From Acidobacteriota bacterium (lineage in GTDB: Bacteria > Acidobacteriota > UBA6911 > JACQSX01), in assembly GCA_036507075.1 (NCBI GenBank), contig DASXQR010000179.1, positions 1 through 57,018 on the forward strand: DNA of 57,018 bases. The letters are read 5' to 3'. Position numbers and translations under genes: made by a program. Below the pieces are notes generated by a model that was not told where the DNA came from, ran no database searches, and saw nothing but the letters and a program-made list of their open reading frames with translations. Positions 1 through 57,018 of this stretch are shown in pieces; the first letter of the stretch is position 1; each line of letters opens with the position of its first letter.

Positions 1-210
1 GATGGAGGGATGGAGGGATGGAGAGATGGAGGGATGGAGGGATGGAGGGATGGAGAGATGGAGAAGCGTCAGTTCCCTCAGTCCTTCAGTCTCTCAGTCT
101 CTCAGTCTCTCAGTCTCTCAGTCTCTCCATCCCTCAATCCCTCCGTCCCTCCGTCCCTCCATCCCTCAATCCCTCAGTCTCTCAATCCCTCCATCCCTCA
201 GTCCCTCAGT
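1..210. repeat. Inverted pair of 8-mer tandem arrays, (GATGGAGG)n then (CCTCCATC/TCTCAGTC/CCTCAATC)n; truncated by window start
   Basis: Left arm 1-62 and right arm ~76-210 are built from reverse-complementary degenerate 8-mers; same family as 21063-21182. Confidence 0.9.
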
Positions 211-446
211 CAACGGGCTTTGGGAATTTTGTGTTGAGTGATTTTTTTACTCAGCGTGTTGCGGTGAATTCCCATTGATGCGGAAGTCTTAATCAGGTTG
301 CCGCCGTTTTTAAGGAGGGATTTCTGGATGAATTGCTTTTCAAACTGCGCCTCCGCTTCGTTCCAGTAAATTCCCCGTTCCACCATTTCGCCGACAAGTT
401 CTTCCATCAAATCGCGCAAACGAGTGTTTCGTGTCATGGTTGTCAC
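210..446 (-). CDS. Small Fis-type helix-turn-helix (HTH_8) protein
   Basis: C-terminal 'FIQKSLLKNGGNLIKTSASMGIHRNTLSKKI' is a typical Fis/NtrC HTH; 4-bp overlap with the upstream PHP gene. Confidence 0.8.
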   Translation of the reverse strand: MTTMTRNTRLRDLMEELVGEMVERGIYWNEAEAQFEKQFIQKSLLKNGGNLIKTSASMGIHRNTLSKKITQHKIPKAR

Positions 447-1348
447 GCGTTGCAGTAGTCTTTAGAGCGCTTTCTCAATTCAGCCAGGATTGCGGGAGTT
501 CCCTGGCGGATAGAACCGAATTCGACATTCGGTTTGGCGCGGCCATGGAAGTCGGATCCTGCCGTGCCGATCAAGTCGAGCGACTCTGCAATAGCAAGGT
601 AGTATTGGGCCTTGAGAGAGTCGTGGTAGCTGGTCCAGACTTCCAGCCCCTCCAGCCCCATTTCTTTCAGTTGGGCGATCAGCCTCTCATCAACCTGCGT
701 GAAGCGCGCGCCGGGATGCGCCAGCACGGGAACACCTCCGAGCGAGCGTACTACCGAGATCGCCTCGGAAGCTGCCAATTCGGTCTTGGGGACGTGAGCG
801 GATTTTCCGCGCGAGAAAAAATCTCTGTAAAAGCTGCTTTCGGCCTGGGATTTCTTTTCACCTTGCAGATAAGGCAGCAGCACGGGCAGAGGATTCTTTC
901 GATACTTCTCCAGCACGGTATGTGCGATGGCAGGCCCGGTTATTGGAAGGTGGCCGAATCGGATGCGCACTTCCTCCTCGGTCACTTCAATCCCGATGGC
1001 TCGCAGGCGTTCCATCCGTCCGCGCGCCTGTTCGTCACGGCGGTTGTGAATCCGCGAGAGCAGTTGGATCAGAACCGGGGATTTGTAGTCCACAAACGGC
1101 GCCAGCAGGTGTAACTCCTTTTCGCCCAGAGCGCTGCTGATTTCCACATTGGGGATCCACTCGACAGAAGGAAAGCGGTGCTCTATTTCAGGCCGGTGCT
1201 GCAAGGCTGCGACCGTATCGTGGTCGCTGATCGCCAGTGCGATTATCCCCAGTTCTTCGGCCTTGGAGAAAAGACGATCGACCGTCCACTCACCGTCACT
1301 GCTGTAGTTGCTGTGCAGGTGCAAATCAAAGAAGGGAGCTGGTTTCAT
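443..1348 (-). CDS. PHP-domain metal-dependent phosphoesterase (TrpH/YciV-like)
   Basis: Motifs DLHLHS..SDG, SDHD, VLAHP, GSDFHG. Confidence 0.9.
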   Translation of the reverse strand: MKPAPFFDLHLHSNYSSDGEWTVDRLFSKAEELGIIALAISDHDTVAALQHRPEIEHRFPSVEWIPNVEISSALGEKELHLLAPFVDYKSPVLIQLLSRIHNRRDEQARGRMERLRAIGIEVTEEEVRIRFGHLPITGPAIAHTVLEKYRKNPLPVLLPYLQGEKKSQAESSFYRDFFSRGKSAHVPKTELAASEAISVVRSLGGVPVLAHPGARFTQVDERLIAQLKEMGLEGLEVWTSYHDSLKAQYYLAIAESLDLIGTAGSDFHGRAKPNVEFGSIRQGTPAILAELRKRSKDYCNA

Positions 1349-2238
1349 TCAAGGGTCAGTTGCCTGCCGGTCAGCAGGCGGTGAGCCTCCAGATATCTTT
1401 GTGATGTGCCTTCCACAACCTGGGGCGGCAGCTCAGGCGCCGGAGGTTTCTTGTCCCAGTCAAGAGTCTCCAGGTAGTCGCGAACGTACTGCTTGTCAAA
1501 CGAGGGCTGCGGCCGTCCCGGCTGATAATGAGCGGCGGGCCAAAAACGCGATGAATCCGGTGTCAAGACTTCATCGATCAACAGTACTTCATCCTGGTAC
1601 CAGCCGAATTCAAATTTGGTGTCGCAGATGATTATTCCGCGACTGGAGGCATAATCCGCTCCCCGCTGGTAGATTTTCAAGCTGAATTCCCGCAATTTCC
1701 TGGCCATCTCCACGCCCAACTGGTTTTCCATCTCCTCCATTGATATGTTCTCGTCGTGCCCGGTTTGCGCTTTTGTGGAAGGCGTGAAGATCGGCTCCGG
1801 AAATTTTTCCGATTCCTGCAAATCCGGCGGCAAAGGAATTCCGCAGATCTTTCCGGTCTTTCTGTAATCCTTCCATCCTGAGCCTGCCACGTAGCCGCGC
1901 ACCACGCATTCAATGGGGAAAGGCCGGGCCTTCTTTACCAGCATCGACCTGCCGATGAGTTGTTCCCGGAAACCCTGAAGTTCTTCCGGAAAGTCGCCGA
2001 TTCGTGTGGCGATGCGATGGTTGGCCACAATGTCGGAGGTCATGTTCAGCCAGAAATCGGTGAGCTGCGTCAGGACCTGGCCCTTATGGGGAATGACGTT
2101 TGGCAGCACGCAATCGAACGCTGAAATCCGATCGGTTGCGATGATTAACAGTTTGTCCTTGAATTCGTAAACGTCGCGTACTTTACCCCGGTGATGCAGG
2201 CTGAGGTTTTCGAGCTCGATGGTTGAATATGAGGGCAT
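1345..2238 (-). CDS. purC: SAICAR synthetase
   Basis: GKVRDVY, TDRISAFD, ECVVRGY, DTKFEFG, DEVLTPDSSRFW, DKQYVRDYL. Confidence 0.97.
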   Translation of the reverse strand: MPSYSTIELENLSLHHRGKVRDVYEFKDKLLIIATDRISAFDCVLPNVIPHKGQVLTQLTDFWLNMTSDIVANHRIATRIGDFPEELQGFREQLIGRSMLVKKARPFPIECVVRGYVAGSGWKDYRKTGKICGIPLPPDLQESEKFPEPIFTPSTKAQTGHDENISMEEMENQLGVEMARKLREFSLKIYQRGADYASSRGIIICDTKFEFGWYQDEVLLIDEVLTPDSSRFWPAAHYQPGRPQPSFDKQYVRDYLETLDWDKKPPAPELPPQVVEGTSQRYLEAHRLLTGRQLTLE

Positions 2239-2309
2239 TTTCTGTCGGGATTGAGTCTACAGGTTACCGTCGAGAAACGAGACTTGCAAGCGGATTAGGG
2301 GCAGTTACC

Positions 2310-2556
2310 GAATGCGGAATGTGGAATGCGGAATGGGGAATTCGGAATGGGGAATGCGGAATGCGGAATTCGGAATGGAAGCTGCCCGTTGGCACCGGTT
2401 CGTCGTGTTTGTTCTCAATTTCCCCGGCTTTTATTCGTGGTTGCAATTCACTGAAGGTTGATAAGGCTGACACGATACCAAGTTCGAAAGACTTTGGGGA
2501 CAATCTATATTCAACATTCCGCATTCCACATTCCGCAATCTGCATTCCGCATTCAA
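2310..2556. repeat. Inverted pair of 7-mer arrays (GAATGCG/GAATGGG)n ... (CATTCCG)n with ~130-bp spacer
   Basis: Left arm 2310-2379, right arm ~2508-2556; same family at 27614-27852 and 53535-53653. Confidence 0.9.
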
Positions 2557-2560
2557 ATAG

Positions 2561-5500
2561 TCAATTGAAATTCACCGACACCACTTTGCTGACCCCCGGT
2601 TCCTCCATGGTCACGCCGTAGATGGATTGAGAGATTTCCATGGTGCGTTTGTTGTGCGTGATCAGGATGAACTGGGTGACGTCGCTCATGTGCTGCACCA
2701 GCGTAGCGAAGCGCCGGATGTTGGCTTCGTCCAGTGGGGCATCCACTTCATCCAGCACACAGAAAGGGCTGGGGCGATATTTGAAGATTGCAATCAGCAA
2801 TGCAAACGCGGTGAGCGCTTTTTCGCCTCCCGACAGCAGCATCACGTTCTGAAGCTTCTTTCCCGGCGGCTGGGCATAGATGTCGATCCCGCTTTCGAGC
2901 ACGTCGCTTTCGTCCATCAGAGCCATCCCGCACTCACCGCCTCCGAACAGCAACTGGAACATTTCCTTGAAACGGGCATTGATGGCTTCAAATGCGTCGA
3001 GGAACTGCTGGCGCGATCTCCTGCTGATTTCCTGAATCGCCTGCTGGGTGTCGGCGATTGACTTTTCGATGTCGGAGCGCTGCCCGCTGAGAAAATCGAA
3101 GCGCTCCTCGTTCTCTTTGTATTCCTCAAGCGCGCTCATGTTGATGGGGCCGAAATCATCAACCTTTGCTTTTAACCGGTCGAACTCGGCGCGCATCTCT
3201 TCAAAACTGTGCTCCTCCCATCCTTCGGGAACGGGAGCAGGCAGTTCTTCGATCGGTACCGCGAATTCCTCCACGCAGTAGCCGCGCAAATGATCCAGAT
3301 CGCTGGCCAGACGCGCTCCCGTGACCTCCAGTTGCATCCTCTCCTGCAGGATGGCTTCCTTTGCCCGGTGCGCGGACTCGAGCGATTGCTGGTGCTGCTG
3401 CAGTCTCTCCTGCAGTTCGGCCGAGCAGGATCTGTCATCAGTGACTTGTACTTCCAGGGTTTGTTTTTGAATCGCCAGTTTTTCAGCTTCCTCGGCCAGA
3501 TGTCCGTTTGAGAGTTCCAGGTCCGAGACTCGCCGCGCCGCCGCCGACAGTTGTTCCTGCTGGCGCCGCAGCCTGCCGCTGAATTGGTTCTCCTCTTCGA
3601 CCAGGCGTCCTGCTTCCTGGTCGGCGCCGCTCTTTCGCTCCAGCTTGGCTGCCAGATCGGCCTGGTTTTCCGACAGCAGCCTCCCCAACTCGCGGCTCCG
3701 ATCCCGAAGAGCTGCCAGCGTTTCCTGAATCTGTCCGAATTCCTGCTCGCGATCCACACCCATTTGCGCAATCGACTGCAGCTCTCCGTCGATGCGCAGG
3801 CTCTCTTGAGCCATCCGGTCGCGCTCAAATCGAAGCTGTTCCAGTTCGTTGTTGAACACGCGCGTTGCCTGCTCTTCGCGCTGCAGGTCGGCAATGGTAT
3901 GGTTGTACTGGTGCTGCAGCGAAATCAGATCCTTCTCGCGTTCGTGAATACGCGCGCGCTGCTCCTTTTGCTCCTGCTCGACGCGGCGGCGCTCGTCTTT
4001 CATTTGCTGCACATGCGCCTCGGTCTTTTGAATCTGCTGCTGCAGGGCCTCCACTCGTGAAATCAGTTCGCGCTTCTCGCGTTTCAACGCCAGCAGGCCG
4101 GAAGTGTGCGACGGCTCTCCCACTCCGGAAACAAGACCGCGTTGGGTCCAGGTTTCTCCGGCCAGAGTTACAAAAATGGACTCAGGATAGTGCTGGCTCA
4201 GACCCTGGGCTGTCTGGATGTCCTGAACCACCACGGCGTTTGCATATTGTGGAAGCGCCCGATAGAAAGCCTTCTTTACCGGTTCGGTCATCTTCAGGAT
4301 GTCGCCGAACGTGCCGATGATGCCGCGCGACGGATCCGCCGGCGGATGCCCATTTCCGTTCTGGCTGAATCCATTCGCGGAAGCCAGCGCCAGGAAAGTG
4401 CATTTGCCCGAGCGACTTTCGCGCAACTGATGCAGACCGCTCAAAGCATCAGACACTCCTTCAACGAGCACAAATTCCAGCTCGTCGGCCAAGAAAGTTT
4501 CCACCATCGCCTCGTATTGCGGATCCGTATCCACATGATCGGCCAGAGTCCCGGATGAGCGAAGAGAGTTGTGCTGCTGGATGAAATTCAGGAACTTCTG
4601 GACCCCTTCAGAGTAGTTGGCGCGCCGAACCTCGATTTCTTCGATTGAAGCCAGACGGTGCTGATAGCTCCCATGGCGCTCGCGCAGCGACTGCAGTTCG
4701 GCGTCCGCCGAGGACTCGGCGGCGACTGACTGCGCGAAAGATCTCTCCAACTGACGCTCTTCTTCCTGCAGGCGCTCGATATGCTTTTGGGCTTCCCGGC
4801 ACTGCTCAAGAGTTCGGGATTCGGATGCCTGCAGTTCCGCGCACCGCGAATTCACCTTGTCGCGGTCCGCCAGAATGCGCGTCTCCTGGGATGCGAGCTC
4901 TTGCAGATCTTCTTCGATCTGAAGGCTCTGGTTATTCAGGGTCGCCTTTCTGCCCACTTCTTCAAGGCTGTACGTCCTTACCTGATTGAGACGCTCTTCC
5001 AGACTGTCGGACCGGCTGAGGACATCGCGATTTTCGGCCTTGAATCGTTCCATTCGTTCGCGAATTGCCGTCAGTTCAATGTTGAGATCATTGCTGGAAG
5101 CGTTCTTGATCGCCAATTCGTCGCGCACTTCCTTGAGGCGCCGCTCGCATTCGGCGATGTCCTGCTGCAATGTTTCGATCTGCAGCCGCGTCATTTCGAT
5201 CTGCTGTTGTTGCGACTGGCGGGTTTGAATCGCTTTTTCAAGCCGCAGGCTCACGCTTGAAAGCTCTTCACGGTTCCTGTCCAACCCGCTCATCAGTTCG
5301 GCCTGGCTGCGCGAAGCCTGGTGGACGCTTTCCTCAATTTCACGCAGAGACCAGGTGGCCTGGTCTTCGCGCTGCCGCAGCGCCTGGATCTGCTCTTGCT
5401 GTTGCAGTAACAGCGCGTGCAGCTTCTGATAATCATGGTGCAGCTTGATCCGGTGGAACGCGCGCATCTCTTCACGCAGGCGGGAATAAGCCTGGGCCCG

Positions 5501-6145
5501 GCCGGCCTGGCGCTTCAACGAACGCAGTTGCCTTTCAATCTCCACTATGATGTCGTTGATGCGCAGCAGGTTCTGGTGTGCCAGTTCCAGTTTCACCTCG
5601 GCGGCCTTCTTTTTCTGTTTGAAAGTGATGATTTTTGCGGCTTCTTCAATCAGGCTGCGCCGTTCCATCGGCTTGGAGGTGAGGATTGAGCCGATCCGCC
5701 CCTGCTCGATGATGGCATAGTTTGTGAACCCCAGACCGGTGCCTTCGAAGGTCTGATGGATATCCAGCAGCCGGCAACGGCGGTTGTTGATCAGATACTC
5801 GCTTTCGCCCGATCGATACAGCCGGCGGGTGATGGTGATGTTGTCTGCCGTGATGCCGTCATCGACATCGACCTGGATCTTTACGGGCTTGAGTGTCAGC
5901 GAAACTTCCACAAAGCCGGAAGCCTTGCGGGCCGCTGTGCCGTTGAAAATGACATCCTCCATCCGTTCGCTGCGAAGCGTCTTTGGTCGCTGCTCGCCCA
6001 GCACCCAACTGATTGCTTCCGCGACATTGCTTTTCCCGCACCCATTGGGGCCGACAATGGAAGTCACACGATCGTTGAAGGCGACCGACGTCTTTTCGCA
6101 GAAGGATTTGAAACCGATCAGATCCAGCGATTCCAGTTTGTGCAT
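2561..6145 (-). CDS. smc: Chromosome segregation protein SMC
   Basis: GFKSF, Walker A GPNGCGKSN, long coiled coils with hinge, LSGGEKA signature, Walker B LDEVDAPLD, ITH. Confidence 0.97.
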   Translation of the reverse strand: MHKLESLDLIGFKSFCEKTSVAFNDRVTSIVGPNGCGKSNVAEAISWVLGEQRPKTLRSERMEDVIFNGTAARKASGFVEVSLTLKPVKIQVDVDDGITADNITITRRLYRSGESEYLINNRRCRLLDIHQTFEGTGLGFTNYAIIEQGRIGSILTSKPMERRSLIEEAAKIITFKQKKKAAEVKLELAHQNLLRINDIIVEIERQLRSLKRQAGRAQAYSRLREEMRAFHRIKLHHDYQKLHALLLQQQEQIQALRQREDQATWSLREIEESVHQASRSQAELMSGLDRNREELSSVSLRLEKAIQTRQSQQQQIEMTRLQIETLQQDIAECERRLKEVRDELAIKNASSNDLNIELTAIRERMERFKAENRDVLSRSDSLEERLNQVRTYSLEEVGRKATLNNQSLQIEEDLQELASQETRILADRDKVNSRCAELQASESRTLEQCREAQKHIERLQEEERQLERSFAQSVAAESSADAELQSLRERHGSYQHRLASIEEIEVRRANYSEGVQKFLNFIQQHNSLRSSGTLADHVDTDPQYEAMVETFLADELEFVLVEGVSDALSGLHQLRESRSGKCTFLALASANGFSQNGNGHPPADPSRGIIGTFGDILKMTEPVKKAFYRALPQYANAVVVQDIQTAQGLSQHYPESIFVTLAGETWTQRGLVSGVGEPSHTSGLLALKREKRELISRVEALQQQIQKTEAHVQQMKDERRRVEQEQKEQRARIHEREKDLISLQHQYNHTIADLQREEQATRVFNNELEQLRFERDRMAQESLRIDGELQSIAQMGVDREQEFGQIQETLAALRDRSRELGRLLSENQADLAAKLERKSGADQEAGRLVEEENQFSGRLRRQQEQLSAAARRVSDLELSNGHLAEEAEKLAIQKQTLEVQVTDDRSCSAELQERLQQHQQSLESAHRAKEAILQERMQLEVTGARLASDLDHLRGYCVEEFAVPIEELPAPVPEGWEEHSFEEMRAEFDRLKAKVDDFGPINMSALEEYKENEERFDFLSGQRSDIEKSIADTQQAIQEISRRSRQQFLDAFEAINARFKEMFQLLFGGGECGMALMDESDVLESGIDIYAQPPGKKLQNVMLLSGGEKALTAFALLIAIFKYRPSPFCVLDEVDAPLDEANIRRFATLVQHMSDVTQFILITHNKRTMEISQSIYGVTMEEPGVSKVVSVNFN

Positions 6146-6194
6146 TTAAATCCTCTAAACACCCGCGCTCCGAGGAGCGCTGAAGCAGATTGAG

Positions 6195-7145
6195 TCAAAT
6201 CGGCAAGGTTTCCCTGAAGAACTCCAGCACCTTGCTGTCGTAGAGCTTTATTTCGGTGCCCAGCAAAATAGACTTCCGGGTCTTGGCAAACGTAATCAGG
6301 TTTTTCTTTCCCCGCGCGAGCGCATAAAGCCTGAGCGTCTCTGAACTCACGTCGGGATCGTCAATACTGTGAATGAAGAGCATCGCCACGTTGATCATCT
6401 TGGGTATGTCAACGTCGCCGTGCAAGTCGGCTTCGCGGGCGCCGATCAACAGTCCCACGCCGAAGCCGAGCAGACGCCTGGCCCAGGGCTGGTCGAAACC
6501 GAGCGTCTCTTTAAGCCTCATTCCAATGTTCTGCTCGACGCTGGCATAAACAGAATCGAGTACGCAGGCGGAGATCTTGTCGGAGCCCTGGGCCGCCCTC
6601 AACGCGCCAAATGCCCCGGCCGTCACACCCCAGACGCCCACTCGCAGCGGATCTACTTTCTCGGTGGCCAGCACAGTCTGGATCCCTCCGTTGAGGTCCT
6701 CGGCTTCTTTCCAGCCCATGGTGAACATCGCTTTGTTTTCGCCGTGGCCGCGCAGCGTCATCAGGAGCACGTTGTATCCGCTCTCTTTGAGTGTGGTGGC
6801 CAGATTGAGAACGGCAGTGCGGCTGCTTCCCACACCGTGGCACAGGACCAGCAGCGGGGCTCCGCGCTGGCCGGGGACGAACCATCCCATCACCGTCGTG
6901 CCGTCGTGGCTGGTCCACCTCAGATCCTTGTGGGGCAAAAGGAATTGTTCAGGCCGCGCCGCCTCTTCGGGTGCGTCCGGGTGAGTCAATCGATAGAGCA
7001 GCCAGCCATATAAGAGGAGGAAGAGGGCGGTCAGTCCTGCAAAGAAAATCAGCAGTTTGCGTGAGGGTTTTCGTCTGAGGCGTTTTGGGGTGGCCTTCAA
7101 ATTGGAATCCTCCGGGCGCCCTTCGTCAGTGCTGGATAGTAGCAC
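6195..7145 (-). CDS. Membrane-anchored alpha/beta-hydrolase-fold protein (catalytic triad looks degenerate)
   Basis: N-terminal TM, 'GWFVPG', 'LCHG', 'LRGHGE', nucleophile elbow GVTAG; start codon uncertain. Confidence 0.75.
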   Translation of the reverse strand: MLLSSTDEGRPEDSNLKATPKRLRRKPSRKLLIFFAGLTALFLLLYGWLLYRLTHPDAPEEAARPEQFLLPHKDLRWTSHDGTTVMGWFVPGQRGAPLLVLCHGVGSSRTAVLNLATTLKESGYNVLLMTLRGHGENKAMFTMGWKEAEDLNGGIQTVLATEKVDPLRVGVWGVTAGAFGALRAAQGSDKISACVLDSVYASVEQNIGMRLKETLGFDQPWARRLLGFGVGLLIGAREADLHGDVDIPKMINVAMLFIHSIDDPDVSSETLRLYALARGKKNLITFAKTRKSILLGTEIKLYDSKVLEFFRETLPI

Positions 7146-7200
7146 AGGCTACTCAAGATATTGATGGCAATTTGGTTGACGACCGCTATATGTTGTGGCA

Positions 7201-7653
7201 TCACGGTTGGATTGAGTCCAGCATTATGGTCTCCGGCTCGGACAGCATCGGAAAGCCCGGATCTCCGGTGAGAAAGTACCGGGCTTTGGCGCTTCGGGCA
7301 CAAGACAGGTGCAGGGCGTTCCAGGCATCCAATCCATGACGCGCCTGGAGCATGGCGGCGTCGGCGGCGATCTGCTCGTCGATGGCAATGAACTTCAAAT
7401 TGGGGAAGTTGAGTAGAATCGCCTGACAGGTAATGACGGCCTCGCCGTTGCCGCCCTCCGCTACGCGGCGGAAGAGGTCTTGCAGCACCAGGATGGAAGC
7501 CAGAGCGCGCGTCTTACCATTCTCGACAGCGCCCAGGATTGCCGATGTAATGGGCTCGAATCGAGAATCGGATTCCAAATGGTATAAAAAGAAGCGTGAG
7601 TCGAAAGCCAGACACTCGCCTCTGAGCCTTTTCAACAAGTCCGCAAGCTTCAC
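7201..7653 (-). CDS. PIN-domain (VapC-like) protein
   Basis: 'LAFDSRFFLY', 'AAMLQARHGL..NALHL', 'FLTGD' fit the PIN fold; overlaps the AbrB-type gene by 4 bp. Confidence 0.75.
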   Translation of the reverse strand: MKLADLLKRLRGECLAFDSRFFLYHLESDSRFEPITSAILGAVENGKTRALASILVLQDLFRRVAEGGNGEAVITCQAILLNFPNLKFIAIDEQIAADAAMLQARHGLDAWNALHLSCARSAKARYFLTGDPGFPMLSEPETIMLDSIQP

Positions 7654-7859
7654 GAATCGTGCCTGGAAGTTAAGTTTTTTCCCAGTCGTTTCAGCATTTC
7701 GGTATAGCTCTGGACGGGCAGCATCACGATGAAATCAGACCGTCCCTGAATGACCAGTTGGGCTCCGGTGTGCAGTTGCAGCGCATCGCGGATCCCTTTG
7801 GGGATTACCACCTGCCCCTTGCTGCTGATTCTTACTACATCGCCTTTGGGAAGACTCAT
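7650..7859 (-). CDS. AbrB/MazE/SpoVT-family DNA-binding antitoxin
   Basis: 'VRISSKGQVVIPKGIRDALQLHTG' is the swapped-hairpin AbrB motif; lies directly upstream of the PIN gene. Confidence 0.85.
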   Translation of the reverse strand: MSLPKGDVVRISSKGQVVIPKGIRDALQLHTGAQLVIQGRSDFIVMLPVQSYTEMLKRLGKNLTSRHDS

Positions 7860-7918
7860 AGATACGTGGTAAGAATATATCAGTCAAGGTAAGACAAGGC
7901 AAGCGGGGAAGGGTTTTT

Positions 7919-8130
7919 GGGGTTATGAAGGGGAATGAAGAGTTATGAAGAGGAGAAGGAAGGGAAGGAAGGCGGAAAGCGACTTTCCGAAAGCCGTGCA
8001 CGTAGACGTGGACGGCTTTTGTTTCGATCGCCTTGCTATTCCGCCTTCCGCCCACCGGCCGTCCTGTCGCCTTCATAACCCTTCATAACCCTTCATAACC
8101 CTTCATAACCCTTCATTCCCCTTCATAACT
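7919..8130. repeat. Nested inverted repeat: outer (GGTTATGAAG)n/(CTTCATAACC)n 10-mers, middle GGAAGGCGGAA/TTCCGCCTTCC, inner AAAGCCGT..ACGGCTTT hairpin
   Basis: Outer arms 7921-7950 and 8071-8130, inner hairpin 7990-8019. Confidence 0.85.
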
Positions 8131-8167
8131 CTTGAGCGGCCCCGCGGGCGCTGGCAAACTACGCTCA

Positions 8168-10048
8168 ATGAGTAACCAGATTTCTCTACTTGACGAATTG
8201 CAGCGGCGGGTGGTGGTCGCCGATGGGGCAATGGGAACCATGCTTCAAAGCCGCGGCTTTCAGCCGAATTGGTGCTTTGAGGAGCTCAACCTGTCACAGC
8301 CATCGGTAATCCGGCAGATTCACAGCGAATACCTGAACGCGGGCGCGGAGATTCTTGAAACGAACACGTTCGGCGCCAATCGCCTGAAACTGGAAAGCCC
8401 CGGATTCGCCTCCCAGTTACGCGACATTAATGCCGAAGGCGTGCGCCTGGCGCGCCAGGCTGCGCTCGAATTCGGCAAACAGCCTGTCTGGATCGCCGGT
8501 TCGATCGGCCCGCTCGGGATCCGGATCGAGCCCTGGGGCGCCTTTTCAGTGGAAGAGGCGCGCGAGGTCTTCCGTGAGCAGGCGGCCGTACTGGCGGACG
8601 CGGGAGCGGACTGCCTGATTCTGGAAACTTTCTCAGATTCAAAGGAAATGCAGCAGGCCATAGCGGGAGCGCGACAGGTGTGCAGCCTGCCGATCATTGC
8701 CCAGATGGTGTTGGAAGATGACGGCAACAGCTTGTTCGGCACCTCTCCAGAGATCTTTACACGGGAGTTGGACGAGGAAGGCGCGGATGTCATCGGGGTC
8801 AATTGCAACGTCGGCCCGCAAGTGATGCTGTCAGCCCTGGAGAGAATGGCCAAGGCAACGCGCAAGAAGCTTTCCGCGCAGCCGAACGCCGGGAAGCCGC
8901 GCAACCTGGAGGGGCGCAACATCTATCTCAGTTCTCCGGACTACATGGCCAGGTACGCGCAGCGTTTTATCCATGCGGGAGCGCGGATTGTGGGAGGATG
9001 CTGCGGAACCACACCCGATCATATTCACGCCATCCGCCGTGCCGTGGAGATGCTCGGCTCGGACACCCCGGCCGGCGCCCGGGCCGCGCGGCGCGGGAGC
9101 GCTTCCACGGCTCATGTTGCCGGCACGGCTGCGGCGCCGCCGCACCAGGAAGGCCGGGTCGAGCAGAAATCGCAGTTGGCGCGTCTGATCCGTTCTGGAC
9201 AGTTTGTAACCATCGTCGAAATGCCGCCGCCTCGCGGCTGCGATCCCGCTCCTGCGATTGAAAGCGCGCGCCTGCTGAAATCCAAAGGCGTCTGCGCCAT
9301 CAGCGTTCCGGATGTACCGCGCGCCGCCGCTCGCGCCGGCGCCGCCTACATGGCCGTGATCATACAACAGCAGGCCGGAATAGAGACCGTGCTGCAGTAT
9401 GTGTGCCGCGACCGGAATATGCTTTCCATGCAGGGAGACTTGCTGGGTGCGTCGGCCATCGGAATAACAAATGTGCTGGCGGTGACGGGTGCGCCGGCAA
9501 CGGGAGAATATGCAGAGGCAGCGACGGGTTTGGAAGTCGACTCGATCGGACTGACGAACATATTGAGAAACTTGAATCGCGGATTTGACGTCGGCGGGAA
9601 TGCAATCGGCCGGCCCACCGGTTTTTTTGTGGGAGTGGAAGTGAATCCGACGGCCCTGAACGCCGAACTGGAGTTGAAGAGATTCCAATACAAGGTGGAA
9701 GCGGGGGCGGAGTTCGCGGTCACCCATGCTGTCTTTGATGTCGACCGCTTTTTAGAATTTCTGCGAAAGATCGAAGCTTTCAGGATCCCGGTGATGGCGA
9801 CTCTTTGCGCGCTTCCCAACTTCCGCAGTGCGGAATTCATGAACAACGAGGTGCCGGGTGTGATTATTCCGGCGCACATTATGGAAAGGATGCGGAAGGC
9901 GGGAGAGGGCGAGCAGGCGCGGCTGGAAGGCATCGCGATCGCCCGCGAAGCGCTGCAGCAAATTCGCCCGCATGTTGCCGGCGTTCAGATTTGCGCGACC
10001 GTGGGACGTTTGGAAACTGTGCTCGAGCTGCTCGAACATGCGGGATAG
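8168..10048 (+). CDS. Bifunctional homocysteine S-methyltransferase / methylenetetrahydrofolate reductase (YitJ-like)
   Basis: DGAMGT, ETNTFGAN, GVNC, GGCCGTTP in the N-terminal half; CRDRN and KVEAGAEF (MetF-like) in the C-terminal half; ATG at 8168 preferred. Confidence 0.92.
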   Translation: MSNQISLLDELQRRVVVADGAMGTMLQSRGFQPNWCFEELNLSQPSVIRQIHSEYLNAGAEILETNTFGANRLKLESPGFASQLRDINAEGVRLARQAALEFGKQPVWIAGSIGPLGIRIEPWGAFSVEEAREVFREQAAVLADAGADCLILETFSDSKEMQQAIAGARQVCSLPIIAQMVLEDDGNSLFGTSPEIFTRELDEEGADVIGVNCNVGPQVMLSALERMAKATRKKLSAQPNAGKPRNLEGRNIYLSSPDYMARYAQRFIHAGARIVGGCCGTTPDHIHAIRRAVEMLGSDTPAGARAARRGSASTAHVAGTAAAPPHQEGRVEQKSQLARLIRSGQFVTIVEMPPPRGCDPAPAIESARLLKSKGVCAISVPDVPRAAARAGAAYMAVIIQQQAGIETVLQYVCRDRNMLSMQGDLLGASAIGITNVLAVTGAPATGEYAEAATGLEVDSIGLTNILRNLNRGFDVGGNAIGRPTGFFVGVEVNPTALNAELELKRFQYKVEAGAEFAVTHAVFDVDRFLEFLRKIEAFRIPVMATLCALPNFRSAEFMNNEVPGVIIPAHIMERMRKAGEGEQARLEGIAIAREALQQIRPHVAGVQICATVGRLETVLELLEHAG

Positions 10049-10054
10049 CCTGCA

Positions 10055-10166
10055 GAGTTACGGGTTCGCGGGTTCCGCGGAGAGACGGCCTGAGGGCCGT
10101 CTCAGGGAATTCTACATTCTGTGAGTAGAGACGGCCCTCAGGCCGTCTCTCCGCCCCGTAACCCCG
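10055..10166. repeat. REP-like doublet (GAGACGGCC-loop-GGCCGTCTC, inverted pair) flanked by short GGGTT/AACCC arms, between convergent genes
   Basis: 10077-10103 and 10125-10153 are reverse complements; one copy carries GTAG; relative at 54528-54618. Confidence 0.8.
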
Positions 10167-10173
10167 CAAATCG

Positions 10174-11106
10174 TCACTTCCAGCGAAAGTTCACACCCCC
10201 GATGCCGCTCTTGACGTCGAAACGCAGGCGGTAAGTGGTGGTGTCATAGTTATTGCTCCGGTAGGTGTTCGACTGGGTCTTCTGGAAATCGTGGAGGCTC
10301 AGTTCGGAAAGAAAATTCTTGGGAGCATAAACTTCCGCTCCCACACCTGAAGGCAATACCACGTTCACCTCGCCGATTCCCACTTTGATGTCGACCTCAG
10401 CGCTTCGTTTCCAATTGCCGGTCAGGTCGAGAGTGGCCTCCCCCACGCCACCCTGGAAATCGAGCGATTGAAAATTCAGGTTGCCCAGTCCCACGGCTTC
10501 AAACTTGCCGATGCCGCTCTGAAATTCGATGCGATGGCATTGCTCGGTGCCAGGCTCGGTCGCGGTCAGATCCACTTCGCCCACCCCCGCCTTTACGCGC
10601 AGCTCGCGGATCTTCAGCCGGCTCAGGTCAACTCTGTTCTCTCCCACACCCGTCTTGAGTATCAGCTCCAGCGGCACGTTGCGATTGAAGTGAAAATCGG
10701 CGTGGCTCTTGACCGTCCGGAAGGACTTCCGAAGGTGTCGCAGCTGGAATCTCATATCCATGGTGGAACCGAAAACATCCGCCTTAACCGTGGGCTCAAA
10801 GATGTAGTCGTTGTAGTCAACGTCGAGCTGATAGGCCCGCTTGTCGTTGGCGGGCAGAGAATCGACATTCAATTCGCCCACTGGAAATTCCACACTGGCT
10901 CTTAACTCTTTAGCTGCTTCCAGCTCCTTGGAGCTGCTGAAACTCTTAAAGGAAGCAGGTGCATCGCCCATCTCAAAGCCGCAGGCGCTCGCCAGCAGGC
11001 CCAGCACGCAAATCAGCGCTACTGCAGATTCAAGGGCGCGCGCCCCGGAGCCGCGGCCACTGAGATGGAACCATTTCGAACGGTTGGATAACCAGCTTGT
11101 GTTCAT
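10174..11106 (-). CDS. Putative lipoprotein with beta-strand repeats (toast-rack/LiaF-C/DUF2154-like)
   Basis: Lipobox-like 'LASAC'; repeated GVGE/GIGE motifs; last gene of the ECF operon; start may be downstream. Confidence 0.65.
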   Translation of the reverse strand: MNTSWLSNRSKWFHLSGRGSGARALESAVALICVLGLLASACGFEMGDAPASFKSFSSSKELEAAKELRASVEFPVGELNVDSLPANDKRAYQLDVDYNDYIFEPTVKADVFGSTMDMRFQLRHLRKSFRTVKSHADFHFNRNVPLELILKTGVGENRVDLSRLKIRELRVKAGVGEVDLTATEPGTEQCHRIEFQSGIGKFEAVGLGNLNFQSLDFQGGVGEATLDLTGNWKRSAEVDIKVGIGEVNVVLPSGVGAEVYAPKNFLSELSLHDFQKTQSNTYRSNNYDTTTYRLRFDVKSGIGGVNFRWK

Positions 11107-11144
11107 AACATTGTCTCAGAGAATTCCCTGAGCCTCGGGAAAAC

Positions 11145-11285
11145 AAAAAGCCGTCTACGTCCACGTGCACGTGACACGTCAACGTCCACGCCTACGCGGT
11201 GAGCTCTGTCAAACGTTACCGTCTATATCCTGACGTCTTCGTAGACGTGGACGTTGACGTGTCACGCGCACGTAGACGGCTTTTT
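11145..11285. repeat. AAAGCCG-bounded inverted repeat built of NNACGT hexamers
   Basis: Left arm 11145-11196 matches the reverse complement of 11240-11285 unit by unit, with one extra hexamer. Confidence 0.9.
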
Positions 11286-11324
11286 CTTCGCCAGCGGAGT
11301 CGCGTTGCGTATTCCGCATTTCGT

Positions 11325-13115
11325 TCATTCCATCTTCTCCAGATGAATGCTGCTGTGCACCGTCTGGAGTTTCACCTGTGGGCCGCCGCCATTGAGTTGT
11401 CCCTTGAGCGTCGAGTCGCTGCCCGATTCCGAAACGCTGAGCTTGTCGGACAGCTCGTTGTTGATGGAACCGGACTTGGACTGCAGGTCCAGCGTCGCCT
11501 TTGCGCTCTGGGCAAGCCGCAGCACGATATCGCCGTTCTCGTTGGTCACGTGAATCGCTCCCTGCAAGAGGGAATCGTTCGAAAGCCGCACGTTGGCGTT
11601 GCGGCTGGAAATATCCACCGGTCCTTTGAAAGAATTGATCTCCACGTCGCGCAGGGAGGTATGGATCTGAATCGGCCCTTCCACGTTGTCCAGGGTGACG
11701 TGAGCGCTTTCTCCGTTTACGGTAATGCCTTTGCGCAGGTTGGAAGCATTGACCGAGCCGTTTCGTGTTTCCACGATGATCTCAGCCTGGAGATCATGGA
11801 TGTTCACATCGCCAAACGAGCTGTCCAGCTTCACGGCTCCGGCCACTCCGTCCAGGCGGATCTCGCGATGGCTGCTGCGCACTTCGCATTTCCCTTTCAC
11901 GTTGCGCAGTTCGACCTTCGAATCCGGGGCTTCCACAAACACATCCTGATACAGGTCGGTGGCGTCAACGGAACCGTGCTCCATCTCAACCCGCACCTTT
12001 CCCCGGATGTTCTGCAGATGAGTGGCCTGATGTCTGCTGACGGCCTCCAGATTGCCCTGAATGTCGTTGGCGGTGAGCGTTCCGTGCTGCAGGTTTACTT
12101 TGACATCACCCTTGACGCGATCCACCGTAACCTGTTCGTGCCTGGATCGTATCTCAACGCCGCCTTCAATGTTCTCCACGCGCACCGGCCCGAAAGCGGC
12201 GCTGATGGTGCAGGCGGCGCCCAGATCGGTTACGTCGACGGCTCCGTAGGCACTGTCGATAATCACTTCCGTCTTTTCGGGCACGCGCACTTCCAGATTG
12301 GTCTTATAAGGGTTTTTCCGAGCATCCAGCTCCTGGCGATTGACTCGCAGGCTGAAAGGATTGGTGCCCTCGGTTACCAGTTGAACGCGGTCGGCAATCT
12401 CACGGGCGCGTTTCTGGTCCTCTTCGTAGACCACTTTCTCGAGTCTCACGGCGATCTCATTGCTCAGGCCGCGCGTGACGCGAACGCTGCCGAAGCGATT
12501 AAAAATGGAAATCTGCTTCGGTGTGACCGGAAAACGCTTTTCGTCGGAAAATGAAACCGACGGGCCTTCCAGCATCTTTGTCCAGTCAATGCCGGTCAAA
12601 CCGGTCAGGTCGTCGGGGATGTTGAACATGGGGAACCAATGGACACGCGCGATTACCGTCCCTAGAATCACAATCAGGAGCACACCGAAGAATTCCCGGG
12701 ACCGGAACTGAGCGCGTCCTCCGAGCCGGTAAAAATCCCATACTTTCGCCAGACCGACGGCGACCAGCAGCAACGGCCAGAAATTACCCACAAACTGCCA
12801 GCCGTTGTGCCAGCGCGTCATGTGTGCAAAGGCCGCGATGCTCAGGAAAATCAGGAGACTTCCGGCCACCAGTCCCCCGCGGCGGCGAGTCCCCTGAATC
12901 GCTTCTTCGCGGGTGTACGCGAAGTAACGCGCCAGTTGATATCCGCCCATGGCGACCATCCACACCACCAGGATCAGCCTCCAAGGTCCAATCCACACCG
13001 GCCATCGAAAATTGGCGGCGAAAAAAGCCAGCAGCCCGATGACGATCAGGGTAACGCCGACCACCAGGGTGGCGCTGGTTCGCCTGGGTTCCACAGGAGT
13101 AGCGGTTTCGTTCAT
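11325..13115 (-). CDS. Membrane protein with DUF5668/LiaF-like TM region and DUF4097 beta-strand-repeat domain
   Basis: N-terminal TMs with 'FWPLLLVAVG'; repeated 'G.V.V..V.G.V' beta-solenoid; ends 'LNGGGPQVKLQTVHSSIHL'. Confidence 0.8.
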   Translation of the reverse strand: MNETATPVEPRRTSATLVVGVTLIVIGLLAFFAANFRWPVWIGPWRLILVVWMVAMGGYQLARYFAYTREEAIQGTRRRGGLVAGSLLIFLSIAAFAHMTRWHNGWQFVGNFWPLLLVAVGLAKVWDFYRLGGRAQFRSREFFGVLLIVILGTVIARVHWFPMFNIPDDLTGLTGIDWTKMLEGPSVSFSDEKRFPVTPKQISIFNRFGSVRVTRGLSNEIAVRLEKVVYEEDQKRAREIADRVQLVTEGTNPFSLRVNRQELDARKNPYKTNLEVRVPEKTEVIIDSAYGAVDVTDLGAACTISAAFGPVRVENIEGGVEIRSRHEQVTVDRVKGDVKVNLQHGTLTANDIQGNLEAVSRHQATHLQNIRGKVRVEMEHGSVDATDLYQDVFVEAPDSKVELRNVKGKCEVRSSHREIRLDGVAGAVKLDSSFGDVNIHDLQAEIIVETRNGSVNASNLRKGITVNGESAHVTLDNVEGPIQIHTSLRDVEINSFKGPVDISSRNANVRLSNDSLLQGAIHVTNENGDIVLRLAQSAKATLDLQSKSGSINNELSDKLSVSESGSDSTLKGQLNGGGPQVKLQTVHSSIHLEKME

Positions 13116-13118
13116 GAA

Positions 13119-13769
13119 TCAAAGCTCCTTTGATCCCTGCACAGATGCGCGCGCGGCGGGCCTGATTGATTGAGTGGATGACGGCTTTGCGCTTCGATAA
13201 TGGTCGTACAAGAGGTACAGTCCCAATCCGACGAAAATCAACGGCCAGAAGCGGCGTACAAAATCGAACCGGATCAACATCAGGTTGTTGAGGAAGAACA
13301 GCACTCCCATCAGAATAAGGGCTGCACCCCAGAGCGGCGTATTGAGGGCTTTGTCGCTTTCATGCACGGCCGGCTCGATCAGTTCTTTTCGCAGCAGATC
13401 CTGAGCGCTGCGGTAAGCGTCCATGATGCTGAATATCCAGAACGAAAACAGGGCAAATCCGAACACGCCCACTTCGTCGGCGAGCATGGCGAGCAGCGCA
13501 AAAGTGGCAAAGTGCGCCAGCGCTTTGTTGTACTGCCGGTTATAGACGGCTCCCATGCCCGGGATGACGGCGATCAGCGCGGCGCGCTTGGGATTTACCA
13601 GTTGCGGGCCCGACATGACGGCGATCCGGGCCAGTTCCGCACCCTGTACCAGGCAGTCCTGGCAAAACACTCTGCCCTTGATCATGTTCGCGCACGCGGC
13701 GCACAGCAAACGGTTACAGGTGCTGCAACTCTGCGTCGATTCTTCGGTCGGATGATAAAAACATTTCAT
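13119..13769 (-). CDS. B-box zinc finger plus TM/DUF5668 membrane protein
   Basis: 'C.YHP.....C..C...LC..C.......FCQDC'; 'IPGMGAVYN'; C-terminal 'FWPLIFVGLG'. Confidence 0.8.
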   Translation of the reverse strand: MKCFYHPTEESTQSCSTCNRLLCAACANMIKGRVFCQDCLVQGAELARIAVMSGPQLVNPKRAALIAVIPGMGAVYNRQYNKALAHFATFALLAMLADEVGVFGFALFSFWIFSIMDAYRSAQDLLRKELIEPAVHESDKALNTPLWGAALILMGVLFFLNNLMLIRFDFVRRFWPLIFVGLGLYLLYDHYRSAKPSSTQSIRPAARASVQGSKEL

Positions 13770-14551
13770 AAAGTTTCTCTGGTTTCTCCTTGATTTGATT
13801 TGGCGCGCGCGGATCTTCCGGCGTGTTTCTGGAATGTCCGGCGCGCGGTCGCGGCGCTTGCGGCGCCGGCTTCAGCCTTGGCCAGCAGAACAGGCAGATG
13901 TGACTTCTGGTCGGACTTGCGCGGTTCCTTTTTTGGCTCGGTCTTTTGCGGTTGTGGGTTTCCGCCCTTCTGCTTCTTTATGCCCTGTTGAACGCCTTCG
14001 TCATAGCTGCGGAACAAGGCCGAGATGATTTGAGAGTCGATGCGGCTGGACAGGTCGGTTCCCCACATGTACAGCTCGGCGCGCACTTCCTTGGTCCACT
14101 GATTGAAGCGCAGCACGCGGCGATAAGTGCGGTAGACCAAATTGTCGGCCTGCCGATACACGGCCGAGGGCGAGAGCGTGGAGAACGTGGCGCTGGAAAA
14201 GCCCGGGCCCAGCAGGCTGACGGTCATTGAAAGAAAAACAAAAACGATGGCGGTGGCCGCTGCAAAGCGCTGTGTCAGGAACGGACGGAAAGTAGGCACC
14301 ACGATGGCCTGCCAGAATGACCTGTGCCTGGGGGTACCGGAGGTCTTTTCCAGAATGCGCTGCACCAGGTGCTGCGGCGGATCGACCTCCGGAAAACTGC
14401 GCAAATCATCGAGCACGCCGCTCACCTGGCTGTACAGCATGCGGCACGCGCTGCAACCGCTCTGGTGCTTGTGCATTTCAGCGGCAATGCGGCGATCCAC
14501 CGACTCTTCGATGTATTCGCTCAAAAAATATTCAAAATCTGCGCATTCCAT
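13766..14551 (-). CDS. Zinc-binding (zf-HC2) transmembrane anti-sigma factor
   Basis: C...LSEYIE...HQSGCSAC (HxxxCxxC) plus a TM helix; directly downstream of an ECF sigma. Confidence 0.85.
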   Translation of the reverse strand: MECADFEYFLSEYIEESVDRRIAAEMHKHQSGCSACRMLYSQVSGVLDDLRSFPEVDPPQHLVQRILEKTSGTPRHRSFWQAIVVPTFRPFLTQRFAAATAIVFVFLSMTVSLLGPGFSSATFSTLSPSAVYRQADNLVYRTYRRVLRFNQWTKEVRAELYMWGTDLSSRIDSQIISALFRSYDEGVQQGIKKQKGGNPQPQKTEPKKEPRKSDQKSHLPVLLAKAEAGAASAATARRTFQKHAGRSARAKSNQGETRETL

Positions 14552-14556
14552 GATGT

Positions 14557-15150
14557 TTACGTAGTCGTTTCGGCGCTTTCGCCAAAACCGAGTTCCTGGC
14601 GTCGCCGGTGCAGCGTGCGCGATAGCTCAATCCGTCCCCGATTGATGCGCGACTTGACTGTTCCTTCCGGTATCTGCAAAAGCTCTGCGATTTCCTGGTA
14701 GCTCATCTCTTCAAGATCCCTGAGGATTACCGCCTGCTTCAGATCCGCAGGCAGGAGGTCAAGGGCCTGTGTCAAAAACTCAACCGTTTCCCGGTGATAA
14801 ATGTTGTCGGGTACGCTGGACTTCTTTTCATCGGCAAAATCAATCACTTCCAACTCCTCGCTGCCCGCCACGTTCTTTTCGCGATAAGTCTGGCGGTAAC
14901 GGTCGATGATGAGATTTCTTCCCACCCGCATGATCCAGCTCTGCAGAGAGCCGCTTTCGGAGCGGAAGCTGTCAAGATTCTGGTAGACTTTCAAGAAAAC
15001 ATCCTGTGTCAGTTCTTCAGCCACGTCAAAACGTCTCGTGAACCGGTAAGCCAGATTGTAAATCCTCTTGTTGTAGGTTTGCACCAGAGTCTCCCAGGCT
15101 TCCGGATCCCCGCTTGCGCAGCGTTGCGCAAGTTTCTGCTCGGTTTCCAC
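14557..15150 (-). CDS. ECF RNA polymerase sigma factor (SigE/SigW-like)
   Basis: 'AEELTQDVFLKVY', 'SWIMRVGRN', 'MSYQEIAELLQIPEGTVKSRINRGR'; GTG start. Confidence 0.95.
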   Translation of the reverse strand: METEQKLAQRCASGDPEAWETLVQTYNKRIYNLAYRFTRRFDVAEELTQDVFLKVYQNLDSFRSESGSLQSWIMRVGRNLIIDRYRQTYREKNVAGSEELEVIDFADEKKSSVPDNIYHRETVEFLTQALDLLPADLKQAVILRDLEEMSYQEIAELLQIPEGTVKSRINRGRIELSRTLHRRRQELGFGESAETTT

Positions 15151-15183
15151 CTGTGCTCTTCCTTCCTGCTCCGGTCAAAAAGG

Positions 15184-15211
15184 CTAACGAATTCGGTAGT
15201 CCAAAAGTTCA
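15184..15211 (-). promoter_or_regulatory. Putative ECF autoregulatory promoter (TGAAC-N17-CGTTAG)
   Basis: Minus strand reads TGAACTTTTGGACTACCGAATTCGTTAG about 35 nt upstream of the sigma GTG; fits the AAC...CGT ECF pattern. Confidence 0.55.
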
Positions 15212-15329
15212 AGGAATTTAGCCGCGGGACGCCCAAGATTACCGCGAAAGCGCGAAGAGCGCGAATGATGAAAGGAATCTTATGGCTCAGAAAGGCTTAA
15301 CCGCTTCCGCGCTTGATACTTTCGTCGAT

Positions 15330-15528
15330 TCGGGATTATTCATAAACTGCAGGAACTAGCCGCCGATTTACGCGGACAACGCTGATGGTATCGGGGTCGA
15401 GGGATGGGCGTCGATGCGCGGCGAAGTTAACACACAGCGGTTATGGAGCCCATCCCTCGACCCCGATACTAATCCGTGTTGTCCGCGTAGATCAGCGGCC
15501 AATTCTTGCAGTTTATACATAATCCGGG
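15330..15528. mobile_element. 199-bp palindromic MITE, copy 1
   Basis: Termini (C)CGGATTATTCATAAACTGCA / TGCAGTTTATACATAATCCGGG; internal inverted repeat GTATCGGGGTCGAGGGATGGGC; highly similar reverse-oriented copy at 56761-56959; no credible ORF. Confidence 0.85.
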
Positions 15529-15594
15529 CTAAATCGCGGGTTTCGCGGGCTCCGCGCCCTGGCGGGTCAATCAAAGCTGGGCTGGGAGACCCCG

Positions 15595-15624
15595 TTGACG
15601 GGGCGCGCGGCAAGGGATGATAAT
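15595..15624 (+). promoter_or_regulatory. Possible sigma70 promoter of nrdR (TTGACG-N18-GATAAT)
   Basis: Visual match to the consensus about 45 nt upstream of the nrdR GTG. Confidence 0.4.
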
Positions 15625-15670
15625 AACGGATCTGCTATACCTATGAAATCAAAAAACTTAGAGGTCCACT

Positions 15671-16123
15671 GTGAAGTGTCCGTATTGTGAGCACCTTGAA
15701 GACCGCGTCGTGGACTCGCGGGAAGGCAAGGAAGGCGATGTAATCCGCCGCCGCCGGCAGTGCCTGCGATGCGGCCGCCGCTTCACCAGCTACGAGAGGA
15801 TCGATGAGATCCCATATATGGTGGTGAAGAAAGACGGCCGGCGCGAACGCTTCGAGCGGAATAAGGTAATGGCCGGTTTGCTGCGGGCATGTGAGAAGCG
15901 TCCGGTCAGCACCGGCCAGCTCGAACAGATCGTGGATGAAATCGAACAACAGGTTCAGGACCAGCCGGATCGCGAAATCAGCTCCGAAGAGGTGGGCAAG
16001 GCAGTAATGCGCCACCTCCGCCAGCTCGATAAAGTTGCCTACGTACGCTTTGCATCGGTATATCTGGAATTCAAAGACGTCACCGAGTTCATGACCGAAA
16101 TCAATCATCTTTTTAAAAAGTAA
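15671..16123 (+). CDS. nrdR: Transcriptional repressor NrdR
   Basis: MKCPYC..DRVVDSR, RRRRQC..CGRRFTSYE, ATP-cone, VAYVRFASVY. Confidence 0.97.
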   Translation: MKCPYCEHLEDRVVDSREGKEGDVIRRRRQCLRCGRRFTSYERIDEIPYMVVKKDGRRERFERNKVMAGLLRACEKRPVSTGQLEQIVDEIEQQVQDQPDREISSEEVGKAVMRHLRQLDKVAYVRFASVYLEFKDVTEFMTEINHLFKK

Positions 16124-16275
16124 GTCGAAAGGCGAAGGTCGAAAGTCGAAAGTCGAAAGTCATACGTCGAGATGCGACTACGGACTTGGCGCGACATCGG
16201 GCGTTCGACTTTAGACTTTGGACTTTGAACTTTCGACCTTCGACTTTTGACTTTCGACCTTCGACTTTCAACTTT
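16124..16275. repeat. Inverted pair of 7-mer arrays (GTCGAAA)n ... (TTTCGAC)n
   Basis: Left arm 16124-16161 begins immediately after the nrdR stop; right arm 16205-16275. Confidence 0.9.
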
Positions 16276-16327
16276 TAGCCCGAATTAATCGACTATGGTA
16301 ATTTGTGTTTGAGACAGGGTGACGACG

Positions 16328-16747
16328 ATGTCCGAAGAACGAAGACGCTCAAGAGCTACCTACATTCCCCTTCCCATGGCAACGCTCGAGGACCTGGCGT
16401 TCGGACAGTCATGGAGTCCGTACATAAACCTGGCCGAAAGCGGCGATTCGCTGATCATCGTGGCCGAGCTTCCCGGCGTCGCATCGCAGGACATATCGCT
16501 GGAAGTGAAATTCAACGTGCTGGTGCTCCGAGGGTACAAGTCCGATAGCGAGCGCTCGGAAGCGCGAAGGTATTACTGTATGGAAAGGTGCCACGGAAGT
16601 TTTTACCGCGAAATTGCTCTTCCCTGGGTGGTTGATTTCGACAGCGCTAAAGCGGTGCTCCACGACGGCCTGCTGCGGATCACTCTGGAGCGGATGGAAG
16701 ATCGGAGAGGTAAACTGTATCGAATTCCAATTCAGAAAAAGACCTGA
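16328..16747 (+). CDS. Hsp20/alpha-crystallin small heat-shock protein
   Basis: 'AELPGV', 'LVLRG', 'ERCHGSFYREIALP', 'AVLHDGLLRITL'. Confidence 0.9.
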   Translation: MSEERRRSRATYIPLPMATLEDLAFGQSWSPYINLAESGDSLIIVAELPGVASQDISLEVKFNVLVLRGYKSDSERSEARRYYCMERCHGSFYREIALPWVVDFDSAKAVLHDGLLRITLERMEDRRGKLYRIPIQKKT

Positions 16748-16770
16748 CCCATTTAATTGGACCGTCGATC

Positions 16771-19164
16771 ATGTCTGTTCAACCTGAAGAACTGCCAGTA
16801 CAGAACGAATCTCAAGCCCCGCTGCCCACTCAACTGCCGGTGGTCCCGCTAACGGACATCGTAATGTTCCCTTACATGGTTGCGCCGCTGCTTGTCACTT
16901 CGCAGCGTTCCGCTAAGGCAGTCGACCAGGCGCTTTCCGACAAGAGAATGGTATTGCTGGTTGCCCGGCGCCCCCCCGGCGATGCGGGATCGGAAGCCGA
17001 GTCGCTCCATTCCATAGGAACCATTGCCGTAATCCTGCGAATGTTGAAGCTTCCAGACGAACAGTTGCGAGTGCTGGTGCAGGGACTGGCGCGCGCCCGC
17101 ATTGTCCGTCTCATCGAGGGCAAACCCTTTTTGATAGCCGATGTTGAACCGATCGAGGACCCCAAGGTCGAGATAACCATGGAAGTGGAAGCGACCATGC
17201 GCAGCGTCCGCGATTCCCTGGCCCTCGCTTCTTCCATCGGCCAGAAGATCCCCGCCGAAATTCTGCTGGTTGCAAACAACGTTGAAGAGCCGGGCCGGCT
17301 GGCCGATCTGACCGCCGCAAACCTGGAGCTGAAGCCTGAAGATGCGCAACAGGTGCTCGAAATGCTTCCGCCGCTGGAGCGCCTGAATCGCGTCAACGAT
17401 CTACTGACCAGGGAAGTGGAACTGCTCAAAATGCAGCAGAAGATCACCGAACATGCCAAGGATGAAATCGATCGCACGCAAAAGGAATATTTCCTGCGGC
17501 AGCAGTTGAAGGCGATCAGGGATGAGTTGGGTGAAACAGGCGAGATGGCCGCTGAGATTTCCGACCTTCGCGCCCAGGCCGAAAAAGCCAATCTTCCCGA
17601 GGAAGCCAAAGAGGAAGTGGAACGGCAGATTTCCAGACTGGAGAAAATGCATCCTGATTCGGCGGAAACCGGGCTGGCGCGGTCCTACATTGACTGGATG
17701 CTGTCAATTCCCTGGTCCGTGTCGACAAAAGACCAGTTGGATTTGACCGAAGCGCAGCGGATTCTGGATGAGGACCATTTCGATCTGGAGAAGGTTAAGA
17801 CCCGGATCGTTGAGTATCTTGCCGTGCTGAAGCTGACCCGCAACATGCGCGGCCCGATACTCTGCTTTGTAGGTCCTCCGGGAGTGGGAAAGACATCCTT
17901 GGGTAAATCCATCGCGCGGGCGCTGGGCCGGAAATTTGTGAGGATCTCGCTGGGCGGCGTTCACGACGAGGCCGAGATTCGAGGTCACCGGCGCACCTAC
18001 ATCGGGGCCATGCCGGGCCGCATCATTCAGGGCCTTCGCACTGCCGGGAGCAACAATCCCGTGTTCATGCTGGACGAGGTGGACAAGATCGGCGCCGATT
18101 TCCGTGGTGATCCGTCATCGGCGCTCCTTGAAGTGCTGGATCCGGAGCAGAACAATTCTTTCCGCGACAATTACCTGGGAGTGCCGTTTGATCTGAGCCG
18201 CGTGCTCTTCATCACCACAGCCAACGTGCGAGACCCCATCCAGCCGGCGCTGCGGGATCGCATGGAAACGATTCGCATCACCGGTTACACAGAGAACGAA
18301 AAGCTTCAGATCGCGCGGCGCTATCTGATACCCAAACAGATCGCCGCGCACGGCATCACTGAACAGGACATCGATTTCCAGGATGAAGCGCTGCTGACAA
18401 TAATCAACCGCTACACGCGCGAAGCGGGGCTGCGGAACCTGGAGCGCGAGCTGGCAACGATCTGCCGCAAAGTGGCCAGGCGCCGCGCCGAAGGCGAGAC
18501 TGCTCGGGCCGTCATCACCGCCGAATCCATCCGCGGATACCTCGGGGCCGAGCACGTACTTCCCGAAGAATTGCTCCAGGAAGACAAAATCGGCGTGGCC
18601 GTGGGCCTGGCCTGGACGCCTTCGGGAGGCGACATCCTGTTTGTGGAAGCGATCGCCATGAAAGGGCACGGTGAGCTGAATTTAACCGGACAGTTGGGCG
18701 ACGTGATGAAGGAATCGGCCAAAGCCGCCATGAGCTACGCCCGCGCGCATACGGACCACTTCGGCATCGACGAGGATTTTTTTAACAAACACGACATTCA
18801 CATCCACATCCCCGCGGGCGCGATTCCTAAAGATGGTCCTTCGGCGGGCGTGACGCTGGCAACTGCTTTGATTTCGGTTTGTTCGCGCAGGCCGGTGCGG
18901 CGCGATATCGCCATGACCGGAGAAATCACACTGCGCGGCCGGGTGGCGCCCGTCGGAGGGATTCGCGAAAAAGTGCTGGCGGCCCGGCAGGCGAAAATCA
19001 ACGAGGTGATCCTGCCCGAAGGAAACCGGCAGGATCTTGAGGAGATTCGACCCGAACTTCTCAAAGACATGCGATTCCGCTTCGTCTCTGAAATCGATCA
19101 GGTAATCGATATTGCCCTGCGCAAAAAGGGAGACGCAGAGATTAAGGATCTGCCGGCGTCATGA
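16771..19164 (+). CDS. lon: ATP-dependent Lon protease
   Basis: Lon N-domain, [30 protein letters not shown] catalytic Ser, [10 protein letters not shown]. Confidence 0.97.
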
Positions 19165-19201
19165 CCGCGTCGAAATCCGCATAAATCAACCGCTTCTTGT
19201 T

Positions 19202-19500
19202 TTTTGCCAAAGTTTTTCAAAGCCGCCCACATTCACGAGCACGTGCACGTCAACGTCCACGTCTCACGTCCACGACCACGTCTACAATTACGTCTACAAT
19301 CTGGACCGGTCCGGCTGCAGGGAATTGGCACCGATCATTTTTTCGTGATCGTGGACCTGGGACGTGGGCGTCGGCGTGCTCGTAAATGCAGGACGTGGAG
19401 GTTGTCGTGATCGTGCTCGTAGACGTTAGACGTAGTGGTACACGTGGTCGTGGGCAGTTTCTTGGTTGCGGCCTACGGCCGGGCTCTGTCTCTGTGGTGG
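19202..19500. repeat. Expanded AAAGCCG/NNACGT hexamer inverted element with GGTTGCGGCCTACGG tail
   Basis: Shares 5' flank CAAAGTTTTTCAAAGCCG, first units and 3' tail with 48605-48707 but has many more internal hexamers. Confidence 0.85.
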
Positions 19501-19549
19501 ATTTTTTCACAGGTCGCGACATCGCCCAATCGTGGCAAACTATCTGCAG

Positions 19550-20587
19550 ATGACAACCTGGAAGGACGAGCGCGAATTCATCCGGTTTCTGCAGCGGCTG
19601 CGTTTTACCGATATCTCCGGCGTGACAGGAATTGGTGACGACACGGCGGTTTTGCCTGGAACGAACCGGAATCTGCTGTTCACCACCGACATGATGATTG
19701 AAGAGATCCACTTCAGCAGAAAGACATGCGCCCCGGAATGGCTGGGGCACAAGCTGCTGGCCCGCAGCGTCAGCGACATTGCAGCCATGGGGGGAGCTCC
19801 GCAGAGCTTTGTTGTTTCGCTGGGCGTGCCGCCCGGACTGCCTGGCGACTTTGTGCCACGCTTCTATCGCGGGCTTAAGCGGGCGCAAAAGAAATTCGGG
19901 GCGCAGCTTGTGGGTGGAGATCTGAGCCGATCCCCAGACGTTTTGTTCAGCAGCCTTGCGTTGCTCGGTTGCAGCGCTCAATATCCTGTGCTTCGAAAGG
20001 GCGCCCGTCTGAACGATTCGATTTGGCTCACCGGCCCGCTCGGAATGTCGTCGGCTGCGCTGCAGGCACTGCGCTCGCGCCGCGCAACAGTGAACGTGAA
20101 GAAGGCGGCCTTCGCGTTTTCTTCTCGCCGGGCGGACGCCAGGCGCTCGCTTCGCCGGTTAATGGAGGCTCACTTTCTGCCTTCTCCCCCCTGGAAAACG
20201 GCTCAATGGCTGTCGGCGACGAGAGTGGCCACTGCGATGATTGATATCAGCGACGGACTGTCGCTGGATCTCCATCGGCTCTGCGAGGCAAGTAGAGTGG
20301 GAGCGGTGATTCGCGCCGAGGCAATTCCGGTCGCGCCTGAAGTGGTGGAGTGGTCCGAAGACCCATTGAGATGCGCTCTTTACGGAGGCGAAGATTACGA
20401 GCTGTTGTTTACCGCGCCGGAAACAGCCGACGCCCGTCTTGGCGCGCGCAGCCCGATAAAACTTTACCGGATTGGCCGTATTGTTTCGTCCCGGAGCGGA
20501 GCGCTGTTGGAAACCAGCGGAAAGCTCAAGCCGTTGCCACCGGGAGGGTTTGATCATTTCAGGAACATGGCGCGGCGGGAAAGATGA
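19550..20587 (+). CDS. thiL: Thiamine-monophosphate kinase
   Basis: GIGDDTA, SVSDIAAMGG, LVGGD, IDISDGL, GGEDYELLFT, GFDHF; ATG at 19550. Confidence 0.95.
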   Translation: MTTWKDEREFIRFLQRLRFTDISGVTGIGDDTAVLPGTNRNLLFTTDMMIEEIHFSRKTCAPEWLGHKLLARSVSDIAAMGGAPQSFVVSLGVPPGLPGDFVPRFYRGLKRAQKKFGAQLVGGDLSRSPDVLFSSLALLGCSAQYPVLRKGARLNDSIWLTGPLGMSSAALQALRSRRATVNVKKAAFAFSSRRADARRSLRRLMEAHFLPSPPWKTAQWLSATRVATAMIDISDGLSLDLHRLCEASRVGAVIRAEAIPVAPEVVEWSEDPLRCALYGGEDYELLFTAPETADARLGARSPIKLYRIGRIVSSRSGALLETSGKLKPLPPGGFDHFRNMARRER

Positions 20588-20594
20588 CCTTTCG

Positions 20595-21104
20595 ATGAAT
20601 GCGTTCTTCTCGCGCCTGCTTCGGCGGATCGTCTCCAGTGATGAAAGCCCGGAGCGGCTTTCGCTTTCCTTCAGTATCGGCACATTCCTGAGCTTTGCGC
20701 CTCCAATCGGGCTGCATACGCTCATCGGGCTGGCGATCGCCTATTTCTTCCGTCTCAACAAGGCTGCCATGCTGGTGGGAATCTATGTGAATAACCCTTG
20801 GACTATTGTTCCCTATTACGCGTTTGCCACCTGGGTGGGAATCAAATTGACCGGATTGCCCAGCATCGTGGCATTTCCCGACATGGGCATACGGCAATTG
20901 CTCAACCGCGAGTTTTGGATTTATCTTGCGGCTCAATGGCGCGTACTGATCCCCATAACCGTAGGTTCGACAGTTCTAGCCGTTTTGATCGGCCTAGCGA
21001 CCTACCCGATCATGCTGATGCTGATCCGGCGCTATCGCAGGAGGCTGGGCCTTACGGGGAAGGAGGGACCGAGGGATGGAGGGATGGAGGGATGGAGGGA
21101 CTGA
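20595..21104 (+). CDS. DUF2062 family membrane protein
   Basis: 'ESPERLSLSFSIG', 'P.IGLHT', 'RLNK', 'NNPWT'; last codons derive from the downstream repeat. Confidence 0.85.
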   Translation: MNAFFSRLLRRIVSSDESPERLSLSFSIGTFLSFAPPIGLHTLIGLAIAYFFRLNKAAMLVGIYVNNPWTIVPYYAFATWVGIKLTGLPSIVAFPDMGIRQLLNREFWIYLAAQWRVLIPITVGSTVLAVLIGLATYPIMLMLIRRYRRRLGLTGKEGPRDGGMEGWRD

Positions 21105-21209
21105 GGGATGGAGGGATGGAGGGATCTCAGTCTCTCAGTCCCTCCGTCTCTCAGTCTCTCAGTCCCTCCGTCTCTCAGTCCCCTTCACAACCTTCCCCTT
21201 CATAACCCC
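21052..21209. repeat. Spacerless inverted 8-mer arrays (GATGGAGG)n/(TCTCAGTC,CCTCCGTC)n with outer CCCTTCATAACC-type layer
   Basis: Left arm 21063-21125, right arm 21125-21182, then CCCTTCACAACC..CCCTTCATAACC. Confidence 0.85.
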
Positions 21210-21231
21210 GGGCTGGTAAAGTAGGACGATC

Positions 21232-22731
21232 ATGAAATTTGCGAAAATAGCGTCATTGATTCTCCCTCTTTCGGCTCTTTTCGCGCTGCCGCTGGCGGGT
21301 CAGGACCTGCAGGGAATCGTCAATATCACCTTCTTGACCGATGCGCGGCTGTTCACCGTGATGTCGGCAATAAACGCAGGCGGATTCGATTACGAGCCGG
21401 CCGGTTCCATGCATCCGGTGCGGCGCCAGGTGCGCGAACGGCTGAAAAGTCTCGATCCGGCGCTTTTGCGCCACGTGCATGATTTCTACATCGCGCATCA
21501 TGCCGCCGCCGAAACTCCGCAGCGCGAGATTGCGCACTACACCTCGCTTGCGCTGTTGCTGACCGAGCCTCCGGCGCTGGAGATCTCGGTTCCACCGAAG
21601 GACCTGCCCACCGACGTGGCAGCCATCGTCGGATTTCAGCAGGTGCTGCCGGTATTTTACCGGCAGGCCGGCCTGGACCAGTTGTGGCTGCAGGCGCGTC
21701 CCTACTACCTGGAGGAAATCGAAAGGTACAAGCCCGTCGCCCGCCAATCGATTCTTCAGGCTTTGCAGTACCTTCGCACCGAGGCGCGAATCGTGCTGGA
21801 CCGCCAGATCCTCTTCATGCCCGACCTGATGAGCGCCCATGGGATCACCAATTCCCGGATCGTAGGGAATTTGTATTACCTGATTGTGGGCCCGTCGGAG
21901 GCTGCCGAGAAGAACGCTCGAAATATCCGCCACGAATACCTCCATTTCCTGCTGGATCCGATTATTGAAAAGAACGGAGCGGCCATCATCCAGCAGCAGG
22001 AAGTGCTGCAGCTCCTCGCAGATCGTCCCGACTTGTTCGAGAAATTTCGAAAGGACTTAAAGCAGCTCAACACGGAATCTCTGATTGAAGCAATCCAACT
22101 TCGCATCGATCCGTCGCCGGATGTCCAGCAGAGGCTCAACGAACAGTACGCGGCCGGAAATGTGCTCGTATACCACTATTTTGAGCGCCTGCAGGATTTC
22201 GAAAAGGCCGCGGTTTCGTTTCCGGAGTTTCTTCCTTCAATTATCCAGGCCTTCAATCTAAGAAAGGAGTTGCAGCGCAAAGACTGGTTCGTTTCCGAAA
22301 TGGAGAAGCAAAAGCAGCAGCGCCAGCAACAGCTTCTGGCGGCAAACGAACGGCGGGAATGGAACGCTGCTCTGGAACAAGTGAATGCGCTTTTGCGCCA
22401 AAAAAACTACTCGGAAGCCGAAAAACTGTTGAAAGATCTCAAGGCCAGGCGTCCCGGCGATCCTTCCGTTCTTTTTGGACTGGGACAGATTGAGCTGCAG
22501 AAAAGGAATACGACTGCAGCCGAGGCATACTACCAGGCAGTGTTAAGCCAGCCGCAGGCGCCTGCCTGGATGGCGGCCTGGAGCCGGATTCATCTGGCCA
22601 CTGTCTACCTGGTGGCAGAACGCCTGGAAGACGCCAGAGCCCAGCTACGGCAGGTATTGCAGCTTTCCGGGGACTTGAGGGGCGCGCAGGAGGAAGCGAA
22701 AAAGCGCCTTGCCAGCCTGCCGCCCTCCTGA
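21232..22731 (+). CDS. Secreted protein with HExxH motif and C-terminal TPR repeats
   Basis: Signal peptide; 'IRHEYLHF'; C-terminal TPR-like helices. Confidence 0.75.
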   Translation: MKFAKIASLILPLSALFALPLAGQDLQGIVNITFLTDARLFTVMSAINAGGFDYEPAGSMHPVRRQVRERLKSLDPALLRHVHDFYIAHHAAAETPQREIAHYTSLALLLTEPPALEISVPPKDLPTDVAAIVGFQQVLPVFYRQAGLDQLWLQARPYYLEEIERYKPVARQSILQALQYLRTEARIVLDRQILFMPDLMSAHGITNSRIVGNLYYLIVGPSEAAEKNARNIRHEYLHFLLDPIIEKNGAAIIQQQEVLQLLADRPDLFEKFRKDLKQLNTESLIEAIQLRIDPSPDVQQRLNEQYAAGNVLVYHYFERLQDFEKAAVSFPEFLPSIIQAFNLRKELQRKDWFVSEMEKQKQQRQQQLLAANERREWNAALEQVNALLRQKNYSEAEKLLKDLKARRPGDPSVLFGLGQIELQKRNTTAAEAYYQAVLSQPQAPAWMAAWSRIHLATVYLVAERLEDARAQLRQVLQLSGDLRGAQEEAKKRLASLPPS

Positions 22732-22962
22732 TTTTGCCTTTTCGCGCACCGAAATTTCAGTCTCCATGCAACTCTTTGCCGACAGCCGACTCTACAGATT
22801 TAAGGGAAGGATTTTGTTTTCGTAAGAATTGACAATGGGCTAGAATGAATGTTTTCCTGACCAGGGGATACCTGAGAAGTTAAGACATGTCAGGGGAGCG
22901 GACCCTGCCTGAAAAGAACAAGCTGCAAAACAAAATCTGTCGAACCGAACGGAGGAAGTTCA

Positions 22963-23982
22963 ATGAAAAGTCTCTTTACCTCGGCGTTGGCGTTGGCCTT
23001 GACGCTCACTCCGGGCTACGCGATGCAGGCTGCCCAATCCAGCCAGTCGCAGGGCCAGACCACACAACCGGCTCAAAAACCGCCACGCGTGCTCGGCCAG
23101 CCGCAGACGCGCGAGGAATATGACGCCTACGACGCCATTACCAAGGCCGCCGATCTGCAGCAGCGAGCGAAGCTATCGGAGGACTTTCTCCAGAAGTTTC
23201 CCGACTCCGGCCTGGCGCCGTTTGTTCATCAGATCGCTGCCACCACTTACCAGCAACTTAATAATTTTGAAAAGCTGGCCGAACATGGAGAAGCAGCGCT
23301 TAAAGAGATTCCATCTCCGGGCGATGCCGTGCTTCTGACCATCCTTTCCAGCGCATACGCGGACCGGGGAAAACCGGATCTGGCGCTGGAGCGCGCAGAA
23401 AAGGCGGCCAAGGGCATCGAGAGTCTGCAGACACCGCCCAACATTGACCCTGCCGAGTTCGCGAAAGGGAAGAATCAATTGCTCGCTACAATCTATTCGG
23501 CAAAAGGCGTGGCTTACCTGGTAAAGGCCCAGGAAGCCCGTGCCAAGAAAACCGCCTCTCCTCCGCCCGCCGATCCGGCTCAGAAAGACCCGCCCGATCC
23601 GAATCTGGACCTGGCGATCACCAATCTGAACAAAGCGCTTGAGCTCAACCCCAAGGATGATTTCGTCTATTACCGGCTGGGGATCGTGTACACGTTGAAG
23701 AACGACGCCGAGAATGCCACCAGCGCATACGCCAGATCGGTTGCCATCGGCGGAAACGAAGTGGTTGGGAAAATGGCTCGCGAAAACCTCAAGGCGGTCA
23801 CTCGCGCTGTCTTGAAGTCCAAGGAAGGAGCCGATCCTTCCGATCAGAAGATTACCGATGCCATGGAGCAGGCGATCTTTAAGGCGAAAGGGACGCTCAA
23901 TCAGCCGGTTCCTCCTCCTCCTGCTGCGCCGCCTGCCGCGCCGCCTGCCGTGCCGGACCAAAGCAAGCCGCCCGGATTCTAA
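22963..23982 (+). CDS. Secreted TPR-repeat protein
   Basis: RBS GGAGG, signal peptide, TPR 'ALELNPKDDFVYYRLGIVY', Pro/Ala-rich tail. Confidence 0.8.
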   Translation: MKSLFTSALALALTLTPGYAMQAAQSSQSQGQTTQPAQKPPRVLGQPQTREEYDAYDAITKAADLQQRAKLSEDFLQKFPDSGLAPFVHQIAATTYQQLNNFEKLAEHGEAALKEIPSPGDAVLLTILSSAYADRGKPDLALERAEKAAKGIESLQTPPNIDPAEFAKGKNQLLATIYSAKGVAYLVKAQEARAKKTASPPPADPAQKDPPDPNLDLAITNLNKALELNPKDDFVYYRLGIVYTLKNDAENATSAYARSVAIGGNEVVGKMARENLKAVTRAVLKSKEGADPSDQKITDAMEQAIFKAKGTLNQPVPPPPAAPPAAPPAVPDQSKPPGF

Positions 23983-24094
23983 GCAGATTCCGAGTCATGC
24001 AGGAGACATCCTCCTGCATGACCAGGCTGCCGCCGTGGCCGCCGCCGAACATAAAGAGCGGCTCGGGCAACCCGCCCAATCGACCTGTATTCGT

Positions 24095-24808
24095 ATGGAT
24101 TTCTCTGCGTTGGAAGATGCAATCCAGTACAAATTCCAGAATGTCGCGTTCCTCGAAAGAGCGCTGACTCACAAATCCTACTGCTACGACTGCCCTGACG
24201 GCCCGCCATTGCACTACGAGGCGCTCGAGTTTTTGGGGGACGCAATTCTCGGATTCGTCATCAGCGATCTGTTGTTTCAGCAAATCCCATCGTCTACCGA
24301 AGGGCAGCTATCCAAGGTCAAAGCCCACCTGGTGAGCGCTGGAAATCTTCTGCAGTTCGCGCAGAAGCTGCAACTGGGGCAGTACCTGCGGCTCAGTCAT
24401 GGCGAAGAAAAGACGGGAGGCCGCGGCAAGAAGGCTCTGCAGGTGGACGCTTTCGAGGCGTTGATTGCCGCGATTTATCTGGACGGCGGAATTCAGGAGG
24501 CGCGCCGGTTCATCGCCTCCCAGTTCGGCGACGCGCTTCATGAGCTTGCGATGGAGAGTTTCACCTCTCCCGATTACAAGTCGCGACTGCAGGAAAGGCT
24601 TCACCAGCTCGGTCATGGTGAGCCGATGTACACGGTTCTGGAAGAGTCGGGGCCGGATCACAGCAAGCGCTTCACCGTGCAGGTAGTGAGCGGACGGAGC
24701 GTGCTGGCCTGCGGAGAGGGAAGCACAAAAAAACAGGCGCAGCAAGAGGCTGCCGAAGCGGCTCTGCTGAAGCTGATGGAAAGCTCCGCGTCAGGAACGT
24801 CCCAGTAG
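24095..24808 (+). CDS. rnc: Ribonuclease III
   Basis: ALTHKS, EALEFLGDAIL, DAFEALIAAIYLDGG, dsRBD DYKSRLQE..GPDH; ATG at 24095. Confidence 0.96.
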   Translation: MDFSALEDAIQYKFQNVAFLERALTHKSYCYDCPDGPPLHYEALEFLGDAILGFVISDLLFQQIPSSTEGQLSKVKAHLVSAGNLLQFAQKLQLGQYLRLSHGEEKTGGRGKKALQVDAFEALIAAIYLDGGIQEARRFIASQFGDALHELAMESFTSPDYKSRLQERLHQLGHGEPMYTVLEESGPDHSKRFTVQVVSGRSVLACGEGSTKKQAQQEAAEAALLKLMESSASGTSQ

Positions 24809-25546
24809 CCCCCGCCAGTAAACGATAATCACTGTGGCGTCGTACACTGCGTGCAGCACGATGGGCGTGATCAGGTTTTGCCGCCAAATGTAAATCAGGC
24901 CGAAGATCAGTCCCAGTACCCCGGCGCCTACTGCATTGTCGAATCCCTGCATGGGGGCGTGGCCGATTCCAAAGTACACGCTCCACACTGCCAGCCCCAG
25001 GAAAATGCCCCCCAGATATTTTTCAAAACGACGCAGCACAAAGGCCCGTTGCACCTCTTCCTTTATCCCTCCCGCCACGATGCTTACGAGCAGAAAAAAA
25101 GCGACATCCGCCGGGGTCTGAATCAAAGCCAACAGCCGGTTTTCCTTGGTGACCATTTGGGGCAAAAACTGCCTGAAGAACACGGCCACCATGATCGTCG
25201 CCAGGAAGAGCGCCGGCACCAGCAGCAAGGCAACCGCAACTTCGTGCCTCCAGCTTCGCGGGGTTCCGAAAAGGACCCGCCATGATTCATTGCGCGCCTT
25301 CAACAACAGAGCGATCATTCCAAGCACCAGAAAACTGTTGCAAAGAACAAAAACGACCAGCCATCTTGACGAATGCATCAGATCCTGCGATTTGAACCCC
25401 AGCGCCAGCAGGCCTATCTGCAGCAACAGCGTTCCCGGCAGGTCTGTTGCCAGGGCAATTTCGGCGGCGGCCCGAAGCCTGTCTGCCATCGTGGCTACAG
25501 CAGCCGGGGGGGCCGGGGCATACAAATCCTCCTTCTGCGGATGCAT
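24791..25546 (-). CDS. CPBP (Abi/CAAX) intramembrane metalloprotease
   Basis: EEVQR, FGIGH, HAVYD motifs; multiple TMs; start uncertain. Confidence 0.88.
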   Translation of the reverse strand: MHPQKEDLYAPAPPAAVATMADRLRAAAEIALATDLPGTLLLQIGLLALGFKSQDLMHSSRWLVVFVLCNSFLVLGMIALLLKARNESWRVLFGTPRSWRHEVAVALLLVPALFLATIMVAVFFRQFLPQMVTKENRLLALIQTPADVAFFLLVSIVAGGIKEEVQRAFVLRRFEKYLGGIFLGLAVWSVYFGIGHAPMQGFDNAVGAGVLGLIFGLIYIWRQNLITPIVLHAVYDATVIIVYWRGLLGRS

Positions 25547-25794
25547 GCCGCAACAATACAAATTGCACGTGCGCCAAGGCGAGAGAATTCTGATTTGACA
25601 ATCCTTGATAATTGTTCTTTTCAGGGCAACGTGCGATCTACAATGGATATCTATCAGCACAGTTCGCGTAAATCAGCGGCTGGCGGCTGGTTCTTTGATT
25701 TGTGGGGAGCAGGCCGCAGGCTCTTGCAATGGCGGCCCGTTCAGAATAAAAAGAGGAAATCCTGCTAATATAAATTGTTGATAAGGGAGGAACG

Positions 25795-26207
<413 letters not shown>

Positions 26208-26208
<1 letters not shown>

Positions 26209-27611
26209 TGGCTGAAAAAATGGAGAAGGACCGCATTCTAATCGCAGACGATGACAGCTCCTCGCGCGAAAGCCTGCGCGAACTGGTGAACTCCTGGGGC
26301 TACGAGGCGCGGGCGGTGGCCAATGGAGCCGAAGCGCTCAAAATCGTCAACGACTACCAGCCGTCACTGCTCATCACCGACCTGGTAATGCCGCAACTGG
26401 ACGGCATCGGCCTCCTCAGAGCCGTCAAGGATCGGCTTCAAACCATGCCGGTCGTGCTGTTGACGGCTCATGGAACGATTCCCACGGCCATCGACGCCAT
26501 GAAAGAAGGGGCGGTTGACTACATCACCAAGCCTCTCGATTTCCAGAAACTGAAGGAGCTGATCGAGCACTGTCTCAGCGAAACCAAGCCGTTTCGCGAA
26601 GCCAGGGCGCTGGTAGGCGACAAAGCGGATAAGCGCTTTGAGAAGCTGATTGGCAGTTCCCGGCACATGCAGGACATTTACTACCAGATAAAACAGGTGG
26701 CCACCAACCCGGTATCAGTGATGATCTCCGGCGAAAGCGGAACAGGAAAGGAGCTGGTGGCGAGAACGATTCATAATCTGAGTGACAGGCGCGACCAGCC
26801 TTTTATTGCCATCAACGCCTCCGCCATTCCCGACACGCTGGTGGAGAGTGAAATCTTCGGCCACGAACGCGGCGCTTTTACCGATGCGAAGAGCCAGAGG
26901 CAAGGTTGCTTTGAGCTTGCCAACGGGGGCACTCTGCTGCTGGACGAAATCGCCGAGATGCCGATGCACCTGCAGCCCAAGCTGCTGAGACTTTTGGAAG
27001 AACGAAAGCTTCGCAGGCTGGGCGGCTCTGCTGAGATAGAAGTTGATGTGCGCGTGATCGCGGCAACCAACATAGATCCCAAGGAAGCGGTGCAGAAGCA
27101 AAAGCTGCGCGAGGACCTTTATTATCGACTCAACGTTTTCTCGATTGAAATTCCTCCACTCCGCGACAGGCGCGAAGACATTCCTCTGCTGGTGGATGAC
27201 TTCACTCGTTCTTTGGCTTCCTATTACGGAAAGAAAGTGAAAGCGGTCGATCGCGCCGCGCTCAAGCTGCTGGCCTGCTATGACTGGCCGGGAAATGTTC
27301 GCGAGCTGCGCAATGTGATTGAGCGCGCCATCATTCTCTGCAACGGCGATTCCATCAGCGTCAGTCACCTGCCTTCTCACCTGCAGAATGTCGATATGGG
27401 CCCGCCCCGTGGAATTTCTCTTCCGGTGGGAATCACTATTGCGCAGGCCGAAAAGTGGCTGATCCAAAAGACCCTGCAGGAAACGGGTTACAGCAAGACG
27501 CGCGCCGCTCAAATTCTGGGAATCAGCGAAAGAACGCTCTACAACAAGTTGAAGAGCTACAAGCTGGAAGAGAACGCGAAACAAACTCCGGATTCGGAGA
27601 CGGGCACTTGA
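26208..27611 (+). CDS. NtrC/AtoC-type sigma54-dependent response regulator
   Basis: Receiver (ADDD, TDLVMP, KP), GESGTGKE, GAFTDA loop, WPGNVREL, Fis-type HTH. Confidence 0.95.
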
Positions 27612-27613
27612 AA

Positions 27614-27852
27614 GAATGTTGAGTGGGGAATGGGGAATCGGAATGGGAATGAAGAATGCGGAATGGGGAATGCGGAATGGGGAATGCGGAATGCAGATTG
27701 CCAGCCCGCAGGCCGCGGTCCCTCAAATGCAGATTTCGGTATGCGCAATGCCGAATAGGGAGGGGCGATTGGCCTGCTTTGAAGAATCAAGTTTGACTGT
27801 ATTCCGCATTCCGCATTCCGCAATCCCCATTCCCCATTCCGCATTCCGCATT
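27614..27852. repeat. Inverted pair of 7-mer arrays (GAATGCG/GAATGGG)n ... (CATTCCG/CATTCCC)n
   Basis: Left arm 27614-27694, right arm 27800-27852. Confidence 0.9.
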
Positions 27853-27882
27853 CGGATTTAATGATTCAACGCTAGCGGGCAC

Positions 27883-28551
27883 ATGCCTAAAATTTCCAAA
27901 GAAAAACAACTGGAAATCCATCTGGATATGCTGCGCAGAGTGGCCGGCGGCATCGCGCATCAGAGCAAAAGCCCGCTCAATTCAATCGCCATCAACGCAT
28001 TTATCCTGCGCGAAAAAGTCGGCCGGACCCGCGATCAGGACAAAGACGGGGAAAGACTTCTTACCTGCCTGGCTTCCATTGAGACGGACGTGCGGCGGCT
28101 GGACTCAATGCTCGACGTGTTTTTCCATTTCGTGCGCGACAACGGAAAACCGGAGTCTTACAGTCTTTCAGCGGTGGTTCAGGAATGTTTTGATTTGCTT
28201 TATCATCTGGCCACAAAATACAACTGCCCGCTAAGCCTGTCGTCGGAACGCGAATTCCATTCTTATGGAAGCCGGTCAAAGGTCAGGCGGATTATTGTGA
28301 GCACGCTTCTGGCGCTGCTTCCGACAAACGATGAACTGGTGGTGGAATTGGGCGGCAAAGCAAAATCTTCCATCTCTGTTAAGGCGCACACCGCCGACCC
28401 GGCAAATCCAATGGCGGATCCATTTCTGCAGTTCGCCTCCGAACTCACGTCTGAAATTCATGGAGAGTTCCGCGCCGAGGCGACAGGCAACGGGACCTGT
28501 CAATTCAAGATTCTTTTGCCCGCGTCGCCGGAAAAAACTTCCACCGTGTGA
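27883..28551 (+). CDS. Sensorless HisKA/DHp protein with degenerate ATPase domain
   Basis: H-box-like 'AGGIAHQSKSPLNSI', 'IETDVRRLD', C-terminal 'GTCQFKILLP'; no recognisable N, G1 or F boxes. Confidence 0.7.
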   Translation: MPKISKEKQLEIHLDMLRRVAGGIAHQSKSPLNSIAINAFILREKVGRTRDQDKDGERLLTCLASIETDVRRLDSMLDVFFHFVRDNGKPESYSLSAVVQECFDLLYHLATKYNCPLSLSSEREFHSYGSRSKVRRIIVSTLLALLPTNDELVVELGGKAKSSISVKAHTADPANPMADPFLQFASELTSEIHGEFRAEATGNGTCQFKILLPASPEKTSTV

Positions 28552-28978
28552 AGCTCTTTTTGCAGAATTTACGCCTTGGCTGCAACCTGGACTGTAAGTG
28601 TTACAGGGTCTTCCCGTGGCGGGGGGCCCAGGCAGGCGAACCCATTTTTTGCGAGCAATGGCAGGTGTTTGGCGAAGGGTGGCCGGCCCTTGCGTTGGCG
28701 CAATCGCCAATACTCGGAACGCAAATTGCTTTGGAGATTTTCGCTTTCGGGGAGTTTTGTGATCACAGGGGAGTGGTGTTGTCGGGCAGGGGGTGCGCGG
28801 TTCACAAATTCTTTCCACCTTCACGCACCTTTATAGTCCAACCCTCAAGTATTGTTAAGTTTATTAGGTCGAGTTGTTTACAAGGTTTACAAGGTATTGC
28901 GCTTATGCTTAAATCACTTTTGCTTTGCTCGGTCACACAAATGATCTTACTTGTACTCTCCAAGCGAGGAGGCCAGAT

Positions 28979-31276
28979 ATGAGGCAAGCTAGAACGGTGT
29001 TGGTTGTGCTGATGATGCTGACGTTGTGTGGGTGTCTCACCTTGGCGCAGTCGACTACCTCAAACGAACAACAGTCGGAAGCTAAAGTCAAAGTCAAGAA
29101 AGCAAAGAAGTCTGACTCCAATGGAAATGGAAGTCAGAACGGCTATTCAGCGACGACGCCAAGCACCAGCGAGACTATGAGTGCTTCGTCCTCAAGTCCT
29201 CAGGCGGCGGCTGCCGGCACCACAGTTACGGCAACCATCAGCACGGGCGGCAGTCCTTACAAGTCGCGGATTAAATGGTTGCAGCCGACCATCCACGGCA
29301 CCACCGGGTTGTTTGATGTTTTCAGCGCTGAAGGCCTGCGCAAAGGTGAATTCAGTTTGCAGCTCGGCTACAGCAACTACGACCGCGATCCGGGCGATCT
29401 GGATATCAGCGATTTTCCCGTGACATTTACCCTGGGTCTGGGAGACCGCGTAGAGTGGGCCCTCGGCTGGAATACCCAGCGTAGAATCGACGCCGACGAC
29501 ATTCTCTTTTATCAGACGTCTCCTCGCGGTCCGGTTCGTCCAACCAGGATCCGCAATGAGCCTTTGAGCGCATCTCCGGTGGCTTACTACAACGGAACGC
29601 CATTTCTGGATCTCGCTTGGTCAGAAGGAATGTCGGATCTGTTCAGCAGCATGAAATTAAATCTGATGTCGGAACATCGGGATCAGCCGTTCGGTCTGGC
29701 ATTGCGGGGAAACATTAAAGTGCCAAGCTCCCGGCATCAGGAAAGTCTAACAGGCGGCCGCACCACGGGCGAAGTGGACGGCGGCGTCGAACTGCTCTTG
29801 TCAAAGTACGCGGGCCCGGCCACCTTGATGCTCAATACCGGCGTTCAATTCGTGGGCGATCCGCGCGAGGTGGAATTGCAGAATGAGTTCCGTTATGGCG
29901 CGGGCCTGGCGATCGGAACGCATCCGGTTCAGTTGATCGGTGAAGTCGCGGGAACCGTCTGGTATGGGGACAAAGGCGCCAGTTTTGCGAACCCGCGCAG
30001 CCCGGTGGACGTTGTCATCGGCCTGCGTTTCCTTCCTGCAAAGCCGTTCTCGTTCGGCGTGGGCTATCGTTACAACGCCAGAATCTGGCGCGGCGAAGCG
30101 TTCGGCGGGCAGCCGGCCGATCATTCCGGTTTTGTCGCCAGCCTGGCCTTCAATCGCAAGATCAATCGTCCGCCGACAGTGGAATGCACCGTCGATGTCT
30201 CGACGATTCAGCAGCGCGGTCGCGCGACCGTGCGGGCCAAGGTCACCGATCCGGATGACAGCAACGTTACAGTCACCTGGAGAACAACCGGCGGCCGGGT
30301 CAGCGCAACGGGCGACACGGTCACTTTCGAGACGGGCGACCTGACGGAAACAGCGCCGGGCCGGTACACGTTGACTGCCGAAGTGAGTGATGGCACCAAC
30401 ACGGCCACCTGCAGCGCCGATATTACCGTCGAGAAGTTGAAGCTGGCGCCGCGTCTTGCCTGCGAGCCTTCCACGCAGACAATCCGCATGGGTGACACGG
30501 CCACCATCACGGCCCGCGCCACCGACGAAAACCCGGGTGAGACTCTGACGTACACTTGGGAAGTTGATGGCCAGCGTGTTTCGAACACGGGCAGCAGTTA
30601 CACGTTCGGTTCTTCCGGACGCACTCCGGGAAGACACACGATTCGAGTCACAGCCACCGATCCGGATGGCTTGACGGCCACCTGCGAAGTCAATGTTGAC
30701 ATCCAGGCCCCGCCGCCGGCACCCGAAGTGATGACGTGCGACCTGACCGTGAGCCCGAGTTCTGTGACTGCCGGCGAAACTGTGCGAGCCAGCGTCCGAG
30801 TGAACAACAGCTCGGGTGGCAACAGCTATAACTGGTCGCTCGACGGCAGAACGCTGTCCGACAAGACCGGATCGGATATCACCATCGACACGGCCGGACT
30901 GGCTCCCGGAAGCCACTCTGTCAGCGTCACGGTAACCGATTCGTCGGGCAAGAATGCCACCTGCTCCGGCAGCTTCTCGATCGGCGCGGCCGCTGTGGCT
31001 GCTCCCGAAGAGCTGATCTGGAACAGGGACAAGGCGCGGCTGGATGAAATCGCGACCAGGCTCGAGAGCGATCCGAACCTGATTGCGGTCATCACCGGTC
31101 ATGCCCCGGGCAAGACCGACAAGCTGGCCGAGCGCAATGGCTTGCGCCTGGCGCAGCAGGCCAAGCGGTTCATCGTTGTCGACCGCAAGCATCCGGGCCT
31201 GAGGAACCGTATCCAGGTCAAGGGTGGCGATCGACGCGAAAACCGCCAGCTCACGATCGAGATCCGACCGCAGTAA
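28979..31276 (+). CDS. Outer-membrane protein: putative beta-barrel, three Ig/PKD-like domains, degenerate OmpA-like C-terminus
   Basis: RBS GAGGAGG, signal peptide, amphipathic strands, 'NRPPTVEC', 'LTYTWEVDG', 'LDEIATRL..VITGHA..NR' C-terminus. Confidence 0.8.
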   Translation: MRQARTVLVVLMMLTLCGCLTLAQSTTSNEQQSEAKVKVKKAKKSDSNGNGSQNGYSATTPSTSETMSASSSSPQAAAAGTTVTATISTGGSPYKSRIKWLQPTIHGTTGLFDVFSAEGLRKGEFSLQLGYSNYDRDPGDLDISDFPVTFTLGLGDRVEWALGWNTQRRIDADDILFYQTSPRGPVRPTRIRNEPLSASPVAYYNGTPFLDLAWSEGMSDLFSSMKLNLMSEHRDQPFGLALRGNIKVPSSRHQESLTGGRTTGEVDGGVELLLSKYAGPATLMLNTGVQFVGDPREVELQNEFRYGAGLAIGTHPVQLIGEVAGTVWYGDKGASFANPRSPVDVVIGLRFLPAKPFSFGVGYRYNARIWRGEAFGGQPADHSGFVASLAFNRKINRPPTVECTVDVSTIQQRGRATVRAKVTDPDDSNVTVTWRTTGGRVSATGDTVTFETGDLTETAPGRYTLTAEVSDGTNTATCSADITVEKLKLAPRLACEPSTQTIRMGDTATITARATDENPGETLTYTWEVDGQRVSNTGSSYTFGSSGRTPGRHTIRVTATDPDGLTATCEVNVDIQAPPPAPEVMTCDLTVSPSSVTAGETVRASVRVNNSSGGNSYNWSLDGRTLSDKTGSDITIDTAGLAPGSHSVSVTVTDSSGKNATCSGSFSIGAAAVAAPEELIWNRDKARLDEIATRLESDPNLIAVITGHAPGKTDKLAERNGLRLAQQAKRFIVVDRKHPGLRNRIQVKGGDRRENRQLTIEIRPQ

Positions 31277-31292
31277 CCGGGGATCGATCGAC

Positions 31293-31415
31293 GTAGAGAC
31301 GCGCAACCCGCGCGTCTCTGCGTCGGGACATTTCAAGGCGTAGAGACGCGGCATGCCGCGTCTTAGCTCAGACGCGACATGTCGCGTCTCTACAGGCGAC
31401 ATGTGGCGTTTCTAC
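31293..31415. repeat. Cluster of four GTAG-type REP hairpins (two forward, two reverse)
   Basis: GTAGAGACGCG..CGCGTCTC at 31293 and 31340; ..GTCTCTAC ending 31393 and degenerate ..TTTCTAC ending 31415. Confidence 0.85.
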
Positions 31416-31433
31416 ACGCGCTGCCGCTGTGAC

Positions 31434-31466
31434 AAAAGAGAGCCGCGAGGTTTGCGGCTCTTTTTT
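31434..31466 (+). terminator. Intrinsic terminator, possibly bidirectional
   Basis: A-rich lead-in, stem GAGCCGC/GCGGCTC, then TTTTTT. Confidence 0.7.
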
Positions 31467-31527
31467 GTTGCGACAAAACCGAGAATCCGCAATCATGCTT
31501 ATAGATTGCGGAGGCCTTCCTGAAATC

Positions 31528-33633
31528 ATGCGTTTTAAAGCTTTAGCGCTCGCACTGCTCGGTTCGGCAACCCTTTCATTTGCCCAAACGATTGACTTTA
31601 AAGGTCCTTACGGGGGAGATGTCCGCTCGCTTGCGCTCAATCCCCACGCCCCTGGAGTGCTGATGGTCGGTACAAGCGACGGTCAGATCTTCCGCTCGCA
31701 GGACTCGGGCCTGCGCTGGGAGCGCACCGCCGGGGTGGGTCGAGGGGTGGTGGTCGACAACATTGAGTTTGATCCCAATATTCCCGGCCGCGTGTACGTG
31801 GGCACCTGGGACATGCGAAGGCTCAACGGCGGAGACCTCTATCGATCCGAAGATGGCGGCGCAACCTGGAGTGCTGTGCCCATTGCAGCCTCCGGCATCA
31901 GCATTCGCGCTCTGGCCATCGCGCCCAGCGACAGCAACACGATTCTGGTGGGCACGCTGGACGGCGTTTATCTGACGCGTGATGCGGGAAAAAGCTGGAG
32001 TTCAATTTCAGCGGGGGAGAGTGGATTAAAGCAGGTTGAATCGGTGGCCATCGATCCGAAAGACAGCAATGTCTTTTACGCAGGTACCTGGCATCTGGGC
32101 GCGCGCAGCTCCGACGGAGGAAAGACCTGGACCTGGATCAAACAGGGAATGATTGAGGACAGCGACCTGTTTTGCATTTCGATACATCCAATCACTCCTG
32201 ACGTAATTTATGCCAGCGCATGCAGCGGCGTTTACAAGTCGGCCAACCGTGGTACCCAGTGGGTGAAGCTGCGAGGCGGCCTCACTTCGCAAAATCGCCG
32301 TACGCATGTCATTTATATCGACCCCGTAAATCACAATCGCCTGTTTGCCGGCACCACCACGGGCCTTTATCTGTCCGAAGACGCAGGGACAAGCTGGCGC
32401 CTGATCACGCCTGCCGCGCTGGTGATCAATGGAGTCGAAGTCAATCCGCAAAATAATAAAGAAGTATATCTGGCAACTGAAGATGCGGGGATCCTGAAGA
32501 GCACAGACGGAGCGAAGACCTTTTTTCCATCCAACGACGGTTTCCTGCATCGCCAGATCTCGCAGATTGTGGCGGACCCTTCCGATAAGAATCGTCTTTA
32601 TGCCGGCTTGTTGTTCGATCGCAGCTACGGCGGATTTTTCATCAGCGAGGACGGCGGCAAAAACTGGCGTCAGAGCAACAAGGGAATTGCTCTGGAAAAC
32701 CTGGACATTTATTCCATTCTGCCGGGCAAGGACAAAGTCATTTACATCGGAACCGATGATGGGATTTACGCCAGCAAGGACGGTGGGGAGAATTGGGCAA
32801 AGCTGGACGCGAAGGCGCCTCCCCAGGATCTGCCGCAGCCGCTTGATGAAAATGGCGAGCCAAAGCGCGTTGCCGCGCCGGCCAAAACCGCGGCGGCGAA
32901 GCGGGCTGTCAAGCCCAAGGCGCCTCCTGCCATGCCGTTTCAGGTGAAGATCTTCCAAATGCAATTTCTTTCGCCGGACGAAAAGCAGATTATGGCCGCC
33001 ACGCAGGAAGGGCTTTTCAAAGGAGATCTGGAAAGCGGGATGTGGAACCGCATTCCGCTTCCCGAGTACCTTGGTCCGATCAACCAGCTTCATGTCGACG
33101 CCGGCAAAAATCTGATCCTGGCCGCTATCGGCACCAGGCTTTTTATATCCAACGACGGCGGACAAATCTGGAGCATAATAAAGGAAAGTTTGCCGGCTGA
33201 TATCCACGCCTTGCAGCCAATCTGGAGCATAACAGCGGAAAGTTTGCCGGCTGATATCCGCGCCTTGCAGCCTGTTCCTGCCGAGAAGGTGCTGCTTGTA
33301 GGGACGCGCTCAGGGCTTTACCGCAGCGTGGACAACGGTGAGGCCTGGACGCGAATCACCAAGGGAATTCCGTTTGTCGACATCAGCGTGCTCCGCATGA
33401 CCGAAGATGGCTCCATCTATGCTGCCGATTCGCTCAACGGAAATCTTTATGTCTCGCGGGATGCGGGTTCGAGCTGGAATGCTCTGACGCAGGGAAACAA
33501 CTCCAGCATTTCGTCGCTGCTAACCGGCCCGCCGGGCGGCAACATCATCGTGGGCTCTACTTCGGACGGGATTTACTCGGTCACGCCGAAGTTATCGCCG
33601 CCGGCGACTCCGGTCGCAGGGCAGCAGGATTAA
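31528..33633 (+). CDS. Secreted BNR/Asp-box repeat beta-propeller protein (Ycf48/VPS10-like)
   Basis: Signal peptide; many S-x-D-G-G-x-T/S-W Asp boxes; ATG at 31528. Confidence 0.85.
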   Translation: MRFKALALALLGSATLSFAQTIDFKGPYGGDVRSLALNPHAPGVLMVGTSDGQIFRSQDSGLRWERTAGVGRGVVVDNIEFDPNIPGRVYVGTWDMRRLNGGDLYRSEDGGATWSAVPIAASGISIRALAIAPSDSNTILVGTLDGVYLTRDAGKSWSSISAGESGLKQVESVAIDPKDSNVFYAGTWHLGARSSDGGKTWTWIKQGMIEDSDLFCISIHPITPDVIYASACSGVYKSANRGTQWVKLRGGLTSQNRRTHVIYIDPVNHNRLFAGTTTGLYLSEDAGTSWRLITPAALVINGVEVNPQNNKEVYLATEDAGILKSTDGAKTFFPSNDGFLHRQISQIVADPSDKNRLYAGLLFDRSYGGFFISEDGGKNWRQSNKGIALENLDIYSILPGKDKVIYIGTDDGIYASKDGGENWAKLDAKAPPQDLPQPLDENGEPKRVAAPAKTAAAKRAVKPKAPPAMPFQVKIFQMQFLSPDEKQIMAATQEGLFKGDLESGMWNRIPLPEYLGPINQLHVDAGKNLILAAIGTRLFISNDGGQIWSIIKESLPADIHALQPIWSITAESLPADIRALQPVPAEKVLLVGTRSGLYRSVDNGEAWTRITKGIPFVDISVLRMTEDGSIYAADSLNGNLYVSRDAGSSWNALTQGNNSSISSLLTGPPGGNIIVGSTSDGIYSVTPKLSPPATPVAGQQD
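33166..33273 (+). repeat. In-frame 54-bp tandem duplication within the BNR gene
   Basis: IWSIIKESLPADIHALQP followed by IWSITAESLPADIRALQP; near-identical DNA. Confidence 0.92.
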
Positions 33634-33639
33634 GCTTTA

Positions 33640-33978
33640 GGGTTGACGGGTTTCCCGAGTTACGAGTTTTCGAGTTGACGAGTTGACGAGTTTCGGGTTT
33701 ACGAGTTTCGGGTTGAGGAGTTTCGGGTTGACGGGTTACGGGTTGAGGAGTTTCGGGTTGGAGCAGGAAGTTCTTAGACTGCATAACCACAAACTGACCG
33801 CACGCGCGTGCGCAGCTAATGAGTAACGGAGAGCCCCCACTGTAGCAATAGAAGTACTGACTCGGAACCTCGGAAACCTGGAACTCGGAACTCGGAACTC
33901 GGAAACTCGGAACCTCGTAAACCCGAAACTCGTAAACCCGAAACCCGTCAACCCGAAACCCGTCAACCCGAAAACCCC
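33640..33978. repeat. Inverted pair of 7/8-mer arrays (GAGTTTC/GGGTTGAC)n ... (GAAACTC/GTCAACCC/CTCGGAA)n
   Basis: Left arm 33640-33760, right arm 33860-33978, ~100-bp spacer. Confidence 0.9.
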
Positions 33979-34455
33979 TTGTTCACCGGCAGCGTCATTG
34001 TCGCAGTCGCCATCAGCTCCCTGGTGCTGTTGTTGCTGCTTGTGATTGTTTATTTTCGGCGCAAGAGATTTCTTCAGCGCGGCGGGCTCACCCAGGTGGT
34101 GCATAAATACTATTCGCGCGGGTCAGCGCTCACCGACCGGCAGCGCGATTTGTTTGTGGCGCTGCTGTGTTATGAGGACCGGTATCCGAGCTTTGCCGCC
34201 ATCCTGGCCAAAGTGGCGTCCAAGTTCCCCCTTACGTACTTTTCAAAAAAGCCGGAATTTCAGCACGCGCTGGCAAATCTGGTGGATTTATCCGATTCGG
34301 GTACCGACATCAGCGGGCTCGCCATGGGAGAGCGCGCGGCGCTGGCCACTCTCGTTCGGGTGGTGATTGACGATCCGCACGTGCAGGAAATCTACGGAAA
34401 AGACCTTGAACCTTTGGTGGATACTTTTCTGGAAGAAATTCAGGCGGCTCCGTAA
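33979..34455 (+). CDS. Hypothetical protein with N-terminal TM anchor
   Basis: Hydrophobic N-terminus followed by RRKR; TTG start directly after the repeat arm, so start uncertain. Confidence 0.6.
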   Translation: MFTGSVIVAVAISSLVLLLLLVIVYFRRKRFLQRGGLTQVVHKYYSRGSALTDRQRDLFVALLCYEDRYPSFAAILAKVASKFPLTYFSKKPEFQHALANLVDLSDSGTDISGLAMGERAALATLVRVVIDDPHVQEIYGKDLEPLVDTFLEEIQAAP

Positions 34456-34488
34456 TTTCGCGCTTTCGCGCCTTCGCGGTTCCGGCTT

Positions 34489-37230
34489 CTATTTTCCTTT
34501 GGAAAGCTGCTGCAGAATATCTCCTAACTTGCGGATTTCTTCGCCGTAAGTTGCCCAATCACCCTCGCGTTGCGCCTTTATCGCGCGCACGTAGTGATCG
34601 GAGGCTTGCCGGATCAGTTCTTCGCGCCCGGCTGGGGAAGGAGCGGCACCCGGTGTTTCGCCTGGTTTGACCGCCGCCTGGCCCGGTTTTTGCGATGGCG
34701 GCTGGAGTTCTGCTGTTTGCGCTCCGGCGCGTGTGCCGGGCGCCGTTCCAAAAATCCGCGCCAGAGATTGCTCCAGTGTTTCCTCCATTGCAATCTGATT
34801 TCCGTACGCGACCACCACGCGCTTCAGTTCCGGGATTTTCCCCGCATCGGCGCGAAGGTAAACCGGCGAGACATAAATCAGCGATTCGTCGATCGGTATT
34901 ACAAGCAGCGTGCCAAAAATGACCTTCGACCCGCGCTGGTCCCAGAGCGAAATCTGGCGTGAAATCTCGGGGTCCTGGTTCAAACGGGCGCTGATCTGCT
35001 TTGGTCCATAGATCAGGCTCTGCTTTGGAAAAAGATAGACTCGCAGCTTTCCGTAATTGTCAGCATCGCTCCGCGCCACCATCCAGGCAGACAGGTTGTC
35101 TTTTCCCCGCGGCGTAAACGGCAACATCAGGATGAACTCTTCGCCCTGCTCGCCGGGTAGCTTCATGATCGTGTAATAAGGATGCATGTGAGGCGCCTGC
35201 GGGTTTTGCGACAGCGCCGGGACGTCCCACTGGTCTTCCTTGTTGTAAAAAACGTGCGGCTGGCCCATGTGATAGGTGGAATACACGGCCGTCTGAATGG
35301 AGAAAATGTCTTCCGGATAACGAATATGCCGCCGCAGATCCTCCGGCATTTCCGAGAGGGGATGAAACAGCGTGGGAAAAATATTGCCGTAGGTCTGCAA
35401 CAGCGGATCCGCCGTGTCGCTGACGTAGAAACGGATGCTTCCATGATAGGCGTCGACCAGAACCTTCACTGAATTGCGGATGTAATTGCCCACCTCCTCC
35501 ATCGGCTGCGAGTAGGGAAAGCGGTCCGTTGTGGTGTATGCGTCTTGAATCCAGAACAGGCGGCCTTGCGAGATGACCATGTAGGGATCACGGTCCAATC
35601 GAAGGAATGGAACCACCCGGGAAACTCGGTGCTGCATCAGCCGATAATAGAGCACGCGACTCTCGGCGGTGATATCGCCGGAAAGAAGAATCTTCATCGA
35701 TCCCAGCCCGGCTGCAAAAACCAGTTTTCTAAAAAACGATCTTACCGGAACTCCGCCTGAACCTTCATAGTTGCGGTACACGTTCTGCTCGCCGGCAGGA
35801 TAGTCAAATTCCCCGGCGCGCGTTTTCACGATGGCGTAGCTCCGGGTCAGTTCGCCGAAGTAAATTTCGGGCCTGTCTATTCGCAAGTCCGGTACTGCTG
35901 ATTTTGGTGGAATGTCCTTGATCAGCAGAACCGGAAGACCTTCGCTTGTGACACGATTGACCGGACCGAGTGTCGCCCCATAGCCATGGGTAAAAGTGAG
36001 ATGTTCGTTGATCCAGTTGCGGGTCGGCAGGCTGTCGGTCAGCAGCTCGCGCGCGGAAAGCATGGTTTGTTGAAGCCGGCCGTCGATCAGATAGCGATCG
36101 TTGTCTACCGATGCGAAGTTGTAATAAGTCCGGATTTCCTGTATCTGGCTGAAAGTATCCAGCAGCGGACCGTGATCCCAGAGCCGGATGTTCCTTATAG
36201 TGGCGTCGTTCTCTTCAATATCCGACTTGGTCAGGACCTTGTCGCCGTTCAGTTGCCGGTCTTCCACGGCATCCAGACCGTAAGCATGCCGCGTAGCTTG
36301 AATATTGTTGACGATAAACGGAGTCTCTCTCGCCAGCTCGTTGGGAGCTACGGAAAATCGCTGCATCAGCGCCGGGTAAAGGATTTTAGCCGCTGTCATT
36401 GCCAGGTACAGAAGCACTGTGATGCGAATGGCGTGGCGAAGCCTGCCGGCAGCGGCTGCCGCGATCAGCAGTGACAGCGCCGCCGTTACCACAGCCGAGA
36501 CGCGCGCCAGCGGAATCCTGGCATGCACGTCCGTGTAGCCGGGTCCGGCGAACAACCCGTCTTCGGATGTCATCAGCCTGTACGGCTCGAGCCATTCGCT
36601 CGCAGCCAGCAGGATGAGCGCCAGCGCGCCGAGAATCATCAGGTGAGTCCGCGCGCGCGACCCTGCGGAAAGCCTTCCGCGAAGGGAAAGCTGCTGTGCC
36701 AGAGAATAAATAAGCGCCGCTGCCGCCAGACAGACCAGCGTCAGGAACAGCGCGGATCGCAGAACGGTCGAGTAAACCGGAAGTTTGAAGACATAGAATC
36801 CGATGTCGCGGCCAAACAGAGGATCCGACTTGCCGAACGTCTGACCGTGCAGAAAACCCAGGATCACCTGCCACTGAGAACTGGCCGCGAGTCCGGCCAT
36901 TCCCCCAAGGACAAGAGATCCGGCTCCGGCTACCCATTTGAGGAATCGTCCGCTCAGAGAAATTTCCCTCACGTCGACAAATCCAGGGGTTTTTTGAACC
37001 AGAACGAAGCGATTTCCACCAATTGCCAGGCTGGCATTAAGAAAGAGAATGCCCGCCGTGAGGGCTGCGGCGCCCAGGCCGATCACGAACTGAGTTTTCA
37101 AAATCCTGGTGAAGACCTCCAGGTAGCCGAGTTCCTGAAACCAGTACCAGTCCATCAGCAGTCCCACAGCGGTGTTGAAGAAAAGGTAGACTGCAAATGC
37201 GGCCACCAGCAGGATCAGCAACAGGCGCAT
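34489..37230 (-). CDS. UPF0182 family membrane protein
   Basis: DWYWF..LGY, DPLFGRDIGFY, NIRLWD, DNDRY, THGYG, NYIRNSVK, IPELKRV; ATG at 37230, because the longer ORF call reads through repeats. Confidence 0.93.
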   Translation of the reverse strand: MRLLLILLVAAFAVYLFFNTAVGLLMDWYWFQELGYLEVFTRILKTQFVIGLGAAALTAGILFLNASLAIGGNRFVLVQKTPGFVDVREISLSGRFLKWVAGAGSLVLGGMAGLAASSQWQVILGFLHGQTFGKSDPLFGRDIGFYVFKLPVYSTVLRSALFLTLVCLAAAALIYSLAQQLSLRGRLSAGSRARTHLMILGALALILLAASEWLEPYRLMTSEDGLFAGPGYTDVHARIPLARVSAVVTAALSLLIAAAAAGRLRHAIRITVLLYLAMTAAKILYPALMQRFSVAPNELARETPFIVNNIQATRHAYGLDAVEDRQLNGDKVLTKSDIEENDATIRNIRLWDHGPLLDTFSQIQEIRTYYNFASVDNDRYLIDGRLQQTMLSARELLTDSLPTRNWINEHLTFTHGYGATLGPVNRVTSEGLPVLLIKDIPPKSAVPDLRIDRPEIYFGELTRSYAIVKTRAGEFDYPAGEQNVYRNYEGSGGVPVRSFFRKLVFAAGLGSMKILLSGDITAESRVLYYRLMQHRVSRVVPFLRLDRDPYMVISQGRLFWIQDAYTTTDRFPYSQPMEEVGNYIRNSVKVLVDAYHGSIRFYVSDTADPLLQTYGNIFPTLFHPLSEMPEDLRRHIRYPEDIFSIQTAVYSTYHMGQPHVFYNKEDQWDVPALSQNPQAPHMHPYYTIMKLPGEQGEEFILMLPFTPRGKDNLSAWMVARSDADNYGKLRVYLFPKQSLIYGPKQISARLNQDPEISRQISLWDQRGSKVIFGTLLVIPIDESLIYVSPVYLRADAGKIPELKRVVVAYGNQIAMEETLEQSLARIFGTAPGTRAGAQTAELQPPSQKPGQAAVKPGETPGAAPSPAGREELIRQASDHYVRAIKAQREGDWATYGEEIRKLGDILQQLSKGK

Positions 37231-37316
37231 GGCAAGTGGTTTGAAGGGCAAGGAGCGTGCTTTCCGCGAAGTCTTCAAATGGATTCCGGAGGCGATTATA
37301 TCATCTGGAGCGAGAA

Positions 37317-37798
37317 CGGAAAGCGGAAGGCGGAAAGCAGGAGGCAGGAGGCAGGAGACAGGAGGCAGGAGGCGGGAGGCGGGAGACAGGAGGCGGGAGG
37401 CGGGAGGCGGAAGATCCAACGTCAGCCGAACCGCGCGCGTGAGCAAGCGGACTCTCGATGCAGCAATTCTCGGGACGTCCGCGCTGGTCCTCACCGCAGA
37501 GTCGCTAAGGACGCTGAGAAGCCGCGGAGTTTCAGCGCCTCTGCGCCGGCTCGGCGGTCTTAGCGCCTCTGCGGTGAAAGAAATTTGTCGATCACCAGCA
37601 TGAGGGTTGTTTTGGCCGGTGGTAACCGGACGCATGGAGGGTCCGCTTGCTTACGCGCGCGGTTCGGCTGTCGGTGGATGCTCCCCCTTTCCGCCTTCTG
37701 CCTTCTGCCTCCTGCCTTTTGCCTCCTGCCTTCTGCCTCCCGCCTCCTGCCTTCTGCCTCCCGCCTCCCGCCTCCTGCCTTCCGCCTTCCGCTTTCCG
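37317..37798. repeat. Three-layer nested palindrome: outer (GGAGGCA/G)n/(TGCCTCC)n, middle REP pair, inner CACCGCAGAG..CTCTGCGGTG hairpin
   Basis: Arms 37317-37413 / 37689-37798; REPs 37423-37460 / 37632-37670; inner 37492-37576. Confidence 0.9.
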
Positions 37799-37802
37799 CA
37801 TT

Positions 37803-39530
37803 TCACTCCCAATCGACCTTCGGATGCATCGTGTGCCAGCGCGTGGCGCGCTCGAAAGCCAGAGCGACGGAAAGCGGCGCCGACTCTTCGTAGAGCCGGC
37901 CGGTGAACATGATCGCCTGGGGCAGGCCGTTGGTAAACCCGCATGGAATGCTCACGGCCGGATGCCCTGTGAGGTTTGTGACAAGCAGGCTTGCGGTTCC
38001 GGGCGCGGGCGAAACAAAAACATCCCAATGGCTCATCAGGGCTTCCATTTCACGCATCAGCAGCGTTCGGGCCCGCTGAGCGCGTAGATACTCCACGGCG
38101 GGAATGAATCGGGACGTGCGAAACACGTTGGGCCAATCACCAGCGGCCTGTCCTGAGAGCTGGTTAATGCCGCCGCTGCGCGTCAGATCATCGAAAGCCG
38201 CGGCCGCTTCGGCGCTCAGTATGAAGCGAACACTTCCGGTGGAGAACTTGGGCAACTCGATTGTCTCCAGCTTCGCCCCCGCTGCACGAAGCGCATCGAG
38301 CGCTTCGGCATAAAGTTTCTTGCGGGCGTCGCTGCCCGTTTCGAACTCGGGCTTCAAATAACCGATGCGCATCCTGGTTACCGGAACCGGATGAGGCCAG
38401 TTGAGGGGGATATCTTCGACGGTCCGGTCGCGCCCGTCCGGCCCGTAGAGCGCATGAAGAACGATTGCGCAGTCCTCCACCTGCCGGCATATCGGGCCGA
38501 TTTTATCCATGGTCCAACTCAAGCCCATGGCGCCATAGCGGCTGATGCGCCCGTAGGTGGGTCGAAGTCCCGCCACGCCGCACCGCGATGAAGGCGAGAT
38601 GATGGAGCCGAGCGTTTCCGTTCCCACAGAGAATCCTACCAGCCCGGCGGCCGTGGCGGACGCCGGACCGGCCGAAGAGCCGCTGGAAGTTTCCTCCGGC
38701 TTCCAGGGATTCCTGGTCATGCCGCCGAACCACAGGCCTCCTTGCGCCAGCGCTCCCATGGAAAGCTTGGCCACCAGCACGGCGCCCGCCTCGCGAAGCC
38801 GCTCGACGACAGTGGCGTCGTAGTCGATCATCTGGTCCCGGAAGGGTTCAGCTCCCCAGGTCGTCGGGATTCCGCGTGTGGCAAACAGATCTTTGGCCCC
38901 CCACGGGATTCCATGCAGCGGCCCCCTGTATCTTCTTTTTCCGATTTCCTGGTCTGCTTTGGAGGCCTGCTGCAAGGCAAGATCTTCGGTCAGGGTAATG
39001 GTGCAGTTCAACTTTGGACCGTAGCGCTTCAGGCGGGCCAGATACATGCGCGTCAGGTCCAACGAGGAGATCTTGCGCGACCTGATCAACTCTGCCAGTT
39101 GGGGGACTGCCAGAAAAGCCAGATCTTCGGCGGATCGAAAAGCCGGCGCGGCCGCTCGGGCCGGGCGAAATAAGGCTGGGCCGGCGGCAGGGCTTTTAGC
39201 CGGCCGGATTGGATGGAACGAGATCGCAGGTTCCGTATCGAGCGGGATTTCGATTTTCCTCAATGTTTCATAGGAGGCCAGGTTTCGATTCACTCCGGAC
39301 AGCGCCATTTGGGCCTGTGCTTCGGTCAATTCGATGCCGATCAATTCTTCACCGCCGCGCAGCGCCTGGCGTGAAATCCTGGATTCAGGCTGCGGCTGCT
39401 GCTGTATGTTTTGCGCGGCTGCTTCAGGCAGCAGAGCGCCAGCCGCGCCGGCTGGAATCGATCGCAGAAACGATCGCCGGCTGACGCGGGGAGAGATTGG
39501 ATTTTTTTTGTCAGGTCGCTTTCGATTCAT
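37803..39530 (-). CDS. Amidase-signature family enzyme with Tat signal peptide
   Basis: SRRSFLR twin-arginine motif; GPLHGIPWGAKD, SSGSSAG, GTETLGSI. Confidence 0.92.
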   Translation of the reverse strand: MNRKRPDKKNPISPRVSRRSFLRSIPAGAAGALLPEAAAQNIQQQPQPESRISRQALRGGEELIGIELTEAQAQMALSGVNRNLASYETLRKIEIPLDTEPAISFHPIRPAKSPAAGPALFRPARAAAPAFRSAEDLAFLAVPQLAELIRSRKISSLDLTRMYLARLKRYGPKLNCTITLTEDLALQQASKADQEIGKRRYRGPLHGIPWGAKDLFATRGIPTTWGAEPFRDQMIDYDATVVERLREAGAVLVAKLSMGALAQGGLWFGGMTRNPWKPEETSSGSSAGPASATAAGLVGFSVGTETLGSIISPSSRCGVAGLRPTYGRISRYGAMGLSWTMDKIGPICRQVEDCAIVLHALYGPDGRDRTVEDIPLNWPHPVPVTRMRIGYLKPEFETGSDARKKLYAEALDALRAAGAKLETIELPKFSTGSVRFILSAEAAAAFDDLTRSGGINQLSGQAAGDWPNVFRTSRFIPAVEYLRAQRARTLLMREMEALMSHWDVFVSPAPGTASLLVTNLTGHPAVSIPCGFTNGLPQAIMFTGRLYEESAPLSVALAFERATRWHTMHPKVDWE

Positions 39531-39582
39531 AGAGTTTCTCGAATATTTCCCGAAGCGTGAGTCGGATTAGATCGCATTAAAG

Positions 39583-39714
39583 TCTTTGCGTGCTTGGCGT
39601 TCTTGGCGGTTCCGTTTTTGTCCAAATGCCAAGCGAAATCAAAACATCCTCCACAACAATGCCACAGAGCTGAAAATAAATAGCTTGGTGTTCTTGGCGC
39701 TCTTGGCGGTTCAA
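39583..39714. repeat. Two solo arms of a 9-mer family (CTTGGCGTT)n ending GGCGGTTC
   Basis: 39583-39611 and 39684-39713; third copy at 44276-44307. Confidence 0.65.
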
Positions 39715-39725
39715 TGGCGCGCCGC

Positions 39726-40556
39726 TCAATTCTGACTCTGCAGCCGGACTTTCCTTAACCCGTCGCCCAGAAAATTGAACGCCATGACCAGCAGCATCAG
39801 GGCCACGCCGGGGAAGACGGTCAAATGCGGCGCTTCGAAGACATGACTGCGCGCCGAATTCAGCATGGAACCCCAGGAAGGCGTGGGAGGCGTAATGCCC
39901 AGACCAAGGAAGCTCAAGCTGGCTTCGGCCATGATGGCGCCGGCCATTCCGAGGCTTGCCTGAACAATCAGAGGATCGAGCACGTTGGGAATAATGTGGC
40001 GCCACAAGATCCGACGGTCGCCCGCTCCCTGGGCGCGAACCGCCTGCACGAAGTCAAACTCGCGTACTTTCAGAATTTCCCCGCGCACCAGCCGCGCGTA
40101 TCCCACCCAGCCGATCAGCACCAGCGCGATGATCAGGTTGCCAACGCCCGGGCCGCGGAACGCCACAAAGGCAATGGCCAGCAGGATTCCCGGCACTGCC
40201 ATCAGCACGTCGACGATGCGCATCAGTACATCATCCACCCAGCCGCGATAATAACCCGAAAGCGCGCCGATCATTGTTCCCACCACCGTCGATCCCGAAA
40301 CCACGGCGATCCCGACAAGCAGCGAAATCCGGGCGCCGTACAGCAGGCGGGAAAAAATATCGCGACCCAGCTCGTCGTATCCCATCCAGTGCGCCGCGCT
40401 CGCGCCCATGAGCCGGCGCGCCAGTTCCTGCCTTTCATACGGATAGGGCGCCAGCAGCGGGGCGAAAACGGCTGCCGCCGAAAACAACGCGATCACGCAA
40501 ACGCCGGCGCGCGAAAGGAAAGGAAGTTGGCGATAGTACCGGAGAAGCTGTCTCAA
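39726..40556 (-). CDS. Peptide/nickel ABC transporter permease (DppC/OppC-like)
   Basis: HWMGYDELGRD, YGARISL, EASLSFLGLG, FNFLGDGLR. Confidence 0.93.
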   Translation of the reverse strand: MRQLLRYYRQLPFLSRAGVCVIALFSAAAVFAPLLAPYPYERQELARRLMGASAAHWMGYDELGRDIFSRLLYGARISLLVGIAVVSGSTVVGTMIGALSGYYRGWVDDVLMRIVDVLMAVPGILLAIAFVAFRGPGVGNLIIALVLIGWVGYARLVRGEILKVREFDFVQAVRAQGAGDRRILWRHIIPNVLDPLIVQASLGMAGAIMAEASLSFLGLGITPPTPSWGSMLNSARSHVFEAPHLTVFPGVALMLLVMAFNFLGDGLRKVRLQSQN

Positions 40557-41470
40557 TAGCGCACCCTTGGATCAAGCACCGAGTAAACAAGATCGGTCAC
40601 AAAATTGATCACGATGTAAGTGACCGAAATTGCCAGAATGCAACTTTGAATGAGCGGATAATCGCGCGACTGGATCGCCTGAATCATGAGCCTGCCGATT
40701 CCCTGCCAGGAAAAAATTGTCTCGGTGATGATTGCGCCCGCCAGCAGTCCTCCGAATTGCAGGCCCAAAATCGTGACCACGGGCATCAAGCCGTTCTTCA
40801 TGGCGTGCAGATAGGTGACGCGTTTTCTACTGAGACCCTTTGCTCGGGCCGTAATTACGTAAGGGCGATCCAGTTCGTTGACCATCGATGATCGCACCAT
40901 GCGAATCAGAATGGCCGCCAGCGCCGTCGCCAGTGTAATCGTGGGAAGCACCAGATGTCTCCAGGTGCCCATTCCCGAAACCGGCAGCAGCGGCCAACTG
41001 ATTGCAAGCGCGATAATGAGCAAAGGTCCCAGCACAAAATGCGGGATGGATACGCCAAGCAGCGAGATCGACGTAATCGCCGCGTCCACGCCGCTTCCAT
41101 GCCGCCGAGCGGCCAGCACGCCGAGCGGCACTGAAATCAGAAGACCGGCCACCATGCTCGCCAGCGTGAGCTTCAGGGTCGCCGGATAGCTCTGGCGCAG
41201 CGTCTTCAGCACCGATTCTCCTGTCCGGAAGGATGTCCCCAATTCGCCCCGCGCCAGGTTGCGCCAATAGTGCCCGTACTGCGTGAGCAGCGGAAGATCC
41301 AGCCCAAGGCTCTTGCGCATGGCGGCGATTTCAGCGGGTCTGGCGCCTTCGCCGAGCATGGTCTCGACCGGGTCTCCGGGAATGAGATGGAGCAGCAGGA
41401 AGACAAACGTCACCACTCCCCAGAGAGTGATCAGCGCCAGCGCCAGCCTGCGTGCCAGGTAACGATTCAA
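40553..41470 (-). CDS. Peptide/nickel ABC transporter permease (DppB/OppB-like)
   Basis: PGDPV, YVITARAKGL, ETIFSWQGIG, RDYP, LDPRVR. Confidence 0.93.
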   Translation of the reverse strand: MNRYLARRLALALITLWGVVTFVFLLLHLIPGDPVETMLGEGARPAEIAAMRKSLGLDLPLLTQYGHYWRNLARGELGTSFRTGESVLKTLRQSYPATLKLTLASMVAGLLISVPLGVLAARRHGSGVDAAITSISLLGVSIPHFVLGPLLIIALAISWPLLPVSGMGTWRHLVLPTITLATALAAILIRMVRSSMVNELDRPYVITARAKGLSRKRVTYLHAMKNGLMPVVTILGLQFGGLLAGAIITETIFSWQGIGRLMIQAIQSRDYPLIQSCILAISVTYIVINFVTDLVYSVLDPRVRY

Positions 41471-43134
41471 GAGCCTTCACCCACTTGGCGAGCAGGTTCC
41501 ACCATGATTGTTTTGAATTCCGAGAGCCTCACCTTTCCGGGCGCCGCTCCCTTGATCTTGAAAACATTCTTGCGCCGCGTGTAGTGAACGGCTGCCTTCT
41601 TCAAATCTTTGGCTTTGCTGTAAAAGGCGGCCAGTTGCGCCGCTTCACGCAGGCTTCGCGGGGGGATCTCGCCGCGGTTTTCAAGTTTTATCACGACGTG
41701 AGAACCGGGATAGTCGGCGGCATGCAGCCATAAGTCTCTGGAACGCGCTTCGGAAAAGGTAAGCTGCTCGTTTTCCCGGTTGCTTTTACCAACCAGTATG
41801 GTGAGCCCGTCGCTGGAAGTGTATCGCCGAAAGGGAGCCGCTTTTGCGCCCGCCTTCGCCTTTCTGGAAGACGGTTTTTTAGGAATGAGCTCGAGTTCTT
41901 CAGCCGTGCGCGCCTGATTGAATCTTGATAACTCGTGTTCCGCCGCCCGAACTTCCGTTTCCGCTTTCTTCAGACGTTCCTGCAGAGGCGCCCGCGATCT
42001 CTCCAGCCGCTTTGCCTTGCGGAAGTAATGGTCGATGTTGTCGTGGAAGCTGTCGCGGCAGGGAAGCGGTATCTCCATGTTCGGCTGGGCGGGATCGAAT
42101 AGATCTTTTACTGCGACTTTTTCGGGAAGATGCTGCGCTTTATAGATGTGGGAGTGCATTTTCAAAAGCTCGCCGTATCGCCGGAAAGCATCCGCTTCGC
42201 TGGATTCGTCGAGTTGTCTTCGAAGATTTTCGCGGAGCTGGTGCTTCTTTCTGACCGCCTGCTCCAGGGACCGCAGATGCTCGTGCCGCACCCGCTGGTA
42301 TTTTTTCCATCGGCTCTCCAGGGGCCGCAGCTCGTCGCACAAAGATCTGAAATCCGCAAAGCGGGCCTCGCGGTCTGCACCTCGCGACCGCAAACGGATC
42401 GGGCTGATCAGACAATCACGCCAGAAATTGAATCCCCGAAAATCTTTTCTGTCAAATCCCGCCGGAAAATAGGCGTACCATTCGACGCTTGTCTCTATCT
42501 CCTGGCGGAGCCGGCCCAACTCTTTTCTCATTCGGGGAATCTCACCACCGGTTCTTGTCCAGAGTTCGGCGGCCAGAATCGGCCCAAAGCCGTGGACTCG
42601 TTTCACGAGCGTCGCCGGTGAATCGATTTCCATCGATGGTTCCTGCGCGATCTGGTCCAGGCAGGCCGTCAACGAAGCTTTCCCGGACGAAGCGGGAGGC
42701 TGGTATGCTGCGCCGGGCGCCAGGCGGCGGGACGGCAGCGTGTCTCTGAATTTCTGGGCAAGAATGCCGCCGGTGGGTCCCAGGACATAGATATTTGCTA
42801 TTACCGGAATCATTTCCAGGACCAGCGTGGTTTTATGGGAAAACTCCAGTCGCAGGATCCGGTCCTTGCTGTCCTTGTGCAAAGAGATCAGCCCTTGCCC
42901 CGCCAGCGTGGTGGAGAGGCTTTCCACGAAAGGATCCGGCGGCGTGTCGTCTCGGATCCGAGTCGACAGAAGGTATGTGCGGGGGTGTTGCCGGTTCAGC
43001 ACAACAACGACGGTATCCTTTTCGAATACCAGCAAAAGCTCGTCGTCTTCACCATAACGAGCCGATCTTATCTTTTGCCCGGACAGAGACTGCGACAGGA
43101 CCGCAGCGAGCCGATCCAGTACGAAATCTTCCAT
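41467..43134 (-). CDS. rqcH: Ribosome quality control protein RqcH / NFACT (FbpA) family
   Basis: N-terminal 'DRILRLEF..LVLEM' NFACT-N; C-terminal 'VGKSNRENEQLT..DLWLHA.DYPGSHVV..AAQLAAFYSKA'. Confidence 0.88.
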   Translation of the reverse strand: MEDFVLDRLAAVLSQSLSGQKIRSARYGEDDELLLVFEKDTVVVVLNRQHPRTYLLSTRIRDDTPPDPFVESLSTTLAGQGLISLHKDSKDRILRLEFSHKTTLVLEMIPVIANIYVLGPTGGILAQKFRDTLPSRRLAPGAAYQPPASSGKASLTACLDQIAQEPSMEIDSPATLVKRVHGFGPILAAELWTRTGGEIPRMRKELGRLRQEIETSVEWYAYFPAGFDRKDFRGFNFWRDCLISPIRLRSRGADREARFADFRSLCDELRPLESRWKKYQRVRHEHLRSLEQAVRKKHQLRENLRRQLDESSEADAFRRYGELLKMHSHIYKAQHLPEKVAVKDLFDPAQPNMEIPLPCRDSFHDNIDHYFRKAKRLERSRAPLQERLKKAETEVRAAEHELSRFNQARTAEELELIPKKPSSRKAKAGAKAAPFRRYTSSDGLTILVGKSNRENEQLTFSEARSRDLWLHAADYPGSHVVIKLENRGEIPPRSLREAAQLAAFYSKAKDLKKAAVHYTRRKNVFKIKGAAPGKVRLSEFKTIMVEPARQVGEGS

Positions 43135-43137
43135 GAC

Positions 43138-44106
43138 TCAGCAGCGAACGACGACGGTGTGCGAAAGGAAATCGTGAAGACAGCGAGACCGTCTGTCCCA
43201 GAAACCCCAGAGCAAGCCGAAGAGGGCCAGCCCCCAGGAGAAGAAAAAAAACAGAGTGCGCAGCAGGATCTGCCGGAACTCCGGCCGCCCGAGTTGCTCG
43301 TCTGCGACTCGCAGGCCGGTGATCATCATGCCGACGGTTCGGTGAGTCAGCCCGAGGAAGTAAATCGAATAGAAGGCCTGAAAAAAGACGGCCGCTCCCC
43401 ACAGAACCGGACGGAAAGAGCGGGCCAATACGTCAACGGCGCCCCAGCGCAGGGAGACGAGCACGAAAAGAGCGAAACAGACAAAGACAAAACAGAGATC
43501 TATCAAACCGCTGAGCGTGCGCGTCATCAGAATCCCCTTGTCGATGAGCCATTCGGGTTCGGAAATCAGCGGTTCTGCCCGAACCGCGACCGGGGCCGGA
43601 CGGGCCTCGGGCGGCGTAGCGCGAGGCAGTTCTCTTTGTGCGGGAGCCGGCACCACTCGCGCCTTTGATGGGCCCTGTGTGGGCGGGAGCTTTTGGATCG
43701 ACGCCTGAAAATCCCTCAGATTCCTGTGAATATCGTAATCGGCCTTCTTGATCGGCTGTGGATCGACAAACGTCCGCCTGATTTCGGGCGCTTTGACAGG
43801 CTGAGGCTGTTGCGGCGCCGATGCGGGTTTCAAAGTTCTGGCAGCAGGTGCGACGGCGGACCCTCCCTTTTTCTCCTGGACGTGCGCAAGCTTCTTGCGC
43901 AATTCCTCTCGCCAGCCTTCCGGGCTGGAGACGGCGGATCCGTCGGGCGCAAAATCAAAACTCAGATTGGCCGGGTCTTTAGCGGCAGCCCGTTTTGCGC
44001 GCGCCTCGCCGCTTTTGGGCGCAGACTTGACGCCCGGGTCCTGGTACCCGCAGTGATCACAAGGGTGTCCGTGTACGAAGGAAGTGGAACTGCAGTTAGG
44101 GCACAT
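43138..44106 (-). CDS. RDD family membrane protein with N-terminal zinc ribbon and Pro-rich linker
   Basis: CPNC..CDHC; R...LID; TVGMMITGLRV; LHDFLSHTVVV. Confidence 0.82.
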   Translation of the reverse strand: MCPNCSSTSFVHGHPCDHCGYQDPGVKSAPKSGEARAKRAAAKDPANLSFDFAPDGSAVSSPEGWREELRKKLAHVQEKKGGSAVAPAARTLKPASAPQQPQPVKAPEIRRTFVDPQPIKKADYDIHRNLRDFQASIQKLPPTQGPSKARVVPAPAQRELPRATPPEARPAPVAVRAEPLISEPEWLIDKGILMTRTLSGLIDLCFVFVCFALFVLVSLRWGAVDVLARSFRPVLWGAAVFFQAFYSIYFLGLTHRTVGMMITGLRVADEQLGRPEFRQILLRTLFFFFSWGLALFGLLWGFWDRRSRCLHDFLSHTVVVRC

Positions 44107-44107
44107 T

Positions 44108-44211
44108 CATTCAAGTGGCAAGTGGGCAGGGGCAAGAGTTACCAGTCGTGGTGCTGCCGAAACGTCCTGCCCACCGGTAACTCTTGCCCCTGCCCACTTG
44201 CATCTTGAATG
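44108..44211. repeat. Near-perfect 36-bp inverted repeat with CAAGTGG/GGGCAGG-type units
   Basis: 44108-44143 versus 44176-44211, two mismatches; abuts the RDD start. Confidence 0.85.
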
Positions 44212-44347
44212 TAGCAGATGGTCGATCCGGGATCAACGCGCCTTTCGTGTTTGAACGGCCGGAGTGAAAAAGAAATTCTTGGCGGTCTTCCGTTCTTGGC
44301 GGTTCAATTTTTTCTCATCTTCGTCCCCGCGAAAGTAGAATTGACGC

Positions 44348-44674
44348 ATGCGACGGGGCGTTGCCTATACCTTTCTGGCAATCGTTATTCTGGCTTTTGC
44401 CGGATCCCTCCTTTTATTGAATAGATACAAGGTATCGCTTGTTCATTCAGTGGTAAAAAATGCAGTCCTGCAGAAGAGTCCGCCGGAGTACCGTGGCAGA
44501 ATTGAAGACGCTTTCGATCGAAGTCGAACTGTCGCTCTCCGGCAAAGACGATCCCAAGCCTACCTTCAGACCTTGTTTGCCATTTCACAAAAGGTAGAAA
44601 AGGTCCAACGAATCAGCAGCCAGGGCGTGGAGGAAATTTTGGCAGCCCTGGACGGGTTCTCCGTAGGCCGCTGA
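44348..44674 (+). CDS. Small hypothetical protein with N-terminal TM
   Basis: ATG, hydrophobic N-terminus, helical remainder; no family recognised. Confidence 0.55.
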   Translation: MRRGVAYTFLAIVILAFAGSLLLLNRYKVSLVHSVVKNAVLQKSPPEYRGRIEDAFDRSRTVALRQRRSQAYLQTLFAISQKVEKVQRISSQGVEEILAALDGFSVGR

Positions 44675-44683
44675 GATCGCCGC

Positions 44684-44962
44684 GAAGGGGAATAAAGGGG
44701 GAGGAGAGCCGGCAACCGAACTGCGCGCGTAAGCAAGCGGACCTTCGATACAGGACTTCTTATTAATTTAATGTTAATCGTTAGTTGGGAGGGTCCGCTT
44801 GCTTACGCGCGCGGTTCGGCTGCCGGCTCTCCCCCCCGTCATAACCCTTCCTCCCCCTTCATTACCCTTCCGTCCCCTTCCTCCCCCCTTCACAAGAAGG
44901 GACAGTCCCCCATTAAAAGGGGACTGTCCCTCATTAAAAAGGGGACTGTCCCTCATTAAAAA
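44684..44962. repeat. Composite: GAAGGGG/CCCTTC arms around a REP pair, followed by GGGACAGTCCC/GGGACTGTCCC repeats
   Basis: REPs ~44704-44746 and ~44789-44835 (CCGAAC.GCGCGCGTAAGCAAGCGGACC); 22-bp direct repeat 44919-44940 / 44941-44962. Confidence 0.85.
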
Positions 44963-44967
44963 TAGCT

Positions 44968-44996
44968 GGAACATTCCCGGCGAAAAAGGAGTCTAA
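44968..44996 (+). promoter_or_regulatory. Putative sigmaE-type ECF promoter GGAACAT-N16-GTCTAA
   Basis: Matches the RpoE-like consensus GGAACTT-N16-GTC(A/T)AA; 20 nt upstream of an ECF sigma ATG. Confidence 0.65.
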
Positions 44997-45016
44997 TATT
45001 AGGCAGGGAAGATGCC

Positions 45017-45646
45017 ATGGCTGAATCGACTGTCTCCAGTGATGTCAATCTGCTCTCCTGTTGTCCTGATACCGCGCACCCTGAGGACGCTCTGGTCGAG
45101 GCGCTCAAAAAAGGCGACGCGGCGGCCTTCGAACTTGCGTTTAATGCCTATAAAAGCCTGGTTTACAACCTGAGCTATCGAATCCTTCTCAACAAGGAGG
45201 ATGCATTGGACGTGTCTCAGGAAGTCTTTCTCACCGTGTTTCAGAAAATCGCCACTTTCCGCGGGGATTGTTCCTTGAAGAGCTGGTTGTTTCGAATCAC
45301 CTTTAACAAGAGCCTGAACAAGCGCAAATGGTGGCATCGGAGAGGCAAGTCTCGCACCGAACCTCTGACACTGCTGCACGCCGAGCGAATTGGAAACGGG
45401 CACAAGGAGCGGCCCGATGTCTCCTGCCTCTGTCACGAAGTCGAGGATCTGGTGCGAAGCAGCATGGATAAACTACCCGTGGTGCAGAGAGCCGCAATTC
45501 TCTTGAGAGATCTCGAGGGTTGCAGCTACGAGGAAATAGCAGAAATTACCGGGACTGGTGTGGGAACAGTCAAGTCCCGGATCGCGCGAGCCCGAGCTGC
45601 AATTCAAGACGACCTCGGAAACTCCTTGCGAGGAAGGATGCCATGA
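45017..45646 (+). CDS. ECF RNA polymerase sigma factor (RpoE/SigW-like)
   Basis: 'DALDVSQEVFL', 'SWLFRIT.N', 'SYEEIAEI...VGTVKSRIARAR'. Confidence 0.95.
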   Translation: MAESTVSSDVNLLSCCPDTAHPEDALVEALKKGDAAAFELAFNAYKSLVYNLSYRILLNKEDALDVSQEVFLTVFQKIATFRGDCSLKSWLFRITFNKSLNKRKWWHRRGKSRTEPLTLLHAERIGNGHKERPDVSCLCHEVEDLVRSSMDKLPVVQRAAILLRDLEGCSYEEIAEITGTGVGTVKSRIARARAAIQDDLGNSLRGRMP

Positions 45647-46344
45647 ATTGCGTGGAATTTAGATCTTTGCAGAATGAATATCTGGATGAACGCCTGTCCA
45701 TAGAGCAGCGGAGTAATGCCGAGGAACATCTTCGAAGCTGCAGCCGTTGCCGAGTGGACATGGATCTGTTGATGCTGTTTCGCAAAGCGCTTCGAGAGTC
45801 GCGTTCACCCGCTCCGGCCGCCCTGGAGACCCTGGTAATGGGTTCGATGCATCGCAGGCTGCAGCGTGAGTCGGTCTGGAAGGAATCGGCCAGGAGCCTG
45901 CGGAACTGGAAACAACACTGGGAGCTGAAGTTTTTATTCTCAAAGCTGGTTGCCGCGCCTGTGACGATGTTTTTCTTCGCGTTGATCCTGGCCCAGTTCT
46001 CTTCTGCTCCCGGAACCGCGTGGTATCCGGTTTACCTGACGCGGGCCGACGCGACGCTCAACGGCGACCGCGTGGAAACGGTACAGTTGAGTTACGCACC
46101 GATGGCGGAGTTTGCCGAGAACTCATCGAGCATCCCGGACGACTCCTTTGTGGTGCTGACACGACTGAACAAGTACGGCGTGCCGACTCTGGAAAAGATC
46201 CTGGTGGCGCCGAATCATGAACTGCTGCTCCGGCTGTACTCAAATCGCATGGAGGCACTGCGCTACCGTCCTTTGTTGCTCAATGGCAACGCCCATGATT
46301 CCTACATGATTGTCCCCTACCAGAAGATCAGCGTGGTCGGGTAG
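45643..46344 (+). CDS. zf-HC2 transmembrane anti-sigma factor
   Basis: MNC....EYLD...HLRSCSRC, a TM helix, and ATGA overlap with the sigma gene. Confidence 0.85.
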   Translation: MNCVEFRSLQNEYLDERLSIEQRSNAEEHLRSCSRCRVDMDLLMLFRKALRESRSPAPAALETLVMGSMHRRLQRESVWKESARSLRNWKQHWELKFLFSKLVAAPVTMFFFALILAQFSSAPGTAWYPVYLTRADATLNGDRVETVQLSYAPMAEFAENSSSIPDDSFVVLTRLNKYGVPTLEKILVAPNHELLLRLYSNRMEALRYRPLLLNGNAHDSYMIVPYQKISVVG

Positions 46345-46381
46345 TTGGGAGCCGGCTGCCGGCTCTATCCCTTCATAACCC

Positions 46382-48583
46382 CTAATTCTTAACCGGCACC
46401 TTCGCCGTTCCCACATTGCCGACGCTGTCGGTGACGCGAACGCCGACGGTGTGTTCGCCCGCAGTCGCCTTGGCTCGAACCAGGTACTCTTCCTTCAAGC
46501 CGTCGGTGATGCCGTCGGCTGGATAAACGATCCGCCAGTCGGCGCCGTCGATGGAATACTCGGCCTGGAACAAGGGAGTCGTTTCGCTGCTCGCCTCGAA
46601 TCGCACTTCAAGGACATCTCCCTTTCCATCGCTGGACTTGATTTGAATGCGCGGCGGCGAGCTGCTGATGATGAATGTTTTGCTCACCATCTCGTCGGTG
46701 AGAGCGACCTCGGGAGGATTTGAGAGCGCGTCTGTCGCCACTACTTTAACCGCGTAAACACCGTCGGGGAGCGCATTGCCTTCCAGCGTGTATGTGGTTT
46801 CAGCAAAATGCTCTTCGAGAAGCTTCCAGTTGGCTTCTCCTTCGGCGCGGAAATACAGCGAGTACTGCAGTTCATCTCCATTTTCATCGTGTGCCTCCCA
46901 TGAAAATGACTGGGCGCCAGGCTGATAGATGCGCCTCGGCAACGGTCGCACCGTCTGAGCGTCCCCGTCGCGGCCGGTTCTCGCCGGGGAAGGCGAGGAG
47001 CGAGACTGCGAGCGTCCGGGAACCACGGAGCCTGCGGAAGACACGGCGGGAAACTGCTGGAATGCCACTCCCGGCGGATGCACCGCGATGTTTGTGATCT
47101 GAGGCGGGACATTCTGCTGCAAATACGTGACTGAGACGGAACGCACCGCATTGGATGTGGAAACCACCGTGCCGCCCCGCGCGCTGGAAGGGAACTGCAG
47201 CTTCCATTGGAGATATCGCGCCGTCGGGCTGCTGATGTGCTCTCCGGTCGCGCTCCTGTAAGGCCCCTGCCAGTCCGACCAGGTCTTGTCGGGCTGCTTT
47301 GTGTTGCCTGTGCGGGTGAAGAATTCAAGATTTGCGCCGGTGGCATTTTCTACTCGCCACCGAATCATTCCCCATTTGGCCGGTATTCTGGCATCCAGCA
47401 CGTCCGATTCATACCATCCCGAGGCGGTGGTGCCCGGACTCAGTTCGAAAATCTTCCCCAGATTGCTGGTGGCAGCCAGGATGTGATTCCCCTGTTCCAG
47501 CAAACCGGTCACCTGCTCCTCGGGAGCCTGGAGAAGGATGGTTACCGAGCGGTTTCGATCAATGGAATAAATCCGCCCTCGCTTGCCCGAGCCCGCCAGA
47601 ACCGTTCCGTCGTTGCGCACCAGCACGGAATAGAACAGGTCTTCATCAGAAGTCAGCATCGTCTCGACAATCCCGTCTTTGGAGATCCGGTACACCGCGC
47701 TTCTTCTGTCCTCGGATCTTGATGAAGACGCGGGAGTGGGAGCAGTGTCGCTCTCGGAGGGATTTGCGGGCGCCCCCGCGACCACGCGAATTCGGGGCCC
47801 CGCGCGTTTGGGCTCTTCGGAATCGCGAGGCGGCGCCTCGCCTGCGGAAATTGCGGTGGCGTAAATCATCCCTGTGCGATCGACGGTGAGCGCTTTGATT
47901 TCGGAAAGTCCCGAGTCGTACAACACAAAAGGCTTGCCCTTGGAATCGAGCCGGTAAATGTACCCACCGGGGGCACTGCCTGCATACAAATCGCTGCCGT
48001 CGCTGAAAAGCGTATTTATGTGCGTTTCAGAGCTGTCAAAGAATTGCGCGCCCTCGCCGGCGGGACTGACCTTGAAGATGATTCCCCTTGGGCCGGTTCC
48101 GACAAACAGATTGTTCTGCCGGTCGATCGCCAGCGACCAGATGTACTTTTCCTTGGGATCAAAGACTTCCTTTGTCTTCCCGTCGGGCAAAACTTCGTAA
48201 ACTTTGCCGTCGGGCGAAGAGGCGGCATACAGTTTTCCTGAACTGTCGGCGGCCAGAGCGTAAACGGCGATTTCCTTTAGTGCCGCCAGTTCGGAGAGTT
48301 TTCCTTCCGTGCTGTATTTGAAGATCTTTCCCTCGTTCCCGGTTCCCAGATAAACGTTGCCGGATCGGTCCTGCGCCATCGAAAAAATATAGGCCTGGGC
48401 CGTCTCTCCTTTCTGGTTAAAGGCGGGAGCAAGGGTGATGCGTCCGTCGCTGGTGAGCGAGACACCGCGCAGCGTCCCGCGCAGAAATTCCTGCTGGGAG
48501 GCCAGGTTCCAGGTAGAGGGCTCGCTTGCCGCCAGCCACAAAAGCGTCTGCAGGCACACGAACGGAAGGATAAGACGTTTCAT
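46382..48583 (-). CDS. Secreted beta-propeller (WD40/NHL-like) protein with C-terminal Ig/FN3-like domains
   Basis: Signal peptide MKRLILP; repeated 'LYxGT/SGxxGxIYR' blades; 'LPDGVYAVKVVATD'. Confidence 0.8.
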   Translation of the reverse strand: MKRLILPFVCLQTLLWLAASEPSTWNLASQQEFLRGTLRGVSLTSDGRITLAPAFNQKGETAQAYIFSMAQDRSGNVYLGTGNEGKIFKYSTEGKLSELAALKEIAVYALAADSSGKLYAASSPDGKVYEVLPDGKTKEVFDPKEKYIWSLAIDRQNNLFVGTGPRGIIFKVSPAGEGAQFFDSSETHINTLFSDGSDLYAGSAPGGYIYRLDSKGKPFVLYDSGLSEIKALTVDRTGMIYATAISAGEAPPRDSEEPKRAGPRIRVVAGAPANPSESDTAPTPASSSRSEDRRSAVYRISKDGIVETMLTSDEDLFYSVLVRNDGTVLAGSGKRGRIYSIDRNRSVTILLQAPEEQVTGLLEQGNHILAATSNLGKIFELSPGTTASGWYESDVLDARIPAKWGMIRWRVENATGANLEFFTRTGNTKQPDKTWSDWQGPYRSATGEHISSPTARYLQWKLQFPSSARGGTVVSTSNAVRSVSVTYLQQNVPPQITNIAVHPPGVAFQQFPAVSSAGSVVPGRSQSRSSPSPARTGRDGDAQTVRPLPRRIYQPGAQSFSWEAHDENGDELQYSLYFRAEGEANWKLLEEHFAETTYTLEGNALPDGVYAVKVVATDALSNPPEVALTDEMVSKTFIISSSPPRIQIKSSDGKGDVLEVRFEASSETTPLFQAEYSIDGADWRIVYPADGITDGLKEEYLVRAKATAGEHTVGVRVTDSVGNVGTAKVPVKN

Positions 48584-48604
48584 TCTAGATCTCCGATTCT
48601 TGTC

Positions 48605-48707
48605 TTTTGGCAAAGTTTTTCAAAGCCGTCGACGTTCACGAGCACGTGCACGTCAACGTCGACGGCTTTTGGGTTGCGGCCTACGGTTGGGCTGCGCCTC
48701 TGTGGTG
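48605..48707. repeat. Short allele of the AAAGCCG/NNACGT element
   Basis: Hairpin AAAGCCGTCGACGTT..AACGTCGACGGCTTT with the same flanks as 19202-19500. Confidence 0.85.
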
Positions 48708-48805
48708 AAGTCTTCCCCAAAGGGGTAACACAAACTGAACCACTACCGACCTGTTGGATTGGTGAATCTTTGTGGCTTGGTGGCTTTGTGGCCAGTCGGT
48801 TCCGC

Positions 48806-50614
48806 TTATCCGATCACGTCAATCTTGATAATCCGCTGGCCGCTGACCACAAAATCGTTCTGCGGCAATTCGTATTCGCTGTACACCGTTTTGCGCAACG
48901 GATCAATTCCGCCGGAGGTCTTTCCCGATTTCAAAATGGACAAAATGGAGGGCGGCAAGCCCGGCAGGCCTTCTCCTTTGATTACCGCTCCGGGTTCGTC
49001 GCGGAAGAACCGGATGTAGAGCCGGTCGTTTTTCTTCAGATTGTTGATTGCCCGGATCAGTTGACCCAGGTTTTTCGGGACAAAAACCGCCGGATCTTCT
49101 TCCGAGTCTCTTTGCGCCAGCGTGCTGCCGTCGCTCACCATGATGTACATGGGGCCGGGCACGACATCATCGGGGATTTTGACAGGATACTTCTCGGAAA
49201 CTATCTCGCCGTTGTTCTTTTTGAGGAAAACGGTCAGCTCTACCTCCTCGCCTGCGTGCAATCTGGTCTTGTCCTGCCACACGCTGTCGAGAATCGCCTG
49301 GCGCGTTTCTTCCACAGCGACGATATCGACATTCACCTTTTTCAGCTCCATCTCGCTGAATCCACTGTTGAGCAGAAAATCAATCGGAGCCGACACGGAC
49401 AGCGAGGCGAAAACCGGAGTATTTGCCGCAGCGCTGATACTGTTTTCCATTGCCACGTCAGGCTGGTCTTTCACCGATATTCGGGTCTTGAGCTGCAGCG
49501 TCTGGTTCCCGATGCCTCTTTCCGAACTGATCAGAGTGTTGTACACGGTAAAGTTCATCAGGAATGGAGTGAGGAAGGCATCGGTGACCACTTCGTAGTT
49601 GTATGTCTTCTCTTCATTTCGGCTGGTCGTCAGATGAATGCTGACGGGGATCATTCGCGGCTTCTTGCCGGCGATGCCCATCACGCCCGTCGCCCGGTCC
49701 TGAACGATGGAGCCGACAAAGCCGGTTGTCTGCGAGATTTTGCTGCTGACCTGCAGATTGGGCATAACGGCGATGACATCGGCGCTGTTGAGCGGAAGCT
49801 CCGTGTAGCCGATGCCGAGAAATGGATGTCCGAAAGCGTAAATCCTGTTGCCGTCCACATGTGTCACGGTTCCGGCCGCGTCAATATCCATGTCGCCGCG
49901 GATCAGTTGCACGGAGAGCGTGGAACCGGGCTGAAGCGTCGTGGATTTGGACTGATCCGGCAGTCTTCCGCTTATTCCTCCCATCACCGGAGCAAAGCCC
50001 ATTGCCTGAAAATGGGAAGCAAACTGGGCAATGGCCGCCGGATGAAACCCGGAGAACGAAAGAGGCGTGGCAATGGGAACCAGAGAAGAAGGCATGGAAG
50101 AGGCGGCTATCTGCGGCTGCAGGGCAAAGCCGGCCCCGGCGCTTCGAAAGGCCGAAACCGGGTTTTGCGTGGGATTGAGCAGGGAAGAGAGCCGCACCGG
50201 CTTGCCACCATCGGCCGGCTTCGGCAGCGGTCCCTTTTCTTCAAAGATCCGGATGATTTCCTGGATGGGCGTGATGCCGGCGATCGCTTCCTTGGAAAAC
50301 GGCGTGGCGTAGGCCACCGCGCCTGCGAGTTTTCCGTCGATGTATACGGGACTTCCGCTCATTCCCTGGAATACACCCGCTTTCTCGATCGGACCTCCCG
50401 ACAGTCTTGCCAGGATCTGATTCTGATTGGGGCCTATGTTGTACAACACCCCGAGGATTTCCACCTGGAACTCCTCGATATGGTTCCCTTTGAAAATCGT
50501 CTTTCCGACGCCCTTCTGGCCCGGTTGGATGTCTTTGAGCGGGAGAAAATCAACGCCGAATGCCGGCAACTGCAAACACAACAGAATCATCAGGGAGAGA
50601 GACAAACGCTTCAT
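48806..50614 (-). CDS. SpoIVB-like peptidase S55 domain protein, secreted
   Basis: Signal peptide, 'GKTIFKG..IEEF.VEILGV', 'QGMSGSPVYIDGKLAGAV', 'AFGHP'. Confidence 0.88.
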   Translation of the reverse strand: MKRLSLSLMILLCLQLPAFGVDFLPLKDIQPGQKGVGKTIFKGNHIEEFQVEILGVLYNIGPNQNQILARLSGGPIEKAGVFQGMSGSPVYIDGKLAGAVAYATPFSKEAIAGITPIQEIIRIFEEKGPLPKPADGGKPVRLSSLLNPTQNPVSAFRSAGAGFALQPQIAASSMPSSLVPIATPLSFSGFHPAAIAQFASHFQAMGFAPVMGGISGRLPDQSKSTTLQPGSTLSVQLIRGDMDIDAAGTVTHVDGNRIYAFGHPFLGIGYTELPLNSADVIAVMPNLQVSSKISQTTGFVGSIVQDRATGVMGIAGKKPRMIPVSIHLTTSRNEEKTYNYEVVTDAFLTPFLMNFTVYNTLISSERGIGNQTLQLKTRISVKDQPDVAMENSISAAANTPVFASLSVSAPIDFLLNSGFSEMELKKVNVDIVAVEETRQAILDSVWQDKTRLHAGEEVELTVFLKKNNGEIVSEKYPVKIPDDVVPGPMYIMVSDGSTLAQRDSEEDPAVFVPKNLGQLIRAINNLKKNDRLYIRFFRDEPGAVIKGEGLPGLPPSILSILKSGKTSGGIDPLRKTVYSEYELPQNDFVVSGQRIIKIDVIG

Positions 50615-50805
50615 TTTTTAAGGTTTCCTTCTGGCAAGAGTCGATCAGGTTCCATTCAAGATGTTGTACTTATTATAACGTTTATCAGTACCTGCGAGCA
50701 ACCGGGAAGCGCTGGGGGTAGACCCGCAAGTCCTTAAGAACTTATACGAATCGGCCCGCATTTTGGGTTACTTAAATTACAATCCCCCGTGGCATAGTCT
50801 GTAGC

Positions 50806-52365
50806 GTGCAAAAATTCGATTTTGTCATCATCGGAAGCGGCGTGGCAGGATTAAGGGCGGCCATCGAACTAAGCGATCACGGAACGGTGGCGCTGATTAC
50901 CAAATCAAAGCCCGACGAGTCTAACACCGAGTACGCGCAAGGCGGTGTGGCCGTGGCCATGAGCGACGAAGACGACATTTCGCTTCACTATGAAGACACC
51001 ATCCAGGCGGGCGACGGTTTTTGTGATTCGGAAGCCGTGCGGATCCTGGTTGAGGAGGGAAGAGAGCGCATCCAGGAGCTGATCGAATGGGGCACAAAAT
51101 TCGACCGGGAGGGACCGCAATTGTCTTTTACGCGCGAGGCGGCGCACAGCCGGGACCGGGTGATTCACGCGCGCGGCGACTCGACCGGCAAGGAAATTGT
51201 GCGCTCTTTGCTGCAGTCGCTGCAGGGTCGCGAAAAAGTTACGCTGCTGGACTACACCTTCGCGCTTGATCTCACAGTCGAACGGGACAACTGCAAGGGA
51301 GTGAAATTCATCTCGGAACGCTCCGGGCGAATCGAAGAAGTTCAGTGCAAGGCGGTCTTGATTTGCACCGGCGGGGCAGGCCAGATCTATCGCGACACGA
51401 CCAACCCGGATATTGCAACCGGCGATGGACCAGCCATGGGCTTCCGCGCCGGAGCGGAACTGGTCGATCTGGAATTCTTTCAGTTTCATCCCACGGCGCT
51501 GGCGCTTGCCGGAGCGCCTCGTTTTCTGCTCACCGAGGCCCTGCGGGGGGAAGGAGGCGTGCTGCTCAACATGAGCGGGGAGCGCTTCATGCCGCGCTAT
51601 CATCCCGCCGGTGAGCTTGCCCCGCGCGACGTGGTGAGCCGCGCTATTTTCACGGAGACCGCCAAAACGGGCGCGCCGGTGTTTCTGGATATGTCCGGCA
51701 AGGATCCGGCACAGTTGAAGAACCGTTTTCCCAGGGTGTACGAGACCTGCCTGCGACTCGGTCTGGATCTGACAAGTGATCGAATTCCCGTGCAGCCGGC
51801 CGCGCACTACATGATGGGTGGCATCAGGACAGACCTCAGCGGAGCCTGCTCGCTCAAAAATCTGTATGCCGCCGGAGAAGCCGCCTGCACCGGAGTGCAC
51901 GGCGCCAATCGCCTTGCCAGCAATTCACTGCTGGAAGGGTTGGTTTTTGGCGCGCGCGCCGCCAGGGCGATGCTGAAGGGGAAATCATTTCAATCCGAAG
52001 CGGCGGGAGAGAAGACAGTGAACATTATTTCCAACGCGGCGGTCCCCATGCGCGAGGCGACGCGTTCGCTGATGACCAGCCACGTGGGTATCGTGCGCAA
52101 TGCCCCGGATTTAAAGTATGCTGCTTCCAGGCTCGGAATGGGCCCGGCCGCGGCTGACCGCCCCGCCGCCGAAGCCAACAACATGTCGACGCTCGGCTAT
52201 CTGATCGCCACCGCGGCGCTGCTGCGGCAGGAAAGTCGCGGCGCGCACTATCGCTCGGATTTCGCGCAGCGCAATGATAAGCAATTCCGCAGGAGAATTA
52301 TTTTGAAATTGAGGGAGTACAATCAAATTGCCATCGCCACCGTGCCTGTCAGGGGGGGGCCATGA
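50806..52365 (+). CDS. nadB: L-aspartate oxidase
   Basis: GSGVAG, YAQGGVA, EAAHS..RVIH, QFHPT, EALRGEG, ELAPRD, HGANRLASNSLLE. Confidence 0.96.
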   Translation: MQKFDFVIIGSGVAGLRAAIELSDHGTVALITKSKPDESNTEYAQGGVAVAMSDEDDISLHYEDTIQAGDGFCDSEAVRILVEEGRERIQELIEWGTKFDREGPQLSFTREAAHSRDRVIHARGDSTGKEIVRSLLQSLQGREKVTLLDYTFALDLTVERDNCKGVKFISERSGRIEEVQCKAVLICTGGAGQIYRDTTNPDIATGDGPAMGFRAGAELVDLEFFQFHPTALALAGAPRFLLTEALRGEGGVLLNMSGERFMPRYHPAGELAPRDVVSRAIFTETAKTGAPVFLDMSGKDPAQLKNRFPRVYETCLRLGLDLTSDRIPVQPAAHYMMGGIRTDLSGACSLKNLYAAGEAACTGVHGANRLASNSLLEGLVFGARAARAMLKGKSFQSEAAGEKTVNIISNAAVPMREATRSLMTSHVGIVRNAPDLKYAASRLGMGPAAADRPAAEANNMSTLGYLIATAALLRQESRGAHYRSDFAQRNDKQFRRRIILKLREYNQIAIATVPVRGGP

Positions 52366-53537
52366 GTCAGGTCACGCATCTGGAATGCTCGCGCTGTTTG
52401 AAGGAATACCCGCCTCGCACTGTGATCAATTTATGCGAATGCGGCGGGCCGTTGCTGGTGCGCTACAACCTGCGAAAAGTGAAGCGCAGCGTGACAAAAA
52501 CCGAGTTGGAGGGGCGTCCTTGGAATATGTGGCGTTACTTTGAAGCCATGCCGCTGGATTCTCCCGCCGAGATGGTGTCTCTTTCCGAAGGGGGAACGCC
52601 CATCATTCCGCTGAGGAAACTAGGGGCGGAGCTCGGCCTGCGAAGGCTCTTTTTGAAGGATGAGGCCGACAATCCCACCGGAAGCTTCAAAGCAAGGGGG
52701 CTTTCGGCGGCTGTGAGCATGGCCAAGGCTCTCGGCTTAACGCAGTTGGCCATGCCGAGCGCAGGCAATGCCGGAGGCGCGCTGGCCGCATACGCGGCGC
52801 GCGCGGGCCTGCAGTCTTTTCTGTTCATGCCCAGGGAAACTCCCCAGGCCAACATCGTGGAAGCCAGAGTGTACGGAGCGCAGGTTGAACTGGTTGACGG
52901 CAGCATTTCGGATGCCGGCGCGCGCATGAACCGGGTGCGGCAACCGGGCTGGTTTGACATGTCGACTCTGAAGGAGCCCTACCGGATCGAAGGCAAAAAG
53001 ACCATGGGGTACGAAATCGCCGAGCAGTTCCAGTGGGCTCTTCCCGACGTAATTCTTTATCCCGCCGGAGGGGGAACGGGATTGATCGGAATGTGGAAGG
53101 CTTTTGAGGAGATGCAGGAATTGAGCTGGACTCAAGCCAGGCCGCCTCGAATGGTTGCCGTCCAGGCAGCCGGATGCGCGCCGGTCGTCAAGGCATTTCA
53201 GGAGGGAAAGAATTCCGTTGAGCCGTGGCCCAATCCCAAAACGATCGCCAGCGGCCTGAGAGTACCTGCGCCAATCGGCGATGCGCTCATGCTTGGCGTG
53301 CTGCGCAAATCCGAAGGCACGGCGGTGGCTGTGGACGACGAATCAATCCGGCGCGAGATTTTCGAGGCAGGCAAAATGGAAGGGATTTTCTTTTCCCCGG
53401 AAGGAGCGTCAACCATTGCTGCCTTGCGCAAGCTGAAAGCCGACAACTGGCTCAGCGCGGACCAGTCGATTGTCATTTTCAACACGGGAAGCGGGTTGAA
53501 GTATCTCGAAGTGACAAGTGGCGAGTGGCGAGTTTGA
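52362..53537 (+). CDS. thrC: Threonine synthase (PLP fold II)
   Basis: EGGTP, NPTGSFKARG, SAGNAG, EGKKTMG, NTGSGLKY; stop lies inside the downstream repeat. Confidence 0.88.
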   Translation: MSQVTHLECSRCLKEYPPRTVINLCECGGPLLVRYNLRKVKRSVTKTELEGRPWNMWRYFEAMPLDSPAEMVSLSEGGTPIIPLRKLGAELGLRRLFLKDEADNPTGSFKARGLSAAVSMAKALGLTQLAMPSAGNAGGALAAYAARAGLQSFLFMPRETPQANIVEARVYGAQVELVDGSISDAGARMNRVRQPGWFDMSTLKEPYRIEGKKTMGYEIAEQFQWALPDVILYPAGGGTGLIGMWKAFEEMQELSWTQARPPRMVAVQAAGCAPVVKAFQEGKNSVEPWPNPKTIASGLRVPAPIGDALMLGVLRKSEGTAVAVDDESIRREIFEAGKMEGIFFSPEGASTIAALRKLKADNWLSADQSIVIFNTGSGLKYLEVTSGEWRV

Positions 53538-53694
53538 ATGCGGAATTTTGAATGCGGAATGCGGAATAGTTTCCGATTTTTACTTCGGCGTAATAATTAT
53601 TCCGCATTCCGAAATCCGCATTTATAACATTCCGCATTCACAATTCCGCATTCAAACTCGCCACTCGCCACTTGTCACTTGCCACTCGACACTT
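53509..53694. repeat. Two-layer inverted repeat: outer (AGTGGCG/AGTGACA)n, inner (GAATGCG)n, between convergent thrC and truA
   Basis: 53509-53561 matches the reverse complement of 53628-53680 with one mismatch; extra units on the right arm. Confidence 0.92.
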
Positions 53695-54486
53695 CTAGAC
53701 CCACAGCACCGGCTTAAGCTCGCCCCGTCCTTCGTCTTCGGCGTAGGTCACTTTCTCCAGAAAAAGCCCGGACGCGGGGGCAGTCCACTCGGCGGCCGAG
53801 CGTTTCCGCTGCTCGAGTATCTTGCCGAATTCCTCCACTGTCAGGTCTTCGAGCCCAACTTCCACCATTGACCCGACCAGCCGCCGCACCATTTTCCATA
53901 AAAAGTGGGAGGCTCCCATCCGCACCAGTATCAGGTCATTCGCGCACAGCAGCGAGCACTCGTACATTTCCACCAATGTGGATTTCTTCTCGCCGCGACT
54001 GTCGCCAAAGGCGGCAAAATCATGTTTTCCCACGATTAATTCTGCCGCGCGCTCCATGCGCTTCAGATTGAGCGGCCCCTTGACCCACCAGACGAATCTC
54101 TTTGAGAAGGAAGTCTTGCGCCTGGCGATTTGATACAGGTAGTAGCGGCGCAGGGCGTCATGGCGCGCGTGAAAACCGGCTGGAGCGGGTTCTATCCGGA
54201 TGATGGAAATATCCGTGGGAAGAGACTGGTTCAGCTTTATCCGCAGCGAGTCAAGATCGGTTTTTGATTTTGAATCCGAAATTCGGAACTTGAGATGCGC
54301 CACCTGCGCCAGCGCGTGCACCCCGGCGTCGGTCCGTCCCGCGCCCCCGATTTCCACGTCGGTCGCCAGCACCTCGCGCGCGGCTTCAATCAGTGCGTCC
54401 TGCACGGCGCGGCTGTTCTTCTGGCTCTGCCATCCGTGGTACCGGGTCCCGTCGTACTCCAATGTGAGTTTCAGAGTCGTTGCCAT
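53695..54486 (-). CDS. truA: tRNA pseudouridine(38-40) synthase
   Basis: YDGT.YHGWQ, GRTDAGVHA, FHAR, FLWKMVR, TAPASGLFL. Confidence 0.95.
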   Translation of the reverse strand: MATTLKLTLEYDGTRYHGWQSQKNSRAVQDALIEAAREVLATDVEIGGAGRTDAGVHALAQVAHLKFRISDSKSKTDLDSLRIKLNQSLPTDISIIRIEPAPAGFHARHDALRRYYLYQIARRKTSFSKRFVWWVKGPLNLKRMERAAELIVGKHDFAAFGDSRGEKKSTLVEMYECSLLCANDLILVRMGASHFLWKMVRRLVGSMVEVGLEDLTVEEFGKILEQRKRSAAEWTAPASGLFLEKVTYAEDEGRGELKPVLWV

Positions 54487-54507
54487 AGCGTCATCATTGT
54501 TACATAA

Positions 54508-54643
54508 GAGTGGGAGAGCAGGAGAGTGGAGAGACGGCCCGATGGCCGTCTCCGGCGAAGTCGACGGCAGGGCAATCCCGCGATATTCCCTGAGACGTCC
54601 CGCAGGACGTCTCTCCGCGTGGCGAAGCAGAGCTTCGCCTTAC
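54508..54643. repeat. REP-like doublet of the GAGACG family plus a GGCGAAGC/GCTTCGCC hairpin
   Basis: 54528-54553 and 54588-54618; the latter matches 10077-10110 in reverse complement with a compensatory stem change. Confidence 0.75.
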
Positions 54644-54691
54644 TGCTTCGCGGTCTGCTGCTGCTCACCTGTTAACTGGTAATTCCTGCCC

Positions 54692-54720
54692 CTGATAACT
54701 TGAACCTTGAATGTTATAAT
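54692..54720 (+). promoter_or_regulatory. Extended -10 sigma70 promoter of hslVU (CTGATA-N17-TATAAT with TGn)
   Basis: TGT-TATAAT at 54712-54720, 40 nt upstream of the hslV ATG. Confidence 0.6.
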
Positions 54721-54759
54721 TGCAAGTTTGGCCGCAAGACACAAAGGCGCGGAGTTCTC

Positions 54760-55311
54760 ATGATAAAGATGCATGGCACTACCATCGTCATGGTCCGGCG
54801 CGATAAGTCCGTCGCGCTGGCCGGAGACGGGCAGGTGACGATGGGCAGGACCATCGTCAAGCACGGCGCAAAGAAGCTGCGGCGCCTGTACGACGGCAGG
54901 GTGCTGGCGGGTTTCGCCGGTTCTACGGCGGATGCGTTCGCGCTTTTTACCAGATTTGAATCCAAGCTGGAGCAGTTCAACGGGAATCTGTCGCGAGCCG
55001 CCGTGGAGCTGGCAAAAGAGTGGCGCACGGACCGCGTGCTGCGTCACCTGGAGGCGCTTCTGGTGGTTGGCGACGATAAGAATTCTTTTCTGATTTCCGG
55101 GACCGGCGACATTCTCGAATCCGACGACGGAATCATCGCCGTGGGTTCCGGGGGGCCCTACGCGCTTTCAGCCGCCCGCGCCCTGCTCAAGCACACGCAG
55201 ATGACGGCGCACCAAGTGGCCGAGGAGGCGCTGCGCATCGCCGGTGAAATCTGCGTTTTTACCAACGACCGCATTTTCGTTGAGGAATTGAAAATCGGGG
55301 AAGAAAAATAA
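54760..55311 (+). CDS. hslV: ATP-dependent protease subunit HslV
   Basis: [31 protein letters not shown]. Confidence 0.96.
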
Positions 55312-55314
55312 ACC

Positions 55315-56715
55315 ATGACGATTCACCTTTCCGGACAAGTGGAGGAGGCGGCGCTCGATTTTGATGAAATGACGCCGCGGCAGATCGTTGGCGAATTGGA
55401 CAAGTATGTGGTCGGCCAGAAGGCGGCCAAGCGCGCCGTGGCCATCGCGCTGAGAAACCGCCTCCGCCGTCAAAAGCTGAACGAGGAAATGGCAGACGAA
55501 GTGGCGCCCAAAAACATCATCATGATCGGCTCGACGGGCGTGGGAAAGACGGAAATCGCCCGCCGGCTGGCGAAGCTGACCAACTCCCCGTTTCTGAAAA
55601 TCGAAGCCAGCAAGTTCACCGAAGTCGGATACGTGGGCCGCGACGTGGAATCGATGATCCGCGATCTCACCGAGATCTCCGTGGAAATGATCCGCATGGA
55701 GCGCACGCTCGAGGTCGAGGAAAAGGCTGAAAGCGCGGCCGAGGAGCGCGTATTGGACTTGCTGCTGCCGCCCCAGCCCGCGCCGGCGGAAAAAGATCCC
55801 GTCATGGCTTCGCGCGATGAGAGTCTGGACCATTTCCAGAAGACGCGCGAGAAGCTTCGCCTTCAGCTCCGCGAAGGCAAGCTGGACGAACGGATGGTGG
55901 AGATCGAAGTGCGTGATCGCGCCTTCCCGTCGTTTGAGATCATTACCAGCTCGGGCGTGGAAGACATGGACATCAACGTCAAGGACATGCTGCCCGGAAT
56001 CTTCGGCAGCAAGACCAAAAAGAGGAAGATGAAAGTCTCCGAAGCGATCGAGTATCTGATCCAGGAGGAAGAATCCAAACTGATCGACATGGATCAGGTG
56101 GCGCGCGAGGCCGTCGAGCGGGTGGAAGGAGCGGGGATTGTCTTTCTGGATGAGATCGATAAGATCGCCGGCCGCGAAACCGGCCACGGTCCGGATGTGA
56201 GCCGCGAAGGCGTGCAGCGCGACATCCTGCCGATCGTGGAAGGCACCACGGTGAACACCAAGTACGGCATGATCCGCACCGATCACATCCTGTTTATCGC
56301 CGCCGGGGCGTTTCACGTCAGCAAGCCCTCGGACCTGATTCCCGAGCTGCAGGGGAGATTTCCCATACGGGTCGAGTTGAAGAGCCTGACGGAAGCAGAC
56401 TTCATCCGCATTCTGAAGGAGCCCAAAAACGCCCTGGTCAAGCAGTACACGGCCCTGATGGACACGGAAGGGATCAAGCTGGAATTTACCGAGGAAGCGA
56501 TCCAGCAGATCGCCCATTACGCGGCAGTAGTCAACAATGCCAACGAGGACATCGGCGCGCGCCGGCTTCACACCATCATGGAAGCGCTGCTGGATGAAAT
56601 TTCCTTCGAGGGCCCGGACCTTGCCGAAAAGCATCAGATAATCGACGCGGCCTACGTTCACCGGATGCTGGCCGACATCGTCAAGAATCAGGATTTGTCG
56701 AAATATATTCTGTAG
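55315..56715 (+). CDS. hslU: ATP-dependent protease ATPase subunit HslU
   Basis: [51 protein letters not shown]. Confidence 0.97.
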
Positions 56716-57018
56716 CGCATCTCCGCCATGCCGAATCCTCATCCGAACCGCGCGCGTAAGCCCGGATTATTCATAAACTGAAAGAATTGGCCGCTGATCT
56801 ACTCGGAAAACACGTATTAGTATCGGGGTCGAGGGATGGGCTCCATCACTGCAGTGTGTCAGTTTCGCCGAGCGTCGACGCCCATCCCTCGACCCCGATA
56901 CCATCAGCGTTGTCCGCGTAAATCGGCGGCTAGTTCCTGCAGTTTGTGAATAATCCGGGCTTACGCGCGCGGTTCGGATGAGGATTCGGCATGGCGGAGA
57001 TGCGCTACAGAATATATT
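56702..57018. repeat. Terminal fold-back: last 72 nt are the exact reverse complement of 56702-56773
   Basis: The mirrored segment includes the last codons and stop of hslU. Confidence 0.9.
56761..56959. mobile_element. 199-bp palindromic MITE, copy 2, adjacent to a half REP (CCGAACCGCGCGCGTAAG)
   Basis: Reverse-oriented relative of 15330-15528; termini CCCGGATTATTCA / TGAATAATCCGGG. Confidence 0.85.

Follow-up and report, generated by a model that had tools for sequence, protein, structure and literature searches.

What are the facing tandem arrays that lie in so many of the intergenic gaps of this soil bacterium? The initial annotation of the window (the whole stretch of 57,018 nt analysed here) described most sizeable gaps as holding two facing tandem arrays that are reverse complements of each other, and this description holds: TRF reports arrays at every claimed place, and 18 of the 27 window gaps of at least 40 nt have a DNA MFE z of −4.4 or lower (compared with 30 shuffles). 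The features, none of which is assigned a strand, are as follows, with TRF array positions and folding z values in brackets:

1..211, GATGGAGG-type 8-mer hairpin, G-rich arm first, truncated by the contig start (TRF 1-63/69-211; of the two arms the right is the longer, with unit variants that are not a mirror of those on the left)
2310..2556, GAATGCG 7-mer hairpin between purC and SMC with a 130-nt spacer (TRF 2310-2378/2509-2556); 4 nt separate its end from the SMC stop codon
7921..8133, GGTTATGAAG 10-mer hairpin with a degenerate left arm (z −8.8; TRF 7925-7977/8070-8133); inside it are GGAAGG/CCTTCC arrays and a small ACGT hairpin
11147..11287, ACGT-hexamer hairpin with A-tract and T-tract flanks (TRF 11152-11190), its sequence shaped like a two-way intrinsic terminator
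16122..16275, AAGTCGA 7-mer hairpin in a divergent gap, G-rich arm first (TRF 16122-16177/16204-16275)
19219..19455, ACGT-hexamer arrays with an imperfect inverted partner, in the gap between Lon and a purM-like gene (z −6.6; TRF 19235-19300)
21057..21207, spacerless GGGATGGA 8-mer hairpin whose unit variants differ between arms (TRF 21057-21125/21125-21180)
27613..27853, GGAATGC 7-mer hairpin starting 1 nt past the stop of a sigma-54 regulator (TRF 27613-27701/27801-27853); the last part of its spacer is a diverged copy of the core typical of the family
31294..31420, about four GTAG-tagged REP-type small hairpins (GTAGAGACGCG), a separate repeat class; a relative has a single GTAGAGACGCG-type REP copy at this site
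33640..33978, GAGTTTC/GGGTTGA 7/8-mer hairpin, 6 nt past a BNR stop (TRF 33656-33760/33860-33977)
34456..34488, lone C-rich arm, TTTCGCGC-type, directly 3' of a stop codon
37317..37804, three-layer hairpin abutting the amidase stop codon (z −23.9; TRF 37317-37414/37689-37804): GGAGGCA 7-mer arms enclose a GC-rich palindrome (GAACCGCGCGCGT...), which encloses an inner 9-mer hairpin
39583..39708, two CTTGGCG-type 9-mer arrays, unpaired (z −0.7)
44108..44320, CAAGTGG-type palindrome (44108-44205), then a lone 9-mer half element (44277-44320) with a T-run at its end (z −11.8)
44690..44962, GC-rich palindrome of the family seen at 37424, within G-rich/C-rich arms, then three 22-nt GGGACTGTCCC REP units
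48622..48792, in the gap from S55 to a Reg_prop gene, an ACGTGC hexamer array and a CTTTGTGG array (z −4.4; array at 48632-48653)
53509..53693, two-layer hairpin, AGTGGCG arms outside and GAATGCG arms inside (TRF 53517-53567/53599-53693)
56702..57018, palindrome at the contig end with 110-nt arms (92%) that are not tandem arrays (z −17.6); it holds the GC-rich core shared with the palindromes at 37424 and 44690, and an inner hairpin

Contig C52 ends in sequence identical to the hairpin at 1..211.

Two of the claimed loci stand only in part: the hairpin at 7921-8130 has its array but its left arm (7925-7977) is degenerate, with 69% matches, and the CAAGTGG array at 44108 is indeed a palindrome (44108-44205) but only about two units long. 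A strict array criterion leaves just 8 paired loci in the window, the remainder being weaker or non-array palindromes. Reverse-complement arms of 97 nt (37317-37413 and 37702-37798, 87%) and 53 nt (53509-53561 and 53628-53680, 98%) are present, and none of 200 shuffles folds as well as 53505-53685 (z −16.0) or 27605-27865 (z −8.9).

Is the facing arrangement more than chance? Genome-wide, array pairs less than 500 nt apart are overwhelmingly inverted (429 inverted and 15 direct), in agreement with what was first noted in the window, and at 500 nt to 5 kb the excess is gone (173 inverted and 190 direct), so the pairing is not due to chance. There are at least 416 paired hairpin loci, or 1.4% of the genome, with 115 unit types counted, many of them at a single locus. 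About two thirds of the 7/8-mer arrays are paired; of the 674 arrays still unpaired after a first pass, 436 have no partner at all. Arm lengths within hairpins correlate (rho 0.51), and unit variants are mirrored between the arms at 36% of 237 loci. The AGGGATGG family is mirrored at 1 of 23 loci, its arms having the unit in common and not the order of variants, and in some families the arms are unequal in length and alike in unit alone. The commonest spacer lengths, 40-46 nt, correspond to a family core and not to gene debris, 59 of the 110 spacers of at least 100 nt contain an inner palindrome, and elements are nested inside one another in both orders.

The largest family, AATGCGG, has 107 loci, 68 of them with a 33-50-nt spacer. 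Its master form (31-nt arm, 43-nt core, mirrored arm) is found at dozens of unrelated sites, which fits the earlier suggestion of a non-autonomous dispersed element. The arms are 90-93% identical to the master and contain a fixed variant unit, ATTTCGG; the cores are about 49% alike pairwise and occur in both orientations, and the flanks of different loci are unrelated. In at least four composite loci, AATGCGG arms meet an inner GTC-type array at the same junction, AAAGCT. The flank logo shows the palindrome running on into TTCCG...CGGAA, no direct repeats are visible at the flanks of these elements, and the GTAG or CGTC tag described for one end of REPs (Di Nocera 2013) is absent from them and confined to the separate GTAGAGACGCG family. 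Because the arms carry a fixed non-repeat variant unit around a homologous core, it appears that whole elements have been copied. REPINs are REP doublets that form hairpins and are moved by RAYT tyrosine transposases, and published work describes their arms as conserved and their spacer as less so (Bertels and Rainey 2011, PMC3116915); the AATGCGG family has the same conserved inverted arms and looser spacer, in an extragenic population around a master, and we count this pattern in favour of REPIN-like copying.

We give about an even chance to the reading that the hairpins of this soil bacterium are non-autonomous REPIN/MITE-like elements, copied whole by a trans-acting enzyme. Besides the AATGCGG pattern, this reading draws on the inverted pairing, the recurring composite and nested forms, the turnover of sites among relatives, the unit-sized change within an arm, the versions of the unit motif in other genera and a polarity that is much the same in all gap types. 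Placement also speaks for it: ORFs make up about 79% of the genome, yet just 3 of the 416 loci may lie inside a gene. An arm sometimes supplies its neighbour's stop codon: the PALP gene takes its stop codon and its last 8 codons from the left arm of 53509..53693, and its orthologues in G001 and G003 align only to residues 383 and 385 of 391. By analogy with REPINs and HUH tyrosine transposases, the unit copied would be the folded single strand of the entire hairpin, and new copies would insert either into the short spacer 3' of a gene or into a resident hairpin's loop. The arms would then lengthen and shorten through replication slippage, and half elements would be deletion products, as long palindromes are unstable. 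Transcribed stems may resemble REP stem-loops at mRNA 3' ends and serve as RNase III substrates, and such RNA effects would be a by-product and not the cause of spread. The 115 unit types are hard to serve with sequence-specific transposases, which counts against the copying model; conversion among copies, or binding by a host factor, could instead be why the arms are so well conserved; and in-place array growth also fits where, as in the AGGGATGG family, the arms are alike in unit only.

Could the hairpins then simply be signals that the host keeps and that arose where they stand? Short palindromes 3' of genes (terminators, RNA stem-loops, RNase III sites) would lengthen by slippage, template switching would keep their arms complementary, and the families would result from convergent growth plus conversion. 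Much of what is seen near genes agrees with such an origin. As initially claimed, the hairpins often touch stop codons: the median distance is 7 nt, and 180 of 413 sides lie no more than 10 nt away. Gaps of all three kinds contain them, as the initial annotation also stated (tandem 237 loci, convergent 88, divergent 63), with somewhat fewer in divergent gaps (11.0% of those of at least 100 nt hold one, versus 17%). Convergent gaps are nearly filled, the nearest stop lying at a median of 1 nt and the farther one at 20.5 nt. The correlated arm lengths, the mirrored variants, a one-unit (7-nt) indel within an arm and the RNase III gene encoded in the window at 23858-24808 also agree with growth in place. 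However, the AATGCGG master form, with its fixed variant unit and homologous non-repeat core at unrelated sites, is impossible to obtain by local growth. RNA stability shows no strand bias (sense more stable in 129 versus antisense in 107 of 236, p 0.34), and the AATGCGG core is oriented independently of transcription (8 same, 17 opposite). The 7/8-mer hairpins have no excess of U-tracts, T-tracts being found on 62 of 644 sides versus 211 of 2773 random intergenic 14-mers.

The relatives bear on the same question. In G004, G002, G020 and G022 there is nothing in the gap between purC and SMC (the site of 2310..2556), and G005 has a GGCTCCA hairpin there; the 33640..33978 hairpin is missing from the orthologous gap of L013, and the same relative has a complete hairpin at the site of the lone arm 34456..34488. 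Counting seven further orthologous gaps along with the purC-SMC and L013 gaps, what is found is an empty gap, other units or a lone arm, and since orthologous gaps are often empty the hairpin structure is dispensable. One public contig spans 33640..33978 and differs by a 7-nt deletion within an arm. No empty site with near-identical flanks was found among the relatives, the nearest genomes being just 69-77% identical in DNA. The unit motif is common to other genera of the host's family, each with its own version of the arm. With frequent empty gaps added to the AATGCGG evidence, we consider an origin as host-kept signals unlikely.

The hairpins are not, as first proposed, of one architecture, but fall into several classes. 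The 7/8-mer hairpins have the G-rich arm first in 327 cases and last in 5 (263:1 for 7-mer pairs, plus 64:4), and a weaker, independent set of pairs has the same polarity (182:12). The 9-mer hairpins have the C-rich arm first (23:2), and the GGTGAA-ended half elements share this opposite polarity (60:3). The ACGT-hexamer hairpins are a separate class with A and T tracts (T-tracts on 5 of 8 sides) that, judged by sequence, look like terminators; a G+C-rich stem with a U-tract, as in intrinsic terminators, is found in this class alone and not in the 7/8-mer hairpins. GTAG-REPs and a GC-rich palindrome family are further repeat classes in the genome, and Rfam 15 at gathering score has no match in the window. 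G3 tracts are absent from the main units AATGCGG, GTCCGTT, AAGTCGA and GGTCATT and present in some others, for example GGGATGGA and GGGTTAC.

The whole-hairpin-copying model gives no account of this polarity rule. The C-first share is 10.6% in tandem, 10.7% in convergent and 12.5% in divergent gaps, and this independence of gene context points to the making or moving of the elements rather than to local selection. One activity that would impose polarity is the addition of G-rich units to the 3' ends at both sides of a break, followed by joining of the ends, so that the G-strands converge as in fused telomeres; later breaks at the centre would add inner layers. The near-absolute 7/8-mer polarity, its recurrence in the weaker pairs and its indifference to gene context suit such an activity, as do the G-rich units of 7-8 nt, the families with unequal arms alike in unit alone and the convergent arrangement published for Xanthomonas (PMC4692102). 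Against it, fixed arms with homologous cores at many sites mean that finished elements were copied, more than 100 unit types would require an equal number of templates, and the 9-mers and their half elements run the opposite way. The strong reverse transcriptase (RT) match in the genome is a group II intron RT, and the one further RT match is weak. We regard such repeat addition as very improbable, and the repeat-writing enzyme proposed initially has no support, arms and core indicating that whole elements are copied. The broader idea that the 7/8-mer hairpins are made or moved by new, hairpin-specific machinery is a long shot: its chemistry, perhaps tied to the Avd-like four-helix-bundle proteins of the arms or to a 3'-end repeat adder, would force the G-rich strands to converge like fused telomeres, with a sister system of opposite polarity for the 9-mers. 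If true, bacteria of several phyla would harbour a new class of DNA, mobile or self-writing, that has no recognisable transposase.

Where, then, might an enzyme or a cargo gene be? The initial annotation saw no candidate enzyme in the window, and a Pfam scan agrees, with no transposase, RT or HUH enzyme among the 42 window ORFs. The genome has 12 Y1_Tnp matches, and GAAT-type arrays flank just one of these genes (on C85); the genes most closely related to it, from G001 (72%) and G006 (56%), have no such flanks, and the Y1 gene on C163 is flanked by a separate REP, GGGACAGTCCC. No supported link between the hairpins and the 12 Y1 matches and no flanked cognate RAYT were found. The hairpins had also been read as empty cassettes, that is, the true mobile unit would carry a TIGR02436 (23S-IVS-type) or GxxExxY gene and the hairpins would be what is left after gene loss. 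TIGR02436 genes lie at seven loci in the genome, six of them with a 7/8-mer array within about 340 nt, and the fragmentary copies on C73, C231 and C17 each lie between a G-arm and its C-arm; the unit families of these loci have gene-less members too, and 3 of 6 GxxExxY genes adjoin 9-mer arrays. Against these stand 416 gene-less hairpins for only seven four-helix-bundle loci, with no TIGR02436/PF05635 match on the window's contig or among its 42 ORFs, and commonest spacers that are family core. When the genome was scanned for matched arms separated by 250-2500 nt, 16 pairs were G-first; besides two broken bundle genes, the inner ORFs compared with Pfam comprised one Dus housekeeping gene, one DUF2442 protein and short matchless ORFs. 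Each of the intact copies (C88, C225) has a G-arm on either side and a C-arm further on, and splits a G-arm instead of occupying the loop. Gene-less remnants are an improbable explanation of these hairpins.

The hairpins occupy at least 1.4% of the genome, lie against the stop codons of hundreds of genes, at times rewriting the last codons, and break short-read assemblies. Both the near-absolute polarity and the combination of conserved arms with a loose core offer concrete leads to the enzyme responsible for their movement or upkeep, and help in testing for cleavage or stabilisation of operon mRNAs at the stems.

How do these hairpins compare with known systems? Like MITEs they are short, non-coding and dispersed, with inverted ends, and presumably moved in trans, but no target duplication is visible (the palindrome continues into TTCCG...CGGAA) and a non-systematic search found no parent insertion sequence with the same ends. 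Cyanobacterial STRRs are abundant intergenic tandem heptamer repeats. These and the TAACTGA repeats of Beggiatoaceae share with our arrays the abundance of intergenic tandem heptamers, but are mainly direct in the published accounts (169 direct TAACTGA sets and one indirect, PMC4679880; few heptamer pairs in Nostoc, PMC4692102), whereas inverted pairing is the rule here. The 23S rRNA IVS with an ORF, such as the Coxiella IVS with S23p (PMC4990558), has as described a long stem of inverted arms around a small four-helix-bundle gene, and such genes adjoin arrays in this genome, but the window hairpins are gene-less and lie between protein genes. Such an IVS stem is excised from the transcript by RNase III; an RNase III gene is present in the window, and a look through RNA runs turned up none that contains this DNA.

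As REPINs are described, the resemblance extends to length (about 100 nt), extragenic position, hairpin formation and a conserved inverted pair with a more variable spacer between, in tens to hundreds of copies around a master with lineage-specific versions. The differences are that the arms here are tandem 7-9-nt arrays that expand and shrink, that more than 100 unit types coexist, with nesting and a polarity set by unit length, and that the true GTAG-type REPs (31294-31420) form a separate family, with no flanked cognate RAYT for the hairpins.

Inverted heptamer pairs are already published: in Xanthomonas campestris and X. axonopodis the GGGAATC repeats (Rehm et al. 2015, PMC4692102) include 70-75 convergent pairs on opposite strands, mostly arrays of four units, which are reported to lie near the upstream ORF end, to be rarer between divergent genes and to vary in length among related species. 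The intergenic convergent heptamer pairs close to an upstream ORF end are much like ours (263:1 G-first, median 7 nt). The published account concerns one unit, read as a G-quadruplex former, whereas here most units lack a G3 tract, unit families are many, elements have defined cores and nest in one another, and the 9-mers form a class with reversed polarity. Since Xanthomonas too has heptamer arrays with converging G-rich arms, the long-known excess of heptamers in bacteria may largely be one kind of element.

The arrays that the initial annotation placed in the intergenic gaps of the window were recovered by TRF at every place named, and an inverted-repeat scan confirmed reverse complementarity between the arrays of each pair, as in the 97-nt arms at 37317-37413 and 37702-37798 (87%) and the 53-nt arms at 53509-53561 and 53628-53680 (98%). 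With gaps delimited by our own rough gene map, 18 of the 27 window gaps of at least 40 nt have fold z values of -4.4 or below against shuffles that keep mononucleotide composition only, and for 53505-53685 (z -16.0) and 27605-27865 (z -8.9) no shuffle was equally good. Rfam gave no matches in the window. The public runs that contain window DNA are soil metagenomes, none of them an RNA run. The Lon protein encoded in the window is 49-63% identical to those of MAGs labelled as Acidobacteriota, Nitrospirota or other phyla.

The window spans all of contig C179 in assembly G000 (6.12 Mb in 233 contigs, 56% G+C), which is fragmented at these very repeats. Window positions 1-130 repeat the end of another contig, C52 (7164 onward), short loop included; the assembly is evidently broken inside a hairpin at the window start, and C179 and C52 are probably neighbours. 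Public contigs over the window also end at hairpins, and most of the apparent joints are other copies of the same arms.

Throughout G000 TRF finds 2712 arrays, with dominant periods of 7 (952 arrays), 8 (519) and 9 (348). When the 1955 arrays of at least 28 nt were compared with neighbours sharing words, the inverted pairing noted in the window proved non-random genome-wide: 429 pairs no more than 500 nt apart are inverted versus 15 direct, and between 500 nt and 5 kb the two kinds are equally frequent (173 and 190). De-duplication leaves 425 pairs at 416 loci, with a median arm of 53 nt and a median total length of 186 nt, which sum to 86.8 kb or 1.4% of the genome. Pairing is not universal (at first pass 61% of period-7, 44% of period-8 and 36% of period-9 arrays), and the 674 remaining 7/8-mer arrays comprise 219 with a weaker inverted partner, 19 with a direct copy nearby and 436 without a partner.

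The hairpins do not share the single architecture that had been proposed, since their classes differ in polarity, tracts and repeat type. Polarity, by which we mean whether the G-rich arm (G-first) or the C-rich arm (C-first) is read first, depends strongly on unit period.

Arm order of inverted array pairs in G000
Period 6: 0 G-first, 4 C-first
Period 7: 263 G-first, 1 C-first
Period 8: 64 G-first, 4 C-first
Period 9: 2 G-first, 23 C-first

Counted by unit type (TRF consensus strings, probably over-split), 91 of 115 are G-first and 16 C-first. The rule was repeated in the independent set of weaker partners among the 7/8-mer arrays, where the partner of a G-rich array lies downstream in 105 cases and upstream in 2, and that of a C-rich array upstream in 77 and downstream in 10. 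Loci of relatives and other soil bacteria, 282 kb in all and picked without regard to repeats, hold seven distinct inverted heptamer pairs (5 G-first, 1 C-first, 1 neutral). Half elements of a 9-mer type ending in GGTGAA (436 copies) pair back-to-back 60 times versus 3 times face-to-face. Both A and T tracts accompany the ACGT-hexamer hairpins, which have a T-tract on 5 of 8 sides and look like two-way terminators; for the 7/8-mer hairpins a T-tract is present on 62 of 644 sides, compared with 211 of 2773 random intergenic 14-mers. Palindromic repeats of other types are present in the window as well:

31294-31420: REPs of the GTAG type
44899-44962: 22-nt GGGACTGTCCC REPs, three units with palindrome GGGACTGTCCC
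37424, 44710 and the contig end: a GC-rich palindrome family

The GC-rich family has 90 half sites genome-wide, and its 26 pairs all have the same orientation. Its palindrome at the contig end (56702-57018) has 110-nt arms (92%), a GC-rich core beginning GAACCGCGCGCGT and an inner hairpin, and the predicted start of a 524-aa ORF (55168-56742) lies inside one of its arms.

The positions of the 416 loci were determined with our own ORF heuristic, which yields 4189 ORFs covering 79% of the genome with over-extended starts; 237 loci are in tandem, 88 in convergent and 63 in divergent gaps, 25 are at contig edges and 3 are possibly inside ORFs. Hairpins occupy 17.6% of tandem, 16.7% of convergent and 11.0% of divergent gaps of at least 100 nt. 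The median distance from stop codon to hairpin edge is 7 nt (10 nt or less on 180 of 413 sides), and on 84 of the 413 sides the hairpin overlaps the ORF end; to the start codons of the longest ORFs the median is 25-45 nt, although those starts are over-extended. Since they abut stop codons, the hairpins would be transcribed as 3' stem-loops. REP sequences stabilise upstream mRNA, and those located no more than 15 nt from a stop codon stall ribosomes. If the long stems are transcribed, RNase III is the enzyme that would cut them; the longest ORF of the window's RNase III gene (23858-24808) shares 125 nt with the end of the TPR gene before it. In the PALP-family gene at 52362-53537 the left arm 53509-53561 supplies the codons for the final 8 residues as well as the stop codon, and alignment to the orthologues of two related genomes (G001 and G003) ends at residues 383 and 385 of 391, so a hairpin element seems to have replaced the C-terminal tail.

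The better-folding strand at 236 tandem-gap loci is the sense strand in 129 and the antisense in 107 (p 0.34), and RNA-level selection via G-U pairs was rejected, as folds of the sense and antisense strands do not differ. Core orientation agrees with gene direction in 8 cases and is opposite in 17 (p 0.11). The idea that Rho causes selection against C-first hairpins inside operons was rejected because the C-first share is equal in all three gap classes. Outside the outermost arrays, the flanks are palindromic at 24 of 409 loci, little more often than other gaps (101 of 2247).

Do the hairpins belong to families with a defined form? The AATGCGG unit occurs at 107 loci, 68 of them with a 33-50-nt spacer, and in its commonest form a 31-32-nt arm of about 4.5 units, the second of which is the fixed variant ATTTCGG, is followed by a non-palindromic core of about 43 nt in either orientation and by the mirrored arm. 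Identity to the master is 90-93% for the arms of this family, pairwise similarity of the cores is about 49%, and flanks are unrelated between sites. Asymmetry between the two arms in an unbiased set is 26 versus 13 (p 0.135); a search seeded with arms gave a stronger figure, which the cut-offs of that search bias. A 9-mer family, CACGAATTT, also has a defined form, with TTGAG...CTCAA ends. Because AATGCGG arms also surround other inner hairpins (the junction AAAGCT plus a GTC-type array recurs at at least 4 loci) and whole AATGCGG elements are found within GTCCGTT hairpins and back-to-back 9-mer hairpins, nesting runs both ways. A strict count of nested arrays gave only 7 cases, since TRF merges layers, and was replaced by a count of inner palindromes, which are present in 59 of the 110 spacers of at least 100 nt. 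Master arm, core and nesting together show, as read from the sequences, that elements are copied in finished form.

If the elements are indeed copied as whole units, slippage would afterwards alter the arms of such copies, and deletions would remove one half of some of them. A rival explanation is that the hairpins grew in place under host selection. The two arm lengths are correlated (rho 0.51, median difference 18 nt), unit variation is concentrated at 1-2 positions of the unit, and unit variants are mirrored at 36% of 237 loci when compared with arms of shuffled unit order; ACGGGTT and CCGGGTT arms are strongly mirrored and AGGGATGG arms are not (1 of 23). One public contig across 31903-34436 lacks exactly 7 nt within the right arm. 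A C-arm alone stands directly 3' of a stop codon at 34456-34488 where the relative L013 has a full GCGAAGG hairpin, and relative G002 has a G-arm alone where G001 has a full ATTGCGG hairpin.

Comparison of orthologous gaps, which the initial annotation had proposed, thus revealed single-arm as well as empty and other-unit states:

purC-SMC gap: GAATGCG hairpin in G000; empty in relatives G004, G002, G020 and G022; GGCTCCA hairpin with inner palindrome in G005
S55-Reg_prop gap: ACGT/CTTTGTGG arrays in G000; AAGAATG hairpin with two layers in G001; empty in G002 and G004
ECF sigma-hyp108 gap: repeats over 342 nt in G000; 86 nt in G001 and 64 nt in G002, both repeat-free
RDD-NFACT gap: 3 nt in G000; 266-nt palindrome in G001

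The gap downstream of the BNR gene has no such arrays in L013 (78% identical in protein). The nearest genomes are of other genera (69-77% DNA identity in genes) and the only near metagenome match is 78% identical in protein; none of these offered an empty site whose flanks are nearly identical. AATGCGG-like and GGAGGCA-like arrays are present in all four family genomes searched, with an arm version that differs by genome (ATTGCGG units in G001), and none of the four has an exact match to the G000 arm.

That the window encodes no enzyme for making such repeats was upheld: Pfam finds no transposase, RT or HUH enzyme among the 42 window ORFs scanned, which are housekeeping (SMC, purC, Lon and RNase III among them) or unknown. 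A second rival, a repeat-adding activity, would write the arrays directly; RT as a candidate for such an enzyme was set aside, the strong match in G000 being a group II intron RT. Of the 12 Y1_Tnp matches in G000, most are single, divergent genes, each with inverted repeats of its own on either side. One of them (C85:28590-29603, L077), with its own inverted ends, has GAAT-type G-arrays on one side and a complete AATGCGG hairpin on the other, but a RAYT link for the hairpins was rejected, as the closest relatives of this gene, in G001 and G006, lack surrounding arrays. Another Y1 gene (C163:36363-37109) is flanked by the GGGACAGTCCC REP, and the GGGACTGTCCC palindrome of the window also flanks it, a classic REP/RAYT arrangement.

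A third rival regards the hairpins as remnants of four-helix-bundle cassettes. In G000, TIGR02436 gives 8 matches, at 7 loci, and GxxExxY gives 6. Three fragmentary four-helix-bundle genes are between a G-arm and its C-arm, both intact ones (C88, C225) are between two G-arms followed by a C-arm, and one has only a C-arm after it. A scan for cargo between matched arms 250-2500 nt apart in G000 found only broken bundle genes. The C85 Y1 gene has the layout of the intact bundle genes (G-arm, gene, G-arm, C-arm). Three of the six GxxExxY genes (on C140, C59 and C152) are beside 9-mer arrays (units TTCGTGAAA, CACGAAGA and CACAAAGAT) and the four-helix-bundle genes adjoin 7/8-mer arrays, which hints that each small gene family may go with one repeat class.

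Other features of the window were noted in passing. The 137-aa ORF at 25795-26208, upstream of a sigma-54 response regulator, is mostly GAA/GAC/GAT triplet repeats, and its predicted product is an acidic low-complexity protein. A 54-nt tandem repeat (33145-33272; 2.3 copies, 85-92% matches) lies within the BNR/sortilin-like gene. The PIN-domain gene and small upstream ORF at 7201-7859, beside the 7921-8133 hairpin, are probably a toxin-antitoxin pair.

A description of tandem-armed hairpins of many unit families was not found in the literature searched, which did not extend to subscription journals. Rehm et al. (2015; PMC4692102) report GGGAATC heptamer arrays in two Xanthomonas genomes, where 70 and 75 pairs converge on opposite strands and most arrays have four units. 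Those arrays lie on average 28 nt from the neighbouring 5' ORF, are under-represented between divergent genes and vary in length between species; the authors state that detailed literature on heptamer repeats does not exist, found no function and stressed G-quadruplexes. The best-supported reading of the G000 hairpins is a population of non-autonomous, REPIN-like elements, a REPIN being a REP doublet that forms a hairpin, in which, according to Bertels and Rainey (2011; PMC3116915), the spacer is less conserved than the REPs.
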